Of a DNA stretch of 64,000 bases, positions 1 to 64,000 are shown piece after piece. The notes beneath the pieces were generated by a model. It worked only from the letters and a program-made list of their open reading frames with translations, searched no databases and was not told the origin of the DNA. Made by a program: the position numbers and the translations under genes. This DNA is from a virus: the IMG/VR virus record IMGVR_UViG_3300031963_008656, positions 1-64,000 of that record; one strand, given 5' to 3'. How positions within the stretch are numbered: position 1 is the stretch's first letter; the number at the start of each line of letters is the position of its first letter.

Positions 1-149
1 TTCTATAGTCAAGCACCGAGAGATGCTCAATTTATGCGTCCTCCGCTAAGAGTGCAATAGCCGATAGCAGTTATATTAGGATCCGTTCCCGGCCGGTTGG
101 ACCCGAATAGCGTAAGCGTCCTTACACGATACCTTTATCGGTGCTTGAC

Positions 150-560
150 TATAAAAACTAAAAGTTCGGATTTGAAAATCAAATCCTCCCACTGCTAACT
201 ACTGCTTCCCAATTTATCGTCCATCGGCACCCGTGGTAGGGCTTGCGATGCTCATCGGCCCTGAGTTCTGGCTCAGGTGATCCTTGGGATAGGACTGCTG
301 GGCCTTGTCCTGCCCAGCATCAGGAAAATTAGTTGCTCTGCATCCCCCGGCGGTAATTGTAGTGCATCATCTCTTGGGTTGCCCCGCAATTCTCACACAC
401 CTTCCACCCGCTTCCCGACAGGGACCGCTATCGTGTTGCTAACGGCCTTTCGGTAAGAAGACTACCACCCTTGAGAGTCACCTCACTTCTTATCCTGCGG
501 GTCACAGTATCCGCTAACCAAGCGGAACGTCGGGGAGAAGCCACGGTTGCAGGACCTAGT
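150..560 (-). ncRNA. highly structured RNA region of unknown class, directly downstream (minus strand) of the tRNA-like array
   Basis: No credible ORF. Many GC-rich local helices, e.g. tgctgggc...gcccagca, cctgag...ctcagg and ggatttga...tcaaatcc. Lies downstream of minus-strand promoters at 1482-1613. Could not be matched by eye to tmRNA, RNase P, 6S or SRP RNA. Confidence 0.25.
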
Positions 561-603
561 GCTCTTGCGAGGAAGTGTCCAGGCGATGTGGCTTCAAACT
601 TGA

Positions 604-693
604 GGCATCATGTGGGATTCGAACCCACGCAAGAAAACCTTGATGATCATTCAAGGTTGAAGCAAACCACACTCCGTTACATCCTATGACGCC
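604..693 (-). tRNA. atypical tRNA-like gene, about 89 nt, with no clean cloverleaf
   Basis: Minus-strand acceptor gcgtcat/atgatgc (one G.U pair), canonical T-arm gtggg-ttcgaat-cccac and discriminator C; CCA is not encoded. An internal 8-bp hairpin aaccttga-atgatca-tcaaggtt is the anticodon-arm candidate (GAT). There are about 8 extra nt between the acceptor and D region, and the D-stem pairing is poor. It is preceded by the same AGTTTAT spacer as the neighbouring tRNA genes. Confidence 0.35.
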
Positions 694-700
694 ATAAACT

Positions 701-791
701 TGGTGGACAACAATGGGAATCTAACCCACTTCTTCCTCGTATGCTATTACGAAGTTTCATACCAGCCTCAGGTAATTGACACATCATGTCC
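701..791 (-). tRNA. atypical tRNA-like gene, about 88 nt plus encoded CCA, possibly a degenerate class II tRNA or pseudo-tRNA
   Basis: Minus strand ends ...gggttagattcccattgttgtcc-A-CCA, a T-arm-like stem with loop TTAGATT. The 5' ggacatg pairs only 5 of 7 with the 3' strand. A central hairpin ttcgta-atagca-tacgag(g) is present. No satisfactory anticodon arm was found. Confidence 0.3.
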
Positions 792-798
792 ATAAACT

Positions 799-873
799 TG
801 GCGGTCCCAGGGGGTAACGATCCCCCTCCTCAGCAGTGACAGTGCTGTGTGCGTCCATGAACACCTTGAGACC
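799..873 (-). tRNA. tRNA-Asp (anticodon GTC) with a non-canonical T-loop
   Basis: Folded by hand on the minus strand. Acceptor ggtctca/tgggacc (one G.U). D-arm gtgt-tcatggac-gcac. Anticodon arm cagca-ctGTCac-tgctg. T-arm ggggg-ATCGTTA-ccccc, with A54/T58 swapped relative to the usual T54/A58. Discriminator G and encoded CCA. 75 nt. Confidence 0.7.
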
Positions 874-1076
874 AAATTAGGATAAGCTACTGGGTTCCAC
901 GCCAGCCCTTAATTGAGCAGTTACTCTGTCCATCTCATTTATTCAAAGTCTGTGTGCAGTGAGATTCTGCCTATCAGAGTCTGTAAGGGTAGTCTCCATC
1001 CTTACGCTTACGGTCTTCTGCCACCGGATCTCTATCGCTAATCAAACGCTACTTTAACGAAAGTAGTAACGGGATT

Positions 1077-1151
1077 TGGTAGAGCGTAGGGGAATCGAAC
1101 CCCTCTTACAGGCGTGAAAGGCTTGTGTCCTAACCGATAGACGAACGCTCC
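1077..1151 (-). tRNA. tRNA-Glu (anticodon TTC)
   Basis: Minus-strand cloverleaf. Acceptor ggagcgt/acgctct (G1.T71). D-arm gtct-atcggtta-ggac. Anticodon arm caagc-cTTTCac-gcctg with one A.C mismatch. T-arm agggg-ttcgatt-cccct. Discriminator A and encoded CCA. Confidence 0.8.
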
Positions 1152-1171
1152 ATAGTTCACTATATGAAAAC

Positions 1172-1420
1172 ACATTAGGGAAGTTCTTGACACGCATCAC
1201 CAACTTGCATCAAGACCTCATTACAGGCCCAGTAGTTCCGCCGCCTTCCTGGAGTTTGGTGTAGCCTTATCCCTCACGCTCGATGGTGTCTCGCGCTACT
1301 CTTAGGCCCTCCTGCTTCATGGGTATCCGGCTCGAATCAGCCTTTGTTCACCCCTAACGGACTAGGTAACCCTAATGTGTTTACATATAGTGCCCAGAAC
1401 TTAATCTGGGGCACTATACA
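1172..1420 (-). ncRNA. structured leader or spacer RNA with long-range inverted repeats, between the tRNA promoters and tRNA-Glu
   Basis: acacattaggg (1171-1181) is complementary to ccctaatgtgt (1369-1379). A local 12-bp hairpin tatagtgcccag...ctggggcactata sits at 1387-1419. There is no ORF. A gattcgag motif occurs inside. Confidence 0.25.
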
Positions 1421-1481
1421 AAATTAAATTTTTAACGAACTTCAAAGTAGTTTCGATCAACTGCCTTTGTTTTCTAACTAG

Positions 1482-1514
1482 TCTCTAGTATAGCATCTCC
1501 TGCTTTACTGGTCA
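1482..1514 (-). promoter_or_regulatory. sigma70-type promoter (TTGACC-17-TATACT) driving the minus-strand tRNA and ncRNA region
   Basis: Minus-strand reading: TTGACC, agtaaagcaggagatgc, TATACT. Confidence 0.5.
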
Positions 1515-1580
1515 ACTTGTTTTGTAAATGCCCCGCCTTGTTGCAGGGTCTTTACAAACTTCGCTGTTTTTCTAACTTGT

Positions 1581-1613
1581 GTCTAGTATAGCACCAATCC
1601 AATTATTGGTCTA
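1581..1613 (-). promoter_or_regulatory. second, weaker sigma70-like promoter (TAGACC-17-TATACT) in tandem
   Basis: Same -10 context as 1482-1514 (gtctagtatagca on plus); the -35 matches 4 of 6. Confidence 0.35.
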
Positions 1614-1620
1614 CTGCCAT

Positions 1621-1652
1621 AAAAAAACCCGCCTACTTGGCGGGTTTTTTGG
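1621..1652. terminator. bidirectional rho-independent terminator
   Basis: aaaaaaaCCCGCCtacttGGCGGGttttttgg. A GC stem is flanked by an A-run and a T-run. It lies immediately 3' of the porin gene on the minus strand. Confidence 0.7.
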
Positions 1653-1669
1653 TTTGTACTACTTCTGTT

Positions 1670-2560
1670 TTAGAACTGTACGACCAACCCGCCTGCTACT
1701 TGTTTGACATCAGTGGCTGCTGAGGTTCCCTCAACTGTACGATACAAAACTTGTGCATAGGTCTTTTTGCTGAAAGCATACTCAGCACCTACGTTGTAAC
1801 TCTTGATGCCATTTTCAATGCGACCATAGCTGGCCTTCACTGTGACTGGTCCACCAAGTTTGTGTGCCACGCCGACCAACTGAGCACGGTTGGTGTTGGC
1901 AGCAACGCCTTTGTTGTCGCTTGCGCTGGCAAACACAGTGGTTGCACCAAATTTAGCACGAGCAGCCAACACGTCACTGGTTTCTGCGCCAGCTTCGTAA
2001 CGAGCATAAGTCAACACAGCAGGTCCAACTGCGGCAATCACGGATGCGGCATAAGGATCAGCGGCAGTGCCAACAGCACCAGTGCTACGATCAAAGTTAG
2101 CAGAGACATTGCCAAAGTTCACAGAAGTGAAAGCGGCATTGCTCAAACGCAAACCACGCAGGTTATGCACGTCGGCAGCTGAGCTACCAATCAATGTGCC
2201 AAATGGATCATTGTCGCTGATGGCCAAGAAGTGAGTGTGAACATTGCGACCAAGATCAACGCTACCCATTTTGTGAGCAATACCCACGGTGCTTTGGCGA
2301 TCGCCAAGTCTAGTGTCAGTACCAGTGTCTGGGCTGTTGGCTTGGATGCCGGTCTCGTATGTGGCACGAGCTGTTAATCCGCCACCTAAGTTTTCAGTAG
2401 CACGAATGCCAAAGTGACTCAAGTCATTGGCCATGCCTTGCACGGTGGAAGCACCAGTTTTGGTGTTGTCAAGGTAAGTGCCAACACGACCATAGATACC
2501 AACTTGTGCGCTTGCAACACCAGCAACTGCCAGGGTCAACGCAATTAGAACTTTCTTCAT
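1670..2560 (-). CDS. outer-membrane porin (Gram-negative general porin family) with signal peptide
   Basis: N-terminal MKKVLIALTLAVAGVASAQV signal peptide. Gly/Ala/Thr/Tyr-rich alternating beta-strand pattern. C-terminal ...GGLVVQF with terminal Phe, typical of OMP beta-barrels. Has its own promoter and terminator. Confidence 0.6.
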   Translation of the reverse strand: MKKVLIALTLAVAGVASAQVGIYGRVGTYLDNTKTGASTVQGMANDLSHFGIRATENLGGGLTARATYETGIQANSPDTGTDTRLGDRQSTVGIAHKMGSVDLGRNVHTHFLAISDNDPFGTLIGSSAADVHNLRGLRLSNAAFTSVNFGNVSANFDRSTGAVGTAADPYAASVIAAVGPAVLTYARYEAGAETSDVLAARAKFGATTVFASASDNKGVAANTNRAQLVGVAHKLGGPVTVKASYGRIENGIKSYNVGAEYAFSKKTYAQVLYRTVEGTSAATDVKQVAGGLVVQF

Positions 2561-2604
2561 AAGTAATTTTTCCTTGTTAATGAAATGATCAAATGTCGAT
2601 CATA

Positions 2605-2638
2605 GAGTATTATATAGCACAAACACTGAGAATGTCAA
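2605..2638 (-). promoter_or_regulatory. sigma70 promoter for the porin gene (TTGACA-18-TATAAT)
   Basis: Minus-strand reading: TTGACA, ttctcagtgtttgtgcta, TATAAT. Lies 40-75 nt upstream of the porin start. Confidence 0.5.
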
Positions 2639-3042
2639 AGAAAATGGCTACTTTCGCAGCCATTTTGGTGGTTTCTGTTACGAGGTATTTCCTACCCTAG
2701 ACGACCTTAAGCGGCCATCAAGAATTTTTCATCATTTGCAGATAAAAGTTTTGCTTGATTTACGGTCATCGCCTACCGTGCTGTCCACTCTGTTACTCTT
2801 TGCCCTGTCGAATCTAGGTCAGGCCCATCATAAAGAAACTTAATCTACGCTTAATGTTGTTAACAACAAGCATAATATTGGAAAAACAATTAATAAAAAT
2901 TTTGCTAAATTTTCCATATTACCATAACTCACAGTTTTTTATTTTCTCTTCGTCCAATGTGGTATCACGTGTAAAATAAAATACACCAAACACTAACCAA
3001 AATAACAAAAATAAAACATAACCTATCATTAAACTTCCTTAT

Positions 3043-3075
3043 GGTGGACCTGGGGGGATTCGCACCCCCGTCCAG
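3043..3075 (-). other. orphan tRNA-like T-arm and acceptor minihelix ending ACCA
   Basis: Minus-strand reading: ggac-GGGGG-tgcgaat-CCCCC-cag-gtcc-ACCA. It is a local hairpin only. No complementary 5' acceptor strand exists within 400 nt. G at position 55 is non-canonical. Confidence 0.3.
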
Positions 3076-3291
3076 AACACTTTTCTCTCGGCTTCATACA
3101 GCAATAACTCGCAGTATATATTTATTCTTTGGGCTTGTCAACTGCTTTGGAGATGATGTCATACACTTGTGCGTATGCATCAGTAATTTTGTCTAGTTGT
3201 TGTTCCGACACCAAGTCTGTGTCCTCCAGACTGACCAAGTCTCGGGCTAGATTTTCTTGTAGTTTTTTTATGGGATTGAGCACATACCTAT

Positions 3292-3825
3292 TTATTCATC
3301 CCCGCTATCTACTGGGATCCAGCCCAACTTAAAAAAGTCTTCCTGGATTTCTTCTGTGACATGTCCTTCGGGTACATATCTTTTAACACCGTCAGCATCA
3401 CCATTGCCCAGTCCATCGCCTATGCCCGAACAGTACCAATCAATATAGTCACCTTGTTCACGCATGTCGGCAACAATACCCCCGGCATAGCGCCACGAAC
3501 AACTGTAGGTCTCTCCCTTTAGCAAAGGCCATACTTCGTTGCGTTGCCAGTCTTGATTGCACAAGGCTGCGTAGATGTTTTGAGCGTAGGTATCGCTGGC
3601 CTTGGCTTTGTCGCAAACCCACTTGGTGCTACGCAAATCATATTCAAGATTGTTTTCTCGCCACCGTTCGTCGGCTTCGCGTTGAGCCTGATGTTCGTTG
3701 ATCATGCGTTCAAGATCTAAAGCTCGTTGAACATCTTCGTCAGTGGCAGGATCTCCTCCTTCCGCAATGACATCTTCAATTCTGCATTGACTGTGAAAGG
3801 TTCCGCGAGTAGGACTTTTGTTCAT
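3292..3825 (-). CDS. hypothetical protein; start moved to the internal Met to avoid overlap with tRNA-Leu
   Basis: The ORF-track frame is 3292..3903, but its first 23 codons overlap tRNA-Leu. Met27 gives 3292..3825. Trp/Asp-rich; no motif recognised. Confidence 0.5.
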   Translation of the reverse strand: MNKSPTRGTFHSQCRIEDVIAEGGDPATDEDVQRALDLERMINEHQAQREADERWRENNLEYDLRSTKWVCDKAKASDTYAQNIYAALCNQDWQRNEVWPLLKGETYSCSWRYAGGIVADMREQGDYIDWYCSGIGDGLGNGDADGVKRYVPEGHVTEEIQEDFFKLGWIPVDSGDE

Positions 3826-3831
3826 AATGTT

Positions 3832-3917
3832 TGGTACCAGAGACGGGACTCGAACCCGTATGCCCTTGCAAGCGGCAGATTTTAAGTCTGCTGTGTATAC
3901 CATTCCACCACTCTGGC
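3832..3917 (-). tRNA. tRNA-Leu (anticodon TAA), class II with long variable arm
   Basis: Acceptor gccagag/ctctggt (G1.T). Anticodon arm gcaga-cTTAAaa-tctgc. Variable arm about 15 nt. T-arm acggg-ttcgagt-cccgt. Discriminator A and encoded CCA. 86 nt. Confidence 0.8.
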
Positions 3918-3935
3918 TTTGCGTTATTTAATACA

Positions 3936-4010
3936 TGGTCCGGCGTAGAGGAATCGAACCTCTATAATGACTTTAGAAGAATCATGTCCTATCCGTTGAA
4001 CGAACGCCAG
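3936..4010 (-). tRNA. tRNA-Arg (anticodon TCT)
   Basis: Acceptor ctggcgt/acgccgg. D-arm gttc/ggac. Anticodon arm tgatt-cTTCTaa-agtca. T-arm agagg-ttcgatt-cctct. Discriminator A and encoded CCA. Confidence 0.8.
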
Positions 4011-4015
4011 ATGTT

Positions 4016-4091
4016 TGGTGGGCCAACTTGGAATTGAACCAAGACTCGACCGATTATGAGTCGGTTGCTTTACCATTAAGCTATTGGCCCT
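4016..4091 (-). tRNA. tRNA-Met (anticodon CAT); could be elongator Met, initiator, or lysidine-modified Ile2
   Basis: Acceptor gggccaa/ttggccc. D-arm gctt-aatggta-aagc. Anticodon arm accga-cTCATaa-tcggt. T-arm cttgg-ttcaatt-ccaag. Discriminator A and encoded CCA. Confidence 0.8.
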
Positions 4092-4113
4092 GTGCTACAT
4101 TGTAGCAGGAAAA

Positions 4114-4494
4114 CTATTTAGTGTCAACTGTTCCGTCGGCCAGGTGGTCATGTTTGATTTCTTTTACAGGATGCCCTAAAATGCTGGCAACAGAATTTTT
4201 GTAAGCAATACGTTTGTTGTTATGATCTCTAATGGCAATGGCTCGGCGACCAATCTCCTGAAGGCTCAACATTTGCTCCACGCCTGATTTGAGCTGCCAT
4301 TCTAGATCCCAGATAGCATGATGGATGTCGGTCATTGCTTGAATGTCCTCATCTAGTTCTGCGCTTTGTGGTAGTTGTCGAAACTTGTCCTCGTACCAAT
4401 CAAGTTCAACTTGGTTGGCGCCTTTGGTTCGTGCATGTTTTACTCTGGCAATGCAGAGTCGATCAATTAGTTCTAATACTGGAAGAAATTCCAT
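4114..4494 (-). CDS. hypothetical protein
   Basis: 126-aa ORF in the minus-strand gene series; no motif recognised. Confidence 0.5.
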   Translation of the reverse strand: MEFLPVLELIDRLCIARVKHARTKGANQVELDWYEDKFRQLPQSAELDEDIQAMTDIHHAIWDLEWQLKSGVEQMLSLQEIGRRAIAIRDHNNKRIAYKNSVASILGHPVKEIKHDHLADGTVDTK

Positions 4495-4548
4495 AGCATA
4501 CCCTTTCTATTTTGTATAGAATTATTATACAAAAATGCTAAGTGTTTG

Positions 4549-5313
4549 TCAACGGTCTTTGTCAGTTCTTACCAATTGAATTAAGCGGTATCCAGGATCA
4601 AATTCCCACCATTTTTTGCCAAACTGTGGATCTGCGGCAGCGGCGTGATGATTGTTGTGCCAGCCCTCTCCACCAGTCAAATATCCTACCAGCAGGTTAT
4701 TTGAACTTTGATCACGTGTGTCAAAATTTCTATATCCTGATGGACTGTGAGTGAGAGAGTTGGTCAGTGAACTGGCATGTTGCAACAATAGTGACGGAAC
4801 CAAATAAGCATACACTACTGCATAAGGATCTATCATGTAAACTGCCACCCCGACCAAGATAGTGTACAACCAATGATTGTAGTACATGTGCATGTGAAAT
4901 TTGGATTTCACAATCTCTGGAGCATAACTTAATTTTGGAGTAGCAGGTGTGAGTCTAAATTGCACGGCTAGATAACCGTATACCGCAGGTGAGTGCGGAT
5001 CATCTTTTGTGTCAGAGTGTCTATGATGCGCTCGATGTATTGCTACCCAATACAACATTGGTAAAGTTGTGCCAGGAATAGCAATCAATGTTCCTAGATA
5101 TTCAAACCATTTTGGTGCTTGAAAAGAACGATGGGTGATCAGCCGATGAACTGTTACAGTTCCGACTACCATCTTGATATAGTAGACCAACAGACATATT
5201 GCCCACTGCCATGCTTCACTGTTGAAGATAAAGTAGACCAGGATCACATGTAGACAGGCACTGTATGCAATCATTTCGTTGTGCGAAGGCACAAACCAGT
5301 TTTTCTTTTTCAT
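4549..5313 (-). CDS. membrane fatty-acid desaturase (acyl-CoA/acyl-lipid delta-9 type, three His boxes)
   Basis: HRLITHRSF, HRAHHRHSD and GEGWHNNHH match the HRLWSH / HRxHH / HNYHH boxes of stearoyl-CoA-type desaturases. Hydrophobic N-terminus. Confidence 0.7.
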   Translation of the reverse strand: MKKKNWFVPSHNEMIAYSACLHVILVYFIFNSEAWQWAICLLVYYIKMVVGTVTVHRLITHRSFQAPKWFEYLGTLIAIPGTTLPMLYWVAIHRAHHRHSDTKDDPHSPAVYGYLAVQFRLTPATPKLSYAPEIVKSKFHMHMYYNHWLYTILVGVAVYMIDPYAVVYAYLVPSLLLQHASSLTNSLTHSPSGYRNFDTRDQSSNNLLVGYLTGGEGWHNNHHAAAADPQFGKKWWEFDPGYRLIQLVRTDKDR

Positions 5314-5476
5314 GCAGATACTTATGCATCTACTTGCAGTAGGTCAGCCTCTTGATCCATTTCCATTTCGGTAATCAGCAGGTCAGCAAATTGCTGACAG
5401 AAGATAGCAAACCAAAGTTGGTCCATCGCTTCTTCGGGTGCGCCAGCGGCCCGCACCAGGCGTTCAAGTTCAGTAT

Positions 5477-5773
5477 TCATAGCCTGGAATCATAAGTGAA
5501 GGCAGCAAGATATCGCATGCTGGCACGGCTGGGAATGTGCTGATTACAGAACCGTTGGTATGCCGCACGCCAACGCTTTTGGACAGGTGCTGGCGCATGG
5601 CAAGCAAGATAATGCAAGTGGCCAAATCTGCGCCCAATGCTGATGTGATTGGGCTTCCAGCCTGCAGGATACCATTTGTCGCGAGTTTGCCAATTGTAGT
5701 TTACCCAGACACCCATTCGGCGTTCTTGCATGATATACTTTTTAGATATATCTTGTGGTCTAAATCGGTTCAT
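5477..5773 (-). CDS. hypothetical protein
   Basis: 98-aa ORF, start overlaps the upstream gene's stop by 4 nt (ATGA type). Confidence 0.4.
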   Translation of the reverse strand: MNRFRPQDISKKYIMQERRMGVWVNYNWQTRDKWYPAGWKPNHISIGRRFGHLHYLACHAPAPVQKRWRAAYQRFCNQHIPSRASMRYLAAFTYDSRL

Positions 5774-6564
5774 TTTTGCATCATCAGCGCATTGAAGTTT
5801 GCAGGAACAACAATTGTTTGCACACGACCGTTCTTGATACCTTCTGAGATATTCATCATAGCCTGCGCTTGCATGTAAGCAATTGACTGAGCACCTTGAT
5901 TACTCAATGCTTGCATACGTTCTGCTTCCATCTTAGCAGTCTTAACTTCAACTTCTTTTTGTTTCAATTCATTCTTGGCACGAACCAACTCATTTGCACT
6001 CGCAACCACAGAATCTGCAGGTACAATATTCCGAATCAACACTTGACCAACAACCAAACTACCATCAAGTTTTTCATCAGCCAAACTCTTTTGAATTTGT
6101 TCTTTAATTGCTTGTTCCATCACTTGGCGATTATCAGCCATGTCTAGTGCCTCGTACTTTCGGGCTTCTTTGTAGATGGCATTACGAGTGGTTTGAACCA
6201 TATAGTTGTACATCAAGTAGATGTCGCCGTTGTGCCGAGCATGGAATGCTTGACTCTTTTGGCTATACAACTCGGCTACCTGTGCTTGATTGATGTTATA
6301 GATAACCACTGCATCAAAGTCTTTCATTGTTGAGTTATCTTTAGCAACAGGTGTCATGTCCTCCAGTTTGACATTAACGTCCTTGATTGGGAATGTAAGA
6401 ACATCACCCCAAAAGGTTTGATTAAACGAGCCAGGCATTAATTCACCTTGCTGGACTTGTTTATCAAAGCCAACACGTACACCAACTTCACCTGTTTCGA
6501 TACGAGTACAACCTGTTGCCAGCACAGCCGCGGCAAGAACGGAGAGAGTCAAAATACGTTTCAT
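5770..6564 (-). CDS. SPFH/band-7 (prohibitin/stomatin-like) domain lipoprotein
   Basis: Signal peptide with lipobox LATGC. The ETGEVGVRVGF...AVVIYNINQAQVAELY segment resembles an SPFH domain, followed by a coiled-coil tail. Confidence 0.6.
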   Translation of the reverse strand: MKRILTLSVLAAAVLATGCTRIETGEVGVRVGFDKQVQQGELMPGSFNQTFWGDVLTFPIKDVNVKLEDMTPVAKDNSTMKDFDAVVIYNINQAQVAELYSQKSQAFHARHNGDIYLMYNYMVQTTRNAIYKEARKYEALDMADNRQVMEQAIKEQIQKSLADEKLDGSLVVGQVLIRNIVPADSVVASANELVRAKNELKQKEVEVKTAKMEAERMQALSNQGAQSIAYMQAQAMMNISEGIKNGRVQTIVVPANFNALMMQK

Positions 6565-6573
6565 TTTATTTCC

Positions 6574-6762
6574 TTAAAAAAGTACCACAAGGGCAAGTAG
6601 ACTACCAAAAGTAAGTATAGCACAAAATGCACTGTAAGTCAAGAGTTTTACCAAACTCCACGATTCTTTTCCGGACATGTTCCGTAGGTACTGAATGCCG
6701 AAAAAGAACATGCCAAACACAACAACAAAAGCCAATAGGATTCTAATCATCACACTCTCCAA
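6574..6762 (-). CDS. small two-TM membrane protein
   Basis: 62 aa, two hydrophobic segments; possible NfeD-like partner of the SPFH protein (inference). Confidence 0.4.
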   Translation of the reverse strand: MESVMIRILLAFVVVFGMFFFGIQYLRNMSGKESWSLVKLLTYSAFCAILTFGSLLALVVLF

Positions 6763-7223
6763 ATTTCTTCAAAACCTTCCGACAAGTCTGGCTCTTCCCA
6801 GTCCCGAATCATGCGAGCAATCACCTCAGATGGGATTGTTTTGCCCGGACGGCCGGCCAATCGTCTAGCCAATTCTTCAGGCTCGGGCGTTCGAAATACC
6901 ACAGCAATGGCCGAGTATTCCGGCAACATGCGAAACTTTTTGGCCCGGCTTGCCCGTGTGGTGCTGGTCTGATCCCAGATGATGTCGTTGTTGTTAGCCT
7001 GTGCAGTCAACGCATGGTTGGTCATCAGGCGAACAGCAATAGGCATGTATTCTTCAAACACTTCTGAATAGGTCTTGCCTTGGCTCCGGGCATAATCTTC
7101 CACCCAGGGGTCTGTGCTGACCACACTCAAGCCCAAGGCCCAGACCTGGTCTTTGATCCAGGTGCTTTTGCCTGATCCTGGCACTCCTACCAACATGTAC
7201 AATTTAGGCACTTTCAACTCCAA
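6750..7223 (-). CDS. P-loop NTPase/kinase (AAA_33 / polynucleotide-kinase-like)
   Basis: Walker A LVGVPGSGKST near the N-terminus; 157 aa. Confidence 0.6.
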   Translation of the reverse strand: MELKVPKLYMLVGVPGSGKSTWIKDQVWALGLSVVSTDPWVEDYARSQGKTYSEVFEEYMPIAVRLMTNHALTAQANNNDIIWDQTSTTRASRAKKFRMLPEYSAIAVVFRTPEPEELARRLAGRPGKTIPSEVIARMIRDWEEPDLSEGFEEIWRV

Positions 7224-7431
7224 AATGTTCTTTGATATTCTTTGCAGAAAAGGTCAACGCTCTATCCCATTGATTATTACCGTGCCCGTTACCAATGCTT
7301 GCTTGTTCAATACATTCTCTCACAATCAACTCGGCGAATTTTTTACACTCTGGCATATCCCAGTGTCCAATGCCAAACATATCTTTTTCGTAGCCAGCCT
7401 GTTCAGCAAGTTGTCGAATTCGTTCGTTCAT
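7204..7431 (-). CDS. small protein, member of the HFGVE-tail paralog set
   Basis: Shares MNExI..LAEQAG, KFAELIVREC and C-terminal HFGVE with the ORF at 7798-8091. Confidence 0.45.
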   Translation of the reverse strand: MNERIRQLAEQAGYEKDMFGIGHWDMPECKKFAELIVRECIEQASIGNGHGNNQWDRALTFSAKNIKEHFGVESA

Positions 7432-7637
7432 ATCATACCCTCAAACAATTTTTTAACCGATATCGCCTGACCTGTAGTATAAACAATATCAAAACTATCA
7501 TTCTCAATGTGATACCGATTGCGGTTGCAATTTACATACTCACCCTTGTCATCAGTATACACTTGTCGCATCTGTGTATAGGTTTTATCCACAGCACCAT
7601 CAAAGATAACCCGTGTAGTGATTTTACGCTTGTTCAT
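7428..7637 (-). CDS. hypothetical protein
   Basis: 69 aa, ATGA start/stop coupling. Confidence 0.45.
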   Translation of the reverse strand: MNKRKITTRVIFDGAVDKTYTQMRQVYTDDKGEYVNCNRNRYHIENDSFDIVYTTGQAISVKKLFEGMI

Positions 7638-7801
7638 TCTTCAACCTCTGTTTCAAAAGTAGAAATTTCTTGATCTTCTGTCAGATCCAGACTTTCTAGT
7701 GCGTATTCTAAATTGTTCCTGGATGCAAACACACGGACACTCACATCGGGCACTTCACTGTCTTTGTCAAATGTTTGAACAGCATAGCCGTAGACTTTCA
7801 T
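7634..7801 (-). CDS. small hypothetical protein (55 aa, below the ORF-track threshold)
   Basis: Translated by hand: MKVYGYAVQTFDKDSEVPDVSVRVFASRNNLEYALESLDLTEDQEISTFETEVEE. It exactly fills the gap with ATGA overlaps at both ends. Confidence 0.3.
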   Translation of the reverse strand: MKVYGYAVQTFDKDSEVPDVSVRVFASRNNLEYALESLDLTEDQEISTFETEVEE

Positions 7802-8091
7802 TCTTCAACTCCAAATTTCTTTTTCGCTAATTCTTGTTCGCATTGAGCAATGGAGGCGTCAAGCATAGCAGTTGTGATTTCTTTGGGATTCATTCCAAAA
7901 TGCAATTTAATCAAATCTACTCCCTGACCGCGACTGATCATGTCACGCAACATGGGATTCAATGCTATGCAACATTCCCGCACAATCAACTCGGCGAACT
8001 TTTCAATTTCGTCATCTAACAATGAAACAGCATGGTCATTGCTGTATACTGCGCCAGCCTCAACCGCAAGTAGTTTAATTTGTTCGTTCAT
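7798..8091 (-). CDS. small protein, HFGVE-tail paralog
   Basis: KFAELIVREC and ...KKFGVEE tail shared with 7204-7431. Confidence 0.5.
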   Translation of the reverse strand: MNEQIKLLAVEAGAVYSNDHAVSLLDDEIEKFAELIVRECCIALNPMLRDMISRGQGVDLIKLHFGMNPKEITTAMLDASIAQCEQELAKKKFGVEE

Positions 8092-8191
8092 TTTACATCC
8101 TTATATAACCATCGGCGGAATCTTGTTGATACTGTTGTTAGCACATTTATGCCAATAATAACAACGACTGCAATAACAATAACAATTTCAA

Positions 8192-8302
8192 TCATTCTTT
8201 AACTCCAAAATGTTTTTTACATTTGTGAAATGGCATAATACGACCAAGCCATCCAATCAGTTCACCGCAATTTTGGCAACAGTATGATGGGTATTTCTTC
8301 AT
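8192..8302 (-). CDS. small Cys-containing protein (possible zinc ribbon), HFGV-E tail
   Basis: MKKYPSYCCQNCGEL...KKHFGVKE; start moved to the internal Met to remove overlap. Confidence 0.35.
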   Translation of the reverse strand: MKKYPSYCCQNCGELIGWLGRIMPFHKCKKHFGVKE

Positions 8303-8577
8303 TTCAAATCGCCACGCAGGGTGTGCCACATTTTGGGATCGGTGCCCAAGTAGATGCGATACTTTTGATAATTGCGCCACTGGCTCAGTCGGTTCACACC
8401 ACGCTCGACCCAGTCAAACATGGCACTGCGGAACCACAAGGGATTCACAATGGCCACAATCAGTGCTGCCGCCACAGGCACAATCAGCACAGCCACAACC
8501 ACCCAATGAAATGTCATGGCACGGTAGTAACGGCCACCACCAGGCACCAGTTCAATTTCTTTACTCATATTTGCCAT
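8299..8577 (-). CDS. membrane protein
   Basis: 92 aa with a strongly hydrophobic central segment. Confidence 0.45.
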   Translation of the reverse strand: MANMSKEIELVPGGGRYYRAMTFHWVVVAVLIVPVAAALIVAIVNPLWFRSAMFDWVERGVNRLSQWRNYQKYRIYLGTDPKMWHTLRGDLK

Positions 8578-8978
8578 TCCTTTTTTGTTTTGCGTTTGAA
8601 AGTTGTTGGGTCAATCACTGCCGACAGGGCTTGCGTGACATCTTCCGCAGTGTCTGGGTCAGTGCTCTTTTTGAGTCCTAGTGCAACCTTTTCTTCTGCT
8701 GTGAGTTTACGCAGGGCCGCACGCCGCAGGCGCAGACGCTCTTGTTTGCGTTCTTCCTTTTCGCGGGCCTTGCGGTCTGCTTCTTTGTGTTTAGCCCACC
8801 ATTCACGCACCTCGTCATCACGGAGCAACAACAGATCTTCAATCTTGTTGTTTTCCAGTTCAGTCATGGCCTTGCAGGCAATGCGAGCCAGCATGTCAGC
8901 ACGGTCTTTGAGATCGCGATACTGCCAACTGTCAGTGGGGCTGGAATAACTGTCTGATGCATAATCTCTACAGGGCAT
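8565..8978 (-). CDS. charged coiled-coil protein
   Basis: KE-rich repeats. Confidence 0.5.
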   Translation of the reverse strand: MPCRDYASDSYSSPTDSWQYRDLKDRADMLARIACKAMTELENNKIEDLLLLRDDEVREWWAKHKEADRKAREKEERKQERLRLRRAALRKLTAEEKVALGLKKSTDPDTAEDVTQALSAVIDPTTFKRKTKKEWQI

Positions 8979-8979
8979 G

Positions 8980-9372
8980 TTACTCTCCTTGTGTCTGCAG
9001 GGCTTTCAAAAACTCCACACATGCGGCCTCGGTGCGCTTGGTCACTACCACCCGGCCACCCCAGAAGCCCACATACAGACTGCGGTGCTCCACAAACTTC
9101 ACTTCACCGTCAGCACCAGTATGCTTTTGACGAGCCGCTGGCTTTGCAGGCACTGCCTTTTTTGCAGGTGCTTTAGGCACTGCGGCCACCACAGGCTTTG
9201 CTGTCACTGCCTTTGCAGGTGCAGGCACTGCAAGCGGACGATGCTCAAAGCCATGTTTCTTATCATACTTGGCAATGGCTTTTTCATCCATGCCCCATGT
9301 GGCCAGTAGTCGGCGAACTTCAGTGCCGGGCAGTTGATTCCAGTGTATGATAGGGTCAGTCCAGTTGGTCAT
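8980..9372 (-). CDS. hypothetical protein with basic PAK/PAAK repeats (histone-H1-like tail)
   Basis: AVPAPAKAVTAKPVVAAVPKAPAKKAVPAKPAARQK. Confidence 0.5.
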   Translation of the reverse strand: MTNWTDPIIHWNQLPGTEVRRLLATWGMDEKAIAKYDKKHGFEHRPLAVPAPAKAVTAKPVVAAVPKAPAKKAVPAKPAARQKHTGADGEVKFVEHRSLYVGFWGGRVVVTKRTEAACVEFLKALQTQGE

Positions 9373-9382
9373 GTTGGGCTCC

Positions 9383-9583
9383 TTAATAAGATTGATGTGA
9401 ATGTCCGATACGATACACGGGTGCGCCTGGCGTCAAATCATTTTCCGGAGTATACACTTCCGGCAACATGATATCCGCAAACTCACCGTAGGAGTAATAA
9501 CCAGACTCGGTCACTACCAAGCGAGCATCAGCGGGCAGGGCACGGAGTGCCTCAATCATTTGTGCTACAGTTATAGTGGTCAT
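9383..9583 (-). CDS. small hypothetical protein
   Basis: Start moved to Met56 (MTTITV...), so the gene lies downstream of the consensus promoter at 9605-9640 with an AAGGAG Shine-Dalgarno. Confidence 0.4.
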   Translation of the reverse strand: MTTITVAQMIEALRALPADARLVVTESGYYSYGEFADIMLPEVYTPENDLTPGAPVYRIGHSHQSY

Positions 9584-9604
9584 CTCAAGCTCCTTAGTGT
9601 CTAT

Positions 9605-9640
9605 GTGTGTATTATAGCAAATTGGGAATTTTTGGTCAAC
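9605..9640 (-). promoter_or_regulatory. consensus sigma70 promoter, repeat unit 1 (TTGACC-17-TATAAT)
   Basis: Minus-strand reading: TTGACC, aaaaattcccaatttgc, TATAAT, acacacatag. One of three copies of a roughly 50-bp unit of near-identical sequence. Confidence 0.55.
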
Positions 9641-9836
9641 CGTGCAGAGCAGTCCAGGTTTCCCAGGGCTGATCGCGAATGTATTGTATTGCCTTAACAC
9701 CACCTTTAACCCTGCAGGCATACTGCATGGCTGTGGCAAATTTGCCACGCTGACGATGTGTTTTGCGAGCTAATCCTACCGGATTGAGCTTCCATTTCCA
9801 CAGCGAGTCATATTTGCCGCGAATCATCTTGTGCAT
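9636..9836 (-). CDS. small basic protein
   Basis: 66 aa, GAGGAG Shine-Dalgarno upstream, driven by the promoter repeat unit 2. Confidence 0.4.
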   Translation of the reverse strand: MHKMIRGKYDSLWKWKLNPVGLARKTHRQRGKFATAMQYACRVKGGVKAIQYIRDQPWETWTALHG

Positions 9837-9857
9837 GGTGGCTCCTCTGTTGTCTAT

Positions 9858-9893
9858 GTGTGTATTATAGCAAAACGGTGATTTGGTGTCAAC
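9858..9893 (-). promoter_or_regulatory. consensus sigma70 promoter, repeat unit 2 (TTGACA-17-TATAAT), with the -35 inside a 9-bp hairpin
   Basis: Minus-strand reading: gcaaaacgg-TTGACA-ccaaatca-ccgttttgc-TATAAT. Confidence 0.55.
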
Positions 9894-10218
9894 CGTTTTG
9901 CTTCACGCGAACGTCCGTGTTCAGCGCAGGTGCATACTTTTGTATTAACTCGCGCTCCAACTTATGTGCGGCATCTTTGCCACGCACAATGTCCACGATA
10001 GCCACGTTCATTGCTTCAGTACCGTTTGCGCGAATTGCTTCGTACAAGTTCCAGCCTTTGTCTTCTGTGCGGCTACGGTAGATGTGCTTGTTCACACGGC
10101 TACGGAGCGACATGTTGATTGTGCGCTGGGTTTTTGCGGTAATACCAATGTAGTACTCAAATCCAATTTGGATCATGTACACTATGTGGCTGCGATCAGT
10201 ACGTTTCTTTCTCATCAT
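9889..10218 (-). CDS. GIY-YIG nuclease domain protein (homing-endonuclease-like)
   Basis: [17 protein letters not shown] matches the GIY...YIG spacing, with downstream R and E residues. 109 aa. Confidence 0.55.
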
Positions 10219-10255
10219 GTGTGTATTATAGCATTTTGGGCATTTTTGGTCAACC
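10219..10255 (-). promoter_or_regulatory. consensus sigma70 promoter, repeat unit 3 (TTGACC-17-TATAAT); the transcript may be leaderless
   Basis: Minus-strand reading: ggcatttcgg-TTGACC-aaaaatgcccaaaatgc-TATAAT. The -10 ends about 7 nt before the GIY-YIG ATG. Confidence 0.5.
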
Positions 10256-10280
10256 GAAATGCCTGTTGCAAAAATACAAC

Positions 10281-10322
10281 AAAAGTACTACTTTTTTTAG
10301 CCCTAAAAGTAGTACTTTTTTC
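10281..10322. repeat. 11-bp inverted repeat hairpin with T-run, between divergent genes
   Basis: aaaagtactac ... gtagtactttt followed by ttt. Candidate bidirectional terminator or operator. Confidence 0.4.
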
Positions 10323-10372
10323 AGCAAAAATTGAATATTTGGTCAACCAAAGTGTGGGCTATAAGTAACAGC

Positions 10373-11446
10373 ATGGACACTGATCTTTACCACGACATTT
10401 ACACTAGCGAAATTTTTGACACCAGCCAATGCATATGGCACGAAAATAATACCATGAATTTCTTTCACAGTTTGTTGATCAAACTGGGATATGAGCCTGT
10501 GCAAGATGGACACAAAACATGGCGCCGTGGAGACCGTACTGTGGTGCTGTGTCTGGTAGACGACTACATCTCTACCACATACGACTATGACACACCAGTG
10601 GCATATCGATTTGATCGCAATACCACAGTGATCACAGACAACTATGTTACCAGTCCAACCTTGTACAAGGTGTTTCAACTGCCATCCAGTTTCTTTGGCA
10701 TCTATCATTATGAACCCAAGCTGACCAATTTCAATCCCACACGCAGATTTAATTTTTCAGTCAATCGCATTGATTCCAAACGCATGTTGACCATGCTGGA
10801 AATTGCGTTGCGTTGTGAAAAGTATCCAGATGCTGAAACGTTGGACTTTATCAATTTCAACTGCTGGAGTTGGGAAGGTGACAATTCCACAGCTGAAGGA
10901 TGCAATCAAAATTTCAGAGATGCCTACGAAAAACTAGAGCCACAATACAAAGCAGTGTATGGTGACACTTTTGAACGCATTGCTCAAACCATGCCATTTA
11001 AAAATCATGACATGTCAGTTGAGCAGGCACACCTCAGTGCTTATGTGAACATGGTAATTGAAACCTACTCCAGTGACAGTTCAATTGCTCTCAGCGAGAA
11101 GATATTCCGTGCATTGGTCACTCCGGCACCCTGGCAAGTGTATGCTGGCCGCCATGCAGTGGCCTATCTGGAAAGTCTAGGATTTGACACACTCAAAGAC
11201 ATTGTCAATCACAGTTACGATGTCATGATGGAAAACAAAACTGCTGCCTATGGTGACAAACTGGTTGAATACATCTTTGCTGGCGCAGATACATTTACCA
11301 AACTCAGTGCTATGGATCGCACAGAACTGCGACATCGTTGCCTTACTGCCAGCAGACAAAATCAAAAGGTGCTCAAAGACATGAGTGCTCGTTGGCCTGC
11401 AGAGTTTGCCGCTTGGTTGCCGGCTGTTATAGACCATATCAAATAA
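10373..11446 (+). CDS. paralog-family protein A (C-terminal LGFDxF-DIV-HSYD motif); putative GT-B-like sugar transferase
   Basis: Shares ...SEK..(R/K)A.....P......LGFD.F.D(I/L)V..SYD with ORFs at 13634, 29316 and 50370. Start moved to Met15. Confidence 0.5.
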   Translation: MDTDLYHDIYTSEIFDTSQCIWHENNTMNFFHSLLIKLGYEPVQDGHKTWRRGDRTVVLCLVDDYISTTYDYDTPVAYRFDRNTTVITDNYVTSPTLYKVFQLPSSFFGIYHYEPKLTNFNPTRRFNFSVNRIDSKRMLTMLEIALRCEKYPDAETLDFINFNCWSWEGDNSTAEGCNQNFRDAYEKLEPQYKAVYGDTFERIAQTMPFKNHDMSVEQAHLSAYVNMVIETYSSDSSIALSEKIFRALVTPAPWQVYAGRHAVAYLESLGFDTLKDIVNHSYDVMMENKTAAYGDKLVEYIFAGADTFTKLSAMDRTELRHRCLTASRQNQKVLKDMSARWPAEFAAWLPAVIDHIK

Positions 11447-11447
11447 C

Positions 11448-12989
11448 ATGTGTGGTGTTCTATACGTAAAAAGCACCACTGATATACCGCTAGAAAAGCA
11501 CAACCAAGCTCTAGAAATTTTAAAAGATCGCGGTCCAGATTTTACCTGTTACCAACATCATGGTCGTGTGTTCTGTGCGCAAACAGTTCTGCACATCACT
11601 GGCAACACACAATTTTACAATCGACAGTCAGATGATTTTTTTGCATTCAATGGCGAAATCTACAACTATCGCTGGTTTGGTTCCTACAGCAACGACACTG
11701 AGCTGATGTATCGTGCTGTAAAAGACGCACCAGTAAAAAAACTCAAATACTTTGAAGGACCGTGGGCGTGGGTGTATGCTCAAGGCGACCAAGTGATATA
11801 TGCCACTGATCCACAAGGCGAAAGATGCCTGTACAGATATCAAGACAACAACATACTGATTGTGAGTTCTGAGGTGGCAGCTATTTTGGTATACATCCGA
11901 CCAAAATTACAAGACATTGATTACACAACCAAACACTATCCAATTTGGCAAAACACGCCTTGGCAAGGAATTGAACGATGTGTGCCAGGTGTGATGTATG
12001 ATCAGTCGGGCAACACCACAGTGATTGACAGTATCTTTTCATGGGCCAAACCCAGTAGTATTCAAACATTGGACCAGGCCTGGGAAGAATATCAACCCTT
12101 GTGGGAACGGGTAATCACTGACATGCGGCCAGAAACATCTTATGCCTGCACATTCAGTGGTGGGCTTGATTCTGGCGTGGTTGCAAAAAGTCTTCCACAA
12201 AGTCAGCACTATTATACCACCAACATGCTGGGCAAAGACCCAGTGAGTGAACAATCTCAACGTATGTTGGAAGGCAGTCAACGAGACAAAATCATCAACA
12301 TTGGTGTTACAGAACAGCAATGGGCCGATGCATTTGAGCAAGTGTGTCGTCGCACACTGATGCCAGTTCAAAGCTACAGTTTTGTTGGCCAGTGGATAAT
12401 TGCTCAACACTGCAAAGAACGTGTGTTGTTTACTGGTGTAGGCGCTGATGAACTGTTTGGTGGCTATGGCGTTTACTCACAGCTTGAATACACCACACAA
12501 ACAAGTGCAAGTCCTTACAGTTCATTTGGCAATGACACTCACGCTCAACAACTGTGGCAACAATGTTTGCATGCACATCAAGGTCAAGCAGAGCCAGCCA
12601 CTCTGTTGATGGATTATATCACTCAAATTTGTGCAATAGACATGCGTGGCATTGACGTTTGTACCATGGCACATGGCATTGAACCACGCTCGCCATTTGT
12701 GCATCCTAAGATCATTCGGTTTGCACTTGGCCTTCCCATGCACCTGAGGCGCGGCAAACCTTTGATTCGTCGACAGTTTTTGGCCTCCTGGCCTGAAGAA
12801 ATGATACTTCCCAAAAAAGGATTCACTGGACATTGCAATGATTCATTGCCTTGGATGAAATTCACTGTGCCAGATCAGGCTCGGGCACCACAGTGGAAGC
12901 AAATTGTCAAAACTGGATTTAGATATTATGCCAATCAATATCTTGATCAAACCACTCAGGACTTATCCGCACATGCGGATGTTGCTTGA
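11448..12989 (+). CDS. asparagine-synthase-like amidotransferase (N-terminal Ntn Cys glutaminase plus PP-loop ATP pyrophosphatase)
   Basis: Begins MCGV (Cys2 nucleophile of class II GATase). PP-loop TFSGGLDSGVV. About 513 aa, AsnB-like in length. Confidence 0.7.
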   Translation: MCGVLYVKSTTDIPLEKHNQALEILKDRGPDFTCYQHHGRVFCAQTVLHITGNTQFYNRQSDDFFAFNGEIYNYRWFGSYSNDTELMYRAVKDAPVKKLKYFEGPWAWVYAQGDQVIYATDPQGERCLYRYQDNNILIVSSEVAAILVYIRPKLQDIDYTTKHYPIWQNTPWQGIERCVPGVMYDQSGNTTVIDSIFSWAKPSSIQTLDQAWEEYQPLWERVITDMRPETSYACTFSGGLDSGVVAKSLPQSQHYYTTNMLGKDPVSEQSQRMLEGSQRDKIINIGVTEQQWADAFEQVCRRTLMPVQSYSFVGQWIIAQHCKERVLFTGVGADELFGGYGVYSQLEYTTQTSASPYSSFGNDTHAQQLWQQCLHAHQGQAEPATLLMDYITQICAIDMRGIDVCTMAHGIEPRSPFVHPKIIRFALGLPMHLRRGKPLIRRQFLASWPEEMILPKKGFTGHCNDSLPWMKFTVPDQARAPQWKQIVKTGFRYYANQYLDQTTQDLSAHADVA

Positions 12990-13635
12990 AATATTTTTCA
13001 ACCCAATCCAAGCATTGTGATTCGCTAGGAGTCACTGACCTAGTGCGAGAACTGTTGAATTCATACCAGTACAACCCGTATGGTGCCTGAGAATCTGTAA
13101 ATCTAAAAGTAAACAACTGTCCGGGATCTGCTCCGCACAGTTTGGCAAATCTATCAAAAGTTGTGATTGGTTCAAAGTCTGAATACAAGTGTGCTCGACT
13201 GTGATGTGTGGTAATAAATCCTGGCACAGTTTGTATTTCGGGCAATCGTTCTAGACATCGCAATCGTGAATCTCCATTGCCAGCAAGATATGTGCCATCA
13301 CCCTGATCTAACACCAAAAATGGTTTTATAATGCCCTGTGCTCGTATGTCTCGTATCCACATGTTGAGCTTGACAAGATTGGCAATGTCATAGTGATTGC
13401 GCGGCTCAGCTAGAAACCCTGCTGGCCCATCATGATCTAGCCACTGATTGGCCCATTCGCAAAGATCATTCAGTCGTTGGTTGGTTGAAAAGTGTCGAAA
13501 TTCGCAACTGGGATTCCAGAACAAGCAATGCATGCCTTGATTTGAACTGATCTGAATGGGATCTTGTTTGCTGGGCCAGTGAAATTCCACAAGAGGATTA
13601 TTCCAATACATAGATCTACTTAGTAAATAGGTCAT
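12919..13635 (-). CDS. hypothetical protein
   Basis: 238-aa ORF. Its 3' end overlaps the 3' end of the AsnB-like gene by 71 nt. Its ATG overlaps the ATG of the divergent gene at 13634 (CATG). Confidence 0.45.
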   Translation of the reverse strand: MTYLLSRSMYWNNPLVEFHWPSKQDPIQISSNQGMHCLFWNPSCEFRHFSTNQRLNDLCEWANQWLDHDGPAGFLAEPRNHYDIANLVKLNMWIRDIRAQGIIKPFLVLDQGDGTYLAGNGDSRLRCLERLPEIQTVPGFITTHHSRAHLYSDFEPITTFDRFAKLCGADPGQLFTFRFTDSQAPYGLYWYEFNSSRTRSVTPSESQCLDWVEKYFKQHPHVRISPEWFDQDIDWHNI

Positions 13636-14593
13636 GGACTATACATCTTTGTTTGCCAACACACTCTCTGGCTTGGGGTTTGATCTGCATGCAGTTTACA
13701 ACTGCTTTGATCCGCCATATCGTCCAGAAACTGGTTGGCCGTTAAAGTTGCCCAACATTGAATTCAAACACAACACACTGCTGTTGTTGCATTTTCAAGA
13801 TTTCATAACACCATGTCAGGGTCGCATACTTGAACTGGAACAAGTAGAACGCCACTATGGCGCCAATGCACATCGTGTGCTGGTAACTTATTGGAGTCAT
13901 AATTTACAAAAATACTATCAAGGACCAGTGAACCTTATCGAATTCAGCAATCACAACATGGCCACTGTGACTGCTATCCAAGCTCGTGAGTCACAATGGA
14001 CCAATTCAATAAATGCAAAAACTTCAGCATGGCAATGCCTCAATGGTCGCATGTGCTTGCATCGTCGACGTGCTGTGGACATCTTGCAACATTGGCCTAA
14101 TGGTGTGTTAAGTTACGGCAACGACATTCCACTTGATGCTTGGGCTTATGACACCTATCGCGGCACAGAAAACGAAGATAACTTCATGCGACTGTTGCCG
14201 GTATATGCAAAATGTCAAGTGAACATTGTGACTGAAACACAGTATGATGAGCCGCCAGGCATTGTGAGCGAAAAAACATTGATGGCGATGATTGCACAGC
14301 AGGTACCCATTGTGATTGGTCACCAAGGTATTGTGCAAGACTGTAGAGAGCTTGGGTTTGACATGTTTGACGACCTGGTGGACACCAGCTATGATAGCAT
14401 GTCCAATGACGTTCGAGTCGAACAAGCCATAATGAAAAATCAAGATCTCATACTGGGAAAAATTAACCTTGCGCCATACCAAGAGCGACTGCAAAAACAA
14501 AGAAGTTTTTTGCTTGATGAATTTATAACTGGCACACAACAACGGTACATTCAAGACGTTGAACAGTTGGCTAAAAAACTAAGTGCGATTTAA
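13634..14593 (+). CDS. paralog-family protein B (LGFDMFDDLVDTSYD)
   Basis: Same C-terminal motif block as 10373, 29316 and 50370. Confidence 0.55.
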   Translation: MDYTSLFANTLSGLGFDLHAVYNCFDPPYRPETGWPLKLPNIEFKHNTLLLLHFQDFITPCQGRILELEQVERHYGANAHRVLVTYWSHNLQKYYQGPVNLIEFSNHNMATVTAIQARESQWTNSINAKTSAWQCLNGRMCLHRRRAVDILQHWPNGVLSYGNDIPLDAWAYDTYRGTENEDNFMRLLPVYAKCQVNIVTETQYDEPPGIVSEKTLMAMIAQQVPIVIGHQGIVQDCRELGFDMFDDLVDTSYDSMSNDVRVEQAIMKNQDLILGKINLAPYQERLQKQRSFLLDEFITGTQQRYIQDVEQLAKKLSAI

Positions 14594-14944
14594 AAACTTC
14601 AACCACTTTTCTAGATCGCCGTACATGGCCAACATCACTGCCTGCTGACTGCCAAACAAAACAATTTGCGGATGCTTGCCAATTTTAATGTAGTAAGGGC
14701 AATCTAACTTTTTATCCAAGGTCAGTAAATGTTTGGGTTTAGCAACCAAGTCAGAAGGAGCATCAAATGCGTATGTTTCTAAGTCACAAGTACCAATTGC
14801 TGTATATCCAGCATTGGTCAGTCTGAATCCGCCGCCATCTCTAAAGTTCATCCACCATGACTTGCAGGCTTCGTCGTAGGTCAGTTGGTCTTCCGACGGA
14901 AGACCTGTCAGTATGCGTTCGGTAATCTGTTGTTTAGTTAACAT
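14579..14944 (-). CDS. hypothetical protein
   Basis: 121-aa ORF. Confidence 0.45.
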   Translation of the reverse strand: MLTKQQITERILTGLPSEDQLTYDEACKSWWMNFRDGGGFRLTNAGYTAIGTCDLETYAFDAPSDLVAKPKHLLTLDKKLDCPYYIKIGKHPQIVLFGSQQAVMLAMYGDLEKWLKFLNRT

Positions 14945-15242
14945 TGGGGTACACTTGTTCCCCTTGTGTTAACAGCATGACTGTGAATTTGTCAGTCTTG
15001 AACTGTGCATTTAATTTTTTTGCCAAATTTTTAGCATGCCCTGGATTTGAGAAACTGACTTTTTTGTACTTGGGTCCGGGGTATTGCGTAAGCATGTTAC
15101 CAGTCTTGAGATTGATTGGCTTTTGATCGTAAAAGACCGCCCACACACCTTCAGAGGCCAATACTTGTTCGGTCTTATAGGTTTGTTTCTCAGTGTGCTC
15201 AATTAGAACTAGCGGTTTGGGTCTACTCATATTTTCTCCCAA
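14934..15242 (-). CDS. hypothetical protein
   Basis: 102-aa ORF. Confidence 0.45.
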   Translation of the reverse strand: MGENMSRPKPLVLIEHTEKQTYKTEQVLASEGVWAVFYDQKPINLKTGNMLTQYPGPKYKKVSFSNPGHAKNLAKKLNAQFKTDKFTVMLLTQGEQVYPNVN

Positions 15243-15260
15243 GTTTATTTATCTAATAAA

Positions 15261-15476
15261 CTAGGTGTTTTTGAAGCTTCCGCCTGCGAGTTCTACCGTA
15301 ATCACTTCATTGGAATTTGTAGCAGTGTTTGACCGTAGTTCTTCCAAAGTTACCAATAGCTTGGTAATGTCTGCATGCAGATCCTTAGCGTCACGAAGTG
15401 TCATGATAAAATCACGTTGGTTGCGTGACTCATGCGCCTTGATAGAATCAACAAATCGGTGTATGTGTAAACTCAT
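15261..15476 (-). CDS. hypothetical protein
   Basis: 71-aa ORF. Confidence 0.4.
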   Translation of the reverse strand: MSLHIHRFVDSIKAHESRNQRDFIMTLRDAKDLHADITKLLVTLEELRSNTATNSNEVITVELAGGSFKNT

Positions 15477-15862
15477 TTTTTAAGATATGGGTTGAGATCA
15501 GGTGGCGTCCAGCCTACAGGTTTGAGTACCTTACCATCTTCGCGCTTGCGAACCTTGCCGGTGTCTCGATCAATCTTGGCAAAGTTAGTTTTCATGACTT
15601 CTTTCCAAGCACCTTCGGCATCTGCGCCCATACTGTGTAATGCACCAATAGTAACAACCAAAATGTCAATAAGTGCATCAACAGTTTCGACTTGGTCGTG
15701 TGCTGTGATTGCATCAGCCAATTCGTTGGCTTCTTCTTCAATCAATGTAACATACAAGTTAAATTGATCTTTGTTAAACTCGTTGACACTTTGGTCGCAA
15801 GCCTTCATAAATTTTTCTTGATCTCTAAACGGATTGGTCATAAGTTCTCCCGAAGTTCCCAA
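15473..15862 (-). CDS. mazG: MazG-like nucleotide pyrophosphohydrolase
   Basis: LIEEEANELADAI and DALIDILVV EExxE/D motifs; 129 aa, typical of phage MazG. Confidence 0.65.
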   Translation of the reverse strand: MGTSGELMTNPFRDQEKFMKACDQSVNEFNKDQFNLYVTLIEEEANELADAITAHDQVETVDALIDILVVTIGALHSMGADAEGAWKEVMKTNFAKIDRDTGKVRKREDGKVLKPVGWTPPDLNPYLKK

Positions 15863-16464
15863 AGTGCTACCCAGCCATTAGATTTTGGAAAATAACTGGT
15901 TTGTAATTTATGTGATATTTTTAAATCATATCCCATATTTGACAGTGATTGATTAATAATAAAGAAGGGAGTTTTAAAATTGACCCCACAATGCTTCCAA
16001 GATTTTCGAAGTTGTCTCGACCCGCTGATATTAATATCTTCTGGTAGATAAGCTAACGGATGCTCGGCAGTTACACAATCAAGCATTATGTATTTTGGTG
16101 TATTATAATTTACAAATAGTTCCAACAGATGCAATGAACTATGATGATGATACAACACACCAAAACAAATTACAACATCAAATGGTTTAGCATCTCTCAT
16201 AAGCCAAACATCATCAACCACAACTTTGTCTACTCCAGGAATATCTTCTAATGTAGATTGGTGAACTATATTCCCTTCAATGCATTCTAAGTAACATGGT
16301 GCATGTTTTGCAATTAATTTAGTGTGTTTTCCAACATGCGGCCCTACTTCAAGTACTCGAGCATTAGCACATACCTTCAAATAGTTTTCATCTATAAAAT
16401 TATAATATTCAGTCTCATTACCAGTAACAGTTTTTACATCTTCTTTAAAGTCATAAGGATGCAT
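15838..16464 (-). CDS. putative class I SAM-dependent methyltransferase
   Basis: VLEVGPHVGKHT resembles a glycine-rich motif I. Weak. Confidence 0.4.
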   Translation of the reverse strand: MHPYDFKEDVKTVTGNETEYYNFIDENYLKVCANARVLEVGPHVGKHTKLIAKHAPCYLECIEGNIVHQSTLEDIPGVDKVVVDDVWLMRDAKPFDVVICFGVLYHHHSSLHLLELFVNYNTPKYIMLDCVTAEHPLAYLPEDINISGSRQLRKSWKHCGVNFKTPFFIINQSLSNMGYDLKISHKLQTSYFPKSNGWVALWELRENL

Positions 16465-16894
16465 TTGCTTGCTCCTCGGTGTAAAATGGTCCTTGATAGG
16501 TATAACGTTCTAGCACAATTAGTTTGGGATTCTGTAGCACTTTCCAACTGCGATGTTGTTTGATCGAATACCATCCGGCAGCAAACCATGATTTGCTTTT
16601 GGTTGTTTTGGTAAACAACGGCAATTTTAACTGCACATTCCACATGCCATTGTGTGTTCGGCAACCTGTAGGATAACCATGCACACAATCTTTTGGAATA
16701 GGCGTGACATGTTCTGGTTCAGCAAATTCAATGTTGGCCTGTCGGCGCAACATTCGAATGGTTTTAAATTTAGCAACCTTGTTGCGGATGGTAAGAGCAA
16801 ACCCACCATCTACAGCTTGAACGTTGCCAATTTTTTCATCGTCTTGTTTGAGTATCCAGTATTGATTGTCAATTACCGGTTTTGCTACTATCAT
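16451..16894 (-). CDS. hypothetical protein
   Basis: 147-aa ORF. Confidence 0.45.
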   Translation of the reverse strand: MIVAKPVIDNQYWILKQDDEKIGNVQAVDGGFALTIRNKVAKFKTIRMLRRQANIEFAEPEHVTPIPKDCVHGYPTGCRTHNGMWNVQLKLPLFTKTTKSKSWFAAGWYSIKQHRSWKVLQNPKLIVLERYTYQGPFYTEEQANASL

Positions 16895-17925
16895 TTTAAC
16901 ACTCCTTGATATGTTTGATTCAGCCAGCGACCAATTGGTTCGGCTTGGTCACTCAGCTTGGTAAGCTCATACTTGCCACAGAACTTGAGAAAGTGTGCGC
17001 CCACCATCCCTATGTCTTTGTTACTGACTTGTTCACCAATCACAGCATCCACAGTATCTTTTACTTCTTGTGGTTGTGCAGTAAGGTCAATTAGTGTGAC
17101 ATTGCGTTCGTAGTCTTCGAGCACCTTGTGTTCTTTTTCTTCGTGGTCGGTCCAACGTTGCAACATGAGATTGTTCCAATTGTAGCCTTTTTTGTTGCGA
17201 TCTTCAAATGCTTCTGTAATGCCTACACGATTCTTTGTGCCTTTTACTGGTGCACCAGGGTATGCTGAGAACACATTGTCGCCGGGATCACCGCGCACAC
17301 ATTTCAAGAACAGCACCCATTTCTGATAGTCAGTTGGGGCCACAAAGCTCCGGTCGGCTTTGCCTACTTTGATCTTTGAATTGCTTTCGATTGTGAAACT
17401 CAATTTGTTGCCTTTGGCATCAGTTACGCCATCAATACTGAACAGGTGGTCGTTTATGCCATTGTACAATTGCACATTTGGTGCAACCAACTGAACGAAG
17501 TCTGAATCACTGCTGACAATAATATGTTCATCTTGGGGGTGTAGTGCAATCCAGCGGCCTATGATATCGTCCGCTTCTGCTGTTGCGCAACGAATCACGC
17601 TACAATTTGTTTTCTCAGACAAGTATTTAGTCAGCTCATCATAGGTTTCCCAAAACAACTTGTCCTCTTCTGCTTCAGTTTCACTCATGGCACCACGGGC
17701 CACAGCACGATTAGCTTTGTAGGGCTTGTAGTGATCTTTACGCCAGCTACGCCCTTCTAGTGCAAAAACCACATGGTCTACACCAAAACGCCTAGCTACT
17801 TTATTTGCACTCATCATGGTCAAGTGCAGTGCAAAGCCTAATTTAGTCCATGTGTCGCTGGCCCTGTGTGCTGAATGGCGGGCACGGAAAAACATGTTAG
17901 CAGTATCAATCAGTAGATATTTCAT
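16891..17925 (-). CDS. 5'-3' exonuclease / flap endonuclease (T4 RNase H / FEN-like, PIN fold)
   Basis: N-terminal MKYLLIDTANMFFRARH and acidic clusters (DSDF, GDPGDN). Confidence 0.7.
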   Translation of the reverse strand: MKYLLIDTANMFFRARHSAHRASDTWTKLGFALHLTMMSANKVARRFGVDHVVFALEGRSWRKDHYKPYKANRAVARGAMSETEAEEDKLFWETYDELTKYLSEKTNCSVIRCATAEADDIIGRWIALHPQDEHIIVSSDSDFVQLVAPNVQLYNGINDHLFSIDGVTDAKGNKLSFTIESNSKIKVGKADRSFVAPTDYQKWVLFLKCVRGDPGDNVFSAYPGAPVKGTKNRVGITEAFEDRNKKGYNWNNLMLQRWTDHEEKEHKVLEDYERNVTLIDLTAQPQEVKDTVDAVIGEQVSNKDIGMVGAHFLKFCGKYELTKLSDQAEPIGRWLNQTYQGVLK

Positions 17926-18634
17926 TAGGGCGGTCCAGAAGTTTGTGTTCCTTCAAGTATTGTAACACATATTCCGACCAAAATCTATGACCATCGGCTC
18001 CAAAGTGATAACTTTTGGGATTCACATGCTCAAATCCGTTGTTTTTTAGTATGGCATTCCAACTGTGGTCTCTTGAATATGGCTCAATGTAATGCCCTTG
18101 CCAATCTCTTAGATTAAATAAATCACTAAATGTACTGTTGCCACTGTAGAATAAATGTCGTACATTTAGATCTTTCAACCGACAATGCAGGTGCCATATT
18201 TTGTTATGCCATTCATCTGTTTTTTGAGTCCAGTTGACATCCAAAATGTACTGACGATACCTATCTTCAAGCTCTGGTGGTACCATGTCCACACCACTGG
18301 CGTTTACTTGATAGCATCGGCCTTCATACTCCCATTCTTCTCGTTCCCAAGTGGTCCATTGGATTACCATCACAGTGTCATACAAACGGCTATAGTTCTC
18401 ATGAATCCACTTGTTAGTGGTACGCAGTATGCGGTCATTGCTGGCTGCTGACTCAGCATCACAGTAAAATTCAGTGTTGAGCATTCGGCTCAATTGCTTG
18501 CCCCAGCTGGCTTCCAAGTTGATTGGATGAGGTCTACGGTCAATGCCATATCTACCATCATCCACAGCAAAGCAATCAGGCACCACTGCTTCGGCAGCCG
18601 CTGTATGGCTGCATCCATTTACATACAAGATCAT
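17906..18634 (-). CDS. GCS(H/F)(T/S) N-terminal-motif paralog 1 (SGNH-like fold with a Cys in the nucleophile position?)
   Basis: MILYVNGCSHTAA... N-terminus, similar to 20528 and 51474. Confidence 0.45.
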   Translation of the reverse strand: MILYVNGCSHTAAAEAVVPDCFAVDDGRYGIDRRPHPINLEASWGKQLSRMLNTEFYCDAESAASNDRILRTTNKWIHENYSRLYDTVMVIQWTTWEREEWEYEGRCYQVNASGVDMVPPELEDRYRQYILDVNWTQKTDEWHNKIWHLHCRLKDLNVRHLFYSGNSTFSDLFNLRDWQGHYIEPYSRDHSWNAILKNNGFEHVNPKSYHFGADGHRFWSEYVLQYLKEHKLLDRPNEISTD

Positions 18635-19107
18635 TTTTGTAGCAGTACTTTTTCGGTCTCTGCGGCAACCACACGCTTGCGCAGGCTACTGGATGAGAAT
18701 GAGTGATCTCGGCCGTTGAATACTAGTTCAATCCCGCGGTCATAGCATTCGTCGCGACCGGTAAAGTCTTTGTGTTCGTATTCTACTCCCAGTACTCGAA
18801 CATCTAATGGCAGAATTAGTAGAAGGTCACGTAGATCTTGTTCGGTTTGGTACACAACAACTTCATCAACGTAACGGCATGCAGCCAGCTGTATCTGTCT
18901 CTCCACAATACTTTGTATCGGACGATTCTTAGTCTCAGGCCTATCGATAGTTGGGTCCGTTTGGAGCCCACAGATGAGGTAGTCACAGTGATTTTTTGCT
19001 TCAGAAAGCATGGCAATGTGGCCTGCGTGGAGCATGTCAAAGGTTGAGAAAGTGATGCCAATTTTTTTGCCTTCTGCTTTGAGTTGTTTGATGTGATTGA
19101 ATATCAT
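18631..19107 (-). CDS. cytidylyl/adenylyltransferase (HxGH nucleotidyltransferase; TagD / RfaE-domain-II-like)
   Basis: GITFSTFDMLHAGHIAML matches G.FD.LH.GH. Start moved to Met41. Confidence 0.6.
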   Translation of the reverse strand: MIFNHIKQLKAEGKKIGITFSTFDMLHAGHIAMLSEAKNHCDYLICGLQTDPTIDRPETKNRPIQSIVERQIQLAACRYVDEVVVYQTEQDLRDLLLILPLDVRVLGVEYEHKDFTGRDECYDRGIELVFNGRDHSFSSSSLRKRVVAAETEKVLLQK

Positions 19108-19505
19108 GATACCTCGCTCCTGCCATCGCCAAGATCTCGCTTTTGAACATACATGCCGGAGTTCTTGATGGCTTGTTCTTGTTCCCATGTTTCCATCACA
19201 ACATGGCGGCATACATTTTGAAACCAACGGTCAACAATGTCCCCATCAGTGTCTGTAGGTTTCATCATATAGCCAGCCTTTACCAGTCGAGCCACAAAGA
19301 TTTCATTCCAATCCAACTCAAATGCACCTTGATGCAGATTGTCAGGATCCACATCCATACTGAGCACAGCCACGTAAGGTTCTCCCTTTTCAGTAGCAAG
19401 TTGTTTTTCAGTTTTAGCTGGTGGTTCGGCAACTCTAGGCTTAGTGACTTTTTCTACCACAGGTGGTGGTTTCTTTTGAGATTTTTTAAACCAATCAAAC
19501 ATCAA
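19104..19505 (-). CDS. hypothetical protein
   Basis: 133-aa ORF. Confidence 0.45.
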   Translation of the reverse strand: MMFDWFKKSQKKPPPVVEKVTKPRVAEPPAKTEKQLATEKGEPYVAVLSMDVDPDNLHQGAFELDWNEIFVARLVKAGYMMKPTDTDGDIVDRWFQNVCRHVVMETWEQEQAIKNSGMYVQKRDLGDGRSEVS

Positions 19506-19677
19506 TCCTACCCCATTTAATTTTTAACCAAATACGTTCCATACTGTATTGCAAGAATGCTAACACAATATGGATTGCAACTGCATCACCCAGTCCGGTC
19601 CACAATGCAGTAATCAGCAATGCAGCAATTCGATAAGTTAGAGTTCGGATCCATGTTCTTGTATGAGTTTCTGACAT
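19495..19677 (-). CDS. small membrane protein
   Basis: Hydrophobic stretch IAALLITALWTGLGDAVAIHIVLAFL. Start moved to the internal Met after the QueE stop. Confidence 0.35.
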   Translation of the reverse strand: MSETHTRTWIRTLTYRIAALLITALWTGLGDAVAIHIVLAFLQYSMERIWLKIKWGRIDV

Positions 19678-19678
19678 G

Positions 19679-20524
19679 TTATTTGCCCCATCCATTACCC
19701 CAGAGGTCCACATGCAATCGTGGGCTGTACCAATAACCTCGTTTGAGTGCTTCGTCGGCAACGTGAATTCTATTGCCATCATACACACTCACAACACCGC
19801 CAACAGGCATCACAAAAACTGGTCCGCTAAATCCACGGGTTCGATAGTCGTCAACTACTAGATCAAGCTCTTTGAAATCATCAATGTGACCAACAACAAA
19901 CTTCAAATAGGTAACACCGTGAGTTTCGTAATCCCAAATAATGTCAGGTTTGATAGCATCTTCATACTTTTCACCACTGACACTAAGTTTAGGACTTACT
20001 GAGAATGTGATCTCGCCAAACCATTCAGACAGATACTGTTTGAATTCTCTTGTGAGTTCTTGAGTACCATTGGTTTCAAATGTAATGTGTCGCAGTCCAC
20101 GTTCGTGCAACAGATTCAACAGTTCAGGATATGCACGTTGCCAACCTAGCAATGGCTCGCCACCTGTGATCACAAGATGCACTGAATTGCCGTTTGGTTG
20201 TTGCCAGTGGCCATTGGGCAACAGCGCAGCCATTTTGTCAACTAACTCTTGTGCTGTGTATGTGGGACTTAGATGTTTAAAGTCAGGATGCCAACTTGCA
20301 TACGAATCGCATCCTGTATTAACCAACGGGAGCTCTTCAAAAGTCTTGTAGAGATGAACGCTCTTTGCGACGTCATCTGCCTCAGTGCTCTTATCACCGG
20401 GTTGGCATCCAAATCCCGAACACGTAAAGTTGCAACCGAAGGTTCGTAAGAAGATAGAAGGAACTCCAATATAGCGTCCTTCGCCCTGAGCAGAATAAAA
20501 TAGTTCACTTACTTTTAATTTCAT
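19679..20524 (-). CDS. queE: 7-carboxy-7-deazaguanine synthase (radical SAM)
   Basis: FYSAQGEGRYIGVPSIFLRTFGCNFTCSGFGC aligns to E. coli QueE F.TLQGEG..GVP.IF.R..GC...C..C. Confidence 0.8.
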   Translation of the reverse strand: MKLKVSELFYSAQGEGRYIGVPSIFLRTFGCNFTCSGFGCQPGDKSTEADDVAKSVHLYKTFEELPLVNTGCDSYASWHPDFKHLSPTYTAQELVDKMAALLPNGHWQQPNGNSVHLVITGGEPLLGWQRAYPELLNLLHERGLRHITFETNGTQELTREFKQYLSEWFGEITFSVSPKLSVSGEKYEDAIKPDIIWDYETHGVTYLKFVVGHIDDFKELDLVVDDYRTRGFSGPVFVMPVGGVVSVYDGNRIHVADEALKRGYWYSPRLHVDLWGNGWGK

Positions 20525-20527
20525 TGT

Positions 20528-21238
20528 TTATAACCTTGTTACCTTTGACATTCCCGACTTGCGGGGATTCTTATTTAGATTGATACTTTCATCATGCATT
20601 TTAACACGAGTAGATTGTTTTGTCACCCAACCCGGTAATACTGCATCTAAATAGGCCAAATGTTCTTCGGGGCTGGGATGTGGGTCACCGTTTCTATTAG
20701 GATATCCAGTGTTTTTAAATACAGTTTTGTCATACCCTGGTTTGATACTTAAAACCACATTTTCGTACAATCGCATGACATCTCTGTGTTTGCTAACATT
20801 GTCGGACGGAAATGGCATGGCCATTAATTCTACCATACTCAAAAATTCCCATTTTAGATTGTGTCGAGATTCCAGTAGAGTTTTAACTGCTTTGATGCAT
20901 GCCAGATCTCTAATTAGGAATCCTCTTTCATCCATGTGTGTTTTAAGGTATTCTTTGTTAAACACATTGGTTGCGAAGTGTGCATTTCCGGGTGTGTGCC
21001 ATCGACCGTCAACATATCGATCCTCTCGATCTAAACTGGTCCAGCATACAACAACAGTATCTCCGTCACCAAAACAATGCCTTTGATCAGCCTCCATGAC
21101 TGAATTGAAAATATATTGATTTCCTCCTCCTGCCTGGCCCCAATTTTCAAAGTGATCAAATTCTGGAGCAAGACAATCTGCCCAGGTGCTCCAGCGATAG
21201 TTTGTAAAACTACAACCAAACGTAAACAGTCGGCGCAT
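20528..21238 (-). CDS. GCS(F)(T) N-terminal-motif paralog 2
   Basis: MRRLFTFGCSFTNY... Confidence 0.45.
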   Translation of the reverse strand: MRRLFTFGCSFTNYRWSTWADCLAPEFDHFENWGQAGGGNQYIFNSVMEADQRHCFGDGDTVVVCWTSLDREDRYVDGRWHTPGNAHFATNVFNKEYLKTHMDERGFLIRDLACIKAVKTLLESRHNLKWEFLSMVELMAMPFPSDNVSKHRDVMRLYENVVLSIKPGYDKTVFKNTGYPNRNGDPHPSPEEHLAYLDAVLPGWVTKQSTRVKMHDESINLNKNPRKSGMSKVTRL

Positions 21239-21240
21239 TG

Positions 21241-23223
21241 TTAGGCTGCTAGTTTTGCCCTGGCGCCAGCATCTCCGCGTTTGGCAACGTCTACCTGCGT
21301 GTCAGCGTTCAAGCATTCAACTGTGGCTTTTCCAAAATTTCTACGTCTAGCAAAATAAAATAGTTCTAAGAAACGTGGAAAGCTCATAGTTTTATCTTCT
21401 GGAAACTCCAGTTGATATTCTCTTGGCGCATGTACAAGTTTGTGATCAAAGCTGAGATATTCCCAGATGTTGTAGTCTAATTCTAAAACCTCAGGATAAG
21501 TGTTCATAGCATCGTAAGCCACATGGTATCTGCGTTGGAATCGCATGATGTTCTCCAACAACACAGGCGGTAAATCATAACGACTCATGAACTTTTCTAA
21601 CATGTCAAAGATATTGTGATTTTGTTTTTCCACATGCATGTTCAACACAGTTCTGTGTATGAGGTTCCATCCGTGAATTTCAATGCCAATCTTGGGATGA
21701 TTGATTCGGCCATTGGTCATCCAACTGCGATAGTACTCGCGAACTTCTTCTTGTTCGCGGTGGATCCATTCATGACCTTGCACGTATTCAAACAGGTCTG
21801 CATAAAACTCGCTGTAGGGCACACCCTGATACTTGAACACCAATCGACTCAACAGTGTGCTGATGCCATTGATGTGGAAGGTATTGATAAACCATGAAAA
21901 AATATGTGCTTCCATCATGACATCAAACGGCATGTCTTTGGTGCCAGTGATAATGTCAATGGCTTCTTCAATGTGTTCGTTGGAGTATGATCCAGAAAAA
22001 TAGTCTGTTACACTTTGATTGGTAATCTTAAACAACTTCTTCTGCAACAGGTTCATTTCGGCATTTTCCAACAACTGAGCCTGGAACACCGTGAGACCAG
22101 TATGATTGCCCATTTCAAACAAAGTCCAAAAGTTTTTCTTCCAAGACTCAAGACTTTCACCAGGTAGGCCCAAGATAAGTTCAGTGTAGGTTGGAATGTT
22201 ACGTTGCTCACACAGCTCAAATACTTCGTTGAGCTTGTTCATTTCCATGTTTTTGCGACGAATGTTTTCCAATACATCCAAGTCAAGACTTTGCACACTC
22301 AGCGTTAGACCTTGATTGAAGCCTCGGGCATCCAGCAATTTTTTAACAATGTCCACAACTTCTTTCTTTTGATTCTTGGCCCAGGCCACAGAGAAAGTTC
22401 TCGGAGAACCATACTTTTCTTGACATTCAATAATCTTGTCTGCAATCAAACTGTCACGTTCGGCAAACATGCCAAAGTTAGCGTCAGTAATTGATATGAA
22501 ATCAAAGTTGTGCTTAGCCATCCATTCCAACTCATGGTACACACGTTCTAAACCAAACTTCTTGACCTTGTTGTATGTCAAGCTACCCCAGTCACAAAAC
22601 GTACAAGCAAATGGGCAACCACGAGAAGTTTCTAGTGTGCCTTGCCACATGATGTCAGGATTTGCAGCCATTAGGTCATCAAATACACCTGCCAGATACG
22701 GGCTAGGAATATCTTCAAGAGTTTCAATGCGCTTGGCATCACCTGTGCTTATAGCTTCGCCGTCTCGATTGATCAGCAAGCCAGGTATTGACTCCCAGTC
22801 TTTGCTGTCATATGCCAGCATGAGATTTCTAAATGTGATTTCACCTTCGTAGCAAATCACAATGTCCATGAATGGTTCTTTGCGAAACAGATCTTTGTCT
22901 GTGATTGCAGGTTCGGGACCGCCAAATATGGTCAACACGCCAGGATTGATCTCCTTGAGCCTGCGAGCCAATGCATAGTTGAAATTGTGATTCCACACAT
23001 AAGTGCTAAAAGTCACAACATCATTTTCAGCCAGTCGTTGTGCAATTGGCTCTATGTTGTCCCGGCGCCACACCCATTCAGTCACTTGCCATGCATCACG
23101 TATGCTGGGTTCCGCAACTGCATAACTCCAAATCACACCTGCTGAGTATGGCAGGTAGTAGGCATTGAGTTCTTTAGGACCTTGTTGGAAGTTTGGTTGT
23201 ACCCAGGCAATTTTTCTTTTCAT
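21241..23223 (-). CDS. B12-binding radical SAM enzyme (class B; putative C-methyltransferase or related)
   Basis: 660 aa. The N-terminal about 150 aa is B12-binding-like. Radical SAM cluster ETSRGCPFACTFCDW. Confidence 0.7.
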   Translation of the reverse strand: MKRKIAWVQPNFQQGPKELNAYYLPYSAGVIWSYAVAEPSIRDAWQVTEWVWRRDNIEPIAQRLAENDVVTFSTYVWNHNFNYALARRLKEINPGVLTIFGGPEPAITDKDLFRKEPFMDIVICYEGEITFRNLMLAYDSKDWESIPGLLINRDGEAISTGDAKRIETLEDIPSPYLAGVFDDLMAANPDIMWQGTLETSRGCPFACTFCDWGSLTYNKVKKFGLERVYHELEWMAKHNFDFISITDANFGMFAERDSLIADKIIECQEKYGSPRTFSVAWAKNQKKEVVDIVKKLLDARGFNQGLTLSVQSLDLDVLENIRRKNMEMNKLNEVFELCEQRNIPTYTELILGLPGESLESWKKNFWTLFEMGNHTGLTVFQAQLLENAEMNLLQKKLFKITNQSVTDYFSGSYSNEHIEEAIDIITGTKDMPFDVMMEAHIFSWFINTFHINGISTLLSRLVFKYQGVPYSEFYADLFEYVQGHEWIHREQEEVREYYRSWMTNGRINHPKIGIEIHGWNLIHRTVLNMHVEKQNHNIFDMLEKFMSRYDLPPVLLENIMRFQRRYHVAYDAMNTYPEVLELDYNIWEYLSFDHKLVHAPREYQLEFPEDKTMSFPRFLELFYFARRRNFGKATVECLNADTQVDVAKRGDAGARAKLAA

Positions 23224-24089
23224 GCATTATTTACTTGTTTTTGATCAGTATCTTTTTTTGCAAAATGTGTATGCGGGTTGGCAAATTGAACCATTTGACT
23301 GTTTACATCATTCTGTGCTAGTTTTTCCCAGGGATCTTGACTGCCGTTGAACACGTTGGTAAAGAATGAAAGATCCATACCTAATTCACTGCGCATGTAT
23401 GTGGCCAATTTTGCACAGTCTCGGTGTCGCAGGTCCATTTGCTGAACGCTGTGAAAGTCCAACGGATCATCGGGGCGACCTTCTAGCATGGCACGATTTT
23501 TAAATGTTTCATCGCCGTTGTTGCCAGTCAAGTCGTGGCGATCATGTTCTACCCATACTGGAATTCTTTCCCAAATGTCCAGCATGTATGCCTGTTGACT
23601 CAACCACCCATCTTGTGTGGGATGGGGACTGATGTATCCCAACAGTTCATACCATTTGCGTGGAACTATTGGAAAAATTGAGTAGGGGTGGTCGTTGTGA
23701 GTATGGAATGCCAGCAATCTAAACTTGCCATTGTATTTCAAAATCTCACTGTCCCACCCCTGGGTTTGCATGATGGCATCATCATTCCAAATAACAAACC
23801 AAGGAGCCAGGGCTTTCTCAGCCATCTTGTTGTTGTAGATATGCAATCTGATATATCCCAATGGGTCAAACAACATGGCGGTATAGTGATAACCGTGTGA
23901 GTCTAACCAAGGCTGCAATTCAGTTTGGAAGTACGTTTTGCCTTTGTCATCGTCTTTGTCAAATCCAAACATGATTTGCAAACGATGAGGATTGTCAGCC
24001 AGTTCAAACAAACTGCGAACACTTTTGCCCAACGCTTCTGTACGACCTCGAGTGGCCAACAGTAAAGATATATCAAATTCTTGTGCCAT
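23220..24089 (-). CDS. putative GT-A-fold glycosyltransferase
   Basis: N-terminal DISLLLATRGRTEAL (GT2-like) and WNDD DxD-like motif. Confidence 0.5.
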   Translation of the reverse strand: MAQEFDISLLLATRGRTEALGKSVRSLFELADNPHRLQIMFGFDKDDDKGKTYFQTELQPWLDSHGYHYTAMLFDPLGYIRLHIYNNKMAEKALAPWFVIWNDDAIMQTQGWDSEILKYNGKFRLLAFHTHNDHPYSIFPIVPRKWYELLGYISPHPTQDGWLSQQAYMLDIWERIPVWVEHDRHDLTGNNGDETFKNRAMLEGRPDDPLDFHSVQQMDLRHRDCAKLATYMRSELGMDLSFFTNVFNGSQDPWEKLAQNDVNSQMVQFANPHTHFAKKDTDQKQVNNA

Positions 24090-24112
24090 AAATTCCTACC
24101 AATTTGATGTAA

Positions 24113-24733
24113 TTATGCTTGATTGTCTGCAGCCAGCTTTTTCTGCAAGTGATTCAACAAGAAACCATACGCAGGCAGAATAACCAACAGACTCACAATG
24201 ATCTTACTGATTGAATTGTTGGTTGCAACAATGTGCCAGTTAGCAGCCATGAACTCATTTGCGCCACCAGCAAAGGCAGTAAAGAAGAACACATAGGTAT
24301 CAAAGAATGTGCTCACAATTGAACTCAATGCAGGAGCAATCCACCAAGTGGCGTACTTTTCACGAATGTATTGGAACACGTACACATCAAGCAAGTTGCT
24401 CACAAAGTATGCAACACCCGAGCCAAGACCAATGCGGAAAGCAACTGAGTCAGGAGCACCGCCCAGTTTGACCACTGCCATTGACACAATGATAGCAGGG
24501 ATGAATGCCAATGCAATCACCGCACGACCAGTTTGTTTGCCTAACATTCGCACAGTCAAGTCGGTCAACACAACCACTAGTGGGAATGTGAATGCGGCTG
24601 CTGCCAATGGTGCACCAAACACTGAGAATTTGAATTGCACAATGTAGTTGCTGATAGCAATGATAATGATATGTGCCAGCATGAGCTTGTAGGCCAATGC
24701 ACGGTCAACGCCACTTAAGATTCGATCTAACAT
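24113..24733 (-). CDS. yhhQ: queuosine-precursor transporter (YhhQ/VUT family, DUF165)
   Basis: 206-aa polytopic membrane protein; ...VYFVSNLLDVYVFQYIR... resembles YhhQ. Confidence 0.65.
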   Translation of the reverse strand: MLDRILSGVDRALAYKLMLAHIIIIAISNYIVQFKFSVFGAPLAAAAFTFPLVVVLTDLTVRMLGKQTGRAVIALAFIPAIIVSMAVVKLGGAPDSVAFRIGLGSGVAYFVSNLLDVYVFQYIREKYATWWIAPALSSIVSTFFDTYVFFFTAFAGGANEFMAANWHIVATNNSISKIIVSLLVILPAYGFLLNHLQKKLAADNQA

Positions 24734-24750
24734 GATTTTTCCTTGTTATA

Positions 24751-25257
24751 TTAAACGAATAGATCTTCCATCCACTCGCGATGGCCTTCTCTAAAAGCCA
24801 TATTGCTCTGTGTTTCGCGCACTTCCACACGATAGCACCAGAGACGCTCTGCTTCACCCGGTCCCCACAGGTCCGGAATGTAAACACCGTTCACATACTT
24901 GTACAGCATGTCTGCCAAGCCTTCACACCCTAAGCGTGGCAGGATTGTGAGTTTGGCCATTTTTTTCTCTTGCAAGAGCTTGTATGTCGCCAGCTCTGGA
25001 TCATCTGCAGACACCAGCAAGGTATGATCAAATTGATCTTCTAATGTCTTTTTAAGTTCTTTGAGACCGCCATAGTCAGCGGCCCAGTTACGCACATCCA
25101 GGTTGTCTGTGCCAAAGTAGAACTTCATTGAGAATGAGTAACCGTGAATTAGATTGCAGTGGCTGTCGGCACGCCATTGACGGTATGCGCAGGGAAAAGC
25201 ATCATGATACTCTTTGGTGCTGGTGTACTTGTATTGTACTGGTTGATTTGTTGCCAT
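24751..25257 (-). CDS. queD: 6-carboxy-5,6,7,8-tetrahydropterin synthase
   Basis: CxxxHGH zinc motif (HCNLIHGYSF), about 168 aa. TATAAT and AGGAGG sit immediately upstream. Confidence 0.8.
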   Translation of the reverse strand: MATNQPVQYKYTSTKEYHDAFPCAYRQWRADSHCNLIHGYSFSMKFYFGTDNLDVRNWAADYGGLKELKKTLEDQFDHTLLVSADDPELATYKLLQEKKMAKLTILPRLGCEGLADMLYKYVNGVYIPDLWGPGEAERLWCYRVEVRETQSNMAFREGHREWMEDLFV

Positions 25258-25359
25258 ATTGTCCTCCTATGTATTATAGCATAGGCAGCAGAGTTTGTAT
25301 AGCGGGATGATGCCGGACAGGCCGCTTAGAGAAATACTTATATTAAATATCAACAGAGG

Positions 25360-26016
25360 TTAAGGTTCACGCCAGGTTTCTATTGAAAGAAACTCTTTAG
25401 ACCAAGTTTCTCGATCATATGTGACATCGCCCCATTGGCACGATCCGTGCCATTGGAAACTTTCAAACGCAATTAGATCACCAGGTGACTCCCATTTTAT
25501 GATTTTTCTTACACTGAAATTTCTTGCTTCTTCAGTGTATTGGTCAGAATACGCTGGCAAGATGTTTGGCATATCTGTATATAATGGTTCATTCAAATTG
25601 GCTGGACAACTATAAAATGCAGTACCAGGAGTATGACCGTCTTTCCACCACAAAGGAATTAAAAAAGTAAGACCTTCTTTGAAACCTTTGCTTTTATTTT
25701 CTTTGAGCCAATCGACTCCTCTAATGTCGCTATGTGGCAAAATTGGTGCTGACAAATATCGGATACTGGAATCGTGGATGATAAACTCACCAAAGTCTGT
25801 TTTTAACTGGTTGACTATTTTATGAATAGGACTTCGGGGCAGTTCATAGTGCAACTGACGATCCCAACAACTTGCCCATCCCAGTTTAGATTTTGGATTA
25901 GGATAAGGTCCAGCTGAGTCTAACAATGAATCATTTATTTTTTCATAGTATGATTTTATATCATTGACAACGCTCAATGAAATATACTTTTTTTTGTATA
26001 TAATTTTTTTTTGCAT
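25360..26016 (-). CDS. hypothetical protein
   Basis: 218-aa ORF; a possible His/Asp metal site, not assigned. Confidence 0.45.
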   Translation of the reverse strand: MQKKIIYKKKYISLSVVNDIKSYYEKINDSLLDSAGPYPNPKSKLGWASCWDRQLHYELPRSPIHKIVNQLKTDFGEFIIHDSSIRYLSAPILPHSDIRGVDWLKENKSKGFKEGLTFLIPLWWKDGHTPGTAFYSCPANLNEPLYTDMPNILPAYSDQYTEEARNFSVRKIIKWESPGDLIAFESFQWHGSCQWGDVTYDRETWSKEFLSIETWREP

Positions 26017-26021
26017 GTTAA

Positions 26022-26426
26022 TTATGGTTTTTGGTAACTACCTGTTTTGTAGTTAGCTTGTCCAATAATAACCCCACGTACTCCGCCCACTGGGTCAGCA
26101 CAGTCACCTGCTCGGCGTGGAATCAAATGCACATGTGGATACATCACAGTTTGACCTGCTTCACGACCCATGTTGATGCCGATATTAAATGCATCACATT
26201 CGCCATTGACAACCATTCTGCGACCATGCAGCATGGCTGATTCAAAACAGTCCATGATTACCGCATCGTTATTGTACTGTGGCACAAACAACAAATGACC
26301 GGGTGTGACAGGATAACGATCACGAAACACAGCCACGTGATAGTCTGACAGTTCTGTCACACGGTCGTCCCAGGGTGCAATATCTTGTTGATATGCAATT
26401 TCTAAATCAGTCATAATAGTTTTCAT
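26022..26426 (-). CDS. HIT-like (histidine-triad-related) nucleotide-binding protein
   Basis: YPVTPGHLLFVP and the YPHVHLIPR core partially match a HIT fold and motif; the third His is absent. Confidence 0.4.
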   Translation of the reverse strand: MKTIMTDLEIAYQQDIAPWDDRVTELSDYHVAVFRDRYPVTPGHLLFVPQYNNDAVIMDCFESAMLHGRRMVVNGECDAFNIGINMGREAGQTVMYPHVHLIPRRAGDCADPVGGVRGVIIGQANYKTGSYQKP

Positions 26427-26869
26427 TCAATTGGTAACGGAAAAACTCTTCCAGTCAAGCTGAATCTAGTATGTCCAGATTCTATGCCTTCTACACTATG
26501 ATATCTGCTGGCATGCAATATGTGCCATTGATGTGTTGGAATAACAAAACTGTGTGTTATGGTAGTTTTATCATCTTCAAAAAAATTGGTCCTAACATTG
26601 CTTCCACCAGCGTCAATCAAATACGTTAATTTTACTTCAGTACCAACATCTTTGTGTGCAATGATATCGTTGTTCATAAACTGAAATCCCCAATGCATAG
26701 TGTCACAAATATTTTGCTTGCACCATGTATCTATCTGTTGGGTAAAATCGTCTGACCACTTGTAAGCACCGTTAAGATAGTTGGCCTTAAACGAGTATTG
26801 ATCAAAATTGTAATTGAGGCTGTCTAAAATCTCAACTGGAATTTTAGGCAGATTCAGATATCTAATCAC
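26423..26869 (-). CDS. hypothetical protein (GTG start in the ORF track)
   Basis: 148-aa ORF. Confidence 0.45.
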   Translation of the reverse strand: MIRYLNLPKIPVEILDSLNYNFDQYSFKANYLNGAYKWSDDFTQQIDTWCKQNICDTMHWGFQFMNNDIIAHKDVGTEVKLTYLIDAGGSNVRTNFFEDDKTTITHSFVIPTHQWHILHASRYHSVEGIESGHTRFSLTGRVFPLPIE

Positions 26870-27039
26870 TCTTGATCCAAGGCCTCAATAGCATTGTCAT
26901 ATCCACGTTGGAAGTCGTCAGCATCTGCTTCGGCATCTTCCAGTTTCAAATAGGGGTTGAGGCATTTTTCGCCGGCCTTGGCCTGCTCATAGCCTTGTTG
27001 ATAAGGCGCTTGTTCATAAGGAGTGATTTTCTTAGCCAT
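26866..27039 (-). CDS. small ORF with a ribosome-modulation-factor (Rmf)-like motif, 57 aa, below the track threshold
   Basis: Hand translation: MAKKITPYEQAPYQQGYEQAKAGEKCLNPYLKLEDAEADADDFQRGYDNAIEALDQE. Compare E. coli Rmf ...QRGYQAGIAGRSKEMCPY... It exactly fills the gap with TAATG and GTGA overlaps. Confidence 0.35.
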   Translation of the reverse strand: MAKKITPYEQAPYQQGYEQAKAGEKCLNPYLKLEDAEADADDFQRGYDNAIEALDQE

Positions 27040-27377
27040 TATTCTGCCCTTTCAATTTCAGTTGCTTCACGAACCAACACCAACAGTTCGTCTACAGTGT
27101 CAACGATGATCTTGGAAGTTTTCCAGTTGTCTTCATCGTCCCTACCGCTTACTTCAATCATGTAGCCATTGTCATACATGTTGATGCTAAAGTTTTCGTT
27201 AACTTTGACCAGCTTGTCGCTGAGTTTTTTTACAGACCCTTCAGTCTTTGTTTTTGCTTTTGATTTTGCCATTTGATTTTCCTCTGTAGTAAATGTAGTT
27301 AGTGCTTCAAATTCCAGTTTTAACTCTTCAAGAGCTAATAGTTCTGCTTTGGACACCATTGGTTTTCGTCCGGCCAT
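27039..27377 (-). CDS. hypothetical protein
   Basis: 112-aa ORF. Confidence 0.45.
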   Translation of the reverse strand: MAGRKPMVSKAELLALEELKLEFEALTTFTTEENQMAKSKAKTKTEGSVKKLSDKLVKVNENFSINMYDNGYMIEVSGRDDEDNWKTSKIIVDTVDELLVLVREATEIERAE

Positions 27378-27487
27378 TTAGATCTCCTCCAAATGGTATT
27401 GTGAGTAGGGATAGTTCGCTTGCAACCATTCCAACAATCCTTCTTCAACTGGAAATTGAATGTTGCCAGTATAATTAGTAATAATTA

Positions 27488-27898
27488 TCATACGCAAACT
27501 TCCTCTTTGAGATATCGTTTGAGTTCTTTGTCATTGGGTTCTACAGTATAGTTCTTCTTGAAAAAAATTTCATAACTATCACTGCCGTATTTGCCAATGC
27601 CGTACAAATCGGTAGCATCATCACCATTCCAAGTCATGTAGTCTTGACTCATTTTTTTCAATCTGGTGTATCTTACATTAGCCATACCTAATGGTGCAAT
27701 AATGCTTTTTACAAAATCTTCATCGGCTGCGATCAATGCTTCCGGCGTTGGGAACCAGTATAAAAATTCTGGCAAGGTTGTTTTTACAGATTTGCGGCCT
27801 GTTTGATTCAACATGATCACTCCAACCATGTGTTCCCATGAGTTAGAGATTTGTTGTTGAACCATCAGATCATCTCGTAATGCATGAAAAAATATCAT
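27488..27898 (-). CDS. hypothetical protein
   Basis: 136-aa ORF. Confidence 0.45.
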   Translation of the reverse strand: MIFFHALRDDLMVQQQISNSWEHMVGVIMLNQTGRKSVKTTLPEFLYWFPTPEALIAADEDFVKSIIAPLGMANVRYTRLKKMSQDYMTWNGDDATDLYGIGKYGSDSYEIFFKKNYTVEPNDKELKRYLKEEVCV

Positions 27899-28587
27899 CG
27901 TGGTGCAAAGTCCTGTTGTAGTTTGATGTTGTCAAAGAATTCTTTTTTTACACTTTGGTCTGATTTAAACGCACCGTGTAAAACTGTTGTTTGGGTGAGA
28001 CTAGAGTGAGCCATGATACCGCGATTCTCACAACAACCATGGGTAGCTTGTATATAAACTGCAACATCCTTGGACCCGGTCGCGAATTCAATTTCGCGAG
28101 CAATATCCATACATAGCTCTTCTTGGAGAGTGCCTCGACGGGCACACCATTGCGCAATCCTGGTATACTTGGATAGACCAATAAGTTTGGGGCCAGCAAT
28201 GATTCCAATATAAGCCACACCCGTAACAGGCTGGTGATGATGCGAACACATGCTCTTAAGCTCTGAACGCACCACAAGCATACCTTCGTATGCTCCGTCC
28301 GTATCGTTTGGGAAAGCCGTAGCATTAGGGCTCGTCTCATAGCGACCAGCCATAATTTCATTGAAGTACATTTTTGCAAGGCGTTGCGCCGTGCCTTGTG
28401 AGTTAGGATCATTTTCCCTGTCAATTAGTAGTGTATCGAGAACTTGTTCAAATGCTTGAGTGGCCTCCATAATCAAATGTTCACGATCTGACTCAGCAAC
28501 ATAATCACTGATGTTGTCACCAGCCCAGAATCTCTTGCCGTCTGCCTTCATGCGTTCGCGAAGGACTTGTGATAGATTTTTTTCCAA
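27895..28587 (-). CDS. folE: GTP cyclohydrolase I
   Basis: SMCSHHHQPV (compare CEHH) and ATHGCCENRG (compare HMCMxxRG). TTG start in the track. Confidence 0.8.
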   Translation of the reverse strand: MEKNLSQVLRERMKADGKRFWAGDNISDYVAESDREHLIMEATQAFEQVLDTLLIDRENDPNSQGTAQRLAKMYFNEIMAGRYETSPNATAFPNDTDGAYEGMLVVRSELKSMCSHHHQPVTGVAYIGIIAGPKLIGLSKYTRIAQWCARRGTLQEELCMDIAREIEFATGSKDVAVYIQATHGCCENRGIMAHSSLTQTTVLHGAFKSDQSVKKEFFDNIKLQQDFAPR

Positions 28588-28625
28588 TTGTTATTCTCCG
28601 AGTTATAAGACGTGGATGTCTATGT

Positions 28626-28658
28626 GTTAATTGTAAACTATTTAGATTGACTTGTCAA
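28626..28658 (-). promoter_or_regulatory. sigma70-like promoter upstream of folE (TTGACA-17-TACAAT)
   Basis: Minus-strand reading: TTGACA, agtcaatctaaatagtt, TACAAT. Confidence 0.4.
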
Positions 28659-29326
28659 TAGATTAATTGATTTGTGACCCATCTAATTAACCTATCTGCT
28701 ATAACTTGATGGCCCAGTTGATTGGGATGGCCACCACTACTGCTAAACAATTCATGTCCTCGTTCCATACTGGTAAATTTCACTCCCAGTATGTCAGCAC
28801 AAGTTACCTTGCCATTCTCATACATGTATCTAGTGTCTACTTCAGACCAAAATTTTATCTTTTGCCAGCCAGCAACAAATAGTGCATTTACCCTGGCTTC
28901 TCTGCAAATTCCTTGCACAGTCAAGATAGCAGTGTTCACAGCATAATCGTGTGCGGCATCGCTAGAAAAATACTTGTAATACAATTCGTTTAGATTGTGT
29001 TCTGTGGGATTGGCATTGGGCACAGCCACTCCGTTGGGTTGCAAATGTACCAGCCGATCATGCCAGGTCATGTGACGTTGTTGAGAAGTCAAAAACACCA
29101 ATACAGTGTACCTATTGTCTGGATTTTCTCTTTCAGTGCGGTACTTGTCTAAAAAGCCTTTGAGTTGCAACACTGTGTGAGGAATGCTGGATCCAGGTAC
29201 TGCAACATTATCCACACTGGTCACATTCAAACGGTCACCAATGATCTGGCCAAATGATTTTTCGCCTGGCTCAAGTTCTGCACCATATGCCCAACTGTCT
29301 CCTAAAATAGCAAGTCTATGAATCAT
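28655..29326 (-). CDS. GDSL/SGNH-family hydrolase
   Basis: ILGDSWAYGAE block I with Ser nucleophile. Confidence 0.55.
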   Translation of the reverse strand: MIHRLAILGDSWAYGAELEPGEKSFGQIIGDRLNVTSVDNVAVPGSSIPHTVLQLKGFLDKYRTERENPDNRYTVLVFLTSQQRHMTWHDRLVHLQPNGVAVPNANPTEHNLNELYYKYFSSDAAHDYAVNTAILTVQGICREARVNALFVAGWQKIKFWSEVDTRYMYENGKVTCADILGVKFTSMERGHELFSSSGGHPNQLGHQVIADRLIRWVTNQLIY

Positions 29327-30317
29327 TCTTATCAAACTCTGTTTCCACGCGGCTGTACCAAGCATCTACGTCTCGTGCATATTCTCTCAACAGATTATAG
29401 TTGTTTTCAATGCGTGTGGACAACTGTTGTTTTAACTCACAACATTGTCCCACAGTCAATTGATCTAGCCTGTGTATTTCTTTCAGCACAGCATGTAATC
29501 TCTGATCTTCATCTGTGATGTTGTCATAACTGTGTGTGACAATGTCATCAAACACATCAAACCCCAGTTTACGCACTTCAGCAACCAGACCAGGAACTGC
29601 AAACCAAATTGGAATTTGTCTCAAGCCAAATGCCTTGAATGTTTTTTCACTGATAAAATGACTGCGCCACACGCCAACATCAGACTGACTGCCAGACTCT
29701 GCAACAATATTGAACATGCAGGTTTTGAACATGCTGTTGGTTTGGTCATGTTCTAGCCCAGTTGATCGTTCCACAATCCCATCCAACAACAGCGGCAATT
29801 CTCTTGGTATAATTTCTCGGTATTCGTTGGTAATGTTATTGGCACCCATGCTACCAAAGCTGAGTCTGACACTAGAGATGTCCGTCAACCCAGCAGCAAG
29901 TCTAGCACGACTTATACTGGGCCTACGAATCAAACACAAAAACTTTGTGTCAATGCCAGTAGCGGCACCAGACGCATCAAGACGATCAAACCAACCGGCA
30001 AAATTTGTTAGAAAAGTAGGTTGCGACAGTGCTTTGTACGAAAGGCCATCAACGTCAACCACAGCGTTGAATACCACCAGGATATCTTCAACTGGTAGTG
30101 TTTGCAAATACGTAATTAGATTGCCGATCACTTTGTCACACTGGCCTTCGGCTCTAAAATCTACTATGAGTTTTTTGCCGTGCAAGTCGGCTCGTGACAT
30201 TCCGCTGGTTGCTAAATCTTGTTCTACTCTAGGACCAGGGTTATCAAGATACCATTGTGCCATGTGCAATGCACCATAATGCACAAGATTGCGTCTTGAA
30301 AAACTAAACCACTTCAT
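29316..30317 (-). CDS. paralog-family protein C (LGFDVFDDIVTHSYD)
   Basis: Same C-terminal motif block as 10373, 13634 and 50370. Confidence 0.55.
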   Translation of the reverse strand: MKWFSFSRRNLVHYGALHMAQWYLDNPGPRVEQDLATSGMSRADLHGKKLIVDFRAEGQCDKVIGNLITYLQTLPVEDILVVFNAVVDVDGLSYKALSQPTFLTNFAGWFDRLDASGAATGIDTKFLCLIRRPSISRARLAAGLTDISSVRLSFGSMGANNITNEYREIIPRELPLLLDGIVERSTGLEHDQTNSMFKTCMFNIVAESGSQSDVGVWRSHFISEKTFKAFGLRQIPIWFAVPGLVAEVRKLGFDVFDDIVTHSYDNITDEDQRLHAVLKEIHRLDQLTVGQCCELKQQLSTRIENNYNLLREYARDVDAWYSRVETEFDKNDS

Positions 30318-30910
30318 TCAACAATCTTGATATTTCTTAGATCAGGATATGGCACATACACAGGTTTAGGATTGTGTTCCTTGACACCTTGTAGCAATGC
30401 CACACCTTGAATGGCATCTTCAATACTGGGCTTGTAGTGATAGCCCACATGAAATGTCTTTTGGTCCTGCCAAGGTGCCACAGTCAAGTCTCTGCCATCA
30501 TAGCGTTGGCGCAATATGGTTTCATATGCTTTTTTATCATCCAACAATATAGCACCACCATGCCCAATAGCCAATGGCTTTGTATGTCCAAAACTCAAAC
30601 ACTGCATGGTGCCTGGCCGATACATATCCTGTTCCAATCTGCGAGCTGAGTCCCAAATTCTAGTGTAAGTGAATTCATACTCGCCTTCCCAATGCTGCCA
30701 GTCAATATCGTGATAGACATAGTGAATGCCTAACTTGTGCATGGTCATAGGAATGCTCAAATAAGTGTAAGGTGTAAACTTACAAGCTCGTACTCGATCA
30801 TATCGCAAGCAAAGTTCAATGGCATGTGTACAGCAATCAGTCATGATTGCATACGGTGCTCCTGTGAACTCTGCTAGTTCTTCTTCAAACTTTTTTATCT
30901 TGTCGAACAT
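30314..30910 (-). CDS. short DegT/DnrJ/EryC1/StrS-like PLP aminotransferase domain protein
   Basis: TDCCTHAIELCLRY and SFGHTKPLAIGHGGAIL (compare SFHxxK...GEGG); only 198 aa. Confidence 0.5.
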   Translation of the reverse strand: MFDKIKKFEEELAEFTGAPYAIMTDCCTHAIELCLRYDRVRACKFTPYTYLSIPMTMHKLGIHYVYHDIDWQHWEGEYEFTYTRIWDSARRLEQDMYRPGTMQCLSFGHTKPLAIGHGGAILLDDKKAYETILRQRYDGRDLTVAPWQDQKTFHVGYHYKPSIEDAIQGVALLQGVKEHNPKPVYVPYPDLRNIKIVE

Positions 30911-31847
30911 ACCAGTTCCATGCGTGTTGAATCATGTCATCTAGCTCATAATGACGCCATGCTCCTGCTATCAAATTAAACTTTTCTGAACTGGCAGTAA
31001 GTACAGGAGGGTCACCGGCTCTACGCTTGCCAACAACAACATTCAATGGTTGTTGTGTTTCATCAAGTGCGGCTTCAATAATGCCGTGATTGCTTGTGCC
31101 CATGCTGGAGCCAAGATTGTAAACGCCCGCAGGGATTTTGTGATATAACGCCAGAACGTGGGCCCGGGCAATATCATCCACATGCACGTAATCACGCACA
31201 CATGTACCATCCTCAGTGGGGAAATCGTTTCCGTTTAACACAAAATCTTTTTGATCCCTTATGCTTTCAAGCACTCTAGCAATAATATGTGTGGCACCAG
31301 GCTCTTGACCATGCCTGCCTTTGGGGTCTGCACCACATGCATTGAAATAGCGAAAACTAACATAGTCAAGACCGTATGCCCGGTGATAGCTTTCCAGCAT
31401 CATGTCAATCATCAGTTTAGATTCGCCATAAGGACTAACAGGTTCGTTGGGATCCACTTCATGTATGGGATTCATGACGGGCTCACCGTATGTGGCTGCT
31501 GAACTTGAAAACACCAATCTACAACGAGGCATGCTTTGTTTAACAATATCCAACAACTTCAATGTTTTGGCCACATTGTTGTTGTAGTATTCTGAAGGGT
31601 TCTGTACTGAAGGCCCCACAAGGCTGGTGCCAGCACAATGAATGATAGCATTGGGTTGCTTTTGTATGATCCAACTCAGTGCTACATCACTTGCAAAGTC
31701 CTGATACAAGAATCCATCGGGCACACCTCTAAGATGTTCAGGAGGCTGTCTGCGATCAATGCCGTATACTTCATGCCCGGCATCTTTCAATGCCAGCATG
31801 GTCTGACCACCAATGTACCCGGCTGATCCAGTTACAATTACAATCAT
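30885..31847 (-). CDS. NAD-dependent sugar epimerase/dehydratase (UDP-glucose 4-epimerase-like)
   Basis: VTGSAGYIG Rossmann motif and YGESK (YxxxK). Confidence 0.75.
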   Translation of the reverse strand: MIVIVTGSAGYIGGQTMLALKDAGHEVYGIDRRQPPEHLRGVPDGFLYQDFASDVALSWIIQKQPNAIIHCAGTSLVGPSVQNPSEYYNNNVAKTLKLLDIVKQSMPRCRLVFSSSAATYGEPVMNPIHEVDPNEPVSPYGESKLMIDMMLESYHRAYGLDYVSFRYFNACGADPKGRHGQEPGATHIIARVLESIRDQKDFVLNGNDFPTEDGTCVRDYVHVDDIARAHVLALYHKIPAGVYNLGSSMGTSNHGIIEAALDETQQPLNVVVGKRRAGDPPVLTASSEKFNLIAGAWRHYELDDMIQHAWNWYVRQDKKV

Positions 31848-33058
31848 TTTTCAATCTTTACAACTTGATATTTTTCGTGAGAAGCGTGGTCACGATAGCG
31901 GTTGCCCGCTCTATTCCATTGCTCACCGCTACCACTAATAATATCAATAACGCGATCCACAGTGGCATTGTTCCAATCTGAAATAAGTCCCATGTTGTGG
32001 TGCGGCTCGCGAAGTAGGTTTTGCATTTTGTGATAAGCATCATCTATGCTCCAGGGAATATACAGTCTATTGGGATCGTTCGCGAAGGTTTCAGGAAAAC
32101 TGCGATACGCTGGATATAGCACATTGCATCCAACAGTATCGGCCTCTGATACGGTGTTTGAAACCCAATCTTGTAAAGCACAATTAAACAACACACGAGT
32201 ATTGTTGAGATGACTATAGTATTCATTCTTGCTTATATTGTCGTAGATCTTGAGCTTGCCTTCTGCCTCCATACGGAGGGCACGTTCAATATAGTCTGGA
32301 TTGTTGGATCGGAGAGGTCCGCCACTGTATATTGCAAACTCACACGGTTCGGAGGTAAGCTCACCATACATCTCAATAAGGTCCATGAAGAATCCAGGTT
32401 GTTTTTCCTGATCGAAACGGGCTGCAAAACCCACTCGTCTCGGTCTTTCAGCAAACGGCGTGATATTCTCTGTACCGCCAATTCTTTCCAGAACCTCTGA
32501 TTTTCCAAATGCCAGACCGGAAATGTTGTAGATTGGAGCAGTCCATCCAGCGATGCGCATGTGCGCGACCATTTCTTCATTGGTAGCCAATACTGCACCC
32601 CCCGAGAAAGCCACCATCTCATTGACCATTTGTTCATACAAGTTCATCCACTTTGCCATACCCCACACATGCACAAAGTCATCAGGATCAATGGCCTGTG
32701 CCAAACAACGAACATAAATCTTTGGACATTGTTCTTGTGGAATCTGATTCATGATGTAACCAAGGCTTTCAAAGCCCGGCTGGAACATGTCTTCAAAGTA
32801 GATCACATCGTCACCGGTAACATCGCCGTTCTTCATGAGCTGAACCAAGTTCATCATTTGGCTCATGGCAAAGAAACTGCGTCCGTGTGCGTCTAACACT
32901 TGACCTACTGAGATAGCTTGTGTGTTGTCAATTGTAGTGCCAGGCACATACACAACATCAAGACCTCTGCGGTCAAACACACGTCGATTCCACTCTGTGA
33001 GTTGTAGTGTGTAGCGGGCTTCATAACTTTCCAAGCCCATGTAAAATAGTTTTCTCAT
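31844..33058 (-). CDS. hypothetical protein (possible sugar-modifying enzyme)
   Basis: 404 aa, lies within the glycan-gene block. Confidence 0.5.
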   Translation of the reverse strand: MRKLFYMGLESYEARYTLQLTEWNRRVFDRRGLDVVYVPGTTIDNTQAISVGQVLDAHGRSFFAMSQMMNLVQLMKNGDVTGDDVIYFEDMFQPGFESLGYIMNQIPQEQCPKIYVRCLAQAIDPDDFVHVWGMAKWMNLYEQMVNEMVAFSGGAVLATNEEMVAHMRIAGWTAPIYNISGLAFGKSEVLERIGGTENITPFAERPRRVGFAARFDQEKQPGFFMDLIEMYGELTSEPCEFAIYSGGPLRSNNPDYIERALRMEAEGKLKIYDNISKNEYYSHLNNTRVLFNCALQDWVSNTVSEADTVGCNVLYPAYRSFPETFANDPNRLYIPWSIDDAYHKMQNLLREPHHNMGLISDWNNATVDRVIDIISGSGEQWNRAGNRYRDHASHEKYQVVKIEK

Positions 33059-33762
33059 TGATGTTCCTGTAAAAATTTTATCACTGTGGGTTTTAAATGT
33101 TCTGCAAACAGTACATTGCCTTTGAAGTTTGGATGAACATTGTTGAACAAATCTTGTGTTTCAAGTTGTTTCCAAAAAAAGAATGTGTCCCACACACTGT
33201 CTACCAAACTTGGTTCTGGATCGATGTTAGGGGTTTCGTGCATGAACCTGTGTATAACTTCAGCACCCCAACAATGATGCATATCAAATTCTGTGCCATC
33301 GTTTAGTATAACACAAACCGACCCATTATTAATAGTCATTCCGGCTTTGTCTGCTAGAAATTTTTGCCAGGAAAGATGTCCTATAGTAATGTTTGGATAA
33401 TTGCAATTAACAATGTCACTGTGTGCTCCAATTAACAACACAGGTTTATTTAAACTGTTGATTTTGTTCAGACAAAATTGATTGCATTCTTCCCAAATAT
33501 CTTTCCAGTCTGAACGCTGAATAAATTCTTTGAAAGTTAACTTAGTTGCATCTTGTAAACACAAAATAGGTTCATTATAGATCCAAATTACAGGTACATT
33601 AGGCGATCGTACCAATCTAATATAACTTCCCAACACACTAGTTCCAGATTGAGCATGGTCATAGAACTCAAACCCCCATTCCTTGGCAAGATTAGTTGTT
33701 GGTACATCCAGCGGCCAACTAGATGCCGCCCAACTTGGTCCAGTGTATGTAAATTTTTTCAT
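33055..33762 (-). CDS. hypothetical protein
   Basis: Start moved to Met69 to remove overlap with the 75-aa gene upstream. Confidence 0.45.
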   Translation of the reverse strand: MKKFTYTGPSWAASSWPLDVPTTNLAKEWGFEFYDHAQSGTSVLGSYIRLVRSPNVPVIWIYNEPILCLQDATKLTFKEFIQRSDWKDIWEECNQFCLNKINSLNKPVLLIGAHSDIVNCNYPNITIGHLSWQKFLADKAGMTINNGSVCVILNDGTEFDMHHCWGAEVIHRFMHETPNIDPEPSLVDSVWDTFFFWKQLETQDLFNNVHPNFKGNVLFAEHLKPTVIKFLQEHQ

Positions 33763-33769
33763 CAGCCAC

Positions 33770-33997
33770 TTAGTTACGAAATGCTCCGGCAAAGCGACGA
33801 GTGTCTTCGTCCCACATGTTCTTGGCATTCTTGCCTTGTGAAAACTTGTTGAACTGCTGCCAGGCATAACTCTTAAAGTTATACAAATCGGCTTCGTTGT
33901 AACGATAACCGTAGTCTTGGCAGAACTCCTGGAAGTGCTCAAGATGCTCAAAGAGCTCGGCCACACGTGGGTTAGATTTAATAGCGATTTTTGCCAT
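33770..33997 (-). CDS. hypothetical protein
   Basis: 75-aa ORF. Confidence 0.4.
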   Translation of the reverse strand: MAKIAIKSNPRVAELFEHLEHFQEFCQDYGYRYNEADLYNFKSYAWQQFNKFSQGKNAKNMWDEDTRRFAGAFRN

Positions 33998-34008
33998 TTT
34001 GTTTCCTA

Positions 34009-34452
34009 TTAGATAGCAATGTTAATACTAGGGCGGTGAGTTTCATACTTAATAAGAGCTCCGTTTTCACCATCTTCGGAGACCTCAATCCAGACTGAGC
34101 GTTCTGGATACCGTGCGGCAATTTGCAAATACAAATCGTCTGACATCATTTCACATGACTTGTAGTCGAGTTGGACGGTTCCTGACTCGTAGAGTTTTTG
34201 TAGCCATCGTTTGAACTGGATGAATTCAATGTCTCGATCATTGTGTACAACATCAATCCACACCCGGAAGTGGAAGATATGACGGTGAGGAGTACCAAGG
34301 AAACTAACATCATACTCATCGCCCGTCTTAAGGGCTGGATCTGTTGCGGCTGCGGGGTAGAAGTGGATGCCTTCTTTTTGGAAGGTAACCCAGATTCTTC
34401 TTTGTGCGGCATATTTGATTCTTTCAATTTGTTCACGTTCATCTTGTATCAT
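34009..34452 (-). CDS. hypothetical protein
   Basis: 147-aa ORF. Confidence 0.45.
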   Translation of the reverse strand: MIQDEREQIERIKYAAQRRIWVTFQKEGIHFYPAAATDPALKTGDEYDVSFLGTPHRHIFHFRVWIDVVHNDRDIEFIQFKRWLQKLYESGTVQLDYKSCEMMSDDLYLQIAARYPERSVWIEVSEDGENGALIKYETHRPSINIAI

Positions 34453-34982
34453 TTGATTACTTCATCCTTTGTGTATTGGTCCCAAGAGGTAAATGTTTTT
34501 CTATCCAGCAAGTCATGCAGGCTGTGACACCATACTCCTGGGTTGGTTGCTTTGAAATCTTTGTCGTCTAGCTTGATAGTGGCATTGTAGCCTAGCAGTT
34601 TAATATAAGGCAGTTTCACTGAAATCATAGGAACAAATTGTGCTTGTTCGCACAAGCTACCTTCGCACAATCCTTCCACAGCACTTGAATCAAGATCCAA
34701 GGTACACCAGTATCCTCGATCCAGCCACGGTTGAATCATCTGTTCCCAGGCAGTCCAGACTCCAGCATCGTTCATAGTGGGGTTTGGAAAACTTTGATTG
34801 GCGCCAAAGTAGATGTGTGTGATTGGATTTTTACTCTTGTGGTCTGACTCACCCAGTTGCCACATGATTTGATCTGCATCTTGCAGTCCGACCACAAACA
34901 ATGTACGGTGACCGGCTACAGGACTGGCCTCAACTTCTGTACCTACAAAGAAATTGGTATCTTCGTGTCCGGGTCTATTCAT
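34449..34982 (-). CDS. hypothetical protein
   Basis: 177-aa ORF. Confidence 0.45.
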   Translation of the reverse strand: MNRPGHEDTNFFVGTEVEASPVAGHRTLFVVGLQDADQIMWQLGESDHKSKNPITHIYFGANQSFPNPTMNDAGVWTAWEQMIQPWLDRGYWCTLDLDSSAVEGLCEGSLCEQAQFVPMISVKLPYIKLLGYNATIKLDDKDFKATNPGVWCHSLHDLLDRKTFTSWDQYTKDEVIK

Positions 34983-35956
34983 AATGTAATCTCAAATAAG
35001 TTAGATAAATGTTTGTTGTTTGCTTTTTTGTCTGTCTTAGTTTTTTTCATGCCAGGGTGTACCTTTTTATTTTTAAATTCAGTAGCATCAAAAATTGATC
35101 TTGGCACAAAGAAACGATCCATAACTCCAGATACTTTGGTATAACTTTTACCAAGGTCATTGCCGTTAAAATCACACATCACATAATCACCTAACCCCAT
35201 CATAAGATTGATAATATCATTGCAAGTGTACCCAAATCGTTTACAATGTGTATCTCGCAGTTCGACCTGAACCACGGGTTGATACTTAGCAATGGTTTGT
35301 GTTGCACCTTCTAATGCAAACAGTTCAGAACCTTCAATATCAATCTTAATAAGATCAACATTTTCAAACCCAAAACTGTCAAGTGTGCGTTGCTCTGCAG
35401 TCTGTGTGGGATTGTTGGTAGTTTTGCCATCAAGTAACACAGCATCACCGCGACTGCACTCGTTGGTTTTTTGTTCCATGGTAATAATTCCAGCGACTTT
35501 ACCTAATGCATATTCAAAAAACTCAATCTCTCCTATCAAGTCAAGACTGGCAAATGTGCCATTGGGGAACTTGAACCAGCCATCTGGACGATCCGGCTGA
35601 TGTCTTACTTGTTGCAGTTTGCTATCCCAATAACGACCTTGAAGTTTTGCATTTTTTGCAATGTCTACATTGAGTTTCATTAGTTCCATGCTAGACTGCA
35701 TGGGCTCAAAGGTTTTTACATGTTGGCACCAGGTGGCATATTCAATTGCGTTCATGCCAATGTTGCCACCAATGTCAATTACAGTTCTTGCATTAGGTAG
35801 CAAGCGACGATTCATTACCAAATTGCGAGCCTGGTATGGACCGTTTTCTCTTGCCATACGCTGTTCATAAAGTTTGTCATTGTCCCAGATCCAATATTGC
35901 CTGCCTATGCGGTTTGTTACTAGTTTTTTGTTGTTGATATCAAATAGTTGTGCCAT
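34979..35956 (-). CDS. FkbM-family methyltransferase
   Basis: VIDIGGNIGMNAIEY (compare DIGANIG). Confidence 0.6.
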   Translation of the reverse strand: MAQLFDINNKKLVTNRIGRQYWIWDNDKLYEQRMARENGPYQARNLVMNRRLLPNARTVIDIGGNIGMNAIEYATWCQHVKTFEPMQSSMELMKLNVDIAKNAKLQGRYWDSKLQQVRHQPDRPDGWFKFPNGTFASLDLIGEIEFFEYALGKVAGIITMEQKTNECSRGDAVLLDGKTTNNPTQTAEQRTLDSFGFENVDLIKIDIEGSELFALEGATQTIAKYQPVVQVELRDTHCKRFGYTCNDIINLMMGLGDYVMCDFNGNDLGKSYTKVSGVMDRFFVPRSIFDATEFKNKKVHPGMKKTKTDKKANNKHLSNLFEITL

Positions 35957-36027
35957 GTTGTTGCCTTATAAAGAAATCCTGCATACATATTTAACAGTAT
36001 ACAGGATCACGAGAGAGAAAGCAAGAG

Positions 36028-36951
36028 TTACTTCTTCTTTTTCCAACGATCTTTGAAGGCATCAGGGCACCATCTGGTTGCAATTTCCATTGGATCATTT
36101 TGAGCCAATACATCTAATGCTTCAGGAGTCAAATCGATTAACTTGCGTTCTGTCGAACCAGGAGTTATATTGTAGAGACTCTGCTTTGTTTCTTCCCTAA
36201 CATCTTCAAAATTTGAATCAGGAAGATCTTCAAACAAGCAAATAAATTCCTTGTAGTAAGAATTACGATTCCATCTATTATAGGTTACTTCTTGTATTGT
36301 TGCATTGGTTACGTCAATGAATCTTCCGTCAACATACTGTAACACTCCGTCGTTATATTTTTCAAACGGACGTAAATTTTCGTTAGTAGTGGGACCACCG
36401 TGTGTTCTTTCTGACGTATGAACGGTCGTTGCTAAAGCATGATTCATTGCATATCTAGCCATGTCTTTAGGGCTGACTCTCCTGCTGTTTTCGATCACTT
36501 CTCGAATTAAATCTTTTTCAATTTGTTTAATAGGATATGTGTGCTCGCAATGCCATTCATTGGCAAAGTTATCACCTGATAAACCGGCCAACCCTAGCTC
36601 ATGCATTCTTCCAATGGCCTTGCCAGTGATTAGATCTGTACCGCTATTGCCGGTAGCATGTTGTAATCCCATAACATCTGAATGAAATTTTCTGATACCG
36701 CCATTACTCCAATGCACAGTGTCACCAGAAATGCTCGCCTGGTTATATTCAGGTCCTGCGGCAAAACCACCATTGAAAAATCTTTTGTAATAGCAATATT
36801 CTTTGAGTTCTTCGATTGTGCGGGCTTTAACATGATTAGCAAATTTTCGCAAGTCGCCGGCCATAAATGCTAATCTTACACCGGCCGTTATAGCCTTTAG
36901 AACGGCTTTGTTGGGATCTTGTGCAAGTAGTTTCTGAATATTCAAAACCAA
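36028..36951 (-). CDS. hypothetical protein
   Basis: 307-aa ORF with AGGAG Shine-Dalgarno and a consensus promoter upstream. Confidence 0.5.
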   Translation of the reverse strand: MVLNIQKLLAQDPNKAVLKAITAGVRLAFMAGDLRKFANHVKARTIEELKEYCYYKRFFNGGFAAGPEYNQASISGDTVHWSNGGIRKFHSDVMGLQHATGNSGTDLITGKAIGRMHELGLAGLSGDNFANEWHCEHTYPIKQIEKDLIREVIENSRRVSPKDMARYAMNHALATTVHTSERTHGGPTTNENLRPFEKYNDGVLQYVDGRFIDVTNATIQEVTYNRWNRNSYYKEFICLFEDLPDSNFEDVREETKQSLYNITPGSTERKLIDLTPEALDVLAQNDPMEIATRWCPDAFKDRWKKKK

Positions 36952-36971
36952 CTCCTAAGTTGTTACAATGC

Positions 36972-37004
36972 ACACACTATAACACAAGAACAATTTTGAG
37001 TCAA
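36972..37004 (-). promoter_or_regulatory. sigma70 promoter (TTGACT-17-TATAGT)
   Basis: Minus-strand reading: TTGACT, caaaattgttcttgtgt, TATAGT. Confidence 0.5.
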
Positions 37005-37026
37005 TCAAATTGTTAAAATAAAAGTA

Positions 37027-38565
37027 TTATATTTCTGTGCTCAGGTTGTCCAATTTGTCACTGTCCAAATCTACTTCGTCGGGCTCCGACTCACTGTCCT
37101 CATATTCAAACAATGCATTGAATTGAGTAGTAGCATTCACAGTCTTCTTGCCCTTAAAGCCTCGTGTGCCCACAATCTCCATCCAATATGTACTGTATTT
37201 CTCAACAATAGATTCGGCTTGTTCTCTTGTGGGTGCAGTGAAAATATCTTCCACAATGTCTTCAAAGTAAGCATAGTCACCAGTGCTACGACGCATCATG
37301 GCAGGATGTTCTCCTGCATCAAAACGTCTATTGGCTTCTTGTACTGCGGTCAAGTGCATCCAGACATTATGGCCCATGAGTAAAGCATATGAGAAACTGT
37401 CCCACGATGTCTTGCCTTCTTTACCATTTTTATTTAGGTCGCCTGGCTTGTAGATACAGATGTCTTTCATCTTGAGAAGTTTGCTTATGGGGCTATCTTC
37501 CCAACGTGGTACTACTCCATCGGCAACTATACTTGTACCCCAGGCACGTGTGTCAGTGGCGTACTTTTTGTCGTCGGCTGTAGGAGCCATGCGATACGAC
37601 CATTTTGAGTTGTTTTCAAAGACATTTTCAAAGTAGACCTGTCCGTTTGCTGTTGCAAGGAACGGACTGGCGCAGTCAAACGAGATTGTGAAGTTTGGAT
37701 TGACATATTTTCTCACGGCCCTTTGGATTACAGTTAATAAAACAGCCCACTCCAGTTTGGAGGTTCCCAAGAAGTGCATCCAATCATGGACACCTTCTTG
37801 AAGTAAATTGTCATAGCGCAATGCCACAATACGTTTGAGTACCAAGTGAACATCACACATGTTTTGTCCGCCCATGGCCCAGCCATTGAAATGCGTATCT
37901 GGATATTTTTGTGGATCGCAATAATCCTTCATCATCTGATACCATTCTTCTGCATGAGTATGGTTACCACCTTGCAACACATTCAAGAACTTGGTACCAC
38001 CGTTTGCCACACCCTTGCGATGTTTCATGAAGTATTCGTTGTTGTAATGTGTTGCCTTGACTGCCTCATCCAAAGTGCTAATGCCAGACTTCCATCCATT
38101 CTTTTCATTGATAACAAAACTTGGAATATCAAGTGTCATAGCATAGTCTGCTATACCATCTAACCAGGCTAGTGCTTGTTCTCGTTTGGCCTGAGCCTTG
38201 GCACAACCTGAGTTGGCTCGCCAATCACCTTCCCACACACCTTTAGCAATCTGGAAACCACCAGAGTCGCCCAGCATGATTGTGCCAGGCTCTCTGTTCC
38301 GTACCATGTCTTCTGACCAGTCTTGTTTAGCAAGATCGAGATTTGCATGCCCTCCAGAGTATAGGGACCAACGGTAAGGGAAAAGTGCTTTGGTAGAGTT
38401 AAGCCAATTAAGTTGCTCCATGTCACTAAGGCCCTGAGGCAATCTCGCCGGATCCACATATGGTTCATTCCTTTGCTTGCCTATGAACGTGGCATAGAAC
38501 CCGCTGATGGCCGGAAGGAACACAGCGTAGTCCGATTGCTTGGCAGTTAAGTCGTCTTGGGTCAT
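37027..38565 (-). CDS. dpdA: DpdA-like DNA-guanine transglycosylase (TGT family)
   Basis: IMLGDSGGFQIAKG catalytic motif (compare TGT ...DSGGFQ...); 512 aa. Confidence 0.7.
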   Translation of the reverse strand: MTQDDLTAKQSDYAVFLPAISGFYATFIGKQRNEPYVDPARLPQGLSDMEQLNWLNSTKALFPYRWSLYSGGHANLDLAKQDWSEDMVRNREPGTIMLGDSGGFQIAKGVWEGDWRANSGCAKAQAKREQALAWLDGIADYAMTLDIPSFVINEKNGWKSGISTLDEAVKATHYNNEYFMKHRKGVANGGTKFLNVLQGGNHTHAEEWYQMMKDYCDPQKYPDTHFNGWAMGGQNMCDVHLVLKRIVALRYDNLLQEGVHDWMHFLGTSKLEWAVLLTVIQRAVRKYVNPNFTISFDCASPFLATANGQVYFENVFENNSKWSYRMAPTADDKKYATDTRAWGTSIVADGVVPRWEDSPISKLLKMKDICIYKPGDLNKNGKEGKTSWDSFSYALLMGHNVWMHLTAVQEANRRFDAGEHPAMMRRSTGDYAYFEDIVEDIFTAPTREQAESIVEKYSTYWMEIVGTRGFKGKKTVNATTQFNALFEYEDSESEPDEVDLDSDKLDNLSTEI

Positions 38566-39320
38566 GCTTGGTAAAAGTTTACTGTTTCAAATAGTTCACA
38601 GTCCTCTTTATAGAAACTGCGAAGTCTATTTAGATAGTCTGGATTGCTTGAAAGTTTTTCATTGATACGATCTACTATATTTTGTTGTAACTCTGTAGTG
38701 AACAATTCTGTCACTGTGGGGTTGATCTTTTTAGTAATATTAAACACATTGGTAGGATCTTGATCTTCTGTTGTGAGATTAAACGGTGTACCAGTAAACT
38801 GTTCCATCATCTTGCCAAAGTTTTTGGCCAGCTCATCATCACACCGTAACCAAGTGATCTTAGAATGATCGATACCTTTAATAAAATCACATTGTGGTTG
38901 AGTGTGACTGTCGAACATTACAGTATCGAATATCATATCCCAATCAACATTGTTTATATGCAATGGATGTTCTGGATCCCATCCTTGCAGATACTGTGCT
39001 AGTCCAGTCACCCACCGATTGATAGGATCTCTAAGTATCACAGCATACTGGGCATTCTGTAAATGTTCTGACCATGTTGAAACGTTGATATTGTATTGTG
39101 TTGGAATATCTTCGTAAAATTTTTGTGTACGGTAGTTAAACAAATATCCCGGTGTATGATGCTTGGTCCAGCTGCTGGCATTTTTAGGAATGTGAACGTA
39201 AATCAAACATCTTGATGGATTATCTTTGACAATGCAATAGCTTTGTCCATTCCCAGCTTGGTTAGGTCCTGCCGGATCACCATCATCAACAAATTTAGGT
39301 CCTGTTGGTTTTTTAAACAT
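38562..39320 (-). CDS. sulfotransferase-family-like protein
   Basis: YVHIPKNASSW resembles the HIPKtGGT 5'-PSB motif of carbohydrate sulfotransferases. Start moved to Met28. Confidence 0.45.
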   Translation of the reverse strand: MFKKPTGPKFVDDGDPAGPNQAGNGQSYCIVKDNPSRCLIYVHIPKNASSWTKHHTPGYLFNYRTQKFYEDIPTQYNINVSTWSEHLQNAQYAVILRDPINRWVTGLAQYLQGWDPEHPLHINNVDWDMIFDTVMFDSHTQPQCDFIKGIDHSKITWLRCDDELAKNFGKMMEQFTGTPFNLTTEDQDPTNVFNITKKINPTVTELFTTELQQNIVDRINEKLSSNPDYLNRLRSFYKEDCELFETVNFYQA

Positions 39321-39321
39321 A

Positions 39322-40044
39322 TCACTTGCTTTGTGCTGGTAAGATATAATTGTAAACAGCAATGCCACTATCCACCGTGATCTTGGCAGCACCATCATCA
39401 CTGATACGAACGGTCTTGTCCCCAGTCAATGACAGGATACTCATGACTTGTTGAGCAGGCCACGACCAAGCACGTTTCAATTGACCATTTACACCTGGGT
39501 GGAACACAAAGTTACCAGCATGTGTGCTATGATCACCAAAGAAAAACTTCAAGTCTCCGTTTTCAGTCTTGGCCTGGAAATGTGGTTCTTCAGCATTGGC
39601 CTGTGCTTGCATACGCAGGCGTTGGATGGCAGCCACAGTGGGTTCAAATTCAATGTGCCAGTTTACACCTTTGAACTTGGGCGTCTTGAGTTTTTCAGTC
39701 ACAATGGCTTCGGCCATGAAACGATAGTTGTTTTGAAAATCGCCTGCGGCATTTTCAAACTTGATGCCATCTGGCTCGCCGCCTGCTCGGCGACTCAAGC
39801 TGAGTTTGGCGTTTTCTTTGTACTCCTGCAAGTTCAACAGAATTTTGATCTTGGCCAAGTTTGGCATGCCAAATGTGCCCACAAAGTCTGGATGTGGATT
39901 TTTGAATTCACCTTCCACAACCACGCTCATGTCTTCAGCAAGGCCTACAATTTGTGTGGCTTTGTCATCGCCTACAATCTTGATCAAATCAATGCAGCCA
40001 AGATCGTGTGTGTGTTGTACTAAGTCTAATAGATAATCTCTCAT
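39322..40044 (-). CDS. hypothetical protein (length fits a sliding clamp, but unsupported)
   Basis: 240-aa ORF. Confidence 0.5.
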   Translation of the reverse strand: MRDYLLDLVQHTHDLGCIDLIKIVGDDKATQIVGLAEDMSVVVEGEFKNPHPDFVGTFGMPNLAKIKILLNLQEYKENAKLSLSRRAGGEPDGIKFENAAGDFQNNYRFMAEAIVTEKLKTPKFKGVNWHIEFEPTVAAIQRLRMQAQANAEEPHFQAKTENGDLKFFFGDHSTHAGNFVFHPGVNGQLKRAWSWPAQQVMSILSLTGDKTVRISDDGAAKITVDSGIAVYNYILPAQSK

Positions 40045-40077
40045 TTTGTATACTCCTAATGTTTAAGTTTAACAGGT

Positions 40078-41022
40078 TTATTTAGAATTTGCAACTATTC
40101 TGGCTAATGTTTGTCCGCCTCTAAGCGAATCTATTTCTCCAGGTTTTTGGAACTCAAACCATGCAACGTCAGCAGGGCCATTGTGACGATGCATGAGCTC
40201 AAATCCCAATGTTTCAGCATGTTCTTGAATCAACGATCCTGGAGTGTAGCACATGTAACTGCGCTCGGCCAATGCAACTCCGTGAGCACGATCACAGTCG
40301 TTGTAGGTAAAAAACACCACTCCGCCAGGCCGAAGTTTTTTCCACAGCTCATCCAAGTACTGACATATCAATTCCAATGGTTTGTAATTGAAGTAATTGT
40401 AAGCAAAGCAATATCCAAACTGAGCATCTGGCAACAGTGCAAGTATTGGTTTGCCTAGAATCTCTTCAGCTGTGTATAATCTCAGTCTACGTCGATATTC
40501 TTCAGTAAATCCTTGACAGGCAGGTTCTAGCAATTCAAGATTGTTGTCAATCATGTACAACGGGTCCAATGGTACCAATTGCTCCACGTGTTGTTCCAGT
40601 GCTGGTCTGAAAATCAATCCAGGCACACGCCAATCTGTGTAGCGTAAAATTCTACCTTGTAGTAGTTCAGCACTTTCGGGATCGCAACGTAGCCTACGAT
40701 TAAGAATGTGTTCGGTAGTGTCATAACACATTTCATGCTGGAACAATCTCAAACTTTCACGCAAGTATTCTGGATGCTGTGCAGTCATAGCGTCAATCAC
40801 GTGACTGCGTATAGCGTCAATGGTATGATTGAATTGCTGGAAACTTTCATTAATTTTGTTACCATTGGCAATGATGCCTTGTGTAAATTTGTTAAATTGC
40901 ACATTGTGGTTGGCAATTTTGTGTATCACAGCATCAAGTCTGTGACGGGCTTCTTGATGAATTTGACCTAACTCAAATTCATCAATGTGGTTCAAGTAAT
41001 CAACAAGTTCGCTCAGTTTCAT
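40078..41022 (-). CDS. putative SAM-dependent methyltransferase
   Basis: LRPGGVVFFTYND post-motif-II-like segment. Start moved to the Met overlapping the polymerase stop. Confidence 0.4.
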   Translation of the reverse strand: MKLSELVDYLNHIDEFELGQIHQEARHRLDAVIHKIANHNVQFNKFTQGIIANGNKINESFQQFNHTIDAIRSHVIDAMTAQHPEYLRESLRLFQHEMCYDTTEHILNRRLRCDPESAELLQGRILRYTDWRVPGLIFRPALEQHVEQLVPLDPLYMIDNNLELLEPACQGFTEEYRRRLRLYTAEEILGKPILALLPDAQFGYCFAYNYFNYKPLELICQYLDELWKKLRPGGVVFFTYNDCDRAHGVALAERSYMCYTPGSLIQEHAETLGFELMHRHNGPADVAWFEFQKPGEIDSLRGGQTLARIVANSK

Positions 41023-43679
41023 TCGAATGAAAATAGTGATGTAAAAGTATTTTCTGTGTTGGTAGCAGACGCAAGGTCCCATTCCAACACACCCAGCAAG
41101 TTGTCGACCTTTTGATCCACAACAGTTGCTTCCATTAGCCCATCGTCAAACGGCAGTTCAGTAAACCATGCAGGCAATCTTTGCTCATCTGTAGGATAGC
41201 CAATTGATGTCCATCCAAGTGCATTTGATTTGAGTTTGCACACAATGGTTTTCATACCATCCACAACCTGCATTGAGTAGTTGTCTGAATTCATTCTACG
41301 CATTTGATTCCAATTCATTGCGGCACGAACGTGTCCTGGCATGTTTGCTTTGCCCAGGCGTGCTTCCTCTGCCGCATATTTGGTCAAGTTGTTCACACGC
41401 TTAGGCGATCCTTTTTCCCAGCCTGGACGCTCTTTAAACTCATACTTGAATTCTCTAATGCGTTCAATGATCTCATCTCGTTGTGTACCTGCCAGTACTT
41501 TATTTAGAATTTCTAACAGGAAGTCTTGAATTACTTTGGGGGTATCTGAACGCTTGAGATCCAAGCCCATGGCCTTGGTCTTGCCAATCTTGCCGTCTAC
41601 ATCCAGTCGCTTGCCTTCCAAGTCAATGATGTTCACAGCATAACGCTTCTTGGTAATGAACAAACTGCGGTCAGCAACCAGTTCACGACCTGCTTTGATC
41701 AACGCACCCATGTCTCGGGGACAATGGAACGCCTGTTCCATAAACGCTGGAAAGCTCTCATTCACTTGATCAGCAATTGAGTCGTACAGTTGGATGCAGA
41801 TTTCTTTTGACCATTCCATCCGTCCTTCTGCAACTTCTTTTTCCAGTATGGGCCACGCAGAAAAATAGCATGAGTCTGTATCACCATAGATGATGGCCTT
41901 GCCTGTGTGATCATATTCGCCTGTGATGCACTCATTGATGTGAGCATCCATGTGCTTGGCAATACTTCGACCTGCCAGTGTGGTTGACTGCCCAATACGC
42001 TTGTCAAAGAATCTACAGCCTGGATTCAAAATAGCACCATACAAGCTATTCAAGTTAATCTTCTTGACCAATTGACGTTTGTCCCAGAACGCAATCTCTT
42101 TGGGATCCTTGGTCTGCTTCTTCTTGGCTTGCAGTTCTTGTCGTTCACGATACCAGCGTTCCAGCAGGCCAGGGATGATACCTTTCTTCTCGTAAGTGAG
42201 AATGGTACCATTGGCAGTAAGGATCCAAGGTTGATTTGAGTCAAAGATCATGTGCCAGATTTCCATAGCAGAGTGTACTGACTCTTCGCCACCTTCCCAG
42301 TCAATGGTAATTTCTGTACCACGTTGCTGTTCCATCACAGCAGTATACTCTAAACTGGCAAACAAGCCTTCCCATGCAGCCGCAAAACTTTGTCCCTTGG
42401 CCATGTTGGATTTGATCAACTGATCAGTCATGGTTTGCCGCAATTGGCCCACCACAGTTTCTGGACCCATGTTCATGGCACGAATTGCAGATGGATATAG
42501 ACTGTTGATGTCCACTGACCCAATCCACATGTGCAGGCCCTTTTTAGGATATGCCACATAAGCACCTGCGGCCTGGGTGTCATCATCTGTAAGGCGTTGC
42601 TTACGATTGGGCACAACCATTCCACGCTCGTGTGCTTCATTGATAATGGCCTGTTCAGTCACTGCCACAGCACCCATTGTGGTTTGTAGCAACACAGTAT
42701 TGGCGTGTGCCAGTTCATTGGCTAGGTCCAAGAAACGCAATTTCTTGTCTAACTTGGCAATGATCATGGTGTCTTGGCGGTTGTACTCAATAAACTTTTT
42801 GAAGTGCTGGTTGTACAACTGATCCAGTGTGCCTTCAAATTGTGTTTTGCGTTCACCCAGCTCGTACTCGCCGATAGCATCCAAACTATATGAGTGGCGT
42901 TCCTCGTATGTGTACTTGCGATACAACTGCATGTAGTCCATATGCACACGACCGACTAAGTCGTAAGTTTGATTCTCTGCGCCAAAGCGTTCAAACATTC
43001 TTTGCTTGGGAAACTGTCCCCACAAACAAAAGCGTCGTGTGTCATCCTTGCTGAGTATTCTTGTGGTACGATTTACTGTGTAAGGAATGTCGTAACCTTC
43101 TGAGTTCCAACCTGTAAGTACATCCGCACCTTCAATCACATCCAAGAACATTTTGATCATGTCTTCTTCACGCTCAAACAAGATGGTATTTTCAAACTCG
43201 GCCACCAGCTCTTGTGCAGTATCCCAGCTTAGATGTTTAGGCGGCACCGCCAGTGTGATCATCTGATCCAGCCAATCTAAATATACAGATATAGCAGTGA
43301 TAGGATTGAAGGGATCTGCCACAGGCGAGAATCCACGCTCTGCATCAAACGCAACTTCGATGTCAAAAAATGCTGTGTGCAGTTCTGGAGCATCTTGGTC
43401 TTTGTAGTTCTCTTCCAAACATCTAAAGATAGGATTGATGTCTGATTCATACAACTGCTTGCCCGACTGGCTGCGAACTTCCTTGCGAAATTCTTTGTTG
43501 TTGCGCGATGAGAATCTATTTACAGGTGTGCCGTAGATGCTTTGAAACTTGCCTCTAGGATCGTCATAATAGAAAATGTAGTTGGCAGGATATTCCTTGT
43601 AGACTCGTTCGCCATCGCGGCGTTCTACTACATGTATGCGATCGTGTTCACGATCAAAAAGTGCGTCGATATAACTCAT
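41019..43679 (-). CDS. family B DNA polymerase (T4 gp43-like) with 3'-5' exonuclease domain
   Basis: IIYGDTDS motif C, Exo I FDIEV, KINLNSLYG motif A region; 886 aa. Confidence 0.85.
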   Translation of the reverse strand: MSYIDALFDREHDRIHVVERRDGERVYKEYPANYIFYYDDPRGKFQSIYGTPVNRFSSRNNKEFRKEVRSQSGKQLYESDINPIFRCLEENYKDQDAPELHTAFFDIEVAFDAERGFSPVADPFNPITAISVYLDWLDQMITLAVPPKHLSWDTAQELVAEFENTILFEREEDMIKMFLDVIEGADVLTGWNSEGYDIPYTVNRTTRILSKDDTRRFCLWGQFPKQRMFERFGAENQTYDLVGRVHMDYMQLYRKYTYEERHSYSLDAIGEYELGERKTQFEGTLDQLYNQHFKKFIEYNRQDTMIIAKLDKKLRFLDLANELAHANTVLLQTTMGAVAVTEQAIINEAHERGMVVPNRKQRLTDDDTQAAGAYVAYPKKGLHMWIGSVDINSLYPSAIRAMNMGPETVVGQLRQTMTDQLIKSNMAKGQSFAAAWEGLFASLEYTAVMEQQRGTEITIDWEGGEESVHSAMEIWHMIFDSNQPWILTANGTILTYEKKGIIPGLLERWYRERQELQAKKKQTKDPKEIAFWDKRQLVKKINLNSLYGAILNPGCRFFDKRIGQSTTLAGRSIAKHMDAHINECITGEYDHTGKAIIYGDTDSCYFSAWPILEKEVAEGRMEWSKEICIQLYDSIADQVNESFPAFMEQAFHCPRDMGALIKAGRELVADRSLFITKKRYAVNIIDLEGKRLDVDGKIGKTKAMGLDLKRSDTPKVIQDFLLEILNKVLAGTQRDEIIERIREFKYEFKERPGWEKGSPKRVNNLTKYAAEEARLGKANMPGHVRAAMNWNQMRRMNSDNYSMQVVDGMKTIVCKLKSNALGWTSIGYPTDEQRLPAWFTELPFDDGLMEATVVDQKVDNLLGVLEWDLASATNTENTFTSLFSFE

Positions 43680-43775
43680 TGTTCTCCGTTTGTGGCCGGT
43701 AAGCCATGATTCATGCTCGTAACGAGAGCGACTCGCAGATATTTATATTAGACAGTGTGTTGACAGGAAATCTTA

Positions 43776-44840
43776 TCATGCTCGACTCAAGTCGTTTGTG
43801 ATACAGTGTATACCAGCGTCCCAAAAATAACGATGCCTAAACGGCGACACATGAACTTCAATACCGTGTCTAGCACAGGCTTTTTCAACTTGATCATTGT
43901 GGCTGGATACCACAATGTTCTTTTGATCTATCACAAGTATGTTGACATCAAACACAGTTTCACTAGCATTGCCTACCCAAGACTCAAAGTAATGTTCAAC
44001 CATGTGTACAAGATTAGGATCTGATTCAAAGCCCGGAATGTTCCAGCGGCCTCGATTGTGCTTCATGCTGGCTCGAAATTCCGCAGTGTCTGCATAATCA
44101 CTTGGTGGCAAGTACACCACTTCCCATCCAGGAAAAGTGTCTGCGTAAGTTGGCACATCTCGTAGGCTAATGATCAATCCAGGAGTAACTGGGCAATAGG
44201 TAGCATCTCCGTGACCGCCAGCATTCACAATGCGATTGCGTGTGCGCGGGAACAGTTGATTGACTTTGGCCAACAGTTGTGTTTGATCTTCATCATAACT
44301 TTGAGTGGCAAAATACAAGTCTTGACCAATGCGACTCACAAAGCATCCTGACACTACATCAAGATCTGTATGTCGTACTGTGTTGCCTTGTGACAACACA
44401 TGCTCAACGACGTTTTGATAACAACTCAATTTAGCACGATGTTGTGCAAGATCTCTATGTTGAAATTCTGTCCAAGTCAGTTCAGTTTGATTGGCGTATG
44501 CTCTTTGAGCATGTGAGCTGTTTGGCTGTTGCGGAACCCACAGTTCATCATGAATCATGATGAAATAATCTCTTGGAGTTACAGGCGGTGGCACCCAATG
44601 ATCATGAATTTTCAAAGCACTGAGATCCTCAGGCAGTTGAGGCCGCAACACACGGATTCCGAACCGGCTTTGCAATAGTGCAATAAGGGCTTGATAATCT
44701 TGTTCAGTTTCTTCTGCCAACGTTTGGAAACGTTGGCGTGTGTTGCGATCTTGGATCCAATAGTAATAATCCGGCGGGTACGTCATACCGACCACGCATA
44801 CCTGTAATGGATCCCAGTGTTGAAAAACTTGATAGCTCAA
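43776..44840 (-). CDS. hypothetical protein
   Basis: 354-aa ORF. Confidence 0.5.
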   Translation of the reverse strand: MSYQVFQHWDPLQVCVVGMTYPPDYYYWIQDRNTRQRFQTLAEETEQDYQALIALLQSRFGIRVLRPQLPEDLSALKIHDHWVPPPVTPRDYFIMIHDELWVPQQPNSSHAQRAYANQTELTWTEFQHRDLAQHRAKLSCYQNVVEHVLSQGNTVRHTDLDVVSGCFVSRIGQDLYFATQSYDEDQTQLLAKVNQLFPRTRNRIVNAGGHGDATYCPVTPGLIISLRDVPTYADTFPGWEVVYLPPSDYADTAEFRASMKHNRGRWNIPGFESDPNLVHMVEHYFESWVGNASETVFDVNILVIDQKNIVVSSHNDQVEKACARHGIEVHVSPFRHRYFWDAGIHCITNDLSRA

Positions 44841-45097
44841 AGAGTTTTACCAACTGTTTCTAAAATAGTTTCCAGGGTTTCGTGATCCTGTTTGGCTTTG
44901 CCAAATTCAGCTTTGTGTGCCAGCTTGATTGCTTTTTTAAGTACAGCAGGCTTGATTTCCAGTTCTTCAGCCACAGCCTTGATGGTGTCAGTAAGTCCGC
45001 CGTTGAGAGTTTCAATTTCGTGCATGACTTGCATGCCTTCGTTGATGATCTGAGTGAGTTTGAGTTTTTGCTCGCCGTTAAATGTTTTGCCGCTCAT
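44837..45097 (-). CDS. hypothetical protein
   Basis: 86-aa ORF with AGGAGG Shine-Dalgarno and a consensus promoter upstream. Confidence 0.45.
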   Translation of the reverse strand: MSGKTFNGEQKLKLTQIINEGMQVMHEIETLNGGLTDTIKAVAEELEIKPAVLKKAIKLAHKAEFGKAKQDHETLETILETVGKTL

Positions 45098-45111
45098 AGA
45101 GCCTCCTAAAA

Positions 45112-45144
45112 CAATAGTATATAGATTTATTTAAAGAAAGTCAA
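45112..45144 (-). promoter_or_regulatory. sigma70 promoter (TTGACT-17-TATACT)
   Basis: Minus-strand reading: TTGACT, ttctttaaataaatcta, TATACT. Confidence 0.5.
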
Positions 45145-45149
45145 TGTAT

Positions 45150-45230
45150 GGTTGCTCGTTTTGGATCATTGGGTAGCGAATCCAATGACCCGGGCAGAAG
45201 CCGCCCACTCGGTCCTAAGGCCAGAGTTCT
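45150..45230 (-). other. GC-rich hairpin cluster 3' of the 514-aa gene (putative terminator or processing site)
   Basis: Contains tcattgg-gtagcgaat-ccaatga and gggcgg-cttc-tgccc stems. Confidence 0.3.
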
Positions 45231-46774
45231 TATGTACGACGGATTTGTTTGATTAGGTGGCGGCTTGGATCAAAGTTTTTGCTCCAAGTCAAAGTTTCTG
45301 CAACAATCTTCTCTCTTAGTTTTTTCTTTTTAGTCTTTGTGGGCAGAGTTTTTGTTTGCTTTGTAGGCAGTTTGACCTTGCGACCTGTGTATCCAGGAAC
45401 CTTGCCGGCTGCTCCTGAGCCAGAGGCGTCTGCTGGAGCAGGTGCGGGTGGTCTACTAGCTCTTTTTGCTATCTCAGCATCAAGAACTGCTTTCATTTTT
45501 GGATGTAAATCTGTTCTTGCGGCAAATCTGGATAATACTTCATCAGGTCCTTTCTGAACATCTCTAACTAAATTAGCTATTTGAACATCACTTGGTTCAT
45601 GTGCTGTCGCTCCTGGTGCTGGCGCTGGTGCTGGAGCAGGCTCTGCTGCTGTGACTCCCAGTTGATTTACAAAACTCAACAATGCTTTGGCATCTTCTAC
45701 TGACAGATTGGCCAATTCAACTTGTATATCGTCCCAGCTCAATTCGCCTTGCCCTACATACTTGGTACCAGCTTGTTTGCCTTTAGCGTATGCTTGTGAC
45801 ATTCCAGTGAATGCACCTCTTGTGGCACCAGCAGCAGTTGAAAGCGCACGTGGTGTTGCAGCAATTGCTGAACCTGTGGTTTTTAGAGCTTGTTTGCCCA
45901 TGTCGTATGCTTGGCTCATTCTGCTTTTGTTTGGTACCACAGGTGCGACTGTAGGAGGCAAACGTTCTTCCAATGCACCAGCGGCCTTTTTAGACAATAT
46001 CTGTTTGACTATTTCCAACTGCTTGGCGTCAAGAGCTTGAATGGATTGCACTAGAGGTTTGTTTTGCATCACTTGTGATGCGGCAATTTTGGCATACAAC
46101 GGATCGCTTGGAGAAATCTTTTGTCCACCAATGCTGACTGTTTCAGGCTTGCCACCAGTTGGGGTTCCTGCAATTGCTGATCCCAATGCACCGGTTGCGG
46201 GTTCTGCAGTAGGTTCTGTGCCAGCATCACCAGCAGGTGTTGATGACAGTGCTTCAAGTTCTTTGTTTAGCGCATTGCGTCTTGTTTTGTAGGCTGCATC
46301 TAAATTGCGCAGTTCTGTTTTGACTGTGTCAGCATCTCGTGTGGCTGCTGCGCCACCGCCACCGCCAGAAGCAGCAGGTGCAGGTGTTGCTGTTGCACTA
46401 CCACCTGACGGCCCAGAAAAATCACTAGGCACATAGGGCTTGCCGGTACGAGGATTAATCGTATTAGATCCAATTGGCATTTCTGCTTTACCGCCGGCCT
46501 TGGCGCCAGATGTGTCACCATAGGCTGCGCCGGGCACTGTGCTGCCAGCATCATCTTCGCCACCAATGCCTTTTACTGATCCACGATAACCTTTTTTAAT
46601 TGCTCGACCCAGGCCTTGCGGAATACCTGCCACAGCGCCTGCTGTTTTACCAATGCCGCCGACAAGGCCGCCAATGCCTCGACCAACCTGGTCCAGGCTA
46701 ATTTCGTCAAGCTGTTGCTCGTTGATTGTGGTAGTTGGTTTGATTAGATCAGTGTATATCATTTTAGCGTTCAT
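45230..46774 (-). CDS. Ala/Gly/Pro-rich protein (possible structural or scaffold-like component)
   Basis: 514 aa. PAPAPAPAP and GGGGAA tracts. Conserved-looking N-terminal 100 aa. Confidence 0.5.
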   Translation of the reverse strand: MNAKMIYTDLIKPTTTINEQQLDEISLDQVGRGIGGLVGGIGKTAGAVAGIPQGLGRAIKKGYRGSVKGIGGEDDAGSTVPGAAYGDTSGAKAGGKAEMPIGSNTINPRTGKPYVPSDFSGPSGGSATATPAPAASGGGGGAAATRDADTVKTELRNLDAAYKTRRNALNKELEALSSTPAGDAGTEPTAEPATGALGSAIAGTPTGGKPETVSIGGQKISPSDPLYAKIAASQVMQNKPLVQSIQALDAKQLEIVKQILSKKAAGALEERLPPTVAPVVPNKSRMSQAYDMGKQALKTTGSAIAATPRALSTAAGATRGAFTGMSQAYAKGKQAGTKYVGQGELSWDDIQVELANLSVEDAKALLSFVNQLGVTAAEPAPAPAPAPGATAHEPSDVQIANLVRDVQKGPDEVLSRFAARTDLHPKMKAVLDAEIAKRASRPPAPAPADASGSGAAGKVPGYTGRKVKLPTKQTKTLPTKTKKKKLREKIVAETLTWSKNFDPSRHLIKQIRRT

Positions 46775-47489
46775 CCAAATAATCTTGTTGGCTTGTTTGT
46801 TGAGCCTGTTGTTTCATTGCTCTGCGTTTTTGAAACAACTTTACTGCCATGTCAGCATGGTCTAGGTTTTTAAATTTGCTGGGCATGGATCTATTACCTT
46901 GCCGCAGTTCAAATCCATCCTTTTCGTTGCCATAACATTCAAAGGTAACACCATATTCCATGGCGTAACTTTTTACCGGAGCAGATGATGTTTCTGACAT
47001 GTCATTGATAGGCTGTTGTGGGTTGCCTAGCTGAGTGTCTACTTTGTCCTCGATGCCATGCACTGTGCTGGGATCTGTCAACTCGTAGTCATCTTCTTCA
47101 ATTTCTTCTTCGGCTTGACCTTTTTCCACAGCGTCAACTGCTTTGTCTTTGAGTTCACGATCAACTCGAACTTTTTGTTCCAACTGATCAAGATATTGTG
47201 TAAGGTCCTTCTTGACCTTGCTCAACATATCTTCTTCAACTTCTTGCATGGCTTCTTCTAGTGCGGATTTTCTGGGCTCTACAGAATCACCCACCATGTA
47301 TCCATCCATTGGATGTGCTGGATCTTTTTTGGCACGCAACGCAGGACTGGCTGATTTAGGCTTGAACAGCGCAGGCAACTGTGGCACACCTTTTTGTTGT
47401 GTGTTAAGCCCATGCTTGACGCCTACTGGCGTAAGTTTACCTTCTACCGCCGCAAGGCGTTCCAGTATTGATCTAATGTCCGAACTCAT
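46764..47489 (-). CDS. acidic coiled-coil protein (scaffold-like)
   Basis: EE/KD-rich heptad-like central region. Confidence 0.5.
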   Translation of the reverse strand: MSSDIRSILERLAAVEGKLTPVGVKHGLNTQQKGVPQLPALFKPKSASPALRAKKDPAHPMDGYMVGDSVEPRKSALEEAMQEVEEDMLSKVKKDLTQYLDQLEQKVRVDRELKDKAVDAVEKGQAEEEIEEDDYELTDPSTVHGIEDKVDTQLGNPQQPINDMSETSSAPVKSYAMEYGVTFECYGNEKDGFELRQGNRSMPSKFKNLDHADMAVKLFQKRRAMKQQAQQTSQQDYLDER

Positions 47490-47926
47490 GCTCTTTCTTC
47501 TTTCAGGTAACTTCTCAGCATCCAGCCATGCTTTTGATGAGCATCGATGCGTTCAGCAATGAAGTTAGCAATACCTTGTTGGTTTTCTTCAGTTGCTACT
47601 TGGAAGACTTGATTGAGAAGATCCAACATTTGGCCGTTGTTGGCCAAGAGTTCTTCTAGCATGAGTCGGGCACGTGGAATTTTTGTTTGGCCCTGTATTT
47701 TTGTTAATTCTACAAATCGTTCAAAACTACCAGGAGCATAGTCGCCCAGGGCACGTATGTATTCTGCTGTGGGATCTGTAGCACCATAAACATCGTCATG
47801 GATTGCGTCAAAGAAAGCGTGAAGCTGGCCAAAGTCTGGGCCTTCAACGTTCCAGTGGAACTGTTTGGCTTTGAGAGCAAAAGCCTCCTCAGTTGCCAGG
47901 AGTGTTTTTAAAGCGTCCGCTAACAT
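47486..47926 (-). CDS. dps: Dps-family ferritin-like protein
   Basis: KQFHWNVEGPDFGQLHAFFDAIHDDV matches the Dps ferroxidase signature FHWN..G..F..(L/V)HE..D. Confidence 0.65.
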   Translation of the reverse strand: MLADALKTLLATEEAFALKAKQFHWNVEGPDFGQLHAFFDAIHDDVYGATDPTAEYIRALGDYAPGSFERFVELTKIQGQTKIPRARLMLEELLANNGQMLDLLNQVFQVATEENQQGIANFIAERIDAHQKHGWMLRSYLKEERA

Positions 47927-48100
47927 TCTTATTCCTTTTGTATTCCTTGGGCGTGTTAGGCGTAGGATCAGTTGTATATTTACCACTCAACAAGGATCCG
48001 CCTGATCTTGACACCATGCCTAAGGCCTGGCTCACAGGTGCTATACTACCAGCACTGGTGCCGCCCACTGACGCATTTTCCATGATTTCTTGAATTTTCA

Positions 48101-48400
48101 TTATAGTATTTCCAACTCGCCGCCGCTGTCTATCATGCCCGGGCCATCAACCACACGCCAATTCAGCTGCTGTATTGACGCTAATGTTCCAGGCAATAAT
48201 TCATAGCGCAACTTGTACTTACCTGGTTCTGCGGCAATTTGAAAAGACTCTTCCAAATGCTGATCACGCCAAACCCAGGTGCGTTCGGTAAACAATTCAT
48301 TATTGACATAAGCTCGGTAGGTTGGAGGGTCAGTCCAACCTTGGCAATAAACTTCGCAAATTACCTTGACAAACTTTTTGTTCATAAAGATATTTATCAT
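48101..48400 (-). CDS. hypothetical protein
   Basis: 99-aa ORF. Confidence 0.45.
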   Translation of the reverse strand: MINIFMNKKFVKVICEVYCQGWTDPPTYRAYVNNELFTERTWVWRDQHLEESFQIAAEPGKYKLRYELLPGTLASIQQLNWRVVDGPGMIDSGGELEIL

Positions 48401-48422
48401 TAAGTGGGTCTATAAATATTGC

Positions 48423-49469
48423 ATGCTAAAATTGAATGATATACGCAAAGTGCATGTGGAATTGACCACTAGATGCAATGCCAGATGCCCCATGTGCATG
48501 AGAAACTATCGAGGGTATGATTACAATAGTGGATATCCGCTGTGTGAACTCAGTGTTGGAGATTTCAAGAAAATTCTAACTCCTAACGTTTTAGCACAAC
48601 TAATTCAGCCCGATCCGCCCATTGGAGATCGTGTGCCAATCATATATGAATTTAGAGGTGTGGCATTCAATGGAAATCTGGGTGATTTTGCTTCTGCACG
48701 TGATGCTGTTGAAATAGTAGAATACCTGGTAGAGCATCAGGTACCTGTTATTATCAATACCAATGGTTCTGTGCGCAGTCCAGAATGGTGGGCAAGACTG
48801 GCTCTACCCAAAGTTACAGTGGGTTTTGCCATTGATGGCCTAGCAGACACGCATCATTTGTATCGCCAAGACACAGACTGGCATAGAATAATTTCACATG
48901 CTCAAGCACTGATCAACGCTGGTGGACAAGCTGTATGGAGGTTTGTGCCGTTTGATCATAACCGTCATCAGGAACAGGCCTGCAGAGATATGGCTGCCCA
49001 AATGGGCTTTGCAAAGTTTGAAAATATCTATGATGGAAGAGATCGCACGTCGGTATACAATCGAGACGGCACATTCAGTCACAAGATTGGTCCAGACCCT
49101 GGCGGTCTTACCAATCAAACAGTGCATCCTTTTTTGGAAAGTCATATCACTTGGTACGATGCCAAAACAATCACACATCACAAAGATACTCCTGTGCTAG
49201 ACATGCAGTGTCATCACAAACGCAATCGAGAAATATACATAGCTGCCGACGGCTCTGTTTATCCCTGCTGCTTTTTGGGGTTTTATCCGCATACCATGAA
49301 TCATCCCGGCAATCAAGAACTGGCTCCATTAGTAACAGAAAACAATGCATTGGAATATCCTCTTGAACACTGTCTTGAATGGTTTGAACGTGTGGAACAA
49401 ACCTGGAATGAGTCTAGCATTGCGGCTGGCAGAACTTATCAATGTGTAGTAACTTGTAATCGAACATGA
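48423..49469 (+). CDS. radical SAM enzyme with Cys-rich C-terminal (SPASM/twitch-like) domain
   Basis: VELTTRCNARCPMC CxxxCxxC motif. C-terminal CHHKRNREIYIAADGSVYPCCF...C...C. Start moved to Met20. Confidence 0.65.
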   Translation: MLKLNDIRKVHVELTTRCNARCPMCMRNYRGYDYNSGYPLCELSVGDFKKILTPNVLAQLIQPDPPIGDRVPIIYEFRGVAFNGNLGDFASARDAVEIVEYLVEHQVPVIINTNGSVRSPEWWARLALPKVTVGFAIDGLADTHHLYRQDTDWHRIISHAQALINAGGQAVWRFVPFDHNRHQEQACRDMAAQMGFAKFENIYDGRDRTSVYNRDGTFSHKIGPDPGGLTNQTVHPFLESHITWYDAKTITHHKDTPVLDMQCHHKRNREIYIAADGSVYPCCFLGFYPHTMNHPGNQELAPLVTENNALEYPLEHCLEWFERVEQTWNESSIAAGRTYQCVVTCNRT

Positions 49470-49512
49470 ATAAAGATCTACAACAATTCATGAATCAAAT
49501 TGTCAACTTGTT

Positions 49513-50382
49513 ATGACTGTAGCAAGAGTATTGTTCCTAGCAAGATATCGTGTGCCACATGCATGTTTTGCCATGCAGTGGGACCATAATTTACTGGGCA
49601 TAGATTACACCATAATAGCTTCGCCAGTGCCACAGCATGAACTATGGCCAGTGTTTGAACGCTATGGTATTGATACTTCACAGCTAAAGTACATGAATGA
49701 CAGTGTGATATACCAACGCTATCCTGAAGTCAACAACTGGGTGTTTGACCATGACTATCGGGGCTGGTGGTTGCGACAACAAGCAATCAAACTGGCCTAC
49801 CGAGACCTGTTGGAAGAAGATGTCATACTCATGCATGACTGTGACACTTTTATGATTGAACCTTATAGATGCTGGGATGGTGAACAACTGAATTATCTTG
49901 TGATACCTGACACCAAGCACGGCAGTTATCATGGGGTATTTGAAAGCATTACTGGATTGCCAGAGGCCAGCCCGCATTGTTTTGTGTCAGAGCTTGTGCC
50001 TGTACTGCGCACACACTGGCTTGAATTGCGCAAACTGCTGGCCCAACGTTGGCCCAACAAACTGTGGCTGGACGCTATTATTGACGCTGTTCCTGGCATG
50101 CCCACAATACCTCCCTGGGGCACAGGCGAAATAATCAAATGGTTTTCAGAATATGAATTGATAGGAAACTGGGCAGCATGTTGTGATCCCATCAACTACA
50201 CTTTTCAGAAACGTTTTGAATACAATCAATTGGAGCTGTTGTCTACATTGAATGCCAAAGAGTTCAATGCAGTATGTGATGCTGTGCCGGACCTAAGTCA
50301 AAGCATGCAACTTGATTGGGACACATTGGACATACCTAATTTTGAACATTATCAACACATGGTGAAGCAATGTACACAATAA
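49513..50382 (+). CDS. putative GT-A-like glycosyltransferase (DxD)
   Basis: ILMHDCDTF DxD-like motif. The N-terminal segment resembles the ORF at 52795. Confidence 0.45.
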   Translation: MTVARVLFLARYRVPHACFAMQWDHNLLGIDYTIIASPVPQHELWPVFERYGIDTSQLKYMNDSVIYQRYPEVNNWVFDHDYRGWWLRQQAIKLAYRDLLEEDVILMHDCDTFMIEPYRCWDGEQLNYLVIPDTKHGSYHGVFESITGLPEASPHCFVSELVPVLRTHWLELRKLLAQRWPNKLWLDAIIDAVPGMPTIPPWGTGEIIKWFSEYELIGNWAACCDPINYTFQKRFEYNQLELLSTLNAKEFNAVCDAVPDLSQSMQLDWDTLDIPNFEHYQHMVKQCTQ

Positions 50383-51497
50383 CATACCCAGCAAAGTTCC
50401 GATATCCTGTGTATCAACCTGCATCACAAAGTATTGATGTCACAGCTGATTGGGGTCTGGGCAGATTTGAAACTACCAACGATCCTGCACTGGCGCTGAG
50501 TCAACCGTGGTCTGTAGCAGCATTTCGTGTGCTGTGCAACGAGCCCGGCGTGTTTGATTATGATCCAGCACTGGCTGACATGGATCTCAGTCAGTTTGAT
50601 TTGGTACTGCTGAGTGACATTGAATACTACAGTGTTAAAGAAATACGTGCCTGGATTGAAAAAAACAAAATTCAACGTTATGTGTTGGCAGTAGGCGGTC
50701 TTGTGCAAGGAGAAGAATTGGATCAATCCTGCATGGTGTATCGCCCTTGGTGGGCTTACAATCTCTTGCGACACAACGAATACCAAGACACCTACCAAGA
50801 TCAAAAACCCTACATGTTTGAAGCACTGTTAGGAGCACGTAGACCGCACCGTGACTATGTGATGATGGCCATGGACAAAACTGGGCTGTTGGATCGTAGC
50901 ATTGTGACCTACAGAGATTGCTTTGAAGGCAAATTGATTGACAGAAACTGTGATCAATTTCAGCAGACTTTTTATGACACTCCGCTAAAGTGGCCTTACG
51001 TGAGTGCAAACTTAAATCCTGCATGGGAAGTCACGGACAACATCACTCGCAGTATCAGTCCATATGTGCCCTGGAACATCTATCAACGCAGTCATTACAG
51101 CATTGTGTGTGAAACACTGGGCACTGGCACAACATTTTTCTGGAGTGAAAAAGTTACCAAGTGTTTGTTAGCCAGAAGAATTTTTGTGTTTTTTGGCGCA
51201 CAAGGATTTCTTGCTCGCATGCGCGAACTAGGGTTTGAAACATTTAGCAGTATCCTTGACGAAAGCTACGATGAACATCCTGTGGACAGCATACGATTTG
51301 AACGGGCCATGCATCAGGTATTGCAGTTGGCATATTTTGAAAATCCCAAAGTGTTGTATGAACGCATACAAGCCATACTGGATCACAACCAAGCTAGATT
51401 GCGCAGTTACCAGATTCAGTTTCAAGCCACAATGTCTGATCTACTGCATCAACACATTGAAGGTGGCCATTGGTTATGGGATGACGAAGTGGGTTGA
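50370..51497 (+). CDS. paralog-family protein D (LGFETFSSILDESYD)
   Basis: Same C-terminal motif block as 10373, 13634 and 29316. Confidence 0.55.
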   Translation: MYTITYPAKFRYPVYQPASQSIDVTADWGLGRFETTNDPALALSQPWSVAAFRVLCNEPGVFDYDPALADMDLSQFDLVLLSDIEYYSVKEIRAWIEKNKIQRYVLAVGGLVQGEELDQSCMVYRPWWAYNLLRHNEYQDTYQDQKPYMFEALLGARRPHRDYVMMAMDKTGLLDRSIVTYRDCFEGKLIDRNCDQFQQTFYDTPLKWPYVSANLNPAWEVTDNITRSISPYVPWNIYQRSHYSIVCETLGTGTTFFWSEKVTKCLLARRIFVFFGAQGFLARMRELGFETFSSILDESYDEHPVDSIRFERAMHQVLQLAYFENPKVLYERIQAILDHNQARLRSYQIQFQATMSDLLHQHIEGGHWLWDDEVG

Positions 51498-52289
51498 AAT
51501 GTGCTGATAGAAGTTTTCAGCAATTTTTTCCTGTCCTTCGGGACCAGAATGATATCCAGGGTCGTCTCCTGAAAATGGGTAACTGCCACATATGGCTTGA
51601 GGACTTTTAGTTGTGTCCAATTGTATGTAGTGATCAGGGATAAGTTTAGGAAACGCATCACGCCATAAGGTATGATTGTCAGGATCGAATGGCCACAGCA
51701 AGTTGGGTAGCACTAAAAACTTGATGTCATCCAAGAACATGGTAATCACACCTTCTCGGATCATCCACTCGTCCTGTTGCTTTTTCCAAGCATTGTCATA
51801 GATTGAATCAATCCAGTGACGTATGCCGTTCTGCGCTTGTTTGGTAATGCGGCCCTGTCTGTACGGATGATCAAAGTTTTCTGCAAGAGTAAAAATAGTT
51901 TCGCAGATCATGTTTGATGGCTCCCGACCATAATTTACATTGCGTATGCCATCTTGTCTGTTGTAGCCATTGCCCAGTTTTCTATTTTGTAGGTGTCGTT
52001 CTAGTGGAGGATTTTCCCCGGCGCTGGGTGCCTGTGACCAATCATATGGCACAGAGTTTGCAGGTATTTCCATACGATCCCAGAAGGTAGGACCAATCAC
52101 AGCAAAGTCTGGACGCTGTCTGCGTATCTCGTCTATTTGTATACGGATGCCGCCGTTTGAACAACCTTGGCGTGCTAGGTTAACCAACTCCCAGCCACCT
52201 AGTTTTTCGGCCAAGCGTTCACTCCAAGCAGTGCCTGGCAAAGTTTGACTCACTGCCGAAAACGAGCAGCCTGCTACCATTAATTTCAT
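51474..52289 (-). CDS. GCS(F)(S) N-terminal-motif paralog 3 (SGNH-like)
   Basis: MKLMVAGCSFSAV...NLARQGCSNGGI resembles SGNH blocks I and II with Cys in place of Ser. Confidence 0.45.
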   Translation of the reverse strand: MKLMVAGCSFSAVSQTLPGTAWSERLAEKLGGWELVNLARQGCSNGGIRIQIDEIRRQRPDFAVIGPTFWDRMEIPANSVPYDWSQAPSAGENPPLERHLQNRKLGNGYNRQDGIRNVNYGREPSNMICETIFTLAENFDHPYRQGRITKQAQNGIRHWIDSIYDNAWKKQQDEWMIREGVITMFLDDIKFLVLPNLLWPFDPDNHTLWRDAFPKLIPDHYIQLDTTKSPQAICGSYPFSGDDPGYHSGPEGQEKIAENFYQHISTHFVIP

Positions 52290-52798
52290 AGTGTTTCCTT
52301 GTAACTGTTTCGGTGTTCTTCGCTGTGAAAACTAGCAATAATTTCTTTGTGCATGGGCAATTCGTCTAAGTTGTATGTGCCAGGTGGAATTGTATGTGTA
52401 ACTCCTTCACCAGGCCGTGCAAAAGTTACCAGTCTAGGATGCCACTGCACTGCACGATGTACCAGCACATGATGTATGTGTCCATAGTCTCCTAGTTCGT
52501 CATGGGTGAGCACTAGATCATAATCACGAGCAAGGTGCCAGCAGGCACGGTCGGCAGATTCTTCAGCCCAGCGTGTGAATACTTTTTGCTCGTTGTCATG
52601 CCAGTGGTCTTCAAAGCCCAAAAACACACAGTCGATTCCCCGACGTTTCCAAAACGCCAAAAGTTCTTGGCCTCGGGGATCATGCTCAGTGTACGTTAAA
52701 TAGCCAATGGTCCATTTGTGCTCAGGGTGCGCATGAATATAACTGTAACCAAATATCACACAGTCATCTGGATGCGCTACCATACACAATGCGTTCAT
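52286..52798 (-). CDS. PIG-L/LmbE-family N-acetylglucosaminyl deacetylase-like protein
   Basis: VAHPDDCVIFG (compare AHPDDE) and a downstream HxxH. Confidence 0.6.
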   Translation of the reverse strand: MNALCMVAHPDDCVIFGYSYIHAHPEHKWTIGYLTYTEHDPRGQELLAFWKRRGIDCVFLGFEDHWHDNEQKVFTRWAEESADRACWHLARDYDLVLTHDELGDYGHIHHVLVHRAVQWHPRLVTFARPGEGVTHTIPPGTYNLDELPMHKEIIASFHSEEHRNSYKETL

Positions 52799-53640
52799 TC
52801 AAGTTCCCAAGCAGCAAAATGGCCGCGATCAATCAACAACATCTTAAATGCAGTTTTTTGTTCTGGTAACATTTTTGACCAAGCATTTCGATGAATACTC
52901 ACTGTGAGAGCATTTTTATCACGCATGAGTTCAAGTTTCTTATCAAACTGGTCAACTTCGCTATGACAAACATTTACCACACCGCCAAGTGTGTTTTGTT
53001 TGGTATAAAAATGATCCAAATGTCCATACTTGTATTGACAAAATCCTGAGTACAACATGAATTCTGTCAGCATGCCTTGGCGCTGAAACCATGTGGGAAA
53101 ACTTTCATGTGTTTTGATTGTGGTATCAGCAATCATAAAGCGTACAGTGTCATTGTGGAAGAAAAATGGCACACCGCCAGGGCCAGCTTGTTTGGTCATG
53201 TTGATGTCAAACAGCTGATCCACAATGTTCTTACTGGGTTTAAAAACATCAAATATATCCAATTGTCCCACAGTAAGCTGACCTTGTTCGTTAACCAATT
53301 TGGATATTTCCAAGGGTCTAACAAATATAGTCTTGGCGTCTAATACCATGGTGTAGACATTGTAACTTATAGACGCGGTGAGAAGTTTTAGAATCTGCTG
53401 GCTTACCCAGCCGTTTGCTATCCAAGCACTGCTGAATGCTGTGCGCGGCACTACCAAGACAGAGCTTGCTAGATCACCCCACCATGCTGGATCAATTTTT
53501 TCCGCTAGGGTTTCGTAATCATTGAGCACCACATAGATATTTCTTATGCCTATGTTGCGACAATAATTGTTTATGCTTTGTGCCTGAATTTTAAGGATCG
53601 GCAGTTCCTGTTCAAATACTACTGTGCAGATATCAATCAT
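52795..53640 (-). CDS. hypothetical protein (possible glycosyltransferase, weak)
   Basis: 281 aa; the N-terminal segment resembles the ORF at 49513. Confidence 0.45.
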   Translation of the reverse strand: MIDICTVVFEQELPILKIQAQSINNYCRNIGIRNIYVVLNDYETLAEKIDPAWWGDLASSVLVVPRTAFSSAWIANGWVSQQILKLLTASISYNVYTMVLDAKTIFVRPLEISKLVNEQGQLTVGQLDIFDVFKPSKNIVDQLFDINMTKQAGPGGVPFFFHNDTVRFMIADTTIKTHESFPTWFQRQGMLTEFMLYSGFCQYKYGHLDHFYTKQNTLGGVVNVCHSEVDQFDKKLELMRDKNALTVSIHRNAWSKMLPEQKTAFKMLLIDRGHFAAWELE

Positions 53641-53673
53641 GCAGTTATGTATTTGGGTTTTGGGGTGGCCTAA

Positions 53674-54030
53674 TTATTTTCCTGCTGCAAACAGTGCGGC
53701 ACCGCGATTGAAACTGTCGCTCCAACTTGCAGGTTGTCGGCCACCGCGCTTTTGACTCCAGGCATATCCTGCTCTGTGACCAGAACAGTCTTTGGTGCAT
53801 TGTGAACCTAGAAAACTTAATTCACGCAGTTGCTCGCGGGTCCACTTGTCTGGAATTGTGCCGTGTTTTTTCACAAACTCGTCGTGCAGTTGTTTGCCAG
53901 TAATGCCGTAGTCACGAGCAATGGTTTGCATCATGTGATCAATTGCGCTGTAGCTCTTGGGATCATCTAGATCTTTTTCCAAATCTTCTACAGCGCCTTC
54001 TTTCAACTGTGCAAACTCGTATGCTCTCAT
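53674..54030 (-). CDS. hypothetical protein
   Basis: 118-aa ORF. Confidence 0.45.
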   Translation of the reverse strand: MRAYEFAQLKEGAVEDLEKDLDDPKSYSAIDHMMQTIARDYGITGKQLHDEFVKKHGTIPDKWTREQLRELSFLGSQCTKDCSGHRAGYAWSQKRGGRQPASWSDSFNRGAALFAAGK

Positions 54031-55862
54031 TTTTTAGGTTGCACCGCTGTGGGCATGTTGCGATACACACGCTTTTGGGGATCATACACAGTTTTAAGTG
54101 GGCCCAAGCCAGCCAGTTTCTTTACTCTAGCAATCATGTCTTGATAATCATCACCGTAGTCGGCTTCTTTTTCTTTGGGAGTTGATTTGCTTTCGTCAGC
54201 CTTTTTAGGCAAGTCTGCATAGTCCTGCTTGCGATCAGCACCGTGGAACTCTTGAGCAACGTCTTGGCTGATGCCAACTTTTTTTGCAAATTCAGGATTG
54301 TGTGCGGCTGCTGCCATGGTGCGGAATTGTGCTTGGCTGGTTGACTTTTCATTCAAGTCACCTTCTTGCATGTTCTTTAATAGTTCTTTTGCTTTTTCAA
54401 CACTAACCATTGGTCTTGGGTGCTTGCCGTCTATTACACTTTGTAAATATTCTTTGCTAAAGCCTTTTGGTGCTTCTGCAGCCGGTTTATTATCAGCAGG
54501 TGATGTCATTGTTGCACTTGGCTTGAATCCGCCAGTGAAACCGCCTTGGCCATCAGGAGTAACTCTAGCATTGGCACCACCTGCGCCCAGTGCCATTGCA
54601 CCTGCCAATGCCGCGCCACCTAATTTTTCTTTCCAGCCTTCGTCAAGATCACCTTCCGCTACACCTTGTTCTCTTACACTACTGCGGAAATGTCTGGCAT
54701 CATTTGCATCGTGTTTGCCGCGTTCTAATCCTTTGGCCCATTCGTCATTTTTACGGGCTTCTCTTGTGGCACTATATGGATTGTCTCTGATGGTCATACC
54801 TTGTTTGTATGCTCGACGACCCAGTTCGTATGCTACGCCAACACCTGCTAGTTCATACTCTTCCGCCATGCCTTTCTTCTTCAATGCTTCCTTATTTCTC
54901 ACCCAGCCTTTGCCACCGCATTCTGGGCACTCATCATCGTGTGTATCTATTCCAGTGCCATCGCAAGAACCACATTCATGCTTTTCACCAGTGTTACCGT
55001 AAGCATCTGACTCCGAGCCTTCCGCCATGCCTTGTCCTAGATTGGCTATGTAACCATCAGGGCCAGTCCATTGATCTTTATAGTCTTGCCATTCTTTTAG
55101 ACCCCAAGCTATAGGAAACTGATGCCAAGCCCACATTCCGTGGGTATTAAACTCGCTAGAAAATTCCTGTATGTCAGCCTGTGTAATGCCTGAGGTATTG
55201 GATTGTTTGGCGACCTCAATCAACCAGTGCGCCATAGTTTCGCCACCGTCGTCAAGATTACCTACTTTTTCTAATTTATTAAACCTATCTACACCTTGCC
55301 TTTCAAAGTTGCGGCAAATTTTTTCAAGCCAATTTATAAATTCCTGGCCCCATTTGGCCAATGCTGTTTCTGGGTCGCTGCCTGTTCTTGCAGTGAGAGA
55401 CTTATTCAAACTATCTACACTTTGCCTAGCAGTAGCACCACCTGTGATCTGACCCATCATTGAGTCAAACTTTTGATCGCCAGTTGCTTCCGCCACACCT
55501 TGCTTCTTGTTTAACTCTTTGTTTAGAATCTTTTCAGCATCCTTGGCTACTTTTTTAGCAGTGGTTGCTTTAGCAGTGTATTCTTTTTTGCCGCCTTCAT
55601 CGTTACTACCATCACGCCCTGGAGGTGTTTGTGATTTGTCCATTTCCATCACACCTTCAGACTTGTTGCCATAATTGCCAGCGCCTTTTTTGCGACACTG
55701 AACCAAGCGTCCAGATGCATAGGCTGATGGCCATACTTTTGCTGACGCTTTTACTTTGTAGTAGCAGGCGTCTTTCTTTTCCATCATCAGCATTTCACTG
55801 AACATGGGACCACCACAGTGTGGGCATGACTGTGAGGCTTCAAATAAGTCGTCTATAATCAT
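54027..55862 (-). CDS. large zinc-ribbon protein with internal Rmf-like motif
   Basis: CPHCGG...C and CGSCDGTG...CPECGGKGW zinc ribbons. YELGRRAYKQGMTIRDNPYS...EWAKGLERG resembles the Rmf signature. Lys/Glu-rich low-complexity regions. Confidence 0.5.
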   Translation of the reverse strand: MIIDDLFEASQSCPHCGGPMFSEMLMMEKKDACYYKVKASAKVWPSAYASGRLVQCRKKGAGNYGNKSEGVMEMDKSQTPPGRDGSNDEGGKKEYTAKATTAKKVAKDAEKILNKELNKKQGVAEATGDQKFDSMMGQITGGATARQSVDSLNKSLTARTGSDPETALAKWGQEFINWLEKICRNFERQGVDRFNKLEKVGNLDDGGETMAHWLIEVAKQSNTSGITQADIQEFSSEFNTHGMWAWHQFPIAWGLKEWQDYKDQWTGPDGYIANLGQGMAEGSESDAYGNTGEKHECGSCDGTGIDTHDDECPECGGKGWVRNKEALKKKGMAEEYELAGVGVAYELGRRAYKQGMTIRDNPYSATREARKNDEWAKGLERGKHDANDARHFRSSVREQGVAEGDLDEGWKEKLGGAALAGAMALGAGGANARVTPDGQGGFTGGFKPSATMTSPADNKPAAEAPKGFSKEYLQSVIDGKHPRPMVSVEKAKELLKNMQEGDLNEKSTSQAQFRTMAAAAHNPEFAKKVGISQDVAQEFHGADRKQDYADLPKKADESKSTPKEKEADYGDDYQDMIARVKKLAGLGPLKTVYDPQKRVYRNMPTAVQPKK

Positions 55863-56212
55863 TTCTTTTTAGTGGCCACGTTGATGGCCTTTCCTGTGCG
55901 GTTGGGGTTGGGATCTTGTCTGCGTTTTCTTGCGGCTGCTGACGCACGACCTTTTTTGCCCAGGGCATGTGCTTTGGCTTGCGGCAAACACTTGGGCTTG
56001 CCTTCTTTTGAACTGCCTCTAGCACAATCACCACGGATCTTGCCGTCGGGCCCAAAGCGTACCCACTTGTCTTTGAACCAATCACGGAGATTTTCTTCCA
56101 ACTCGGTTTCGCTCACAGGCACACAATTGGGCACCTGACGACCACCTTTGTTTTTCATGCCTGCTTGGCGATAACCAGTCCAGCAGGCTTCAAGAATTTC
56201 TTTATATCTCAT
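55859..56212 (-). CDS. basic hypothetical protein
   Basis: 117 aa, Lys/Arg-rich C-terminus. Confidence 0.45.
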   Translation of the reverse strand: MRYKEILEACWTGYRQAGMKNKGGRQVPNCVPVSETELEENLRDWFKDKWVRFGPDGKIRGDCARGSSKEGKPKCLPQAKAHALGKKGRASAAARKRRQDPNPNRTGKAINVATKKK

Positions 56213-56218
56213 GATGGG

Positions 56219-59200
56219 TTATTTATTGCGTTTGGCTCGAGCCCGTCCAGCCTTCATGTTGGCCATCCAGTGTGCCAATTGTCCTTTGCGACCGCCTTGT
56301 TTGGCCACTTTACGCAGGGTGCTTACTGATGCTTTGGTGGGCACGCCGTGTCGCTTTGAATCGCCTTTGTCTTGGGGATTCCGACCGTCAGCAAAGTTTT
56401 CACCTACGTTGTATGTGGGATCAGTTTTTTGACGCTTGATGCCAGCAGGTTGATTGGGATCTACAGGATCAATGTCAGTGGTGGTTAACCCTAGTTTTTC
56501 CAACTGCTTGATGTATTCATGTTCAAGATCTTCGTCGCCAAAACTCACAATAGTACTGGGTGGTCCTTTGCCAAAATCGTCAGTGTTATCTCTGTCTAAG
56601 TTAGCAATGTTCTTGCCCAACTTGTACCAGTCATACATGTCTGACACATCCACTCGCACAGTGCCCGCTGGCATTGTGGGTCGGCTTTCAGGACCAGGAG
56701 GATCAAAGTTTCCGTAGCGATCCTTGCCTTCGGCTACACCTTCTGTCATGATTGGCACAACTTCAAAGCCTTCGCCTGACACTCCCCGACCATTGTTTCG
56801 CAACCATTGAGCCGCTACACGGTTAGCATCGCCTTGATTGTTGCCCACGCCTGAAAATCTATGAACTTCTTCACCATTGACCAACACCTTCCATGCACCA
56901 GAGAATGTGCCTGGCGTGGCTCGCTGTTGTGCCAAGGCTGCTGTGCTTCCAGGGTAGACCACCTCTATATCTGGTTCAATGTCAATGATACCACCCGATG
57001 CTGCATCTGCAGGCCGATCCCATTGTTCAGTATCCACCACCATGTAGTCAGCAGCAACCACATTGTTTCTAGCAGCCCAGGCTTGGAGAACATATCTGCC
57101 TTGTGCCTGTTCCGCTGGATTGCCCATGTTAAATCTAAACTGATAGTCAGGTGCTGGGCCAGTAAAACTGCCATACAGGCCTGGATCCGAGCGTAGCACA
57201 ATGGCATAGCGACCGTTGGGGTCATTGGGGCGGCCACCACCTTGAGAACCTGGCGGTGCAGTAAAGGCACTAGCTGTGTCGTCGTCTTGTGTAGATTGTG
57301 CATCCAAATTATACGGACGCACAGGTTCAGCCACAATAGATTGTCGTGTGTTGGCCCAAGACGGATAGCCATCATCCCCCAAGGCTTTTTCAATGGCTTC
57401 TTCTCGAGAGGTGGCAACAACTTCTACACTGGCATAACTATTGCCAGGATTGGAAACGTTCCACCACATCTTTTCACCGCTTGTTTTATTACGCTCCGTC
57501 TTGCGTTGTAGTTGTGCTTGCTTGACAAAACTACGCAAGGCAGCCTTGGGAATCTTGCCAGCCACATAGTCAGCAAAGTATCGGATTGTGTCTGACCCTT
57601 TTTGATCCTGAGTCAACAGTTTGTATAGTTTCTTTTGATACTCTTCTCGATAGGCTTCAGGGTTAAGTGCTGCACTCATGGCCACTGTGAAACGCAACAG
57701 AGTGTTTTCAATCTTGTCAAAGTTGTCATCCAGCCAGTCACCACCCGGCGAACGGAATTCAATGTGTCCGCTCTTGGTGTTGATTGATGTGTACTTGTCT
57801 GTGCTGCCTGAATGGATGGCCTTGGAAGCCAGTTCACCCATTTGACCTTTCATCTTGTCCAGCAAACGCTGTGCGTCTTCGGGGTTGGACCGCACACGAT
57901 CACGCACCTTGCCTAGTGCTGATTTGGTGTAGGTATTGGAACTGCGACCAAATTGTTTGAGCACATACTCGTCGCCCAACAGCAAGGCCAGTTTTACATA
58001 GTCCAAACGATCTAAACTGTAGTCAGGCACTGATATGTTGATGTGCAGGCCAGTCGAACTGTTGGTATAAACGCCCATGCGTCCAGCCCAGGCCTTCACG
58101 GCATTTAAATCTTTCAGCAGTTCATCTATGGGCATGGGCGGGCTCACAAACTCCAAGCCTTCGTCGCCGTCATTGTCGCCTTCCAAACTGGCGTCTGGTT
58201 CTACTACATAGAATTGATTGTTGGGTCCAGGTCTGTCGCCGGACTGATGATATCTTGTGTTCACTCGCACTTCACGACCCACAGCCTGACTGAATTCGTC
58301 AGCCACTTGATCTGCGTCAATCTCGCCGCTGTTCATGCTAGTCCAGTAGGGCCAATTCATTCCATACATTTGCTCAACCTCACTCATTCTGTCAAGGTCT
58401 GTGGCGTCTAACCAGTCGCTTTCGTCATAATTTTCTTGGAATTCTTCCCGCCATTCATCAAAGGCTTCATTGTAGTAAGTACTCGAAGGATCAGCGTCTA
58501 CATTGGCTGCAAATTCATCAAATGCTTCGTTTCGTTCATCACCAGTTAACTCGTTAGGATTCCATTCATCTTCATTTACATTATTCCGAAGCCAGTCACG
58601 AATGTAATCTTGGCTTTCACCGCCCCAGTCATCGCGAAGTTTTTCATCCAGCCATTCCTGGAAATCGTCCTGCATTCTTTCACGCAGGCGTTCAACATCT
58701 CTACGGCCGTTGTAGTCGCCATCATGAAAGAATCGCACAGCATCATCAATGCTAACACAGCGTTCATCCTGATCATAGTCTGGTTCCATTTCAGGATCTT
58801 CGGATTCCATACCAGGCACAATCATTTCAAATTCCATGCCAGCAATGGCACCTGTTTTGGCAGCTTCCCTGCGCAAATTTTTGCTGCCCATGTTTATTTC
58901 AAACAGGTCTTGTTCTTCAAACAGTTCAAATTCTTGTGCTAGACTTTCTGCTAACTTTACCTTGCCATCTGCTCGCAACAGTTGTGGATGGCCTTGCGAA
59001 TCAGTGGCCAGTCGCATCTTGTTGGCTTCTGTGCCAGTTTGTCCTGGATGCACATCCACACTCAGTGCCATTTCAAATCGAGGATCGTTGCGTTCGGCCC
59101 AGGTGGGAATGTATCCAGATGACTCACGAATGTCTTCATGGTCAAACAGTTCTGGGTGTGCATCAGCAAAGTCTCGCATGATAATGCCAGCCACAGCGTT

Positions 59201-60388
59201 TGCTTCGTTCTCCACAGGAGAGCCTGTGTTGCCAGATGTGTGATCCAATTGTTCTAATTCCTGTTGGCGGCAGTGTGCCAGTTCGTGTGCCACAGTGCGA
59301 AGAATATCCATCACATGTCGATCGCGCAGATTCACATGCAAAACATGCAGCTCTGGTTGGTACATGCCAAATGAACGATTTTGTTCACTCCATCCGTCAT
59401 TGTCATGTAGTACAATTTCAGGCATGCGTTCAATGCCCAAGCGTTCAGCAGTGTCTTGAATAAACTGTTGCACCATGCTCTCAGTGTCATCTTCATTCAA
59501 GAACATTTGTGTGCTGGCAGCAACACCATCTTCTGAACTGTAGGGTTGTCCTTGATGGCCTTCGCGCATGCTTTCGCCACCACCACCGTCACCACCTTCG
59601 CCTGATTCTCCTCCGTAGCCAAATCCAGGAGACCAATAGCTGCCAAATCCATAACGCACTCGGGATTTCTTTTTTCGGCGTTCTTGTAGACTCAGCTCGT
59701 GATCTTGTGCGGCTGTTCTAGCTGTGCGCAAATCCTTGATGCAACCTTTGTTACGCAGGATTTTGAACACAATGTTTTCACACCCAAACTCGCCGTGAGC
59801 ATCCAAGCCACTTTGGCGCATGGCCTTGATCTTGTCCCACAGTCTGCTCATGGATTCAGCGTTGCCAGATTCAATTGCTGAATGTATTCTAGCATCCAAA
59901 TCTTCGACCTTGGCTCGCACACAGGTGTCGTCAATTCTGGCACGTTTTCTGCGTGGCACTTGAATCCATTCGTCACGTGGGATAGAATACTCACCTTGAC
60001 TCACAGGAGACTCGGCTGCATTTTGCACATACAGTTCCACAGGCACGCCGCCGATGCTCAACTTGTGTTCATCGTTATATTGGTATTTTTTGGCATTGAA
60101 CAGTTCCTGATAAACTTCGTCGTCAGCAGGAAACTCCACCACAAGGTGTAGATCAATGTCGGAATATGGGGTATAGCTGTAGGCAGCATTACTGCCTGAG
60201 ATGGTTATGTCACGGACGTCAAGGTCACCTACGCCAAGAAATTCGCGAAAATTGTCAGCAATGGCCAACAGCTTTTCGCGTACTTCGGGTAACAATTGCT
60301 CGTCCCTGCCCCAGATTTTAGGGTTGAGACGATTGTGAAACTTTACAGCATCACTCAGCTTGAAGGAATCCAGTTCGTTGATGTTCAT
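56219..60388 (-). CDS. giant multi-domain polyvalent-type protein (N-terminal pol-beta nucleotidyltransferase plus zincin HExxH metallopeptidase-like domain)
   Basis: 1389 aa. ISGSNAAYSYTPYSDIDLHLVV ([GS]x9-13DxD nucleotidyltransferase). Gly-rich linker. HELAHCRQQ HExxH motif. Long C-terminal region with a basic tail. Confidence 0.6.
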   Translation of the reverse strand: MNINELDSFKLSDAVKFHNRLNPKIWGRDEQLLPEVREKLLAIADNFREFLGVGDLDVRDITISGSNAAYSYTPYSDIDLHLVVEFPADDEVYQELFNAKKYQYNDEHKLSIGGVPVELYVQNAAESPVSQGEYSIPRDEWIQVPRRKRARIDDTCVRAKVEDLDARIHSAIESGNAESMSRLWDKIKAMRQSGLDAHGEFGCENIVFKILRNKGCIKDLRTARTAAQDHELSLQERRKKKSRVRYGFGSYWSPGFGYGGESGEGGDGGGGESMREGHQGQPYSSEDGVAASTQMFLNEDDTESMVQQFIQDTAERLGIERMPEIVLHDNDGWSEQNRSFGMYQPELHVLHVNLRDRHVMDILRTVAHELAHCRQQELEQLDHTSGNTGSPVENEANAVAGIIMRDFADAHPELFDHEDIRESSGYIPTWAERNDPRFEMALSVDVHPGQTGTEANKMRLATDSQGHPQLLRADGKVKLAESLAQEFELFEEQDLFEINMGSKNLRREAAKTGAIAGMEFEMIVPGMESEDPEMEPDYDQDERCVSIDDAVRFFHDGDYNGRRDVERLRERMQDDFQEWLDEKLRDDWGGESQDYIRDWLRNNVNEDEWNPNELTGDERNEAFDEFAANVDADPSSTYYNEAFDEWREEFQENYDESDWLDATDLDRMSEVEQMYGMNWPYWTSMNSGEIDADQVADEFSQAVGREVRVNTRYHQSGDRPGPNNQFYVVEPDASLEGDNDGDEGLEFVSPPMPIDELLKDLNAVKAWAGRMGVYTNSSTGLHINISVPDYSLDRLDYVKLALLLGDEYVLKQFGRSSNTYTKSALGKVRDRVRSNPEDAQRLLDKMKGQMGELASKAIHSGSTDKYTSINTKSGHIEFRSPGGDWLDDNFDKIENTLLRFTVAMSAALNPEAYREEYQKKLYKLLTQDQKGSDTIRYFADYVAGKIPKAALRSFVKQAQLQRKTERNKTSGEKMWWNVSNPGNSYASVEVVATSREEAIEKALGDDGYPSWANTRQSIVAEPVRPYNLDAQSTQDDDTASAFTAPPGSQGGGRPNDPNGRYAIVLRSDPGLYGSFTGPAPDYQFRFNMGNPAEQAQGRYVLQAWAARNNVVAADYMVVDTEQWDRPADAASGGIIDIEPDIEVVYPGSTAALAQQRATPGTFSGAWKVLVNGEEVHRFSGVGNNQGDANRVAAQWLRNNGRGVSGEGFEVVPIMTEGVAEGKDRYGNFDPPGPESRPTMPAGTVRVDVSDMYDWYKLGKNIANLDRDNTDDFGKGPPSTIVSFGDEDLEHEYIKQLEKLGLTTTDIDPVDPNQPAGIKRQKTDPTYNVGENFADGRNPQDKGDSKRHGVPTKASVSTLRKVAKQGGRKGQLAHWMANMKAGRARAKRNK

Positions 60389-60405
60389 ACGAACTGTATT
60401 TACCG

Positions 60406-61266
60406 TTACTTGGCTGTAGCTGGTTCTTCCACGGGCACAACATCCACAGGGGTGCTGGATGCCATGATTTCAGGCTCAGTTATATCAACTGGTTGCTTGG
60501 CTGCATCATGTGCATTGGCAATCTTAGGAGCAGCAATAGCATGCAAGTCTTGGTACAACTTGTCCTGTGTTTGCGCATCAAACACATAGGTGCCCACGTG
60601 TTTCAACAACACACGTTTGTCGATATACACTTTGCCGCCTAGATCACGCCAGTTTTCGCAGAATGTCCAGTCTTCTGAATAGTAGCGGTTTTCACGCACA
60701 GCAGTGTCAAAGTAGGTTTTCATGTACTTGTCCAGCGCAGGATCTAGACCAATGTCATTGTTGAAATGACGCACAGCAGGGTGTGCATTCAGTTTGTCAA
60801 ACACATCTTTCTTGATCAACAAGAATCCTGTGCCAGTCTTGGTAACTTCTACCAAGTTGTCCACGCCTTCTTCTTGACCTGGAATGCCATTCACACACCA
60901 TTTAACTGGCAGTGATTTCATGGGATACAATCCACCAATCACATCCACTTGGCGATTTAGCAACACCAACAAATGCCAGGGTTCCCAGCCAATGTCCGCG
61001 TCAATAAACATCAAGTGTGTTGAACCTTCTGTATTCAAAAACTTTGCAGTCAGAGTGTTTCTAGCACGACTAATCAAACTTTCATTAGTCATGGTTTCTA
61101 CAGTCCAATCAATGCCTAGTTGTCGGCAGGTATTGCCCCATTTGATAAAACTCATGAATGTTGCTTCTGTCAGCTGGCCCCCATAACAGGGCATACAGAT
61201 GTGAACACGAGTGGTTTTTAGATATTCAAGGTCGACTTGAATTTGAACTTGTTGTGGCTCTGCCAT
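60406..61266 (-). CDS. putative GT-A-like glycosyltransferase
   Basis: VHICMPCYGGQ (GT2-like N-terminus) and LMFIDADIGW DxD. Confidence 0.45.
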   Translation of the reverse strand: MAEPQQVQIQVDLEYLKTTRVHICMPCYGGQLTEATFMSFIKWGNTCRQLGIDWTVETMTNESLISRARNTLTAKFLNTEGSTHLMFIDADIGWEPWHLLVLLNRQVDVIGGLYPMKSLPVKWCVNGIPGQEEGVDNLVEVTKTGTGFLLIKKDVFDKLNAHPAVRHFNNDIGLDPALDKYMKTYFDTAVRENRYYSEDWTFCENWRDLGGKVYIDKRVLLKHVGTYVFDAQTQDKLYQDLHAIAAPKIANAHDAAKQPVDITEPEIMASSTPVDVVPVEEPATAK

Positions 61267-61322
61267 TTAGATCTCCGTAAAAAAGTGTAGTATTTACGGA
61301 TTATACAGCCAAGGCAAAATTT

Positions 61323-62039
61323 TTACGACCTAGACTCTTCCATGTAGTCAATAACGGGCTGATTTTCTCTAGCTTGATAGCCTGCCTTCATGCCACCCAC
61401 ACTCAGTTGATTCTCGCTGGTAAATGTCGCGGCCCAGCCTTGATTCTCAGCCACAGTACCAATGGCAGTGTCCAACAGTTTGACAACATTAGCAGCCAAT
61501 TTGGGATTCTTTTGTGTTGCTGGATACAAGCTCATCACAAGAGCTGTTTTGCGTTTTTCGTTTAGTGTGGGCCATGCGCCACGAATCTCTGTGGCCGACG
61601 TCATGCCTGGACCAAACTCCACTGTGGGTAGGTAGGCCATGTAGGCATGTTTTGCAAATGGCTCTAATCGCTTTGCACCTATCAGTGGTTGCAAGTATGC
61701 AGGATTGCCATCTTTCTTTATGCCGCCTGCTTGTGGAGGTTTGTTGGCGTCTTTATCAGAACGCACAAAAATTAATGTGTCTGTAGCAGGGTTAAATTGC
61801 GCAGTAATTTCTTCAGCACGAAACGGTGATTTGACCTGCACAAAATGTCCAGCATCTACTCCAGCCAGCTTGGCCAACTTTTCTTTTACTGCAAATGGAA
61901 ATGGTCTAGCTGAGGTATCGTTTGTGGCCGCAACAAAAACTTCAGCATCAGGGAATGCCCGTTGTGCGGATTGATAAAGTGCTAGGTGCCCTGCATGGAA
62001 AGGATGAAATCCCCCGGGCATGATTACTACAGTGCTCAT
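61323..62039 (-). CDS. nucleotidyltransferase of the NMN/NaMN adenylyltransferase (cytidylyltransferase-like) family
   Basis: MPGGFHPFHAGHLAL matches GG.F.P.H.GH. Confidence 0.6.
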   Translation of the reverse strand: MSTVVIMPGGFHPFHAGHLALYQSAQRAFPDAEVFVAATNDTSARPFPFAVKEKLAKLAGVDAGHFVQVKSPFRAEEITAQFNPATDTLIFVRSDKDANKPPQAGGIKKDGNPAYLQPLIGAKRLEPFAKHAYMAYLPTVEFGPGMTSATEIRGAWPTLNEKRKTALVMSLYPATQKNPKLAANVVKLLDTAIGTVAENQGWAATFTSENQLSVGGMKAGYQARENQPVIDYMEESRS

Positions 62040-62055
62040 ACACTGTATTTAGTGC

Positions 62056-62496
62056 TTACATGTGTTCCAGCAACCACAGATAAAATGGTGTGGTAAATTC
62101 AAGTGTTATTGAGCCGTTACAGCCCATGGCTCCATAGAACTTGTCTTTTATGGGATCTTGTGTGCCATTGAAATCGTGTGCATAATCTGCTGTTTCATTC
62201 AACAACTGAGTGATATCAACTCCGTCAATTGACACAGTATCAATGGTCAACATGGCATCAGCAGTGATATTGCCCTGATCATCAACTTGTGTGTGTTCTG
62301 TAGTTTTGCCTGACATCACCAGTTGTAGTTTTTGTTCAGTGTCATCTGTATCTGGAATGTCAAATGTTACCTGACAGTTATCAGTCACATGATCTAACTT
62401 AAAAACACTTTGGCCATTTAGTAAAGCTTCAAAACTCAGTGGTGCAGCGGACGAGGTGGTGCCTAACGTACACTGAAATTTAACAACTTCTGACAT
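62056..62496 (-). CDS. hypothetical protein
   Basis: 146-aa ORF. Confidence 0.45.
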   Translation of the reverse strand: MSEVVKFQCTLGTTSSAAPLSFEALLNGQSVFKLDHVTDNCQVTFDIPDTDDTEQKLQLVMSGKTTEHTQVDDQGNITADAMLTIDTVSIDGVDITQLLNETADYAHDFNGTQDPIKDKFYGAMGCNGSITLEFTTPFYLWLLEHM

Positions 62497-62504
62497 GGAT
62501 TTCC

Positions 62505-62867
62505 TTAGTAAGTGGCGGTGACAGAATTTATAGTGCCACCAGAAAAGTTTTCAATTCTGCAACGCAGCCACACAAAATTACCAGTTATTGTTGCAGGATG
62601 GTAATCAGTTATTGGTATAGTAGACCCATCATCAAAAATAAATGTGTTAAACCAAGTGGCTGATTCTGGTAGTGTATCCAGCGTGGCGTCAAGATAAATG
62701 GTACCTTCAAAATTTTCAACACTAAAAGTCACAGTTTGCAAGCCGCCACGGCCGCGATAATAACTGGCTGCTGGCACAGCGTCTGATGCCCAGTCTTGAC
62801 TTGACCCGTCGTAGTTGCCCGAAGGTTCTCCGTAAACTGTGGTGCCAAGAATGATTTCAGTGGTCAT
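62505..62867 (-). CDS. hypothetical protein
   Basis: 120-aa ORF. Confidence 0.45.
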   Translation of the reverse strand: MTTEIILGTTVYGEPSGNYDGSSQDWASDAVPAASYYRGRGGLQTVTFSVENFEGTIYLDATLDTLPESATWFNTFIFDDGSTIPITDYHPATITGNFVWLRCRIENFSGGTINSVTATY

Positions 62868-63041
62868 TATGCGCGATCAGCTTCCACAACAACACCGCTG
62901 CCGGCTAGTTCTTCTGCAACTGATTGCAGGGCTGCCACAATGTCATCAGTGGCAATTGCTTCTGCTGTTGCATCGTCTTTGACCAATTTTGATAGTTTGA
63001 TCACAACTATTTCTTCATGTATTTTTGCCATAGTGTGTTAT

Positions 63042-63737
63042 TTATTGTTTTTTCACTATGGGCAGAGTTTTCCTAACCATGCCCGGGCATACCATACTCA
63101 GCATGGTTTCATATTGTAGGCTATTGTGCTCGATGTAGTAATAGCTTTCAGTAACATCATTGCGCCACCAATACACCCGTGTTGGCCTAATTTCAATATC
63201 TAAAAATTCTCGCAAACTCTTGCTGGCTGCAACGTCATTGCCCTGGGTGGTTATCCATGCAGCCAGTCGAGACTTTTGTGTTTTGCCAAGTGATCGCCCA
63301 CGGAAATAAGTGCGGTATTGATACTGTGGATTTTTTAATAAAATTGTATCAGGTGGCAAATTGAGTTCTGCTCGTTTGAGATCTACAGACTCAATCCAAT
63401 CGCATGCCATCAATCGACCATGCAAGCCAAGATTGTTTGTGTACACTGTGAGATAATTGTTGAAAAACACCATTTTCTTTGGGGGAGTTTCTGCTGCCAA
63501 CAGTGCTCGCATGCCTTCTAAATTGTCACAACAGCGTGTGGTAAATTTGCTTATAAATTTTTCGCCATAGCGTTGGTAATGAGAATTTCTACTAGCTTCG
63601 TACTCCATTCTCACGCGAATGTGTGACTGCATTTTCTTTTGATCAAGACTGCGAATACACCCAATTTCGTCCTGCTGCCAGGTCATGGCATATTCATATG
63701 CGTTGTAGTACAACGAACTACGCGATTCACTTCTCAT
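63042..63737 (-). CDS. hypothetical protein
   Basis: 231-aa ORF. Confidence 0.45.
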   Translation of the reverse strand: MRSESRSSLYYNAYEYAMTWQQDEIGCIRSLDQKKMQSHIRVRMEYEASRNSHYQRYGEKFISKFTTRCCDNLEGMRALLAAETPPKKMVFFNNYLTVYTNNLGLHGRLMACDWIESVDLKRAELNLPPDTILLKNPQYQYRTYFRGRSLGKTQKSRLAAWITTQGNDVAASKSLREFLDIEIRPTRVYWWRNDVTESYYYIEHNSLQYETMLSMVCPGMVRKTLPIVKKQ

Positions 63738-64000
63738 TGTCCACCACTATAATTCCATCAACATTTACACTTGCAATCACTTCCACAGGTGCGTCCGCTT
63801 GAACATCAAACACAATTTTGTCCGCCACAACATCCGCAGTGATAGTACAATCACGCAAGCGATCAAACAGGATCTTCTTGCTCAACGGCACACGAATCAG
63901 TTCATCAATCTTCCTCGAGAGTGGTCGCGCACCCAGCTTCGAATCATAGCCCTTGTCAGCAAGCAGGTCAACTGCGCCTTCGGATAAGTTGAGACGTATA
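63727..64000 (-). CDS. Clp/Hsp100-family AAA+ ATPase, C-terminal domain (partial, continues beyond window)
   Basis: Hand translation of the minus strand: ...GYDSKLGARPLSRKIDELIRVPLSKKILFDRL... matches the ClpA/B/X C-terminal GARPL(R/K)R.I motif. The ORF runs off the window edge. Confidence 0.5.
   Translation of the reverse strand, partial: IRLNLSEGAVDLLADKGYDSKLGARPLSRKIDELIRVPLSKKILFDRLRDCTITADVVADKIVFDVQADAPVEVIASVNVDGIIVVDNEK

Follow-up and report, generated by a model that had tools for sequence, protein, structure and literature searches.

A predicted QueC-independent, DpdL-type 7-deazaguanine DNA-modification module among the replication genes of an uncultured jumbo phage

The stretch of DNA analysed here, 64 kb in length and hereafter called the window, comes from the ~350-kb genome of an uncultured jumbo phage. 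Genes for FolE, QueD, YhhQ, QueE and a 512-aa TGT-like protein (DpdA-long), all five on the minus strand in the list of ORFs, lie between an upstream anchor of replication genes and a downstream RNase H gene (Table 1). The module genes recur as a group in 80 related viral contigs and several cultured phages, and therefore their co-occurrence is not due to chance. All of these contigs belong to one lineage, and DpdL is present in 80 of the 80 loci by construction of the search. The order DNA polymerase, clamp, DpdA-long is found in 68 of these loci, in Pseudomonas phage PA5oct and in Vibrio phage 2.275.O. At the other end, the RNase H is 46% identical to that of PA5oct, where QueE precedes it too. 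Among the smaller genes, the start of the HhH-GPD gene overlaps the FolE stop codon; this gene is a variable member of the block (5/80 loci). Contig L008 lacks it, and in contig L007 it is called together with FolE as one 319-aa fusion (FolE-HhH-GPD). The HIT gene keeps its place between FolE and QueD in the relatives L053, L070, L022, L082 and L035.

Table 1. Positions of the features in the window and the evidence on which they were assigned
Feature	Position	Strand	Evidence
AsnB-type glutamine amidotransferase	11448-12989	+	SGGLDS PP-loop; N-terminal Cys2 glutaminase domain
MazG-like gene	15473-15862		
RNase H / 5'-3' exonuclease (downstream anchor)	16891-17925	-	PF02739 E 8e-20
QueE, 7-carboxy-7-deazaguanine synthase (radical SAM)	19679-20524	-	NCBIfam models; QGEG and TGGEP motifs
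GT289, second glycosyltransferase-like protein	23220-24089	-	phrog_14945 glycosyltransferase E 3e-9
YhhQ/COG1738 7-deazapurine precursor transporter	24113-24733	-	PF02592 E 2e-21; NF008406 E 4.7e-49
QueD, 6-carboxy-tetrahydropterin synthase	24751-25257	-	PF01242 E 5.2e-16, above cut-off
HIT-family nucleotide hydrolase or transferase	26022-26426	-	PF01230 E 7.5e-10
HhH-GPD (EndoIII/MutY-like) small protein	27488-27898	-	PF00730 E 3.5e-9
FolE, GTP cyclohydrolase I (GTP to H2NTP)	27895-28587	-	PF01227 E 2.8e-39; NF006824 E 6e-41
DegT/DnrJ-type sugar aminotransferase-like, short (198 aa)	30314-30910	-	PF01041 E 2.4e-16
NAD-dependent sugar-nucleotide epimerase/dehydratase (SDR)	30885-31847	-	PF01370 E 3e-54; PF16363 E 7e-41
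GT404, GT4-like (GT-B) glycosyltransferase	31844-33058	-	conserved DpdL neighbour
DpdL, QueD-like T-fold protein, proposed 7-carboxy-7-deazaguanine decarboxylase	34009-34452	-	homology and motif
g177, conserved 177-aa protein directly upstream of DpdL	34449-34982	-	
DpdA-long, DpdA-type guanine transglycosylase, 512 aa	37027-38565	-	TGT-fold barrel; catalytic motifs
Upstream anchor (DNA polymerase, ORF, sliding clamp)	39322-43679	-	
Sliding clamp	39322-40044	-	homologous to PA5oct EST35_0314 and Phosso clamp
Uncharacterised ORF between polymerase and clamp	40078-41082	-	
Family-B DNA polymerase	41019-43679	-	PF00136, PF03104

The initial annotation had described a phage gene set for 7-deazaguanine modification of DNA with a TGT-like enzyme at its core, and both the protein families and the synteny agree with this. 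FolE and YhhQ are matched by Pfam and NCBIfam profiles and QueD by a Pfam profile, with YhhQ reaching 102 bits against TIGR00697 (cut-off 51). QueE matches five NCBIfam QueE models (E 1e-10 to 3e-14), all under the trusted cut-offs, and its motifs are present. It is a variant in which the third cluster cysteine (C71, in a CDS motif) follows an insertion; C31, C35 and C71 are common to the QueE proteins of phiST, PA5oct and BUCT-ZZ01, and C31 and C35 are invariant. Identity is 47% to the QueE of BUCT-ZZ01 and 31% to that of PA5oct, while FolE is 62% identical to Phosso FolE and QueD is 52% identical to ACP17 QueD. YhhQ is a variable accessory gene present in only 4 of the 80 loci, and a homologue occurs in the preQ1-type cluster of phage 2.275.O.

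The 512-aa protein carries the DSGGFQ motif (D100), D146 and an FDC nucleophile motif (D297), and yet it has no match among Pfam, NCBIfam, PHROG or PDB sequences. Its AlphaFold2 model (pLDDT 89.6) nevertheless confirms that it is TGT-like, as first annotated: a Foldseek search of the PDB places tRNA-guanine or archaeosine transglycosylases in all six top positions (best E 7.7e-7), and the annotated significant matches in BFVD are phage TGT/DpdA-like proteins, including nt-1 DpdA2. In hhalign comparisons the probabilities are 96% to ACP17 DpdA2, 89% to E. coli Tgt and 72% to phiST DpdA3, the last suggesting a weak link, and both catalytic aspartates line up with those of E. coli Tgt and DpdA2 in the profile alignments. 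Residues D100, S101, G103, H264 and D297 are invariant in the family. Of the TGT fold and the zinc site on which the initial annotation had staked its assignment, the fold is present and the CxCxxC...H site is absent, with zero conserved cysteine columns across 62 family members. The base-exchange enzyme of the module is thus a divergent DpdA type matching none of the curated family models. This long, zinc-site-less clade is abundant in metagenomes and accompanies deazaguanine genes in four settings, namely the lineage of the window, PA5oct (near QueE and three genes away from DpdL), Phosso (in the same genome as DpdL, ~170 kb apart) and 2.275.O (adjoining QueF, QueC, FolE and YhhQ). A DpdA-family protein is present in 75 of the 80 related loci.

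The absence of QueC, reported earlier for the ORFs, holds throughout the 64-kb window. Across all six frames the SGGxDS PP-loop occurs once, in an AsnB-type asparagine synthase, and neither phmmer nor tblastn found a match to E. coli QueC in the window (all E > 0.3), the same query recovering the QueC of phage 2.275.O at E 5e-25 as a positive control. QueC is also missing within 10 kb of DpdL in the 80 related loci. The QueC gap is already explained by a gene that the initial annotation overlooked, since a DpdL homologue sits in the window. By tblastn it is 68% identical to its counterpart in Phosso, 55% in ACP17, 53% in PA5oct and 32% in phiST (CGPG_00067, E 3e-9), and it matches phrog_17812 at E 7e-36. 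Its motif LGTPHRHIF fits the signature LxxxHRHxF, and the residues H30, H56, H58, H70, E76, E101 and E126 are invariant. DpdL was proposed by Hutinet et al. in 2023 as a QueD-like putative decarboxylase of 7-carboxy-7-deazaguanine (CDG), occurring in phages with FolE, QueD, QueE and DpdA but without QueC (PMC10516641), so that the QueC-less route itself is already published. All cultured relatives without QueC possess DpdL. The neighbouring g177 is predicted to form an alpha/beta partial barrel that resembles QueE most, but it lacks the Fe-S cysteine motif.

Scattering of the genes over ~19 kb, which had been considered unusual, is peculiar to this genome and is explained by accessory insertions, since relatives among the 80 contigs have one compact, co-directional block in the order DpdA, g177, DpdL, GT, epimerase, DegT, FolE, HIT, QueD, QueE. 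Variable insertions expanding the window include an FkbM methyltransferase, a sulfotransferase, a B12 radical-SAM enzyme, g307, HhH-GPD and YhhQ. Some of the intervening genes, described initially as sugar-tailoring genes, namely GT404, the epimerase/dehydratase and DegT, are conserved components of the block, which is more unusual than the scattering. GT404 lies between DpdL and FolE in 68 of the 80 loci, the epimerase always comes right after it (50/80) and DegT is positioned between the epimerase and FolE (47/80). The second glycosyltransferase-like gene, GT289, directly follows QueD in 24/80. Homologues of GT404 adjoin DpdL in five other phage lineages: BUCT-ZZ01 (64% identical), PA5oct, X1/BUDD, ACP17 and Phosso. 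The GT404 profile matches a PDB entry at E 0.0012 (WlaC, by its deposited name only), and Glycos_transf_1 gives weak matches in four of the homologues. A weak homologue of the epimerase is present in PA5oct (EST35_0320).

Taken together, we consider it probable (about 70%) that the window holds a QueC-independent, DpdL-type 7-deazaguanine DNA-modification module. FolE, QueD and QueE would convert GTP through H2NTP and CPH4 to CDG, and DpdL, a QueD paralogue with the catalytic cysteine replaced by leucine, would then decarboxylate CDG to 7-deazaguanine (DG), a step that follows the published proposal. DpdA-long would swap guanine for the deazapurine after replication by the TGT-type D100 and D297, and we infer that its target is phage DNA rather than tRNA. 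Where YhhQ occurs, it may take up deazapurine bases from outside. In the virion, the base would be expected to be 2'-deoxy-7-deazaguanine (dDG) or a derivative, protecting the DNA from restriction. In PA5oct, which carries the same DpdA-long, glycosyltransferase, DpdL and QueE, the DNA is resistant to restriction enzymes, with a profile that the authors took to indicate a modified G, and it is targeted by modification-dependent END nucleases (PMC12191111). Several observations count against this reading: the QueE score lies under all curated cut-offs, DpdA-long has no TGT zinc site and is recognised by none of the curated family models, the published co-expression of dpdL and dpdA described below yielded no dDG, a QueC gene could lie in the ~290 kb of genome beyond the window, and the conserved glycosyltransferase, epimerase and aminotransferase suggest that the product is possibly not plain dDG. 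Two features go beyond the published picture, namely the DpdA-long clade and the conserved sugar genes, with a glycosyltransferase, within the compact block; because of such features, including the glycosyltransferase beside DpdL, the final base may exceed plain deazaguanine.

It is therefore possible, if unlikely, that the end product is a further-decorated and probably glycosylated 7-deazaguanine, with GT404 adding a sugar to the free base or to DNA. This sugar would be built by the epimerase/dehydratase, DegT, HIT and variable tailoring enzymes (B12 radical-SAM C-methyltransferase, FkbM methyltransferase, sulfotransferase). The conserved positions of GT404, epimerase and DegT favour this, although the synteny of the 80 contigs, which are all one lineage, is not independent evidence. 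The glycosyltransferases beside DpdL in the other lineages stand in differing gene orders with differing DpdA types, and their identities to the window protein are incongruent with those of DpdL (64% against 38% in BUCT-ZZ01, 21% against 68% in Phosso); therefore repeated association is favoured over simple co-inheritance. Such chemistry exists, huimycin and dapiramicin being N2-glycosylated 7-deazapurine natural products. When dpdL was expressed in E. coli together with dpdA, from either phiST or ACP17, no dDG was obtained, and for ACP17 the authors suggested that further enzymes are needed (PMC10516641). However, plain DG lacks an evident hydroxyl that could accept the sugar, and phages of the phiST group produce dDG although they have no glycosyltransferase of this kind. 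In RHph_I1_18 and Ahp1, no glycosyltransferase comes closer than 8 kb to DpdL. Glycosyltransferases are also frequent accessory genes in large phages, where they could serve virion or host-envelope glycosylation, and glycosylated deazaguanine in DNA was not found in the literature searched.

We regard as improbable a pre-replicative route, in which a phosphoribosyltransferase turns the base into a nucleotide and the phage polymerase builds the corresponding dNTP, formed by reduction and phosphorylation, into DNA; a MazG- or HIT-type hydrolase would deplete dGTP, and the TGT-like protein would be secondary. A purine-type phosphoribosyltransferase adjoins QueE in PA5oct (EST35_0321, PF00156 E 2e-11), a gene annotated XGPRT lies beside QueE in BUCT-ZZ01 and similar genes occur in 5 of the 80 contigs. 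MazG-like and HIT genes lie in or near the block, a MazG-like gene adjoins DpdL in phiST, and complete G replacement in phiST would be easy to account for. Nevertheless, a phosphoribosyltransferase homologue is absent from the window, a DpdA-family protein is conserved, and according to the published view every known 7-deazaguanine modification of DNA is introduced post-replicatively.

The initial annotation had predicted that the pathway ends at CDG, with dCDG inserted into DNA and kept, or a derivative made by a non-canonical route. That the product is not preQ0-derived follows from the absence of QueC from the window and still stands, but dCDG itself now seems very unlikely. FolE, QueD and QueE are enough to make CDG, low-level dCDG exists in the DNA of a Sulfolobus virus, and Hutinet et al. 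raise the possibility of CDG being inserted by DpdA3 and converted afterwards (PMC10516641). Against this, the strong conservation of DpdL in the related loci and in the cultured QueC-less relatives argues that CDG is processed further. Moreover, phiST, with the same precursor genes and DpdL, replaces all G with dDG and has no detectable dCDG (PMC10516641), and dDG is thus the likelier product and the leading prediction. Least probable of all is replacement of the first QueC half-reaction by the AsnB-type amidotransferase to give 7-amido-7-deazaguanine (dADG): conversion of CDG to ADG would need adenylation of the carboxylate and amidation by glutamine-derived ammonia, for which this protein has the only PP-loop in the window and a glutaminase domain, but it matches asparagine synthase models rather than QueC, is encoded on the other strand, 21 kb away from DpdL and surrounded by unrelated sugar genes, is near DpdL in none of the 80 loci and is unnecessary given DpdL.

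Compared with bacterial Tgt, DpdA-long has the same (beta/alpha)8 fold with aligned acid/base (DSGGFQ) and nucleophile (FDC) aspartates; it differs in its low identity (~13%), in lacking the zinc subdomain, in its C-terminal region and in the invariant His264, which is a hydrophobic residue in Tgt. Its closest named relative is DpdA2 (hhalign E 2e-9; Foldseek to nt-1 R9TGF0, E 3e-9), known from ACP17, BUCT-ZZ01 and X1, which have DpdL, and from the preQ1-type phages nt-1, VH7D and KVP40. The two families are not similar at the BLAST level, and their lengths and C-terminal halves differ. ACP17 shares with the window the quartet of a g177-like ORF, DpdA, glycosyltransferase and DpdL, whereas the Vibrio DpdA2 phages make dPreQ1 via QueC and QueF.

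The dDG system of phiST (FolE, QueD, QueE, DpdL, DpdA3; PMC10516641) resembles the module in its QueC-less precursor set, DpdL with LxxxHRHxF, QueD with HCxxxHGY (shared also by ACP17), QueE with the third cysteine in a CDS motif, and a divergent TGT-like protein that escapes curated Pfam searches beside DNA polymerase genes. In contrast, its genome is 79 kb, it has no adjacent glycosyltransferase, g177 or YhhQ, and its 259-aa DpdA3 is only marginally related to the 512-aa protein, with no tblastn link; dDG has been measured only in this group, whose DpdA type differs from that of the window. In the jumbo phage PA5oct (Wroclawvirus; EST35_0316 to EST35_0322), the corresponding genes have the same order of DNA polymerase, clamp, DpdA-long (36% identical), glycosyltransferase, DpdL (53%), QueE and RNase H. 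The PA5oct block is compact, and its DpdL and QueE genes are separated by those for a phosphoribosyltransferase and a truncated epimerase. The DpdL motif there reads HFH instead of HRH, and the counterparts of the module genes are all annotated as hypothetical. Vibrio phage 2.275.O (348.9 kb) likewise has DNA polymerase (45% identical), clamp and DpdA-long (34%) in succession, together with FolE (55%) and YhhQ (41%), but it carries QueC and QueF of the preQ0/preQ1 route in place of DpdL and the glycosyltransferase. Between 2.275.O and the lineage of the window, it looks as if the downstream pathway has been swapped around a retained DpdA-long.

No match to DpdA-long, the 512-aa ORF that carries the DSGGFQ motif, was obtained from Pfam, NCBIfam, PHROG or PDB sequences. 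The Pfam model PF01702 did not match the window protein and reached only 3 of 62 members of its family, at E 0.04 or weaker, while the DpdA-long profile searched against PDB sequences found TGT only at E ~1.4. As the curated searches remained empty, identification was based on structure prediction and profile-profile comparison. DpdA3 and DpdA4 are likewise missed by PF01702 and required HHpred (PMC10516641). The AlphaFold2 model of DpdA-long, generated from an input alignment of 62 sequences, is confident (pLDDT 89.6, pTM 0.89) and adopts the (beta/alpha)8 TGT fold, the six best PDB matches in Foldseek all being TGT or ArcTGT (E 7.7e-7 to 1.1e-3). Of the BFVD viral models, 14 matched significantly in Foldseek, and all the annotated ones are phage TGT/DpdA-like proteins, including the DpdA2 of nt-1. 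Profile alignment with E. coli Tgt (hhalign; 88.8% probability, E 2.5e-6) pairs DSGGFQ with DSGGFQ and ISFDCASPF with MFDCVMPT. This pairing of motifs, together with the invariance of D100 and D297 in all 62 family members, identifies the two residues as the counterparts of the Tgt catalytic aspartates, and the initial annotation of a TGT-like protein is therefore upheld in its fold and its catalytic residues.

The same annotation had also looked to a zinc site beside the fold, and here the protein departs from TGT. The CxCxxC...H zinc site could not be found in the DpdA-long family, in which the best cysteine column is at most 63% conserved among the 62 members, and no cysteine cluster is present in residues 300-470 of DpdA-long. 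The hhalign match to Tgt stops short of the zinc subdomain. With no conserved cysteine cluster in the family, the TGT zinc site is absent.

Among the described DpdA groups, the DpdA of ACP17 aligned best with DpdA-long (hhalign, 96%, E 2e-9) and was reached by the family HMM at 3e-7; in tblastn searches, this ACP17 protein groups with the DpdA2 of nt-1, VH7D and KVP40. Reciprocal tblastn searches with DpdA2 and DpdA-long showed zero overlap. DpdA-long is best read, from these sequence comparisons, as a probable sister clade to DpdA2 rather than a member of it. The DpdA3 of phiST gave 72% probability (hhalign, E 3.5e-5) with just 82 columns aligned, and as a tblastn query it reached no PA5oct-type protein. 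We conclude that DpdA-long represents a separate, long clade of DpdA-type transglycosylases whose closest relative is DpdA2; no membership of DpdA3 could be demonstrated. More than 7,000 non-redundant metagenomic proteins match the clade (965 clusters at 50% identity), some of them on contigs of ~350 kb; Pfam and PHROG have no match for any of these proteins. The identical DpdA-long sequence is present on many metagenome contigs. Its relatives in cultured phages are confined to the PA5oct-like Pseudomonas jumbo phages (36% identity), Sinorhizobium phage Phosso and Vibrio phage 2.275.O, and every one of them is annotated as hypothetical. A long DpdA clade that is abundant, unannotated and devoid of the zinc site is thus new here.

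The ORFs proposed earlier as FolE, QueD, YhhQ and QueE are real and match their family models, QueE below the cut-offs (Table). All protein-coding genes between 15 and 44 kb run on the minus strand. The final His of the CxxxHGH motif is replaced by Tyr in the window QueD (HCNLIHGY), an identical change being present in the QueD of phiST and ACP17. QueE retains QGEG and TGGEP, and its C31-x3-C35 is invariant in an alignment with the QueE of BUCT-ZZ01, PA5oct, ACP17, phiST and Phosso. An insertion precedes the third cysteine; this residue, C71 of a CDS motif, is common to phiST, PA5oct and BUCT-ZZ01. Since phiST, with the same C71 variant, demonstrably produces deazaguanine, the window QueE is plausibly active as well.

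Features of the window discussed in the text, with the evidence for their assignment
Feature	Position	Strand	Remarks
Gram-negative porin, phage-encoded	1670-2560	-	PF13609, E 2.8e-25; signal peptide, C-terminal Phe
Fatty-acid desaturase	4549-5313	-	
SPFH/Band-7 protein	5770-6564	-	
AsnB-type glutamine-dependent amidotransferase	11448-12989	+	513 aa; Cys2 glutaminase domain, SGGLDS PP-loop; among glycosyltransferase-like ORFs
MazG/PRA-PH-type nucleotide pyrophosphohydrolase	15473-15862	-	just past RNase H
QueE	19679-20524	-	five NCBIfam QueE models, E 1e-10 to 3e-14, all far under trusted cut-offs
B12-binding radical-SAM protein	21241-23223	-	660 aa; KedN5 sugar C-methyltransferase family, NF033712, E 1.8e-76, below cut-off
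GT289	23220-24089	-	
YhhQ	24113-24733	-	PF02592, E 2e-21, 77 bits (cut-off 27); TIGR00697, 102 bits (cut-off 51); NF008406, E 4.7e-49
QueD	24751-25257	-	PF01242, E 5e-16, 59 bits (cut-off 22)
HhH-GPD protein (EndoIII/MutY-like)	27488-27898	-	136 aa; start 4 bases inside FolE stop codon
FolE	27895-28587	-	PF01227, E 2.8e-39
GT404, glycosyltransferase	31844-33058	-	
DpdL	34009-34452	-	147 aa; LGTPHRHIF and homology to phiST and ACP17 DpdL
g177	34449-34982	-	177 aa
g307	36028-36951		307 aa
DpdA-long	37027-38565	-	512 aa; DSGGFQ
Dps/ferritin	47486-47986	-	
Radical-SAM/SPASM protein	48366-49469	+	
PIG-L deacetylase	52286-52798	-	

The absence of QueC, noted earlier from the ORFs, holds for the whole 64-kb window in homology and PP-loop searches of all six frames. 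E. coli QueC found no homologue here, a negative result which is meaningful because the identical query detects the QueC of 2.275.O at E 5e-25. The sole PP-loop (SGGxDS) in the six frames belongs to the AsnB-type protein, which was rejected as a cryptic QueC on its asparagine-synthase-type family assignment and its lack of linkage in 80 related loci.

A gene overlooked so far accounts for the missing enzyme. The product of the ORF directly following g177 is homologous to DpdL (tblastn), with identities of 68% to Phosso, 55% to ACP17 (E 1e-39), 53% to PA5oct and 32% to phiST CGPG_00067 (E 3e-9). Its LGTPHRHIF corresponds to the LxxxHRHxF signature which replaces the CxxxHGH of QueD, and aligns with phiST, ACP17, Phosso and BUCT-ZZ01. 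Hutinet et al. gave the name DpdL in 2023 to a family of T-fold proteins resembling QueD, and proposed that they convert CDG into 7-deazaguanine by decarboxylation; phages bearing DpdL have DpdA, FolE, QueD and QueE without QueC, and in phiST DNA dDG stands in place of all G (PMC10516641). The window shows this very pattern of co-occurrence, and QueC is likewise missing within 10 kb of DpdL in all 80 related loci and near DpdL in seven cultured phages. The DpdL homologue therefore makes the QueC-less gene set one of a published pathway type, which already resolves the question of the missing QueC. Of the initial reading, the 7-deazaguanine gene set without QueC stands, whereas dCDG as its product gives way to dDG, which is the better prediction for this phage. 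Decarboxylation by DpdL is itself putative: heterologous expression was attempted and failed, and the activity has never been reconstituted (PMC10516641).

For the layout of these genes, 80 viral contigs encoding close DpdL relatives were scored with all window proteins, counting those within 10 kb of DpdL. DpdA-long is kept in 75 of the 80, g177 in 72, GT404 in 68 and FolE in 55, followed by an SDR epimerase/dehydratase (50/80) and DegT (47/80); QueD was counted in 36, a figure limited by the length of the flanks. DpdA-long also adjoins or accompanies deazaguanine genes in PA5oct, 2.275.O and Phosso (same genome). Seldom near DpdL are the sulfotransferase (17/80), the B12 radical-SAM enzyme (9/80), the HhH-GPD protein (5/80), YhhQ and the FkbM methyltransferase (4/80 each). 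In the long contigs the block is compact and co-directional, in the order DNA polymerase, g40078, clamp, DpdA-long, g177, DpdL, GT404, epimerase, DegT, FolE, HIT, QueD, GT289, g236 and QueE. Since the block is compact in these relatives, its spread over 19 kb in the window is attributed to accessory insertions. The scattering described earlier among sugar-tailoring genes is therefore real in the window but does not extend to the relatives, and the conserved core of the block itself includes sugar enzymes. The ORF g307, considered as the counterpart of the DpdA-adjacent gene in ACP17 and PA5oct, shows no similarity to it and occurs near DpdL in only 1 of the 80 relatives; it is an insertion. 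Cultured phages gave no match when the 20-kb region was searched at the nucleotide level, the window phage being uncultured.

Homologues of GT404 adjoin DpdL in five more settings, namely ACP17 (DpdA2, GT, DpdL, QueE), BUCT-ZZ01 (DpdA2, DpdL, GT, the last 64% identical to GT404), X1/BUDD (GT, DpdA, DpdL), PA5oct and Phosso (DpdL, GT); no glycosyltransferase lies near DpdL in phiST, RHph_I1_18 or Ahp1. The GT404 family is GT4-like, with weak matches to Glycos_transf_1 and, by profile search, to a PDB entry named WlaC at E 0.0012. The identical g177 protein is encoded on a complete contig of the lineage (364,404 bp), another complete contig being IMGVR_UViG_3300023184_000024 (352,754 bp). A homologue of g177 is present upstream of DpdA2 in ACP17; a relationship of g177 to the Phosso "glycosylase" upstream of DpdL was discarded for want of similarity. 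The B12 radical-SAM gene lies between the epimerase and DegT in some relatives, a placement which implies that sugar tailoring varies by strain. A glycosyltransferase, amino-sugar genes and a QueE-like protein embedded in the conserved block are the second new element here.

The associations of GT404 with DpdL, of g177 with DpdA2 and of a phosphoribosyltransferase with QueE (see below) may reflect an accessory need for dDG, further decoration of the base, or an unrelated linked function. The recurrence of the glycosyltransferase beside DpdL points either to an accessory step in dDG formation, a requirement which would explain the failed reconstitution of DpdL, or to a novel type of hypermodified DNA. 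The boldest reading is that the DpdL-type phages (among them the abundant window lineage, PA5oct, ACP17 and BUCT-ZZ01) go beyond dDG and carry a sugar-bearing 7-deazaguanine in their DNA, made by the GT4-like transferase that accompanies DpdL, with a variably tailored amino-deoxy sugar in the present lineage and the cluster-less, QueE-like g177 as a partner handling CDG or DG. We consider this unlikely, at a probability of about 0.18, but if true it would be far more significant, as a glycosylated purine analogue would then be known from a genome for the first time. Beyond the 2023 paper, nothing specific was found in the literature searched on PA5oct-type DpdA, DpdL or glycosylated deazaguanine.

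Several other genes of the window deserve mention. FolE and the HhH-GPD protein are called as one 319-aa fusion in a metagenome contig (L007, 19919-20878), and another contig is without HhH-GPD. Host END nucleases detect modified bases via an inactivated EndoIII domain. As this domain serves them as a sensor, the mini-EndoIII encoded beside the deazaguanine genes might act as a decoy or assist repair or excision. The MazG-type protein may clear the dGTP or GTP pool; its homologue lies between QueD and QueE in L082, and in phiST an unrelated MazG-like gene lies beside DpdL. The porin is an unusual auxiliary gene which may be a clue to the host group. With auxiliary genes such as Dps/ferritin, the desaturase and PIG-L, host-like genes for metabolism and the envelope are numerous in the window.

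Substitution by 7-deazaguanine is a major shield of phages against restriction enzymes and CRISPR, and calls forth dedicated counter-defences in the host, the END nucleases among them. The large, overlooked DpdA-like clade is a marker of deazaguanine modification both in the therapeutic candidate PA5oct and in ~350-kb phages of a widespread lineage, and labelling this clade together with DpdL would allow genome surveys to recognise phages with modified DNA.

The order of genes in PA5oct matches that of the window, with DNA polymerase, clamp, DpdA-long, glycosyltransferase, DpdL, QueE and RNase H. Its DNA resists several restriction enzymes, from which the authors infer a modified G, and is attacked by modification-dependent END nucleases (PMC12191111). 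By analogy, the restriction resistance of PA5oct points indirectly to DNA as the putative target of DpdA-long. A purine-type phosphoribosyltransferase adjoins QueE in PA5oct (EST35_0321, L001 15946-16380) and BUCT-ZZ01 (L009 4093-4554) and in some contigs of the lineage to which the window belongs (e.g. L082, about 15316), a sign that the deazapurine base may be turned into a nucleotide in some DpdL-type phages; such a gene was sought in the window and none was found. The backbone of 2.275.O (348.9 kb) also resembles that of the window, with a DNA polymerase 45% identical, then the clamp and the long DpdA (596 aa, annotated as hypothetical), but there the latter is followed by QueF, YhhQ, QueC, an Ntn hydrolase and FolE (L010 6905-13931). 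This neighbourhood predicts an unrecognised dPreQ1-type DNA modification in 2.275.O. The long DpdA is thus partnered by a preQ1-type route in 2.275.O and by a DpdL-type route in the other relatives, and since the same backbone occurs with QueC and QueF or with DpdL and the glycosyltransferase, the modification chemistry appears to be exchangeable around it.

Follow-up and report, generated by a model that had tools for sequence, protein, structure and literature searches.

A predicted cobalamin-dependent radical SAM enzyme of the TokK/CysS type occupies a strain-variable slot among 7-deazaguanine and sugar genes of a jumbo phage

What would a cobalamin-binding radical SAM enzyme act on when its gene lies among phage genes for 7-deazaguanine synthesis and sugar chemistry? 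The question is raised by a gene in a 64,000-nucleotide stretch of viral DNA (positions 1 to 64,000 of IMG/VR record IMGVR_UViG_3300031963_008656; hereafter, the window), which is part of an uncultured jumbo myophage from freshwater that probably infects Burkholderiales. The original prediction was that the enzyme tailors either a deazapurine or a sugar, possibly by C-methylation. We favor, with moderate confidence, the view that the protein (hereafter, the rSAM) is a cobalamin-dependent C-methyltransferase, structurally of the TokK/ThnK/CysS type, whose strain-variable role is to methylate a sugar or a group that a sugar carries. To our knowledge, TokK/CysS-type B12 radical SAM methylases have so far been confined to a few bacterial antibiotic pathways, and we know of no sugar methylation by a class B radical SAM enzyme of this subtype.

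The open reading frame encodes 660 amino acids, from an ATG start to a TAA stop. Two Pfam profiles matched above their cut-offs: (i) B12-binding (PF02310) at residues 58–134 (E 1.2e-11, 45 bits versus a cut-off of 32.1); and (ii) Radical_SAM (PF04055) at residues 198–362 (E 1.5e-10, 41.9 bits versus 29.5). A CX3CX2C motif is present (C203-x3-C207-x2-C210), and the N-terminal domain has a B12-binding fold. A B12-binding radical SAM enzyme of this length is what had been predicted, and we classify the protein by its sequence as class B (cobalamin-binding). In a family alignment of 121 sequences, 155 columns are invariant, including all three cysteines of the motif. Metagenomes contain thousands of homologues at ≥70% identity. 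We consider the gene real because of these homologues, the invariant columns and the tight junctions with its neighbors.

The best sequence matches in the PDB were TokK (7kdx, E 6.6e-85) and CysS (9n1b, E 2.6e-50). An AF2 model of the protein (pLDDT 82.9) aligned in Foldseek to TokK with a TM of 0.81 over 674 columns and all three domains, at 29% identity, and superposes on the cobalamin domain of TokK. The TM was 0.72–0.76 over the full length for CysS, and just 0.44–0.49 for TsrM and OxsB. Two tryptophans are also invariant in the 121 homologues: W77, which aligns with TokK W76 under the corrin, and W212, just after the cysteine motif, which aligns with the active-site W215 of TokK. Previous work on TokK described the role of W76 and found the W76 and W215 pair to be confined to TokK, ThnK, and CysS (bioRxiv 10.1101/2021.07.10.451909). 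The top NCBIfam match was the KedN5 family of methylcobalamin C-methyltransferases (NF033712, E 1.8e-76); it covers residues 13–392 only and, at 257.7 bits versus a cut-off of 700, does not place the protein in that family. Fom3/PhpK-family and AprD4 models matched more weakly (E 1e-7 to 1e-12), and GenK was not among the matches. The nearest characterized relatives (TokK, CysS, and the KedN5 family) are thus all C-methyltransferases, in line with the chemistry originally proposed. Class B enzymes are chemically diverse, and an alternative is that the rSAM subjects a sugar or nucleotide to a rearrangement, ring contraction, dehydration or epimerization, chemistry of the kind performed by OxsB, AprD4, HpnJ, and BchE. 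Weaker matches to HpnJ (E 3.7e-21), BchE, AprD4, and OxsB-like folds point in this direction, as do clusters of homologues rich in further sugar-modifying radical SAM enzymes. We regard such non-methylating chemistry as very unlikely, as TokK and CysS are far closer to the rSAM in sequence and fold (TM 0.81 and 0.75 versus ≤0.49) and the tryptophan pair specific to the TokK/ThnK/CysS methylases is invariant.

If the enzyme works like TokK, a reduced [4Fe-4S] cluster on C203, C207, and C210 would cleave SAM to a 5'-deoxyadenosyl radical, which would take a hydrogen off an unactivated substrate carbon. A methyl group would then pass to the substrate radical from methylcobalamin, which the N-terminal Rossmann domain would hold base-off over W77, and a second SAM would re-methylate the cob(I)alamin. 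By the same analogy, more than one methyl group could be added sequentially. It is fair to infer that the enzyme needs host cobalamin. The substrate would most likely be a sugar or a sugar-carried group (for example O-methyl or acyl) on a nucleotide-sugar or glycan intermediate supplied by the surrounding phage genes. The GT-A-like transferase next to it and the DUF6071/SGNH-like esterase/acyltransferase would probably be its partners.

The gene is co-oriented and tightly packed with glycosyltransferase, Que, and YhhQ genes (Table 1). The order is GT-A-like transferase, rSAM, DUF6071/SGNH-like protein and QueE, with YhhQ and QueD just upstream. The expected neighbors (queE, a glycosyltransferase, and YhhQ) are therefore in place, and to them we add the 236-aa DUF6071/SGNH-like gene between the rSAM and QueE. 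The stop codon of the GT-A-like gene and the rSAM start codon share the sequence ATGA as an overlap; the rSAM and the 236-aa gene are 2 nt apart, and 3 nt lie between the latter and QueE. The GT-A-like protein (GT289) has FDxDD and WNDDA motifs that are invariant in 19 homologues and has no Pfam or PDB sequence match; its assignment as a GT-A-type glycosyltransferase is putative, drawn from a weak PHROG match and the DxD-type motifs only. In the 236-aa protein, G8, S10, and H187 are invariant and N40 is near-invariant, and a PDB profile match to the GDSL protein 4rw0 was marginal (E 0.007). The QueE-like protein matched NCBIfam QueE models at E 1e-10 to 3e-14, all under cut-off, and is 36–46% identical to QueE of Vibrio phage nt-1, KVP40, and cyanophage BUCT-ZZ01. 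YhhQ is present in only some relatives. The rSAM, the 236-aa protein, and most unknowns of the island have no PHROGs family.

Table 1. Features of the rSAM locus and the surrounding island in the window
Feature	Position	Strand	Evidence
B12-dependent radical SAM enzyme, TokK/CysS-type three-domain architecture (predicted)	21241..23223	-	Pfam, PDB, AF2 + Foldseek
rSAM N-terminal Rossmann-type cobalamin-binding domain, ~aa 1-190	22654..23223	-	Pfam, TokK alignment
rSAM CX3CX2C [4Fe-4S]/SAM motif, C203/C207/C210	22594..22617	-	Translation, invariant columns, TokK alignment
rSAM C-terminal mainly helical domain, ~aa 431-660	21244..21933	-	Full-length model alignment to TokK
DUF6071 protein, second SGNH-like paralogue, backbone gene	17906..18634	-	Pfam PF19547, 29.2 bits vs cut-off 27
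Cytidylyl/adenylyltransferase-like nucleotidyltransferase (HldE domain II-like), backbone gene	18631..19227	-	Pfam PF01467 E 2.9e-12
QueE-like radical SAM enzyme (7-carboxy-7-deazaguanine synthase)	19679..20524	-	phrog_2076, E 5.3e-55
DUF6071-related SGNH/GDSL-like protein, 236 aa	20528..21238	-	hhalign to window DUF6071 family 99.7%
Putative GT-A-type glycosyltransferase (GT289), 289 aa	23220..24089	-	phrog_14945 glycosyltransferase, E 3.3e-9
YhhQ/Vut_1 queuosine-precursor transporter	24113..24733	-	Pfam PF02592 E 2e-21; TIGR00697 102 bits, above cut-off
QueD-like 6-carboxytetrahydropterin synthase	24751..25257	-	Pfam PTPS E 5e-16; phrog_2389 E 1e-35
GTP cyclohydrolase I (FolE)	27895..28587	-	Pfam PF01227 E 2.8e-39
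Mini DegT/DnrJ/EryC1-type PLP enzyme, 198 aa	30314..30910	-	Pfam PF01041 E 2.4e-16; PDB WbpE and similar
NAD-dependent sugar-nucleotide epimerase/dehydratase	30885..31847	-	Pfam Epimerase E 3e-54; GDP_Man_Dehyd E 7e-41
GT-B (GT4/GT1-like) glycosyltransferase, 404 aa, backbone gene	31844..33058	-	AF2 + Foldseek
Candidate DNA transglycosylase (TGT/DpdA-like), 512 aa	37027..38565	-	Motifs, hhalign

The wider island is bounded by a DNA polymerase and a 5'-3' exonuclease, and its conserved backbone consists of PolB, TGT-like, GT-B, epimerase, mini-DegT, FolE, QueD, GT-A, a variable slot, and QueE. The mini-DegT protein keeps the SFGHTK lysine motif. The nucleotidyltransferase also matched phrog_7878 (E 2e-32) and TIGR02199 (E 1.7e-24). 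The 404-aa GT-B model (AF2 pLDDT 73.7) matched BshA (5d01, E 6.5e-10) and many GT4 enzymes in Foldseek. Four phage lineages have this gene together with Que genes, and its homologues adjoin TGT and Que genes in BUCT-ZZ01, Xanthomonas phage BUDD, and PA5oct. FolE, a PTPS protein, and a GT-B enzyme could also belong to a pterin-glycoside pathway, as for BGluT, which is among the fold matches of the GT-B protein; we consider this less likely because a clear QueE homologue is present. A further family with four paralogues (u333; 26 members) had no Pfam match, and its ET...TEK-like motif presumably recalls fucosyltransferases.

The candidate transglycosylase lies 14 kb upstream of the rSAM. It contains DSGGFQ (100–105), LDIP (145–148), and FDCA (296–299), which we take to be the TGT signature, and is 36% identical to PA5oct gp168. 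In hhalign, it matched the BUDD/BUCT-ZZ01 TGT pair with 40% probability (E 2.9e-4). Pfam returned no TGT match in the window, and a phmmer search of all window ORFs with phage 9g DpdA was empty. PDB sequence and profile searches yielded nothing useful for this protein, GT289, or the 404-aa GT-B. No QueC turned up in the scanned ORFs, and the pathway may therefore end at CDG, as it does in DpdA3 phages. Taken together, the island might build a glycosylated 7-deazaguanine in phage DNA, with the B12-rSAM C-methylating its sugar. The TGT-like enzyme would insert a CDG-derived base, and the epimerase, mini-DegT, and nucleotidyltransferase gene products would supply the sugars that the GT-B and GT-A enzymes attach. 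The B12-rSAM would then add at least one radical C-methyl group to the sugar, a strain-variable mark that would escape modification-dependent nucleases. We view this combined scheme as possible but doubtful.

We sampled 35 relatives through the GT-B gene, that is, regardless of whether they encode the rSAM. QueD, GT-A, and QueE are kept in all 35, and the slot holds a B12-rSAM in 20. In the other 15 it is empty or is occupied by a class I SAM methyltransferase (260 aa, VLEIGCG motif) or other cassettes. The rSAM is therefore a strain-variable tailoring cassette between QueD/GT-A and QueE, and not a fixed part of 7-deazaguanine synthesis.

Homologues fall into three clades, of which A and C are each fixed in the Que slot; the clade C enzymes are a second rSAM type in the slot of sister phages. 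Clade B is a sister phage clade, 50–54% identical to the window rSAM, and includes phage contigs of 358–364 kb. Its neighbors are epimerase, UDP-Glc/GDP-Man dehydrogenase, mini-DegT (37–44% identical to the window protein), carbamoyltransferase, SPASM rSAM, and DUF6071-like genes, and the 10 kb to either side contain no Que gene. A homologue of the 236-aa SGNH-like gene lies directly downstream of the clade B rSAM and a second SGNH-like gene precedes it; the 236-aa gene is the most consistent rSAM partner in clades A and B. A 289-aa gene upstream of clade B rSAMs was considered as a GT289 orthologue and rejected (hhalign 0.1%); it is DUF6071-like instead (68.7%).

The nearest cellular homologues are 48–50% identical to the window rSAM and 58–65% identical to the clade C enzymes. 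Two bacterial homologues, at loci L057 and L058, have no Que genes within 10 kb. The one at L058 is surrounded by GFO oxidoreductase, GT41, SDR, FkbM, GT1, TPP-dependent E1 alpha/beta, DegT, and 4,6-dehydratase genes; the one at L057 is surrounded by xylose-isomerase-like, GT41, second rSAM, GT1, and TPR genes. A scan of genome contigs by N-terminal motifs found five MAG loci. Three of these are phage contigs or too short to classify, and with N-terminal motifs as its sole query the scan is no measure of spread among bacteria. The phage rSAM branch was not found in the INPHARED phage genome collection, in which a near-identity DNA search with positions 18000–27000 also had no match. A tblastn search of phage genomes with the rSAM gave two weak matches only (28–30% identity), in unannotated faecal phage contigs.

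These contexts bear on the choice between the two targets originally proposed. The alternative to a sugar is that the rSAM C-methylates CDG or 7-deazaguanine (free, as a nucleotide, or as a base in DNA) at a site such as C8 or the C7 substituent, giving an undescribed methyl, ethyl, or isopropyl 7-deazaguanine. Tight packing between QueD and QueE, a class I SAM methyltransferase as alternative occupant of the slot, a candidate transglycosylase in the same island, and a pathway that may end at CDG are all consistent with this alternative. The independent fixation of clades A and C between QueD and QueE counts against a sugar, as it would also be expected if the enzyme acted on a Que product. 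There is also precedent for methylation of a deazaguanine base, in mdPreQ1 (PMC10516641). We nevertheless consider a deazapurine target unlikely. Sugar clusters without a neighboring Que gene are the setting of an entire phage clade and of the nearest cellular homologues, and 15 of the 35 backbone-bearing relatives lack the rSAM, so co-occurrence with Que/DpdA genes is not consistent. Moreover, the constant partners are glycosyltransferase-like and SGNH-like proteins rather than base-handling enzymes. The original prediction would have been refuted by orthologues in pathways unrelated to modification, and this is partly what we see for its deazapurine branch. The new DNA modification that it envisaged, beyond the dPreQ0/dADG/dG+/dCDG series, may still exist. 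We therefore favor the sugar, on the strength of the clade B and bacterial contexts and the 15 Que backbones without the rSAM.

The C-terminal domain is likely the substrate-recognition part of the protein. It is also the part most divergent among clades, with 32–44% identity to other clades versus 50–65% in the other two domains, and substrates may therefore differ by clade and context. Relative to TokK, this domain has no sequence-level alignment past residue 484, and TokK Arg280, which binds the carbapenam carboxylate, corresponds to Ser278; the substrate anchor is thus not conserved, which implies a different substrate. The substrates of TokK and CysS are pantetheine-tethered and non-sugar, and in their crystals the pantetheinylated substrates lie between the N- and C-terminal domains. 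Together with the full-length fold match to both enzymes, this raises the alternative that the rSAM lengthens a small acyl or alkoxy group while it is attached to a pantetheine, CoA, or carrier handle, and that the SGNH/DUF6071-like neighbor then transfers the branched group to a sugar or other acceptor. The SGNH-like gene directly after the rSAM in clades A and B, and the second one before it in clade B, would fit. This route has, in our estimate, a small chance of being correct: the surroundings of the rSAM yielded no ACP-like small ORF, phosphopantetheinyl transferase, or acyl-CoA ligase, the Arg280 anchor is replaced, and clade C has no adjacent SGNH-like gene.

The rSAM belongs to a large, phage-dominated branch of TokK/CysS-type enzymes with thousands of metagenomic sequences, and is an exchangeable cassette in an island that combines synthesis of 7-deazaguanine with sugar chemistry and a candidate DNA transglycosylase. 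If its product is on DNA, phage hypermodification would extend to glycosylated, radical-methylated purines, and phage fitness would be tied to host vitamin B12. Should the glycosylated-deazaguanine scheme hold, purine hypermodifications would gain their first sugar-bearing member, and DNA modification its first radical SAM step that depends on B12. Were the product instead a glycan of the virion or host surface, the enzyme would still represent a new enzymatic route to C-methylated sugars. Genomes with and without the rSAM provide a natural set for finding the substrate.

Among known enzymes, the carbapenem C6 sequential methylases TokK and ThnK (7kdx, 7kdy) share with the rSAM a Rossmann B12 domain, a radical SAM barrel, a large C-terminal domain, the CX3CX2C motif, the Trp below the corrin, and the active-site Trp. 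Unlike them, the rSAM is phage-encoded and has no beta-lactam pathway genes nearby; its neighbors are sugar, Que, and SGNH-like genes. CysS, the sequential methylase of the cystobactamid alkoxy group (9n1b-d), is the second-best match in sequence and fold, and no NRPS or aromatic-acid pathway accompanies the rSAM. CysS lengthens an O-methyl group already present, and a methyltransferase beside a CysS-like enzyme would fit for this reason. FkbM-type methyltransferase genes occur in the window (34979–35956) and directly upstream of the L058 homologue. GenK/GenD1/Fom3-type class B methylases use B12-dependent radical chemistry to C-methylate an aminoglycoside sugar or a CMP-linked small molecule. 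They work as we propose for the rSAM, whose island also has a nucleotidyltransferase gene, but are not its closest relatives.

Described phage 7-deazaguanine systems (DpdA with FolE/QueD/QueE/QueC and the tailoring enzymes DpdL, DpdM, and DpdN) share FolE, QueD, and QueE with the window. DpdA3 phages lack QueC as well, and the window encodes a TGT-motif protein, although this DpdA candidate was missed by Pfam and by the 9g DpdA search. None of the described systems includes a B12-rSAM, glycosyltransferases, or nucleotide-sugar enzymes, all of which the window island has; its rSAM is dispensable for the backbone. A precedent for a phage radical SAM enzyme in DNA hypermodification is the isomerase gp53 of phage M6, where thymidine hypermodifications are sculpted after replication by combinatorially variable gene clusters (PMC8989533). 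Unlike the window rSAM, gp53 does not depend on B12; it is a relative of spore photoproduct lyase and isomerizes an amino-acid adduct on thymidine.

The 660-aa reading frame runs from an ATG to a TAA stop, and a profile search recovered the two domains expected from the original prediction: a B12-binding domain (residues 58-134; Pfam, 45 bits, cut-off 32.1) and a Radical_SAM domain (residues 198-362; 41.9 bits, cut-off 29.5) with the cluster motif C203-x3-C207-x2-C210. The encoded protein, B12-rSAM, had been placed among queE, a glycosyltransferase, and YhhQ. That neighborhood is correct, except that a DUF6071-like gene intervenes between B12-rSAM and QueE. The GT-A-like stop and the B12-rSAM start share an ATGA overlap, and the intervening 236-aa gene is separated by 2 nt from B12-rSAM and by 3 nt from QueE; hence, these four genes almost certainly form one transcript.

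Coordinates of features in the window and in other loci (L-numbers)
Feature	Position	Strand	Remark
Porin_4	1670-2560	-	
Fatty acid desaturase	4549-5313	-	
SPFH/Band 7 protein	5770-6564	-	
u333-family paralogues	10331-11446, 13634-14593, 29316-30317, 50370-51497		
Asparagine synthase-like glutamine amidotransferase	11448-12989	+	
QueE	19679-20524	-	
236-aa DUF6071 relative	20528-21238	-	by hhalign; without Pfam match
B12-rSAM, 660 aa	21241-23223	-	
GT-A-like, 289 aa	23220-24089	-	phrog_14945, E 3e-9
YhhQ	24113-24733	-	
QueD	24751-25257	-	
HhH-GPD protein, 136 aa	27488-27898	-	
DegT-family enzyme, 198 aa	30314-30910	-	
GT-B, 404 aa	31844-33058	-	
s147	34009-34452	-	
TGT-like, 512 aa	37027-38565	-	
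Family B DNA polymerase	41019-43679		
Second sugar/rSAM group	47486-53640		
SPASM radical SAM	48366-49469		
GT-B/s147-type pairs	L052 14400-15929; L061 6950-9864; L060 5382-8527		L052, BUCT-ZZ01
Class I methyltransferase, 260 aa	L123 8885-9667		homologues in L024, L031, L054, L070, L074, L084, L086-L089, L104, L126
Purine phosphoribosyltransferase	L052 9855-10316; L044 11961-12473		

The top NCBIfam model for B12-rSAM was the KedN5 family of methylcobalamin-dependent C-methyltransferases (E 1.8e-76), with a match confined to residues 13-392 and a score of 258, far under the 700-bit cut-off. Its top sequence matches among solved structures were TokK (E 6.6e-85, residues 19-484) and CysS (E 2.6e-50). 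An AlphaFold model built from 121 homologues (pLDDT 82.9, pTM 0.83) superposed on TokK with a TM of 0.81 across 674 columns and on CysS with 0.72-0.76, versus no more than 0.44-0.49 for TsrM and OxsB. All three TokK domains are found in the model; among them is the C-terminal one, described by the TokK authors as distinct to that enzyme (bioRxiv 10.1101/2021.07.10.451909). A Trp under the corrin (TokK W76) and an active-site Trp (W215) are reported in the same study for TokK, ThnK, and CysS only; the aligned residues, W77 and W212, are invariant in 121/121 homologues. TokK Arg280, which anchors the substrate carboxylate, is Ser278 in the phage protein. Based on the fold, the Trp pair, and this substitution, B12-rSAM is, by predicted architecture and cofactor-side residues, a TokK/CysS-type class B methylase with a different substrate. 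There is good support for the enzyme class and for the likely chemistry, a cobalamin-dependent radical C-methylation that may be repeated; it is quite improbable that a protein with these features performs non-methylating chemistry.

We mapped 48 loci via B12-rSAM and 80 via the upstream GT-B gene, the latter sampled independently of B12-rSAM presence. The strict family backbone reads PolB, u334, u240, TGT-like, u177, s147, GT-B, epimerase/dehydratase, mini-DegT, FolE, (HIT), QueD, GT-A-like, a variable slot, QueE, nucleotidyltransferase, DUF6071, and 5'-3' exonuclease. The slot was covered in 35 of the 80 loci, all of which kept QueD, GT-A-like, and QueE; B12-rSAM was present in 20 and absent from 15. 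Loci without it were of three types: (i) QueD, GT-A, and QueE directly side by side; (ii) the slot filled by a 260-aa class I SAM methyltransferase with a VLEIGCG motif; and (iii) other cassettes of several genes. B12-rSAM is an optional, exchangeable cassette. In the relatives that carry it, the 260-aa methyltransferase sits in the slot beside the GT-A-like gene and either replaces or accompanies B12-rSAM, which makes this slot a methylation-tailoring hot spot.

The rSAM enzymes fall into three clades. Members of clade A, the window type, share 68-74% identity, and the gene order is GT-A, rSAM, SGNH-like, QueE. In sister phages, this same slot is filled by clade C (QueD, rSAM, GT-A, methyltransferase, QueE), whose enzyme shares only 52-55% identity with clade A and 58-65% with two bacterial enzymes from MAG contigs. 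The clade B gene, on other jumbo-phage contigs (50-54% identity to clade A), has DUF6071-like genes on both flanks. Around it lie 4-5 SPASM/radical SAM genes and a second B12-rSAM (750 aa), together with an epimerase, mini-DegT, a carbamoyltransferase, and a UDP-Glc/GDP-Man dehydrogenase; Que genes are absent within 10 kb. Que genes were likewise not found near the bacterial enzymes, which sit in the orders GFO oxidoreductase, GT41, SDR, FkbM, rSAM, GT1, TPP-dependent E1 alpha/beta, DegT, 4,6-dehydratase (Marinimicrobia) and xylose-isomerase-like, GT41, rSAM, another rSAM, GT1, TPR proteins (Thiobacillaceae, 505-kb contig). The half-length DegT-family PLP enzyme retains its SFGHTK lysine motif and is conserved across clade A, B, and C contexts.

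The target had been proposed to be a deazapurine or a sugar. We lean toward a sugar or sugar-borne group, because of where clade B and the bacterial relatives of clade C are located, because glycosyltransferase-like and SGNH-like proteins constantly accompany B12-rSAM, and because the Que backbone does without it. The independent fixation of two clades at one QueD-QueE position weakens the case for a sugar; direct methylation of the deazapurine is nevertheless unlikely for an enzyme dispensable to that backbone. The substrate-side C-terminal domain, just 32-44% identical across clades, also weakens it, as do the pantetheine-tethered, non-sugar substrates of TokK and CysS. We consider a carrier-tethered acyl/alkoxy route with transfer by the SGNH-like protein similarly unlikely and retain sugar tailoring as the preferred reading.

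The 236-aa partner is a DUF6071 relative (hhalign 99.7%) with invariant SGNH-like residues G8, S10, and H187, a nearly invariant N40, and a marginal PDB match to GDSL; this superfamily has four paralogues in the window. The u333 family, also with four, gave zero Pfam matches in 26 members, has invariant R137, E207, E224, K225, and G252 in an ET...TEK-like motif, and is multicopy in clade B clusters; its members are possibly novel glycosyltransferases. An asparagine synthase-like protein between two u333 genes might be an amidating enzyme for a uronic acid; more speculatively, where QueC is lacking, its target could be the carboxylate of CDG. Outside the island, a second sugar/rSAM group comprises a ferritin-like protein, a SPASM radical SAM, two DUF6492 proteins, a u333 paralogue, and a 271-aa SGNH/DUF6071-like protein.

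The 404-aa protein was modelled as a GT-B/GT4 glycosyltransferase (pLDDT 73.7; BshA E 6.5e-10; many viral GT1 proteins) and is 85-96% conserved among the best 120 of its thousands of homologues in metagenomes. GT-B and s147 also neighbor Que genes in three further phage lineages: cyanophage BUCT-ZZ01 (GT-B homologue at 64% identity), Xanthomonas phage BUDD, where the pair directly adjoins a gene annotated as queuine tRNA-ribosyltransferase, and PA5oct, a Pseudomonas jumbo phage (gp166-168). That GT-B and a 120-147-aa protein together accompany Que and TGT-like genes across four unrelated lineages suggests an undescribed glycosyl step tied to deazaguanine systems. The 512-aa protein had no Pfam match and carries DSGGFQ, LDIP, and FDCA, which we take to be the TGT catalytic signature. 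It matched the BUDD/BUCT-ZZ01 TGT pair by hhalign (40%, E 2.9e-4) and shares 36% identity with PA5oct gp168 and 30% with a protein of Phosso. We regard it as a candidate for a new DpdA-like subfamily; public phage records call the family merely 'hypothetical'. PA5oct DNA is restriction-resistant at G-containing sites, and the phage is listed with a deazaguanine system (PMC12191111, PMC7824862).

QueC was not found among the scanned ORFs, so the pathway may stop at CDG, like that of DpdA3 phages. A purine phosphoribosyltransferase adjoins QueE, QueD, and FolE, without QueC, in some relatives and a cyanophage; this resembles the CDG + PRPP route of tubercidin, a hint that deazapurines may be made at the nucleotide level. 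A fragment-sized HhH-GPD protein (DNA glycosylase superfamily) adjoins FolE, differs in position among relatives, and might have to do with sensing or protecting modified bases.

Is the glycan borne by deazaguanine in DNA? Such an acceptor fits the way two glycosyltransferases and nucleotide-sugar genes are interspersed with FolE, QueD, QueE, and TGT-like, the island's location within the replication module, the repeated occurrence of the GT-B/s147/TGT-like trio with Que genes across four lineages, and the hypervariable tailoring slot. Against it, the window has more glycan and rSAM genes off-island (10331-14593, 48366-53640), and bacterial relatives of B12-rSAM accompany GT41/TPR genes, which are typical of protein glycosylation. 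A role in remodelling the surface polysaccharide of the host has also been put forward for jumbo-phage sugar clusters (PMC7824862). We regard a DNA acceptor as doubtful.

The window's DNA polymerase shares 51% identity with its counterpart in Sinorhizobium phage Phosso, 47% with the one in Agrobacterium phage Atu_ph07, and 42-45% with those of other ~350-kb jumbo myophages; contigs with close B12-rSAM homologues reach 340-350 kb. B12-rSAM was absent from sequenced phages in INPHARED, and tblastn on phage genomes gave just two weak matches (28-30% identity, unannotated faecal phage contigs); metagenomes hold thousands of copies at at least 70% identity. The window carries host-like auxiliary genes (porin, desaturase, SPFH/Band 7), and nr labels one homologue Oxalobacteraceae; this label and the porin type (Gram-negative) hint at a freshwater betaproteobacterial host.

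We found no paper on a B12-rSAM within a phage DNA-modification or glycan cluster. The one precedent for a radical SAM enzyme in phage DNA hypermodification, M6 gp53 (PMC8989533), is not B12-dependent. This kind of enzyme is already known; new are its large, phage-dominated branch, its deployment as an exchangeable cassette, the SGNH-like protein it is paired with, and its location in an island that combines deazaguanine and sugar genes.
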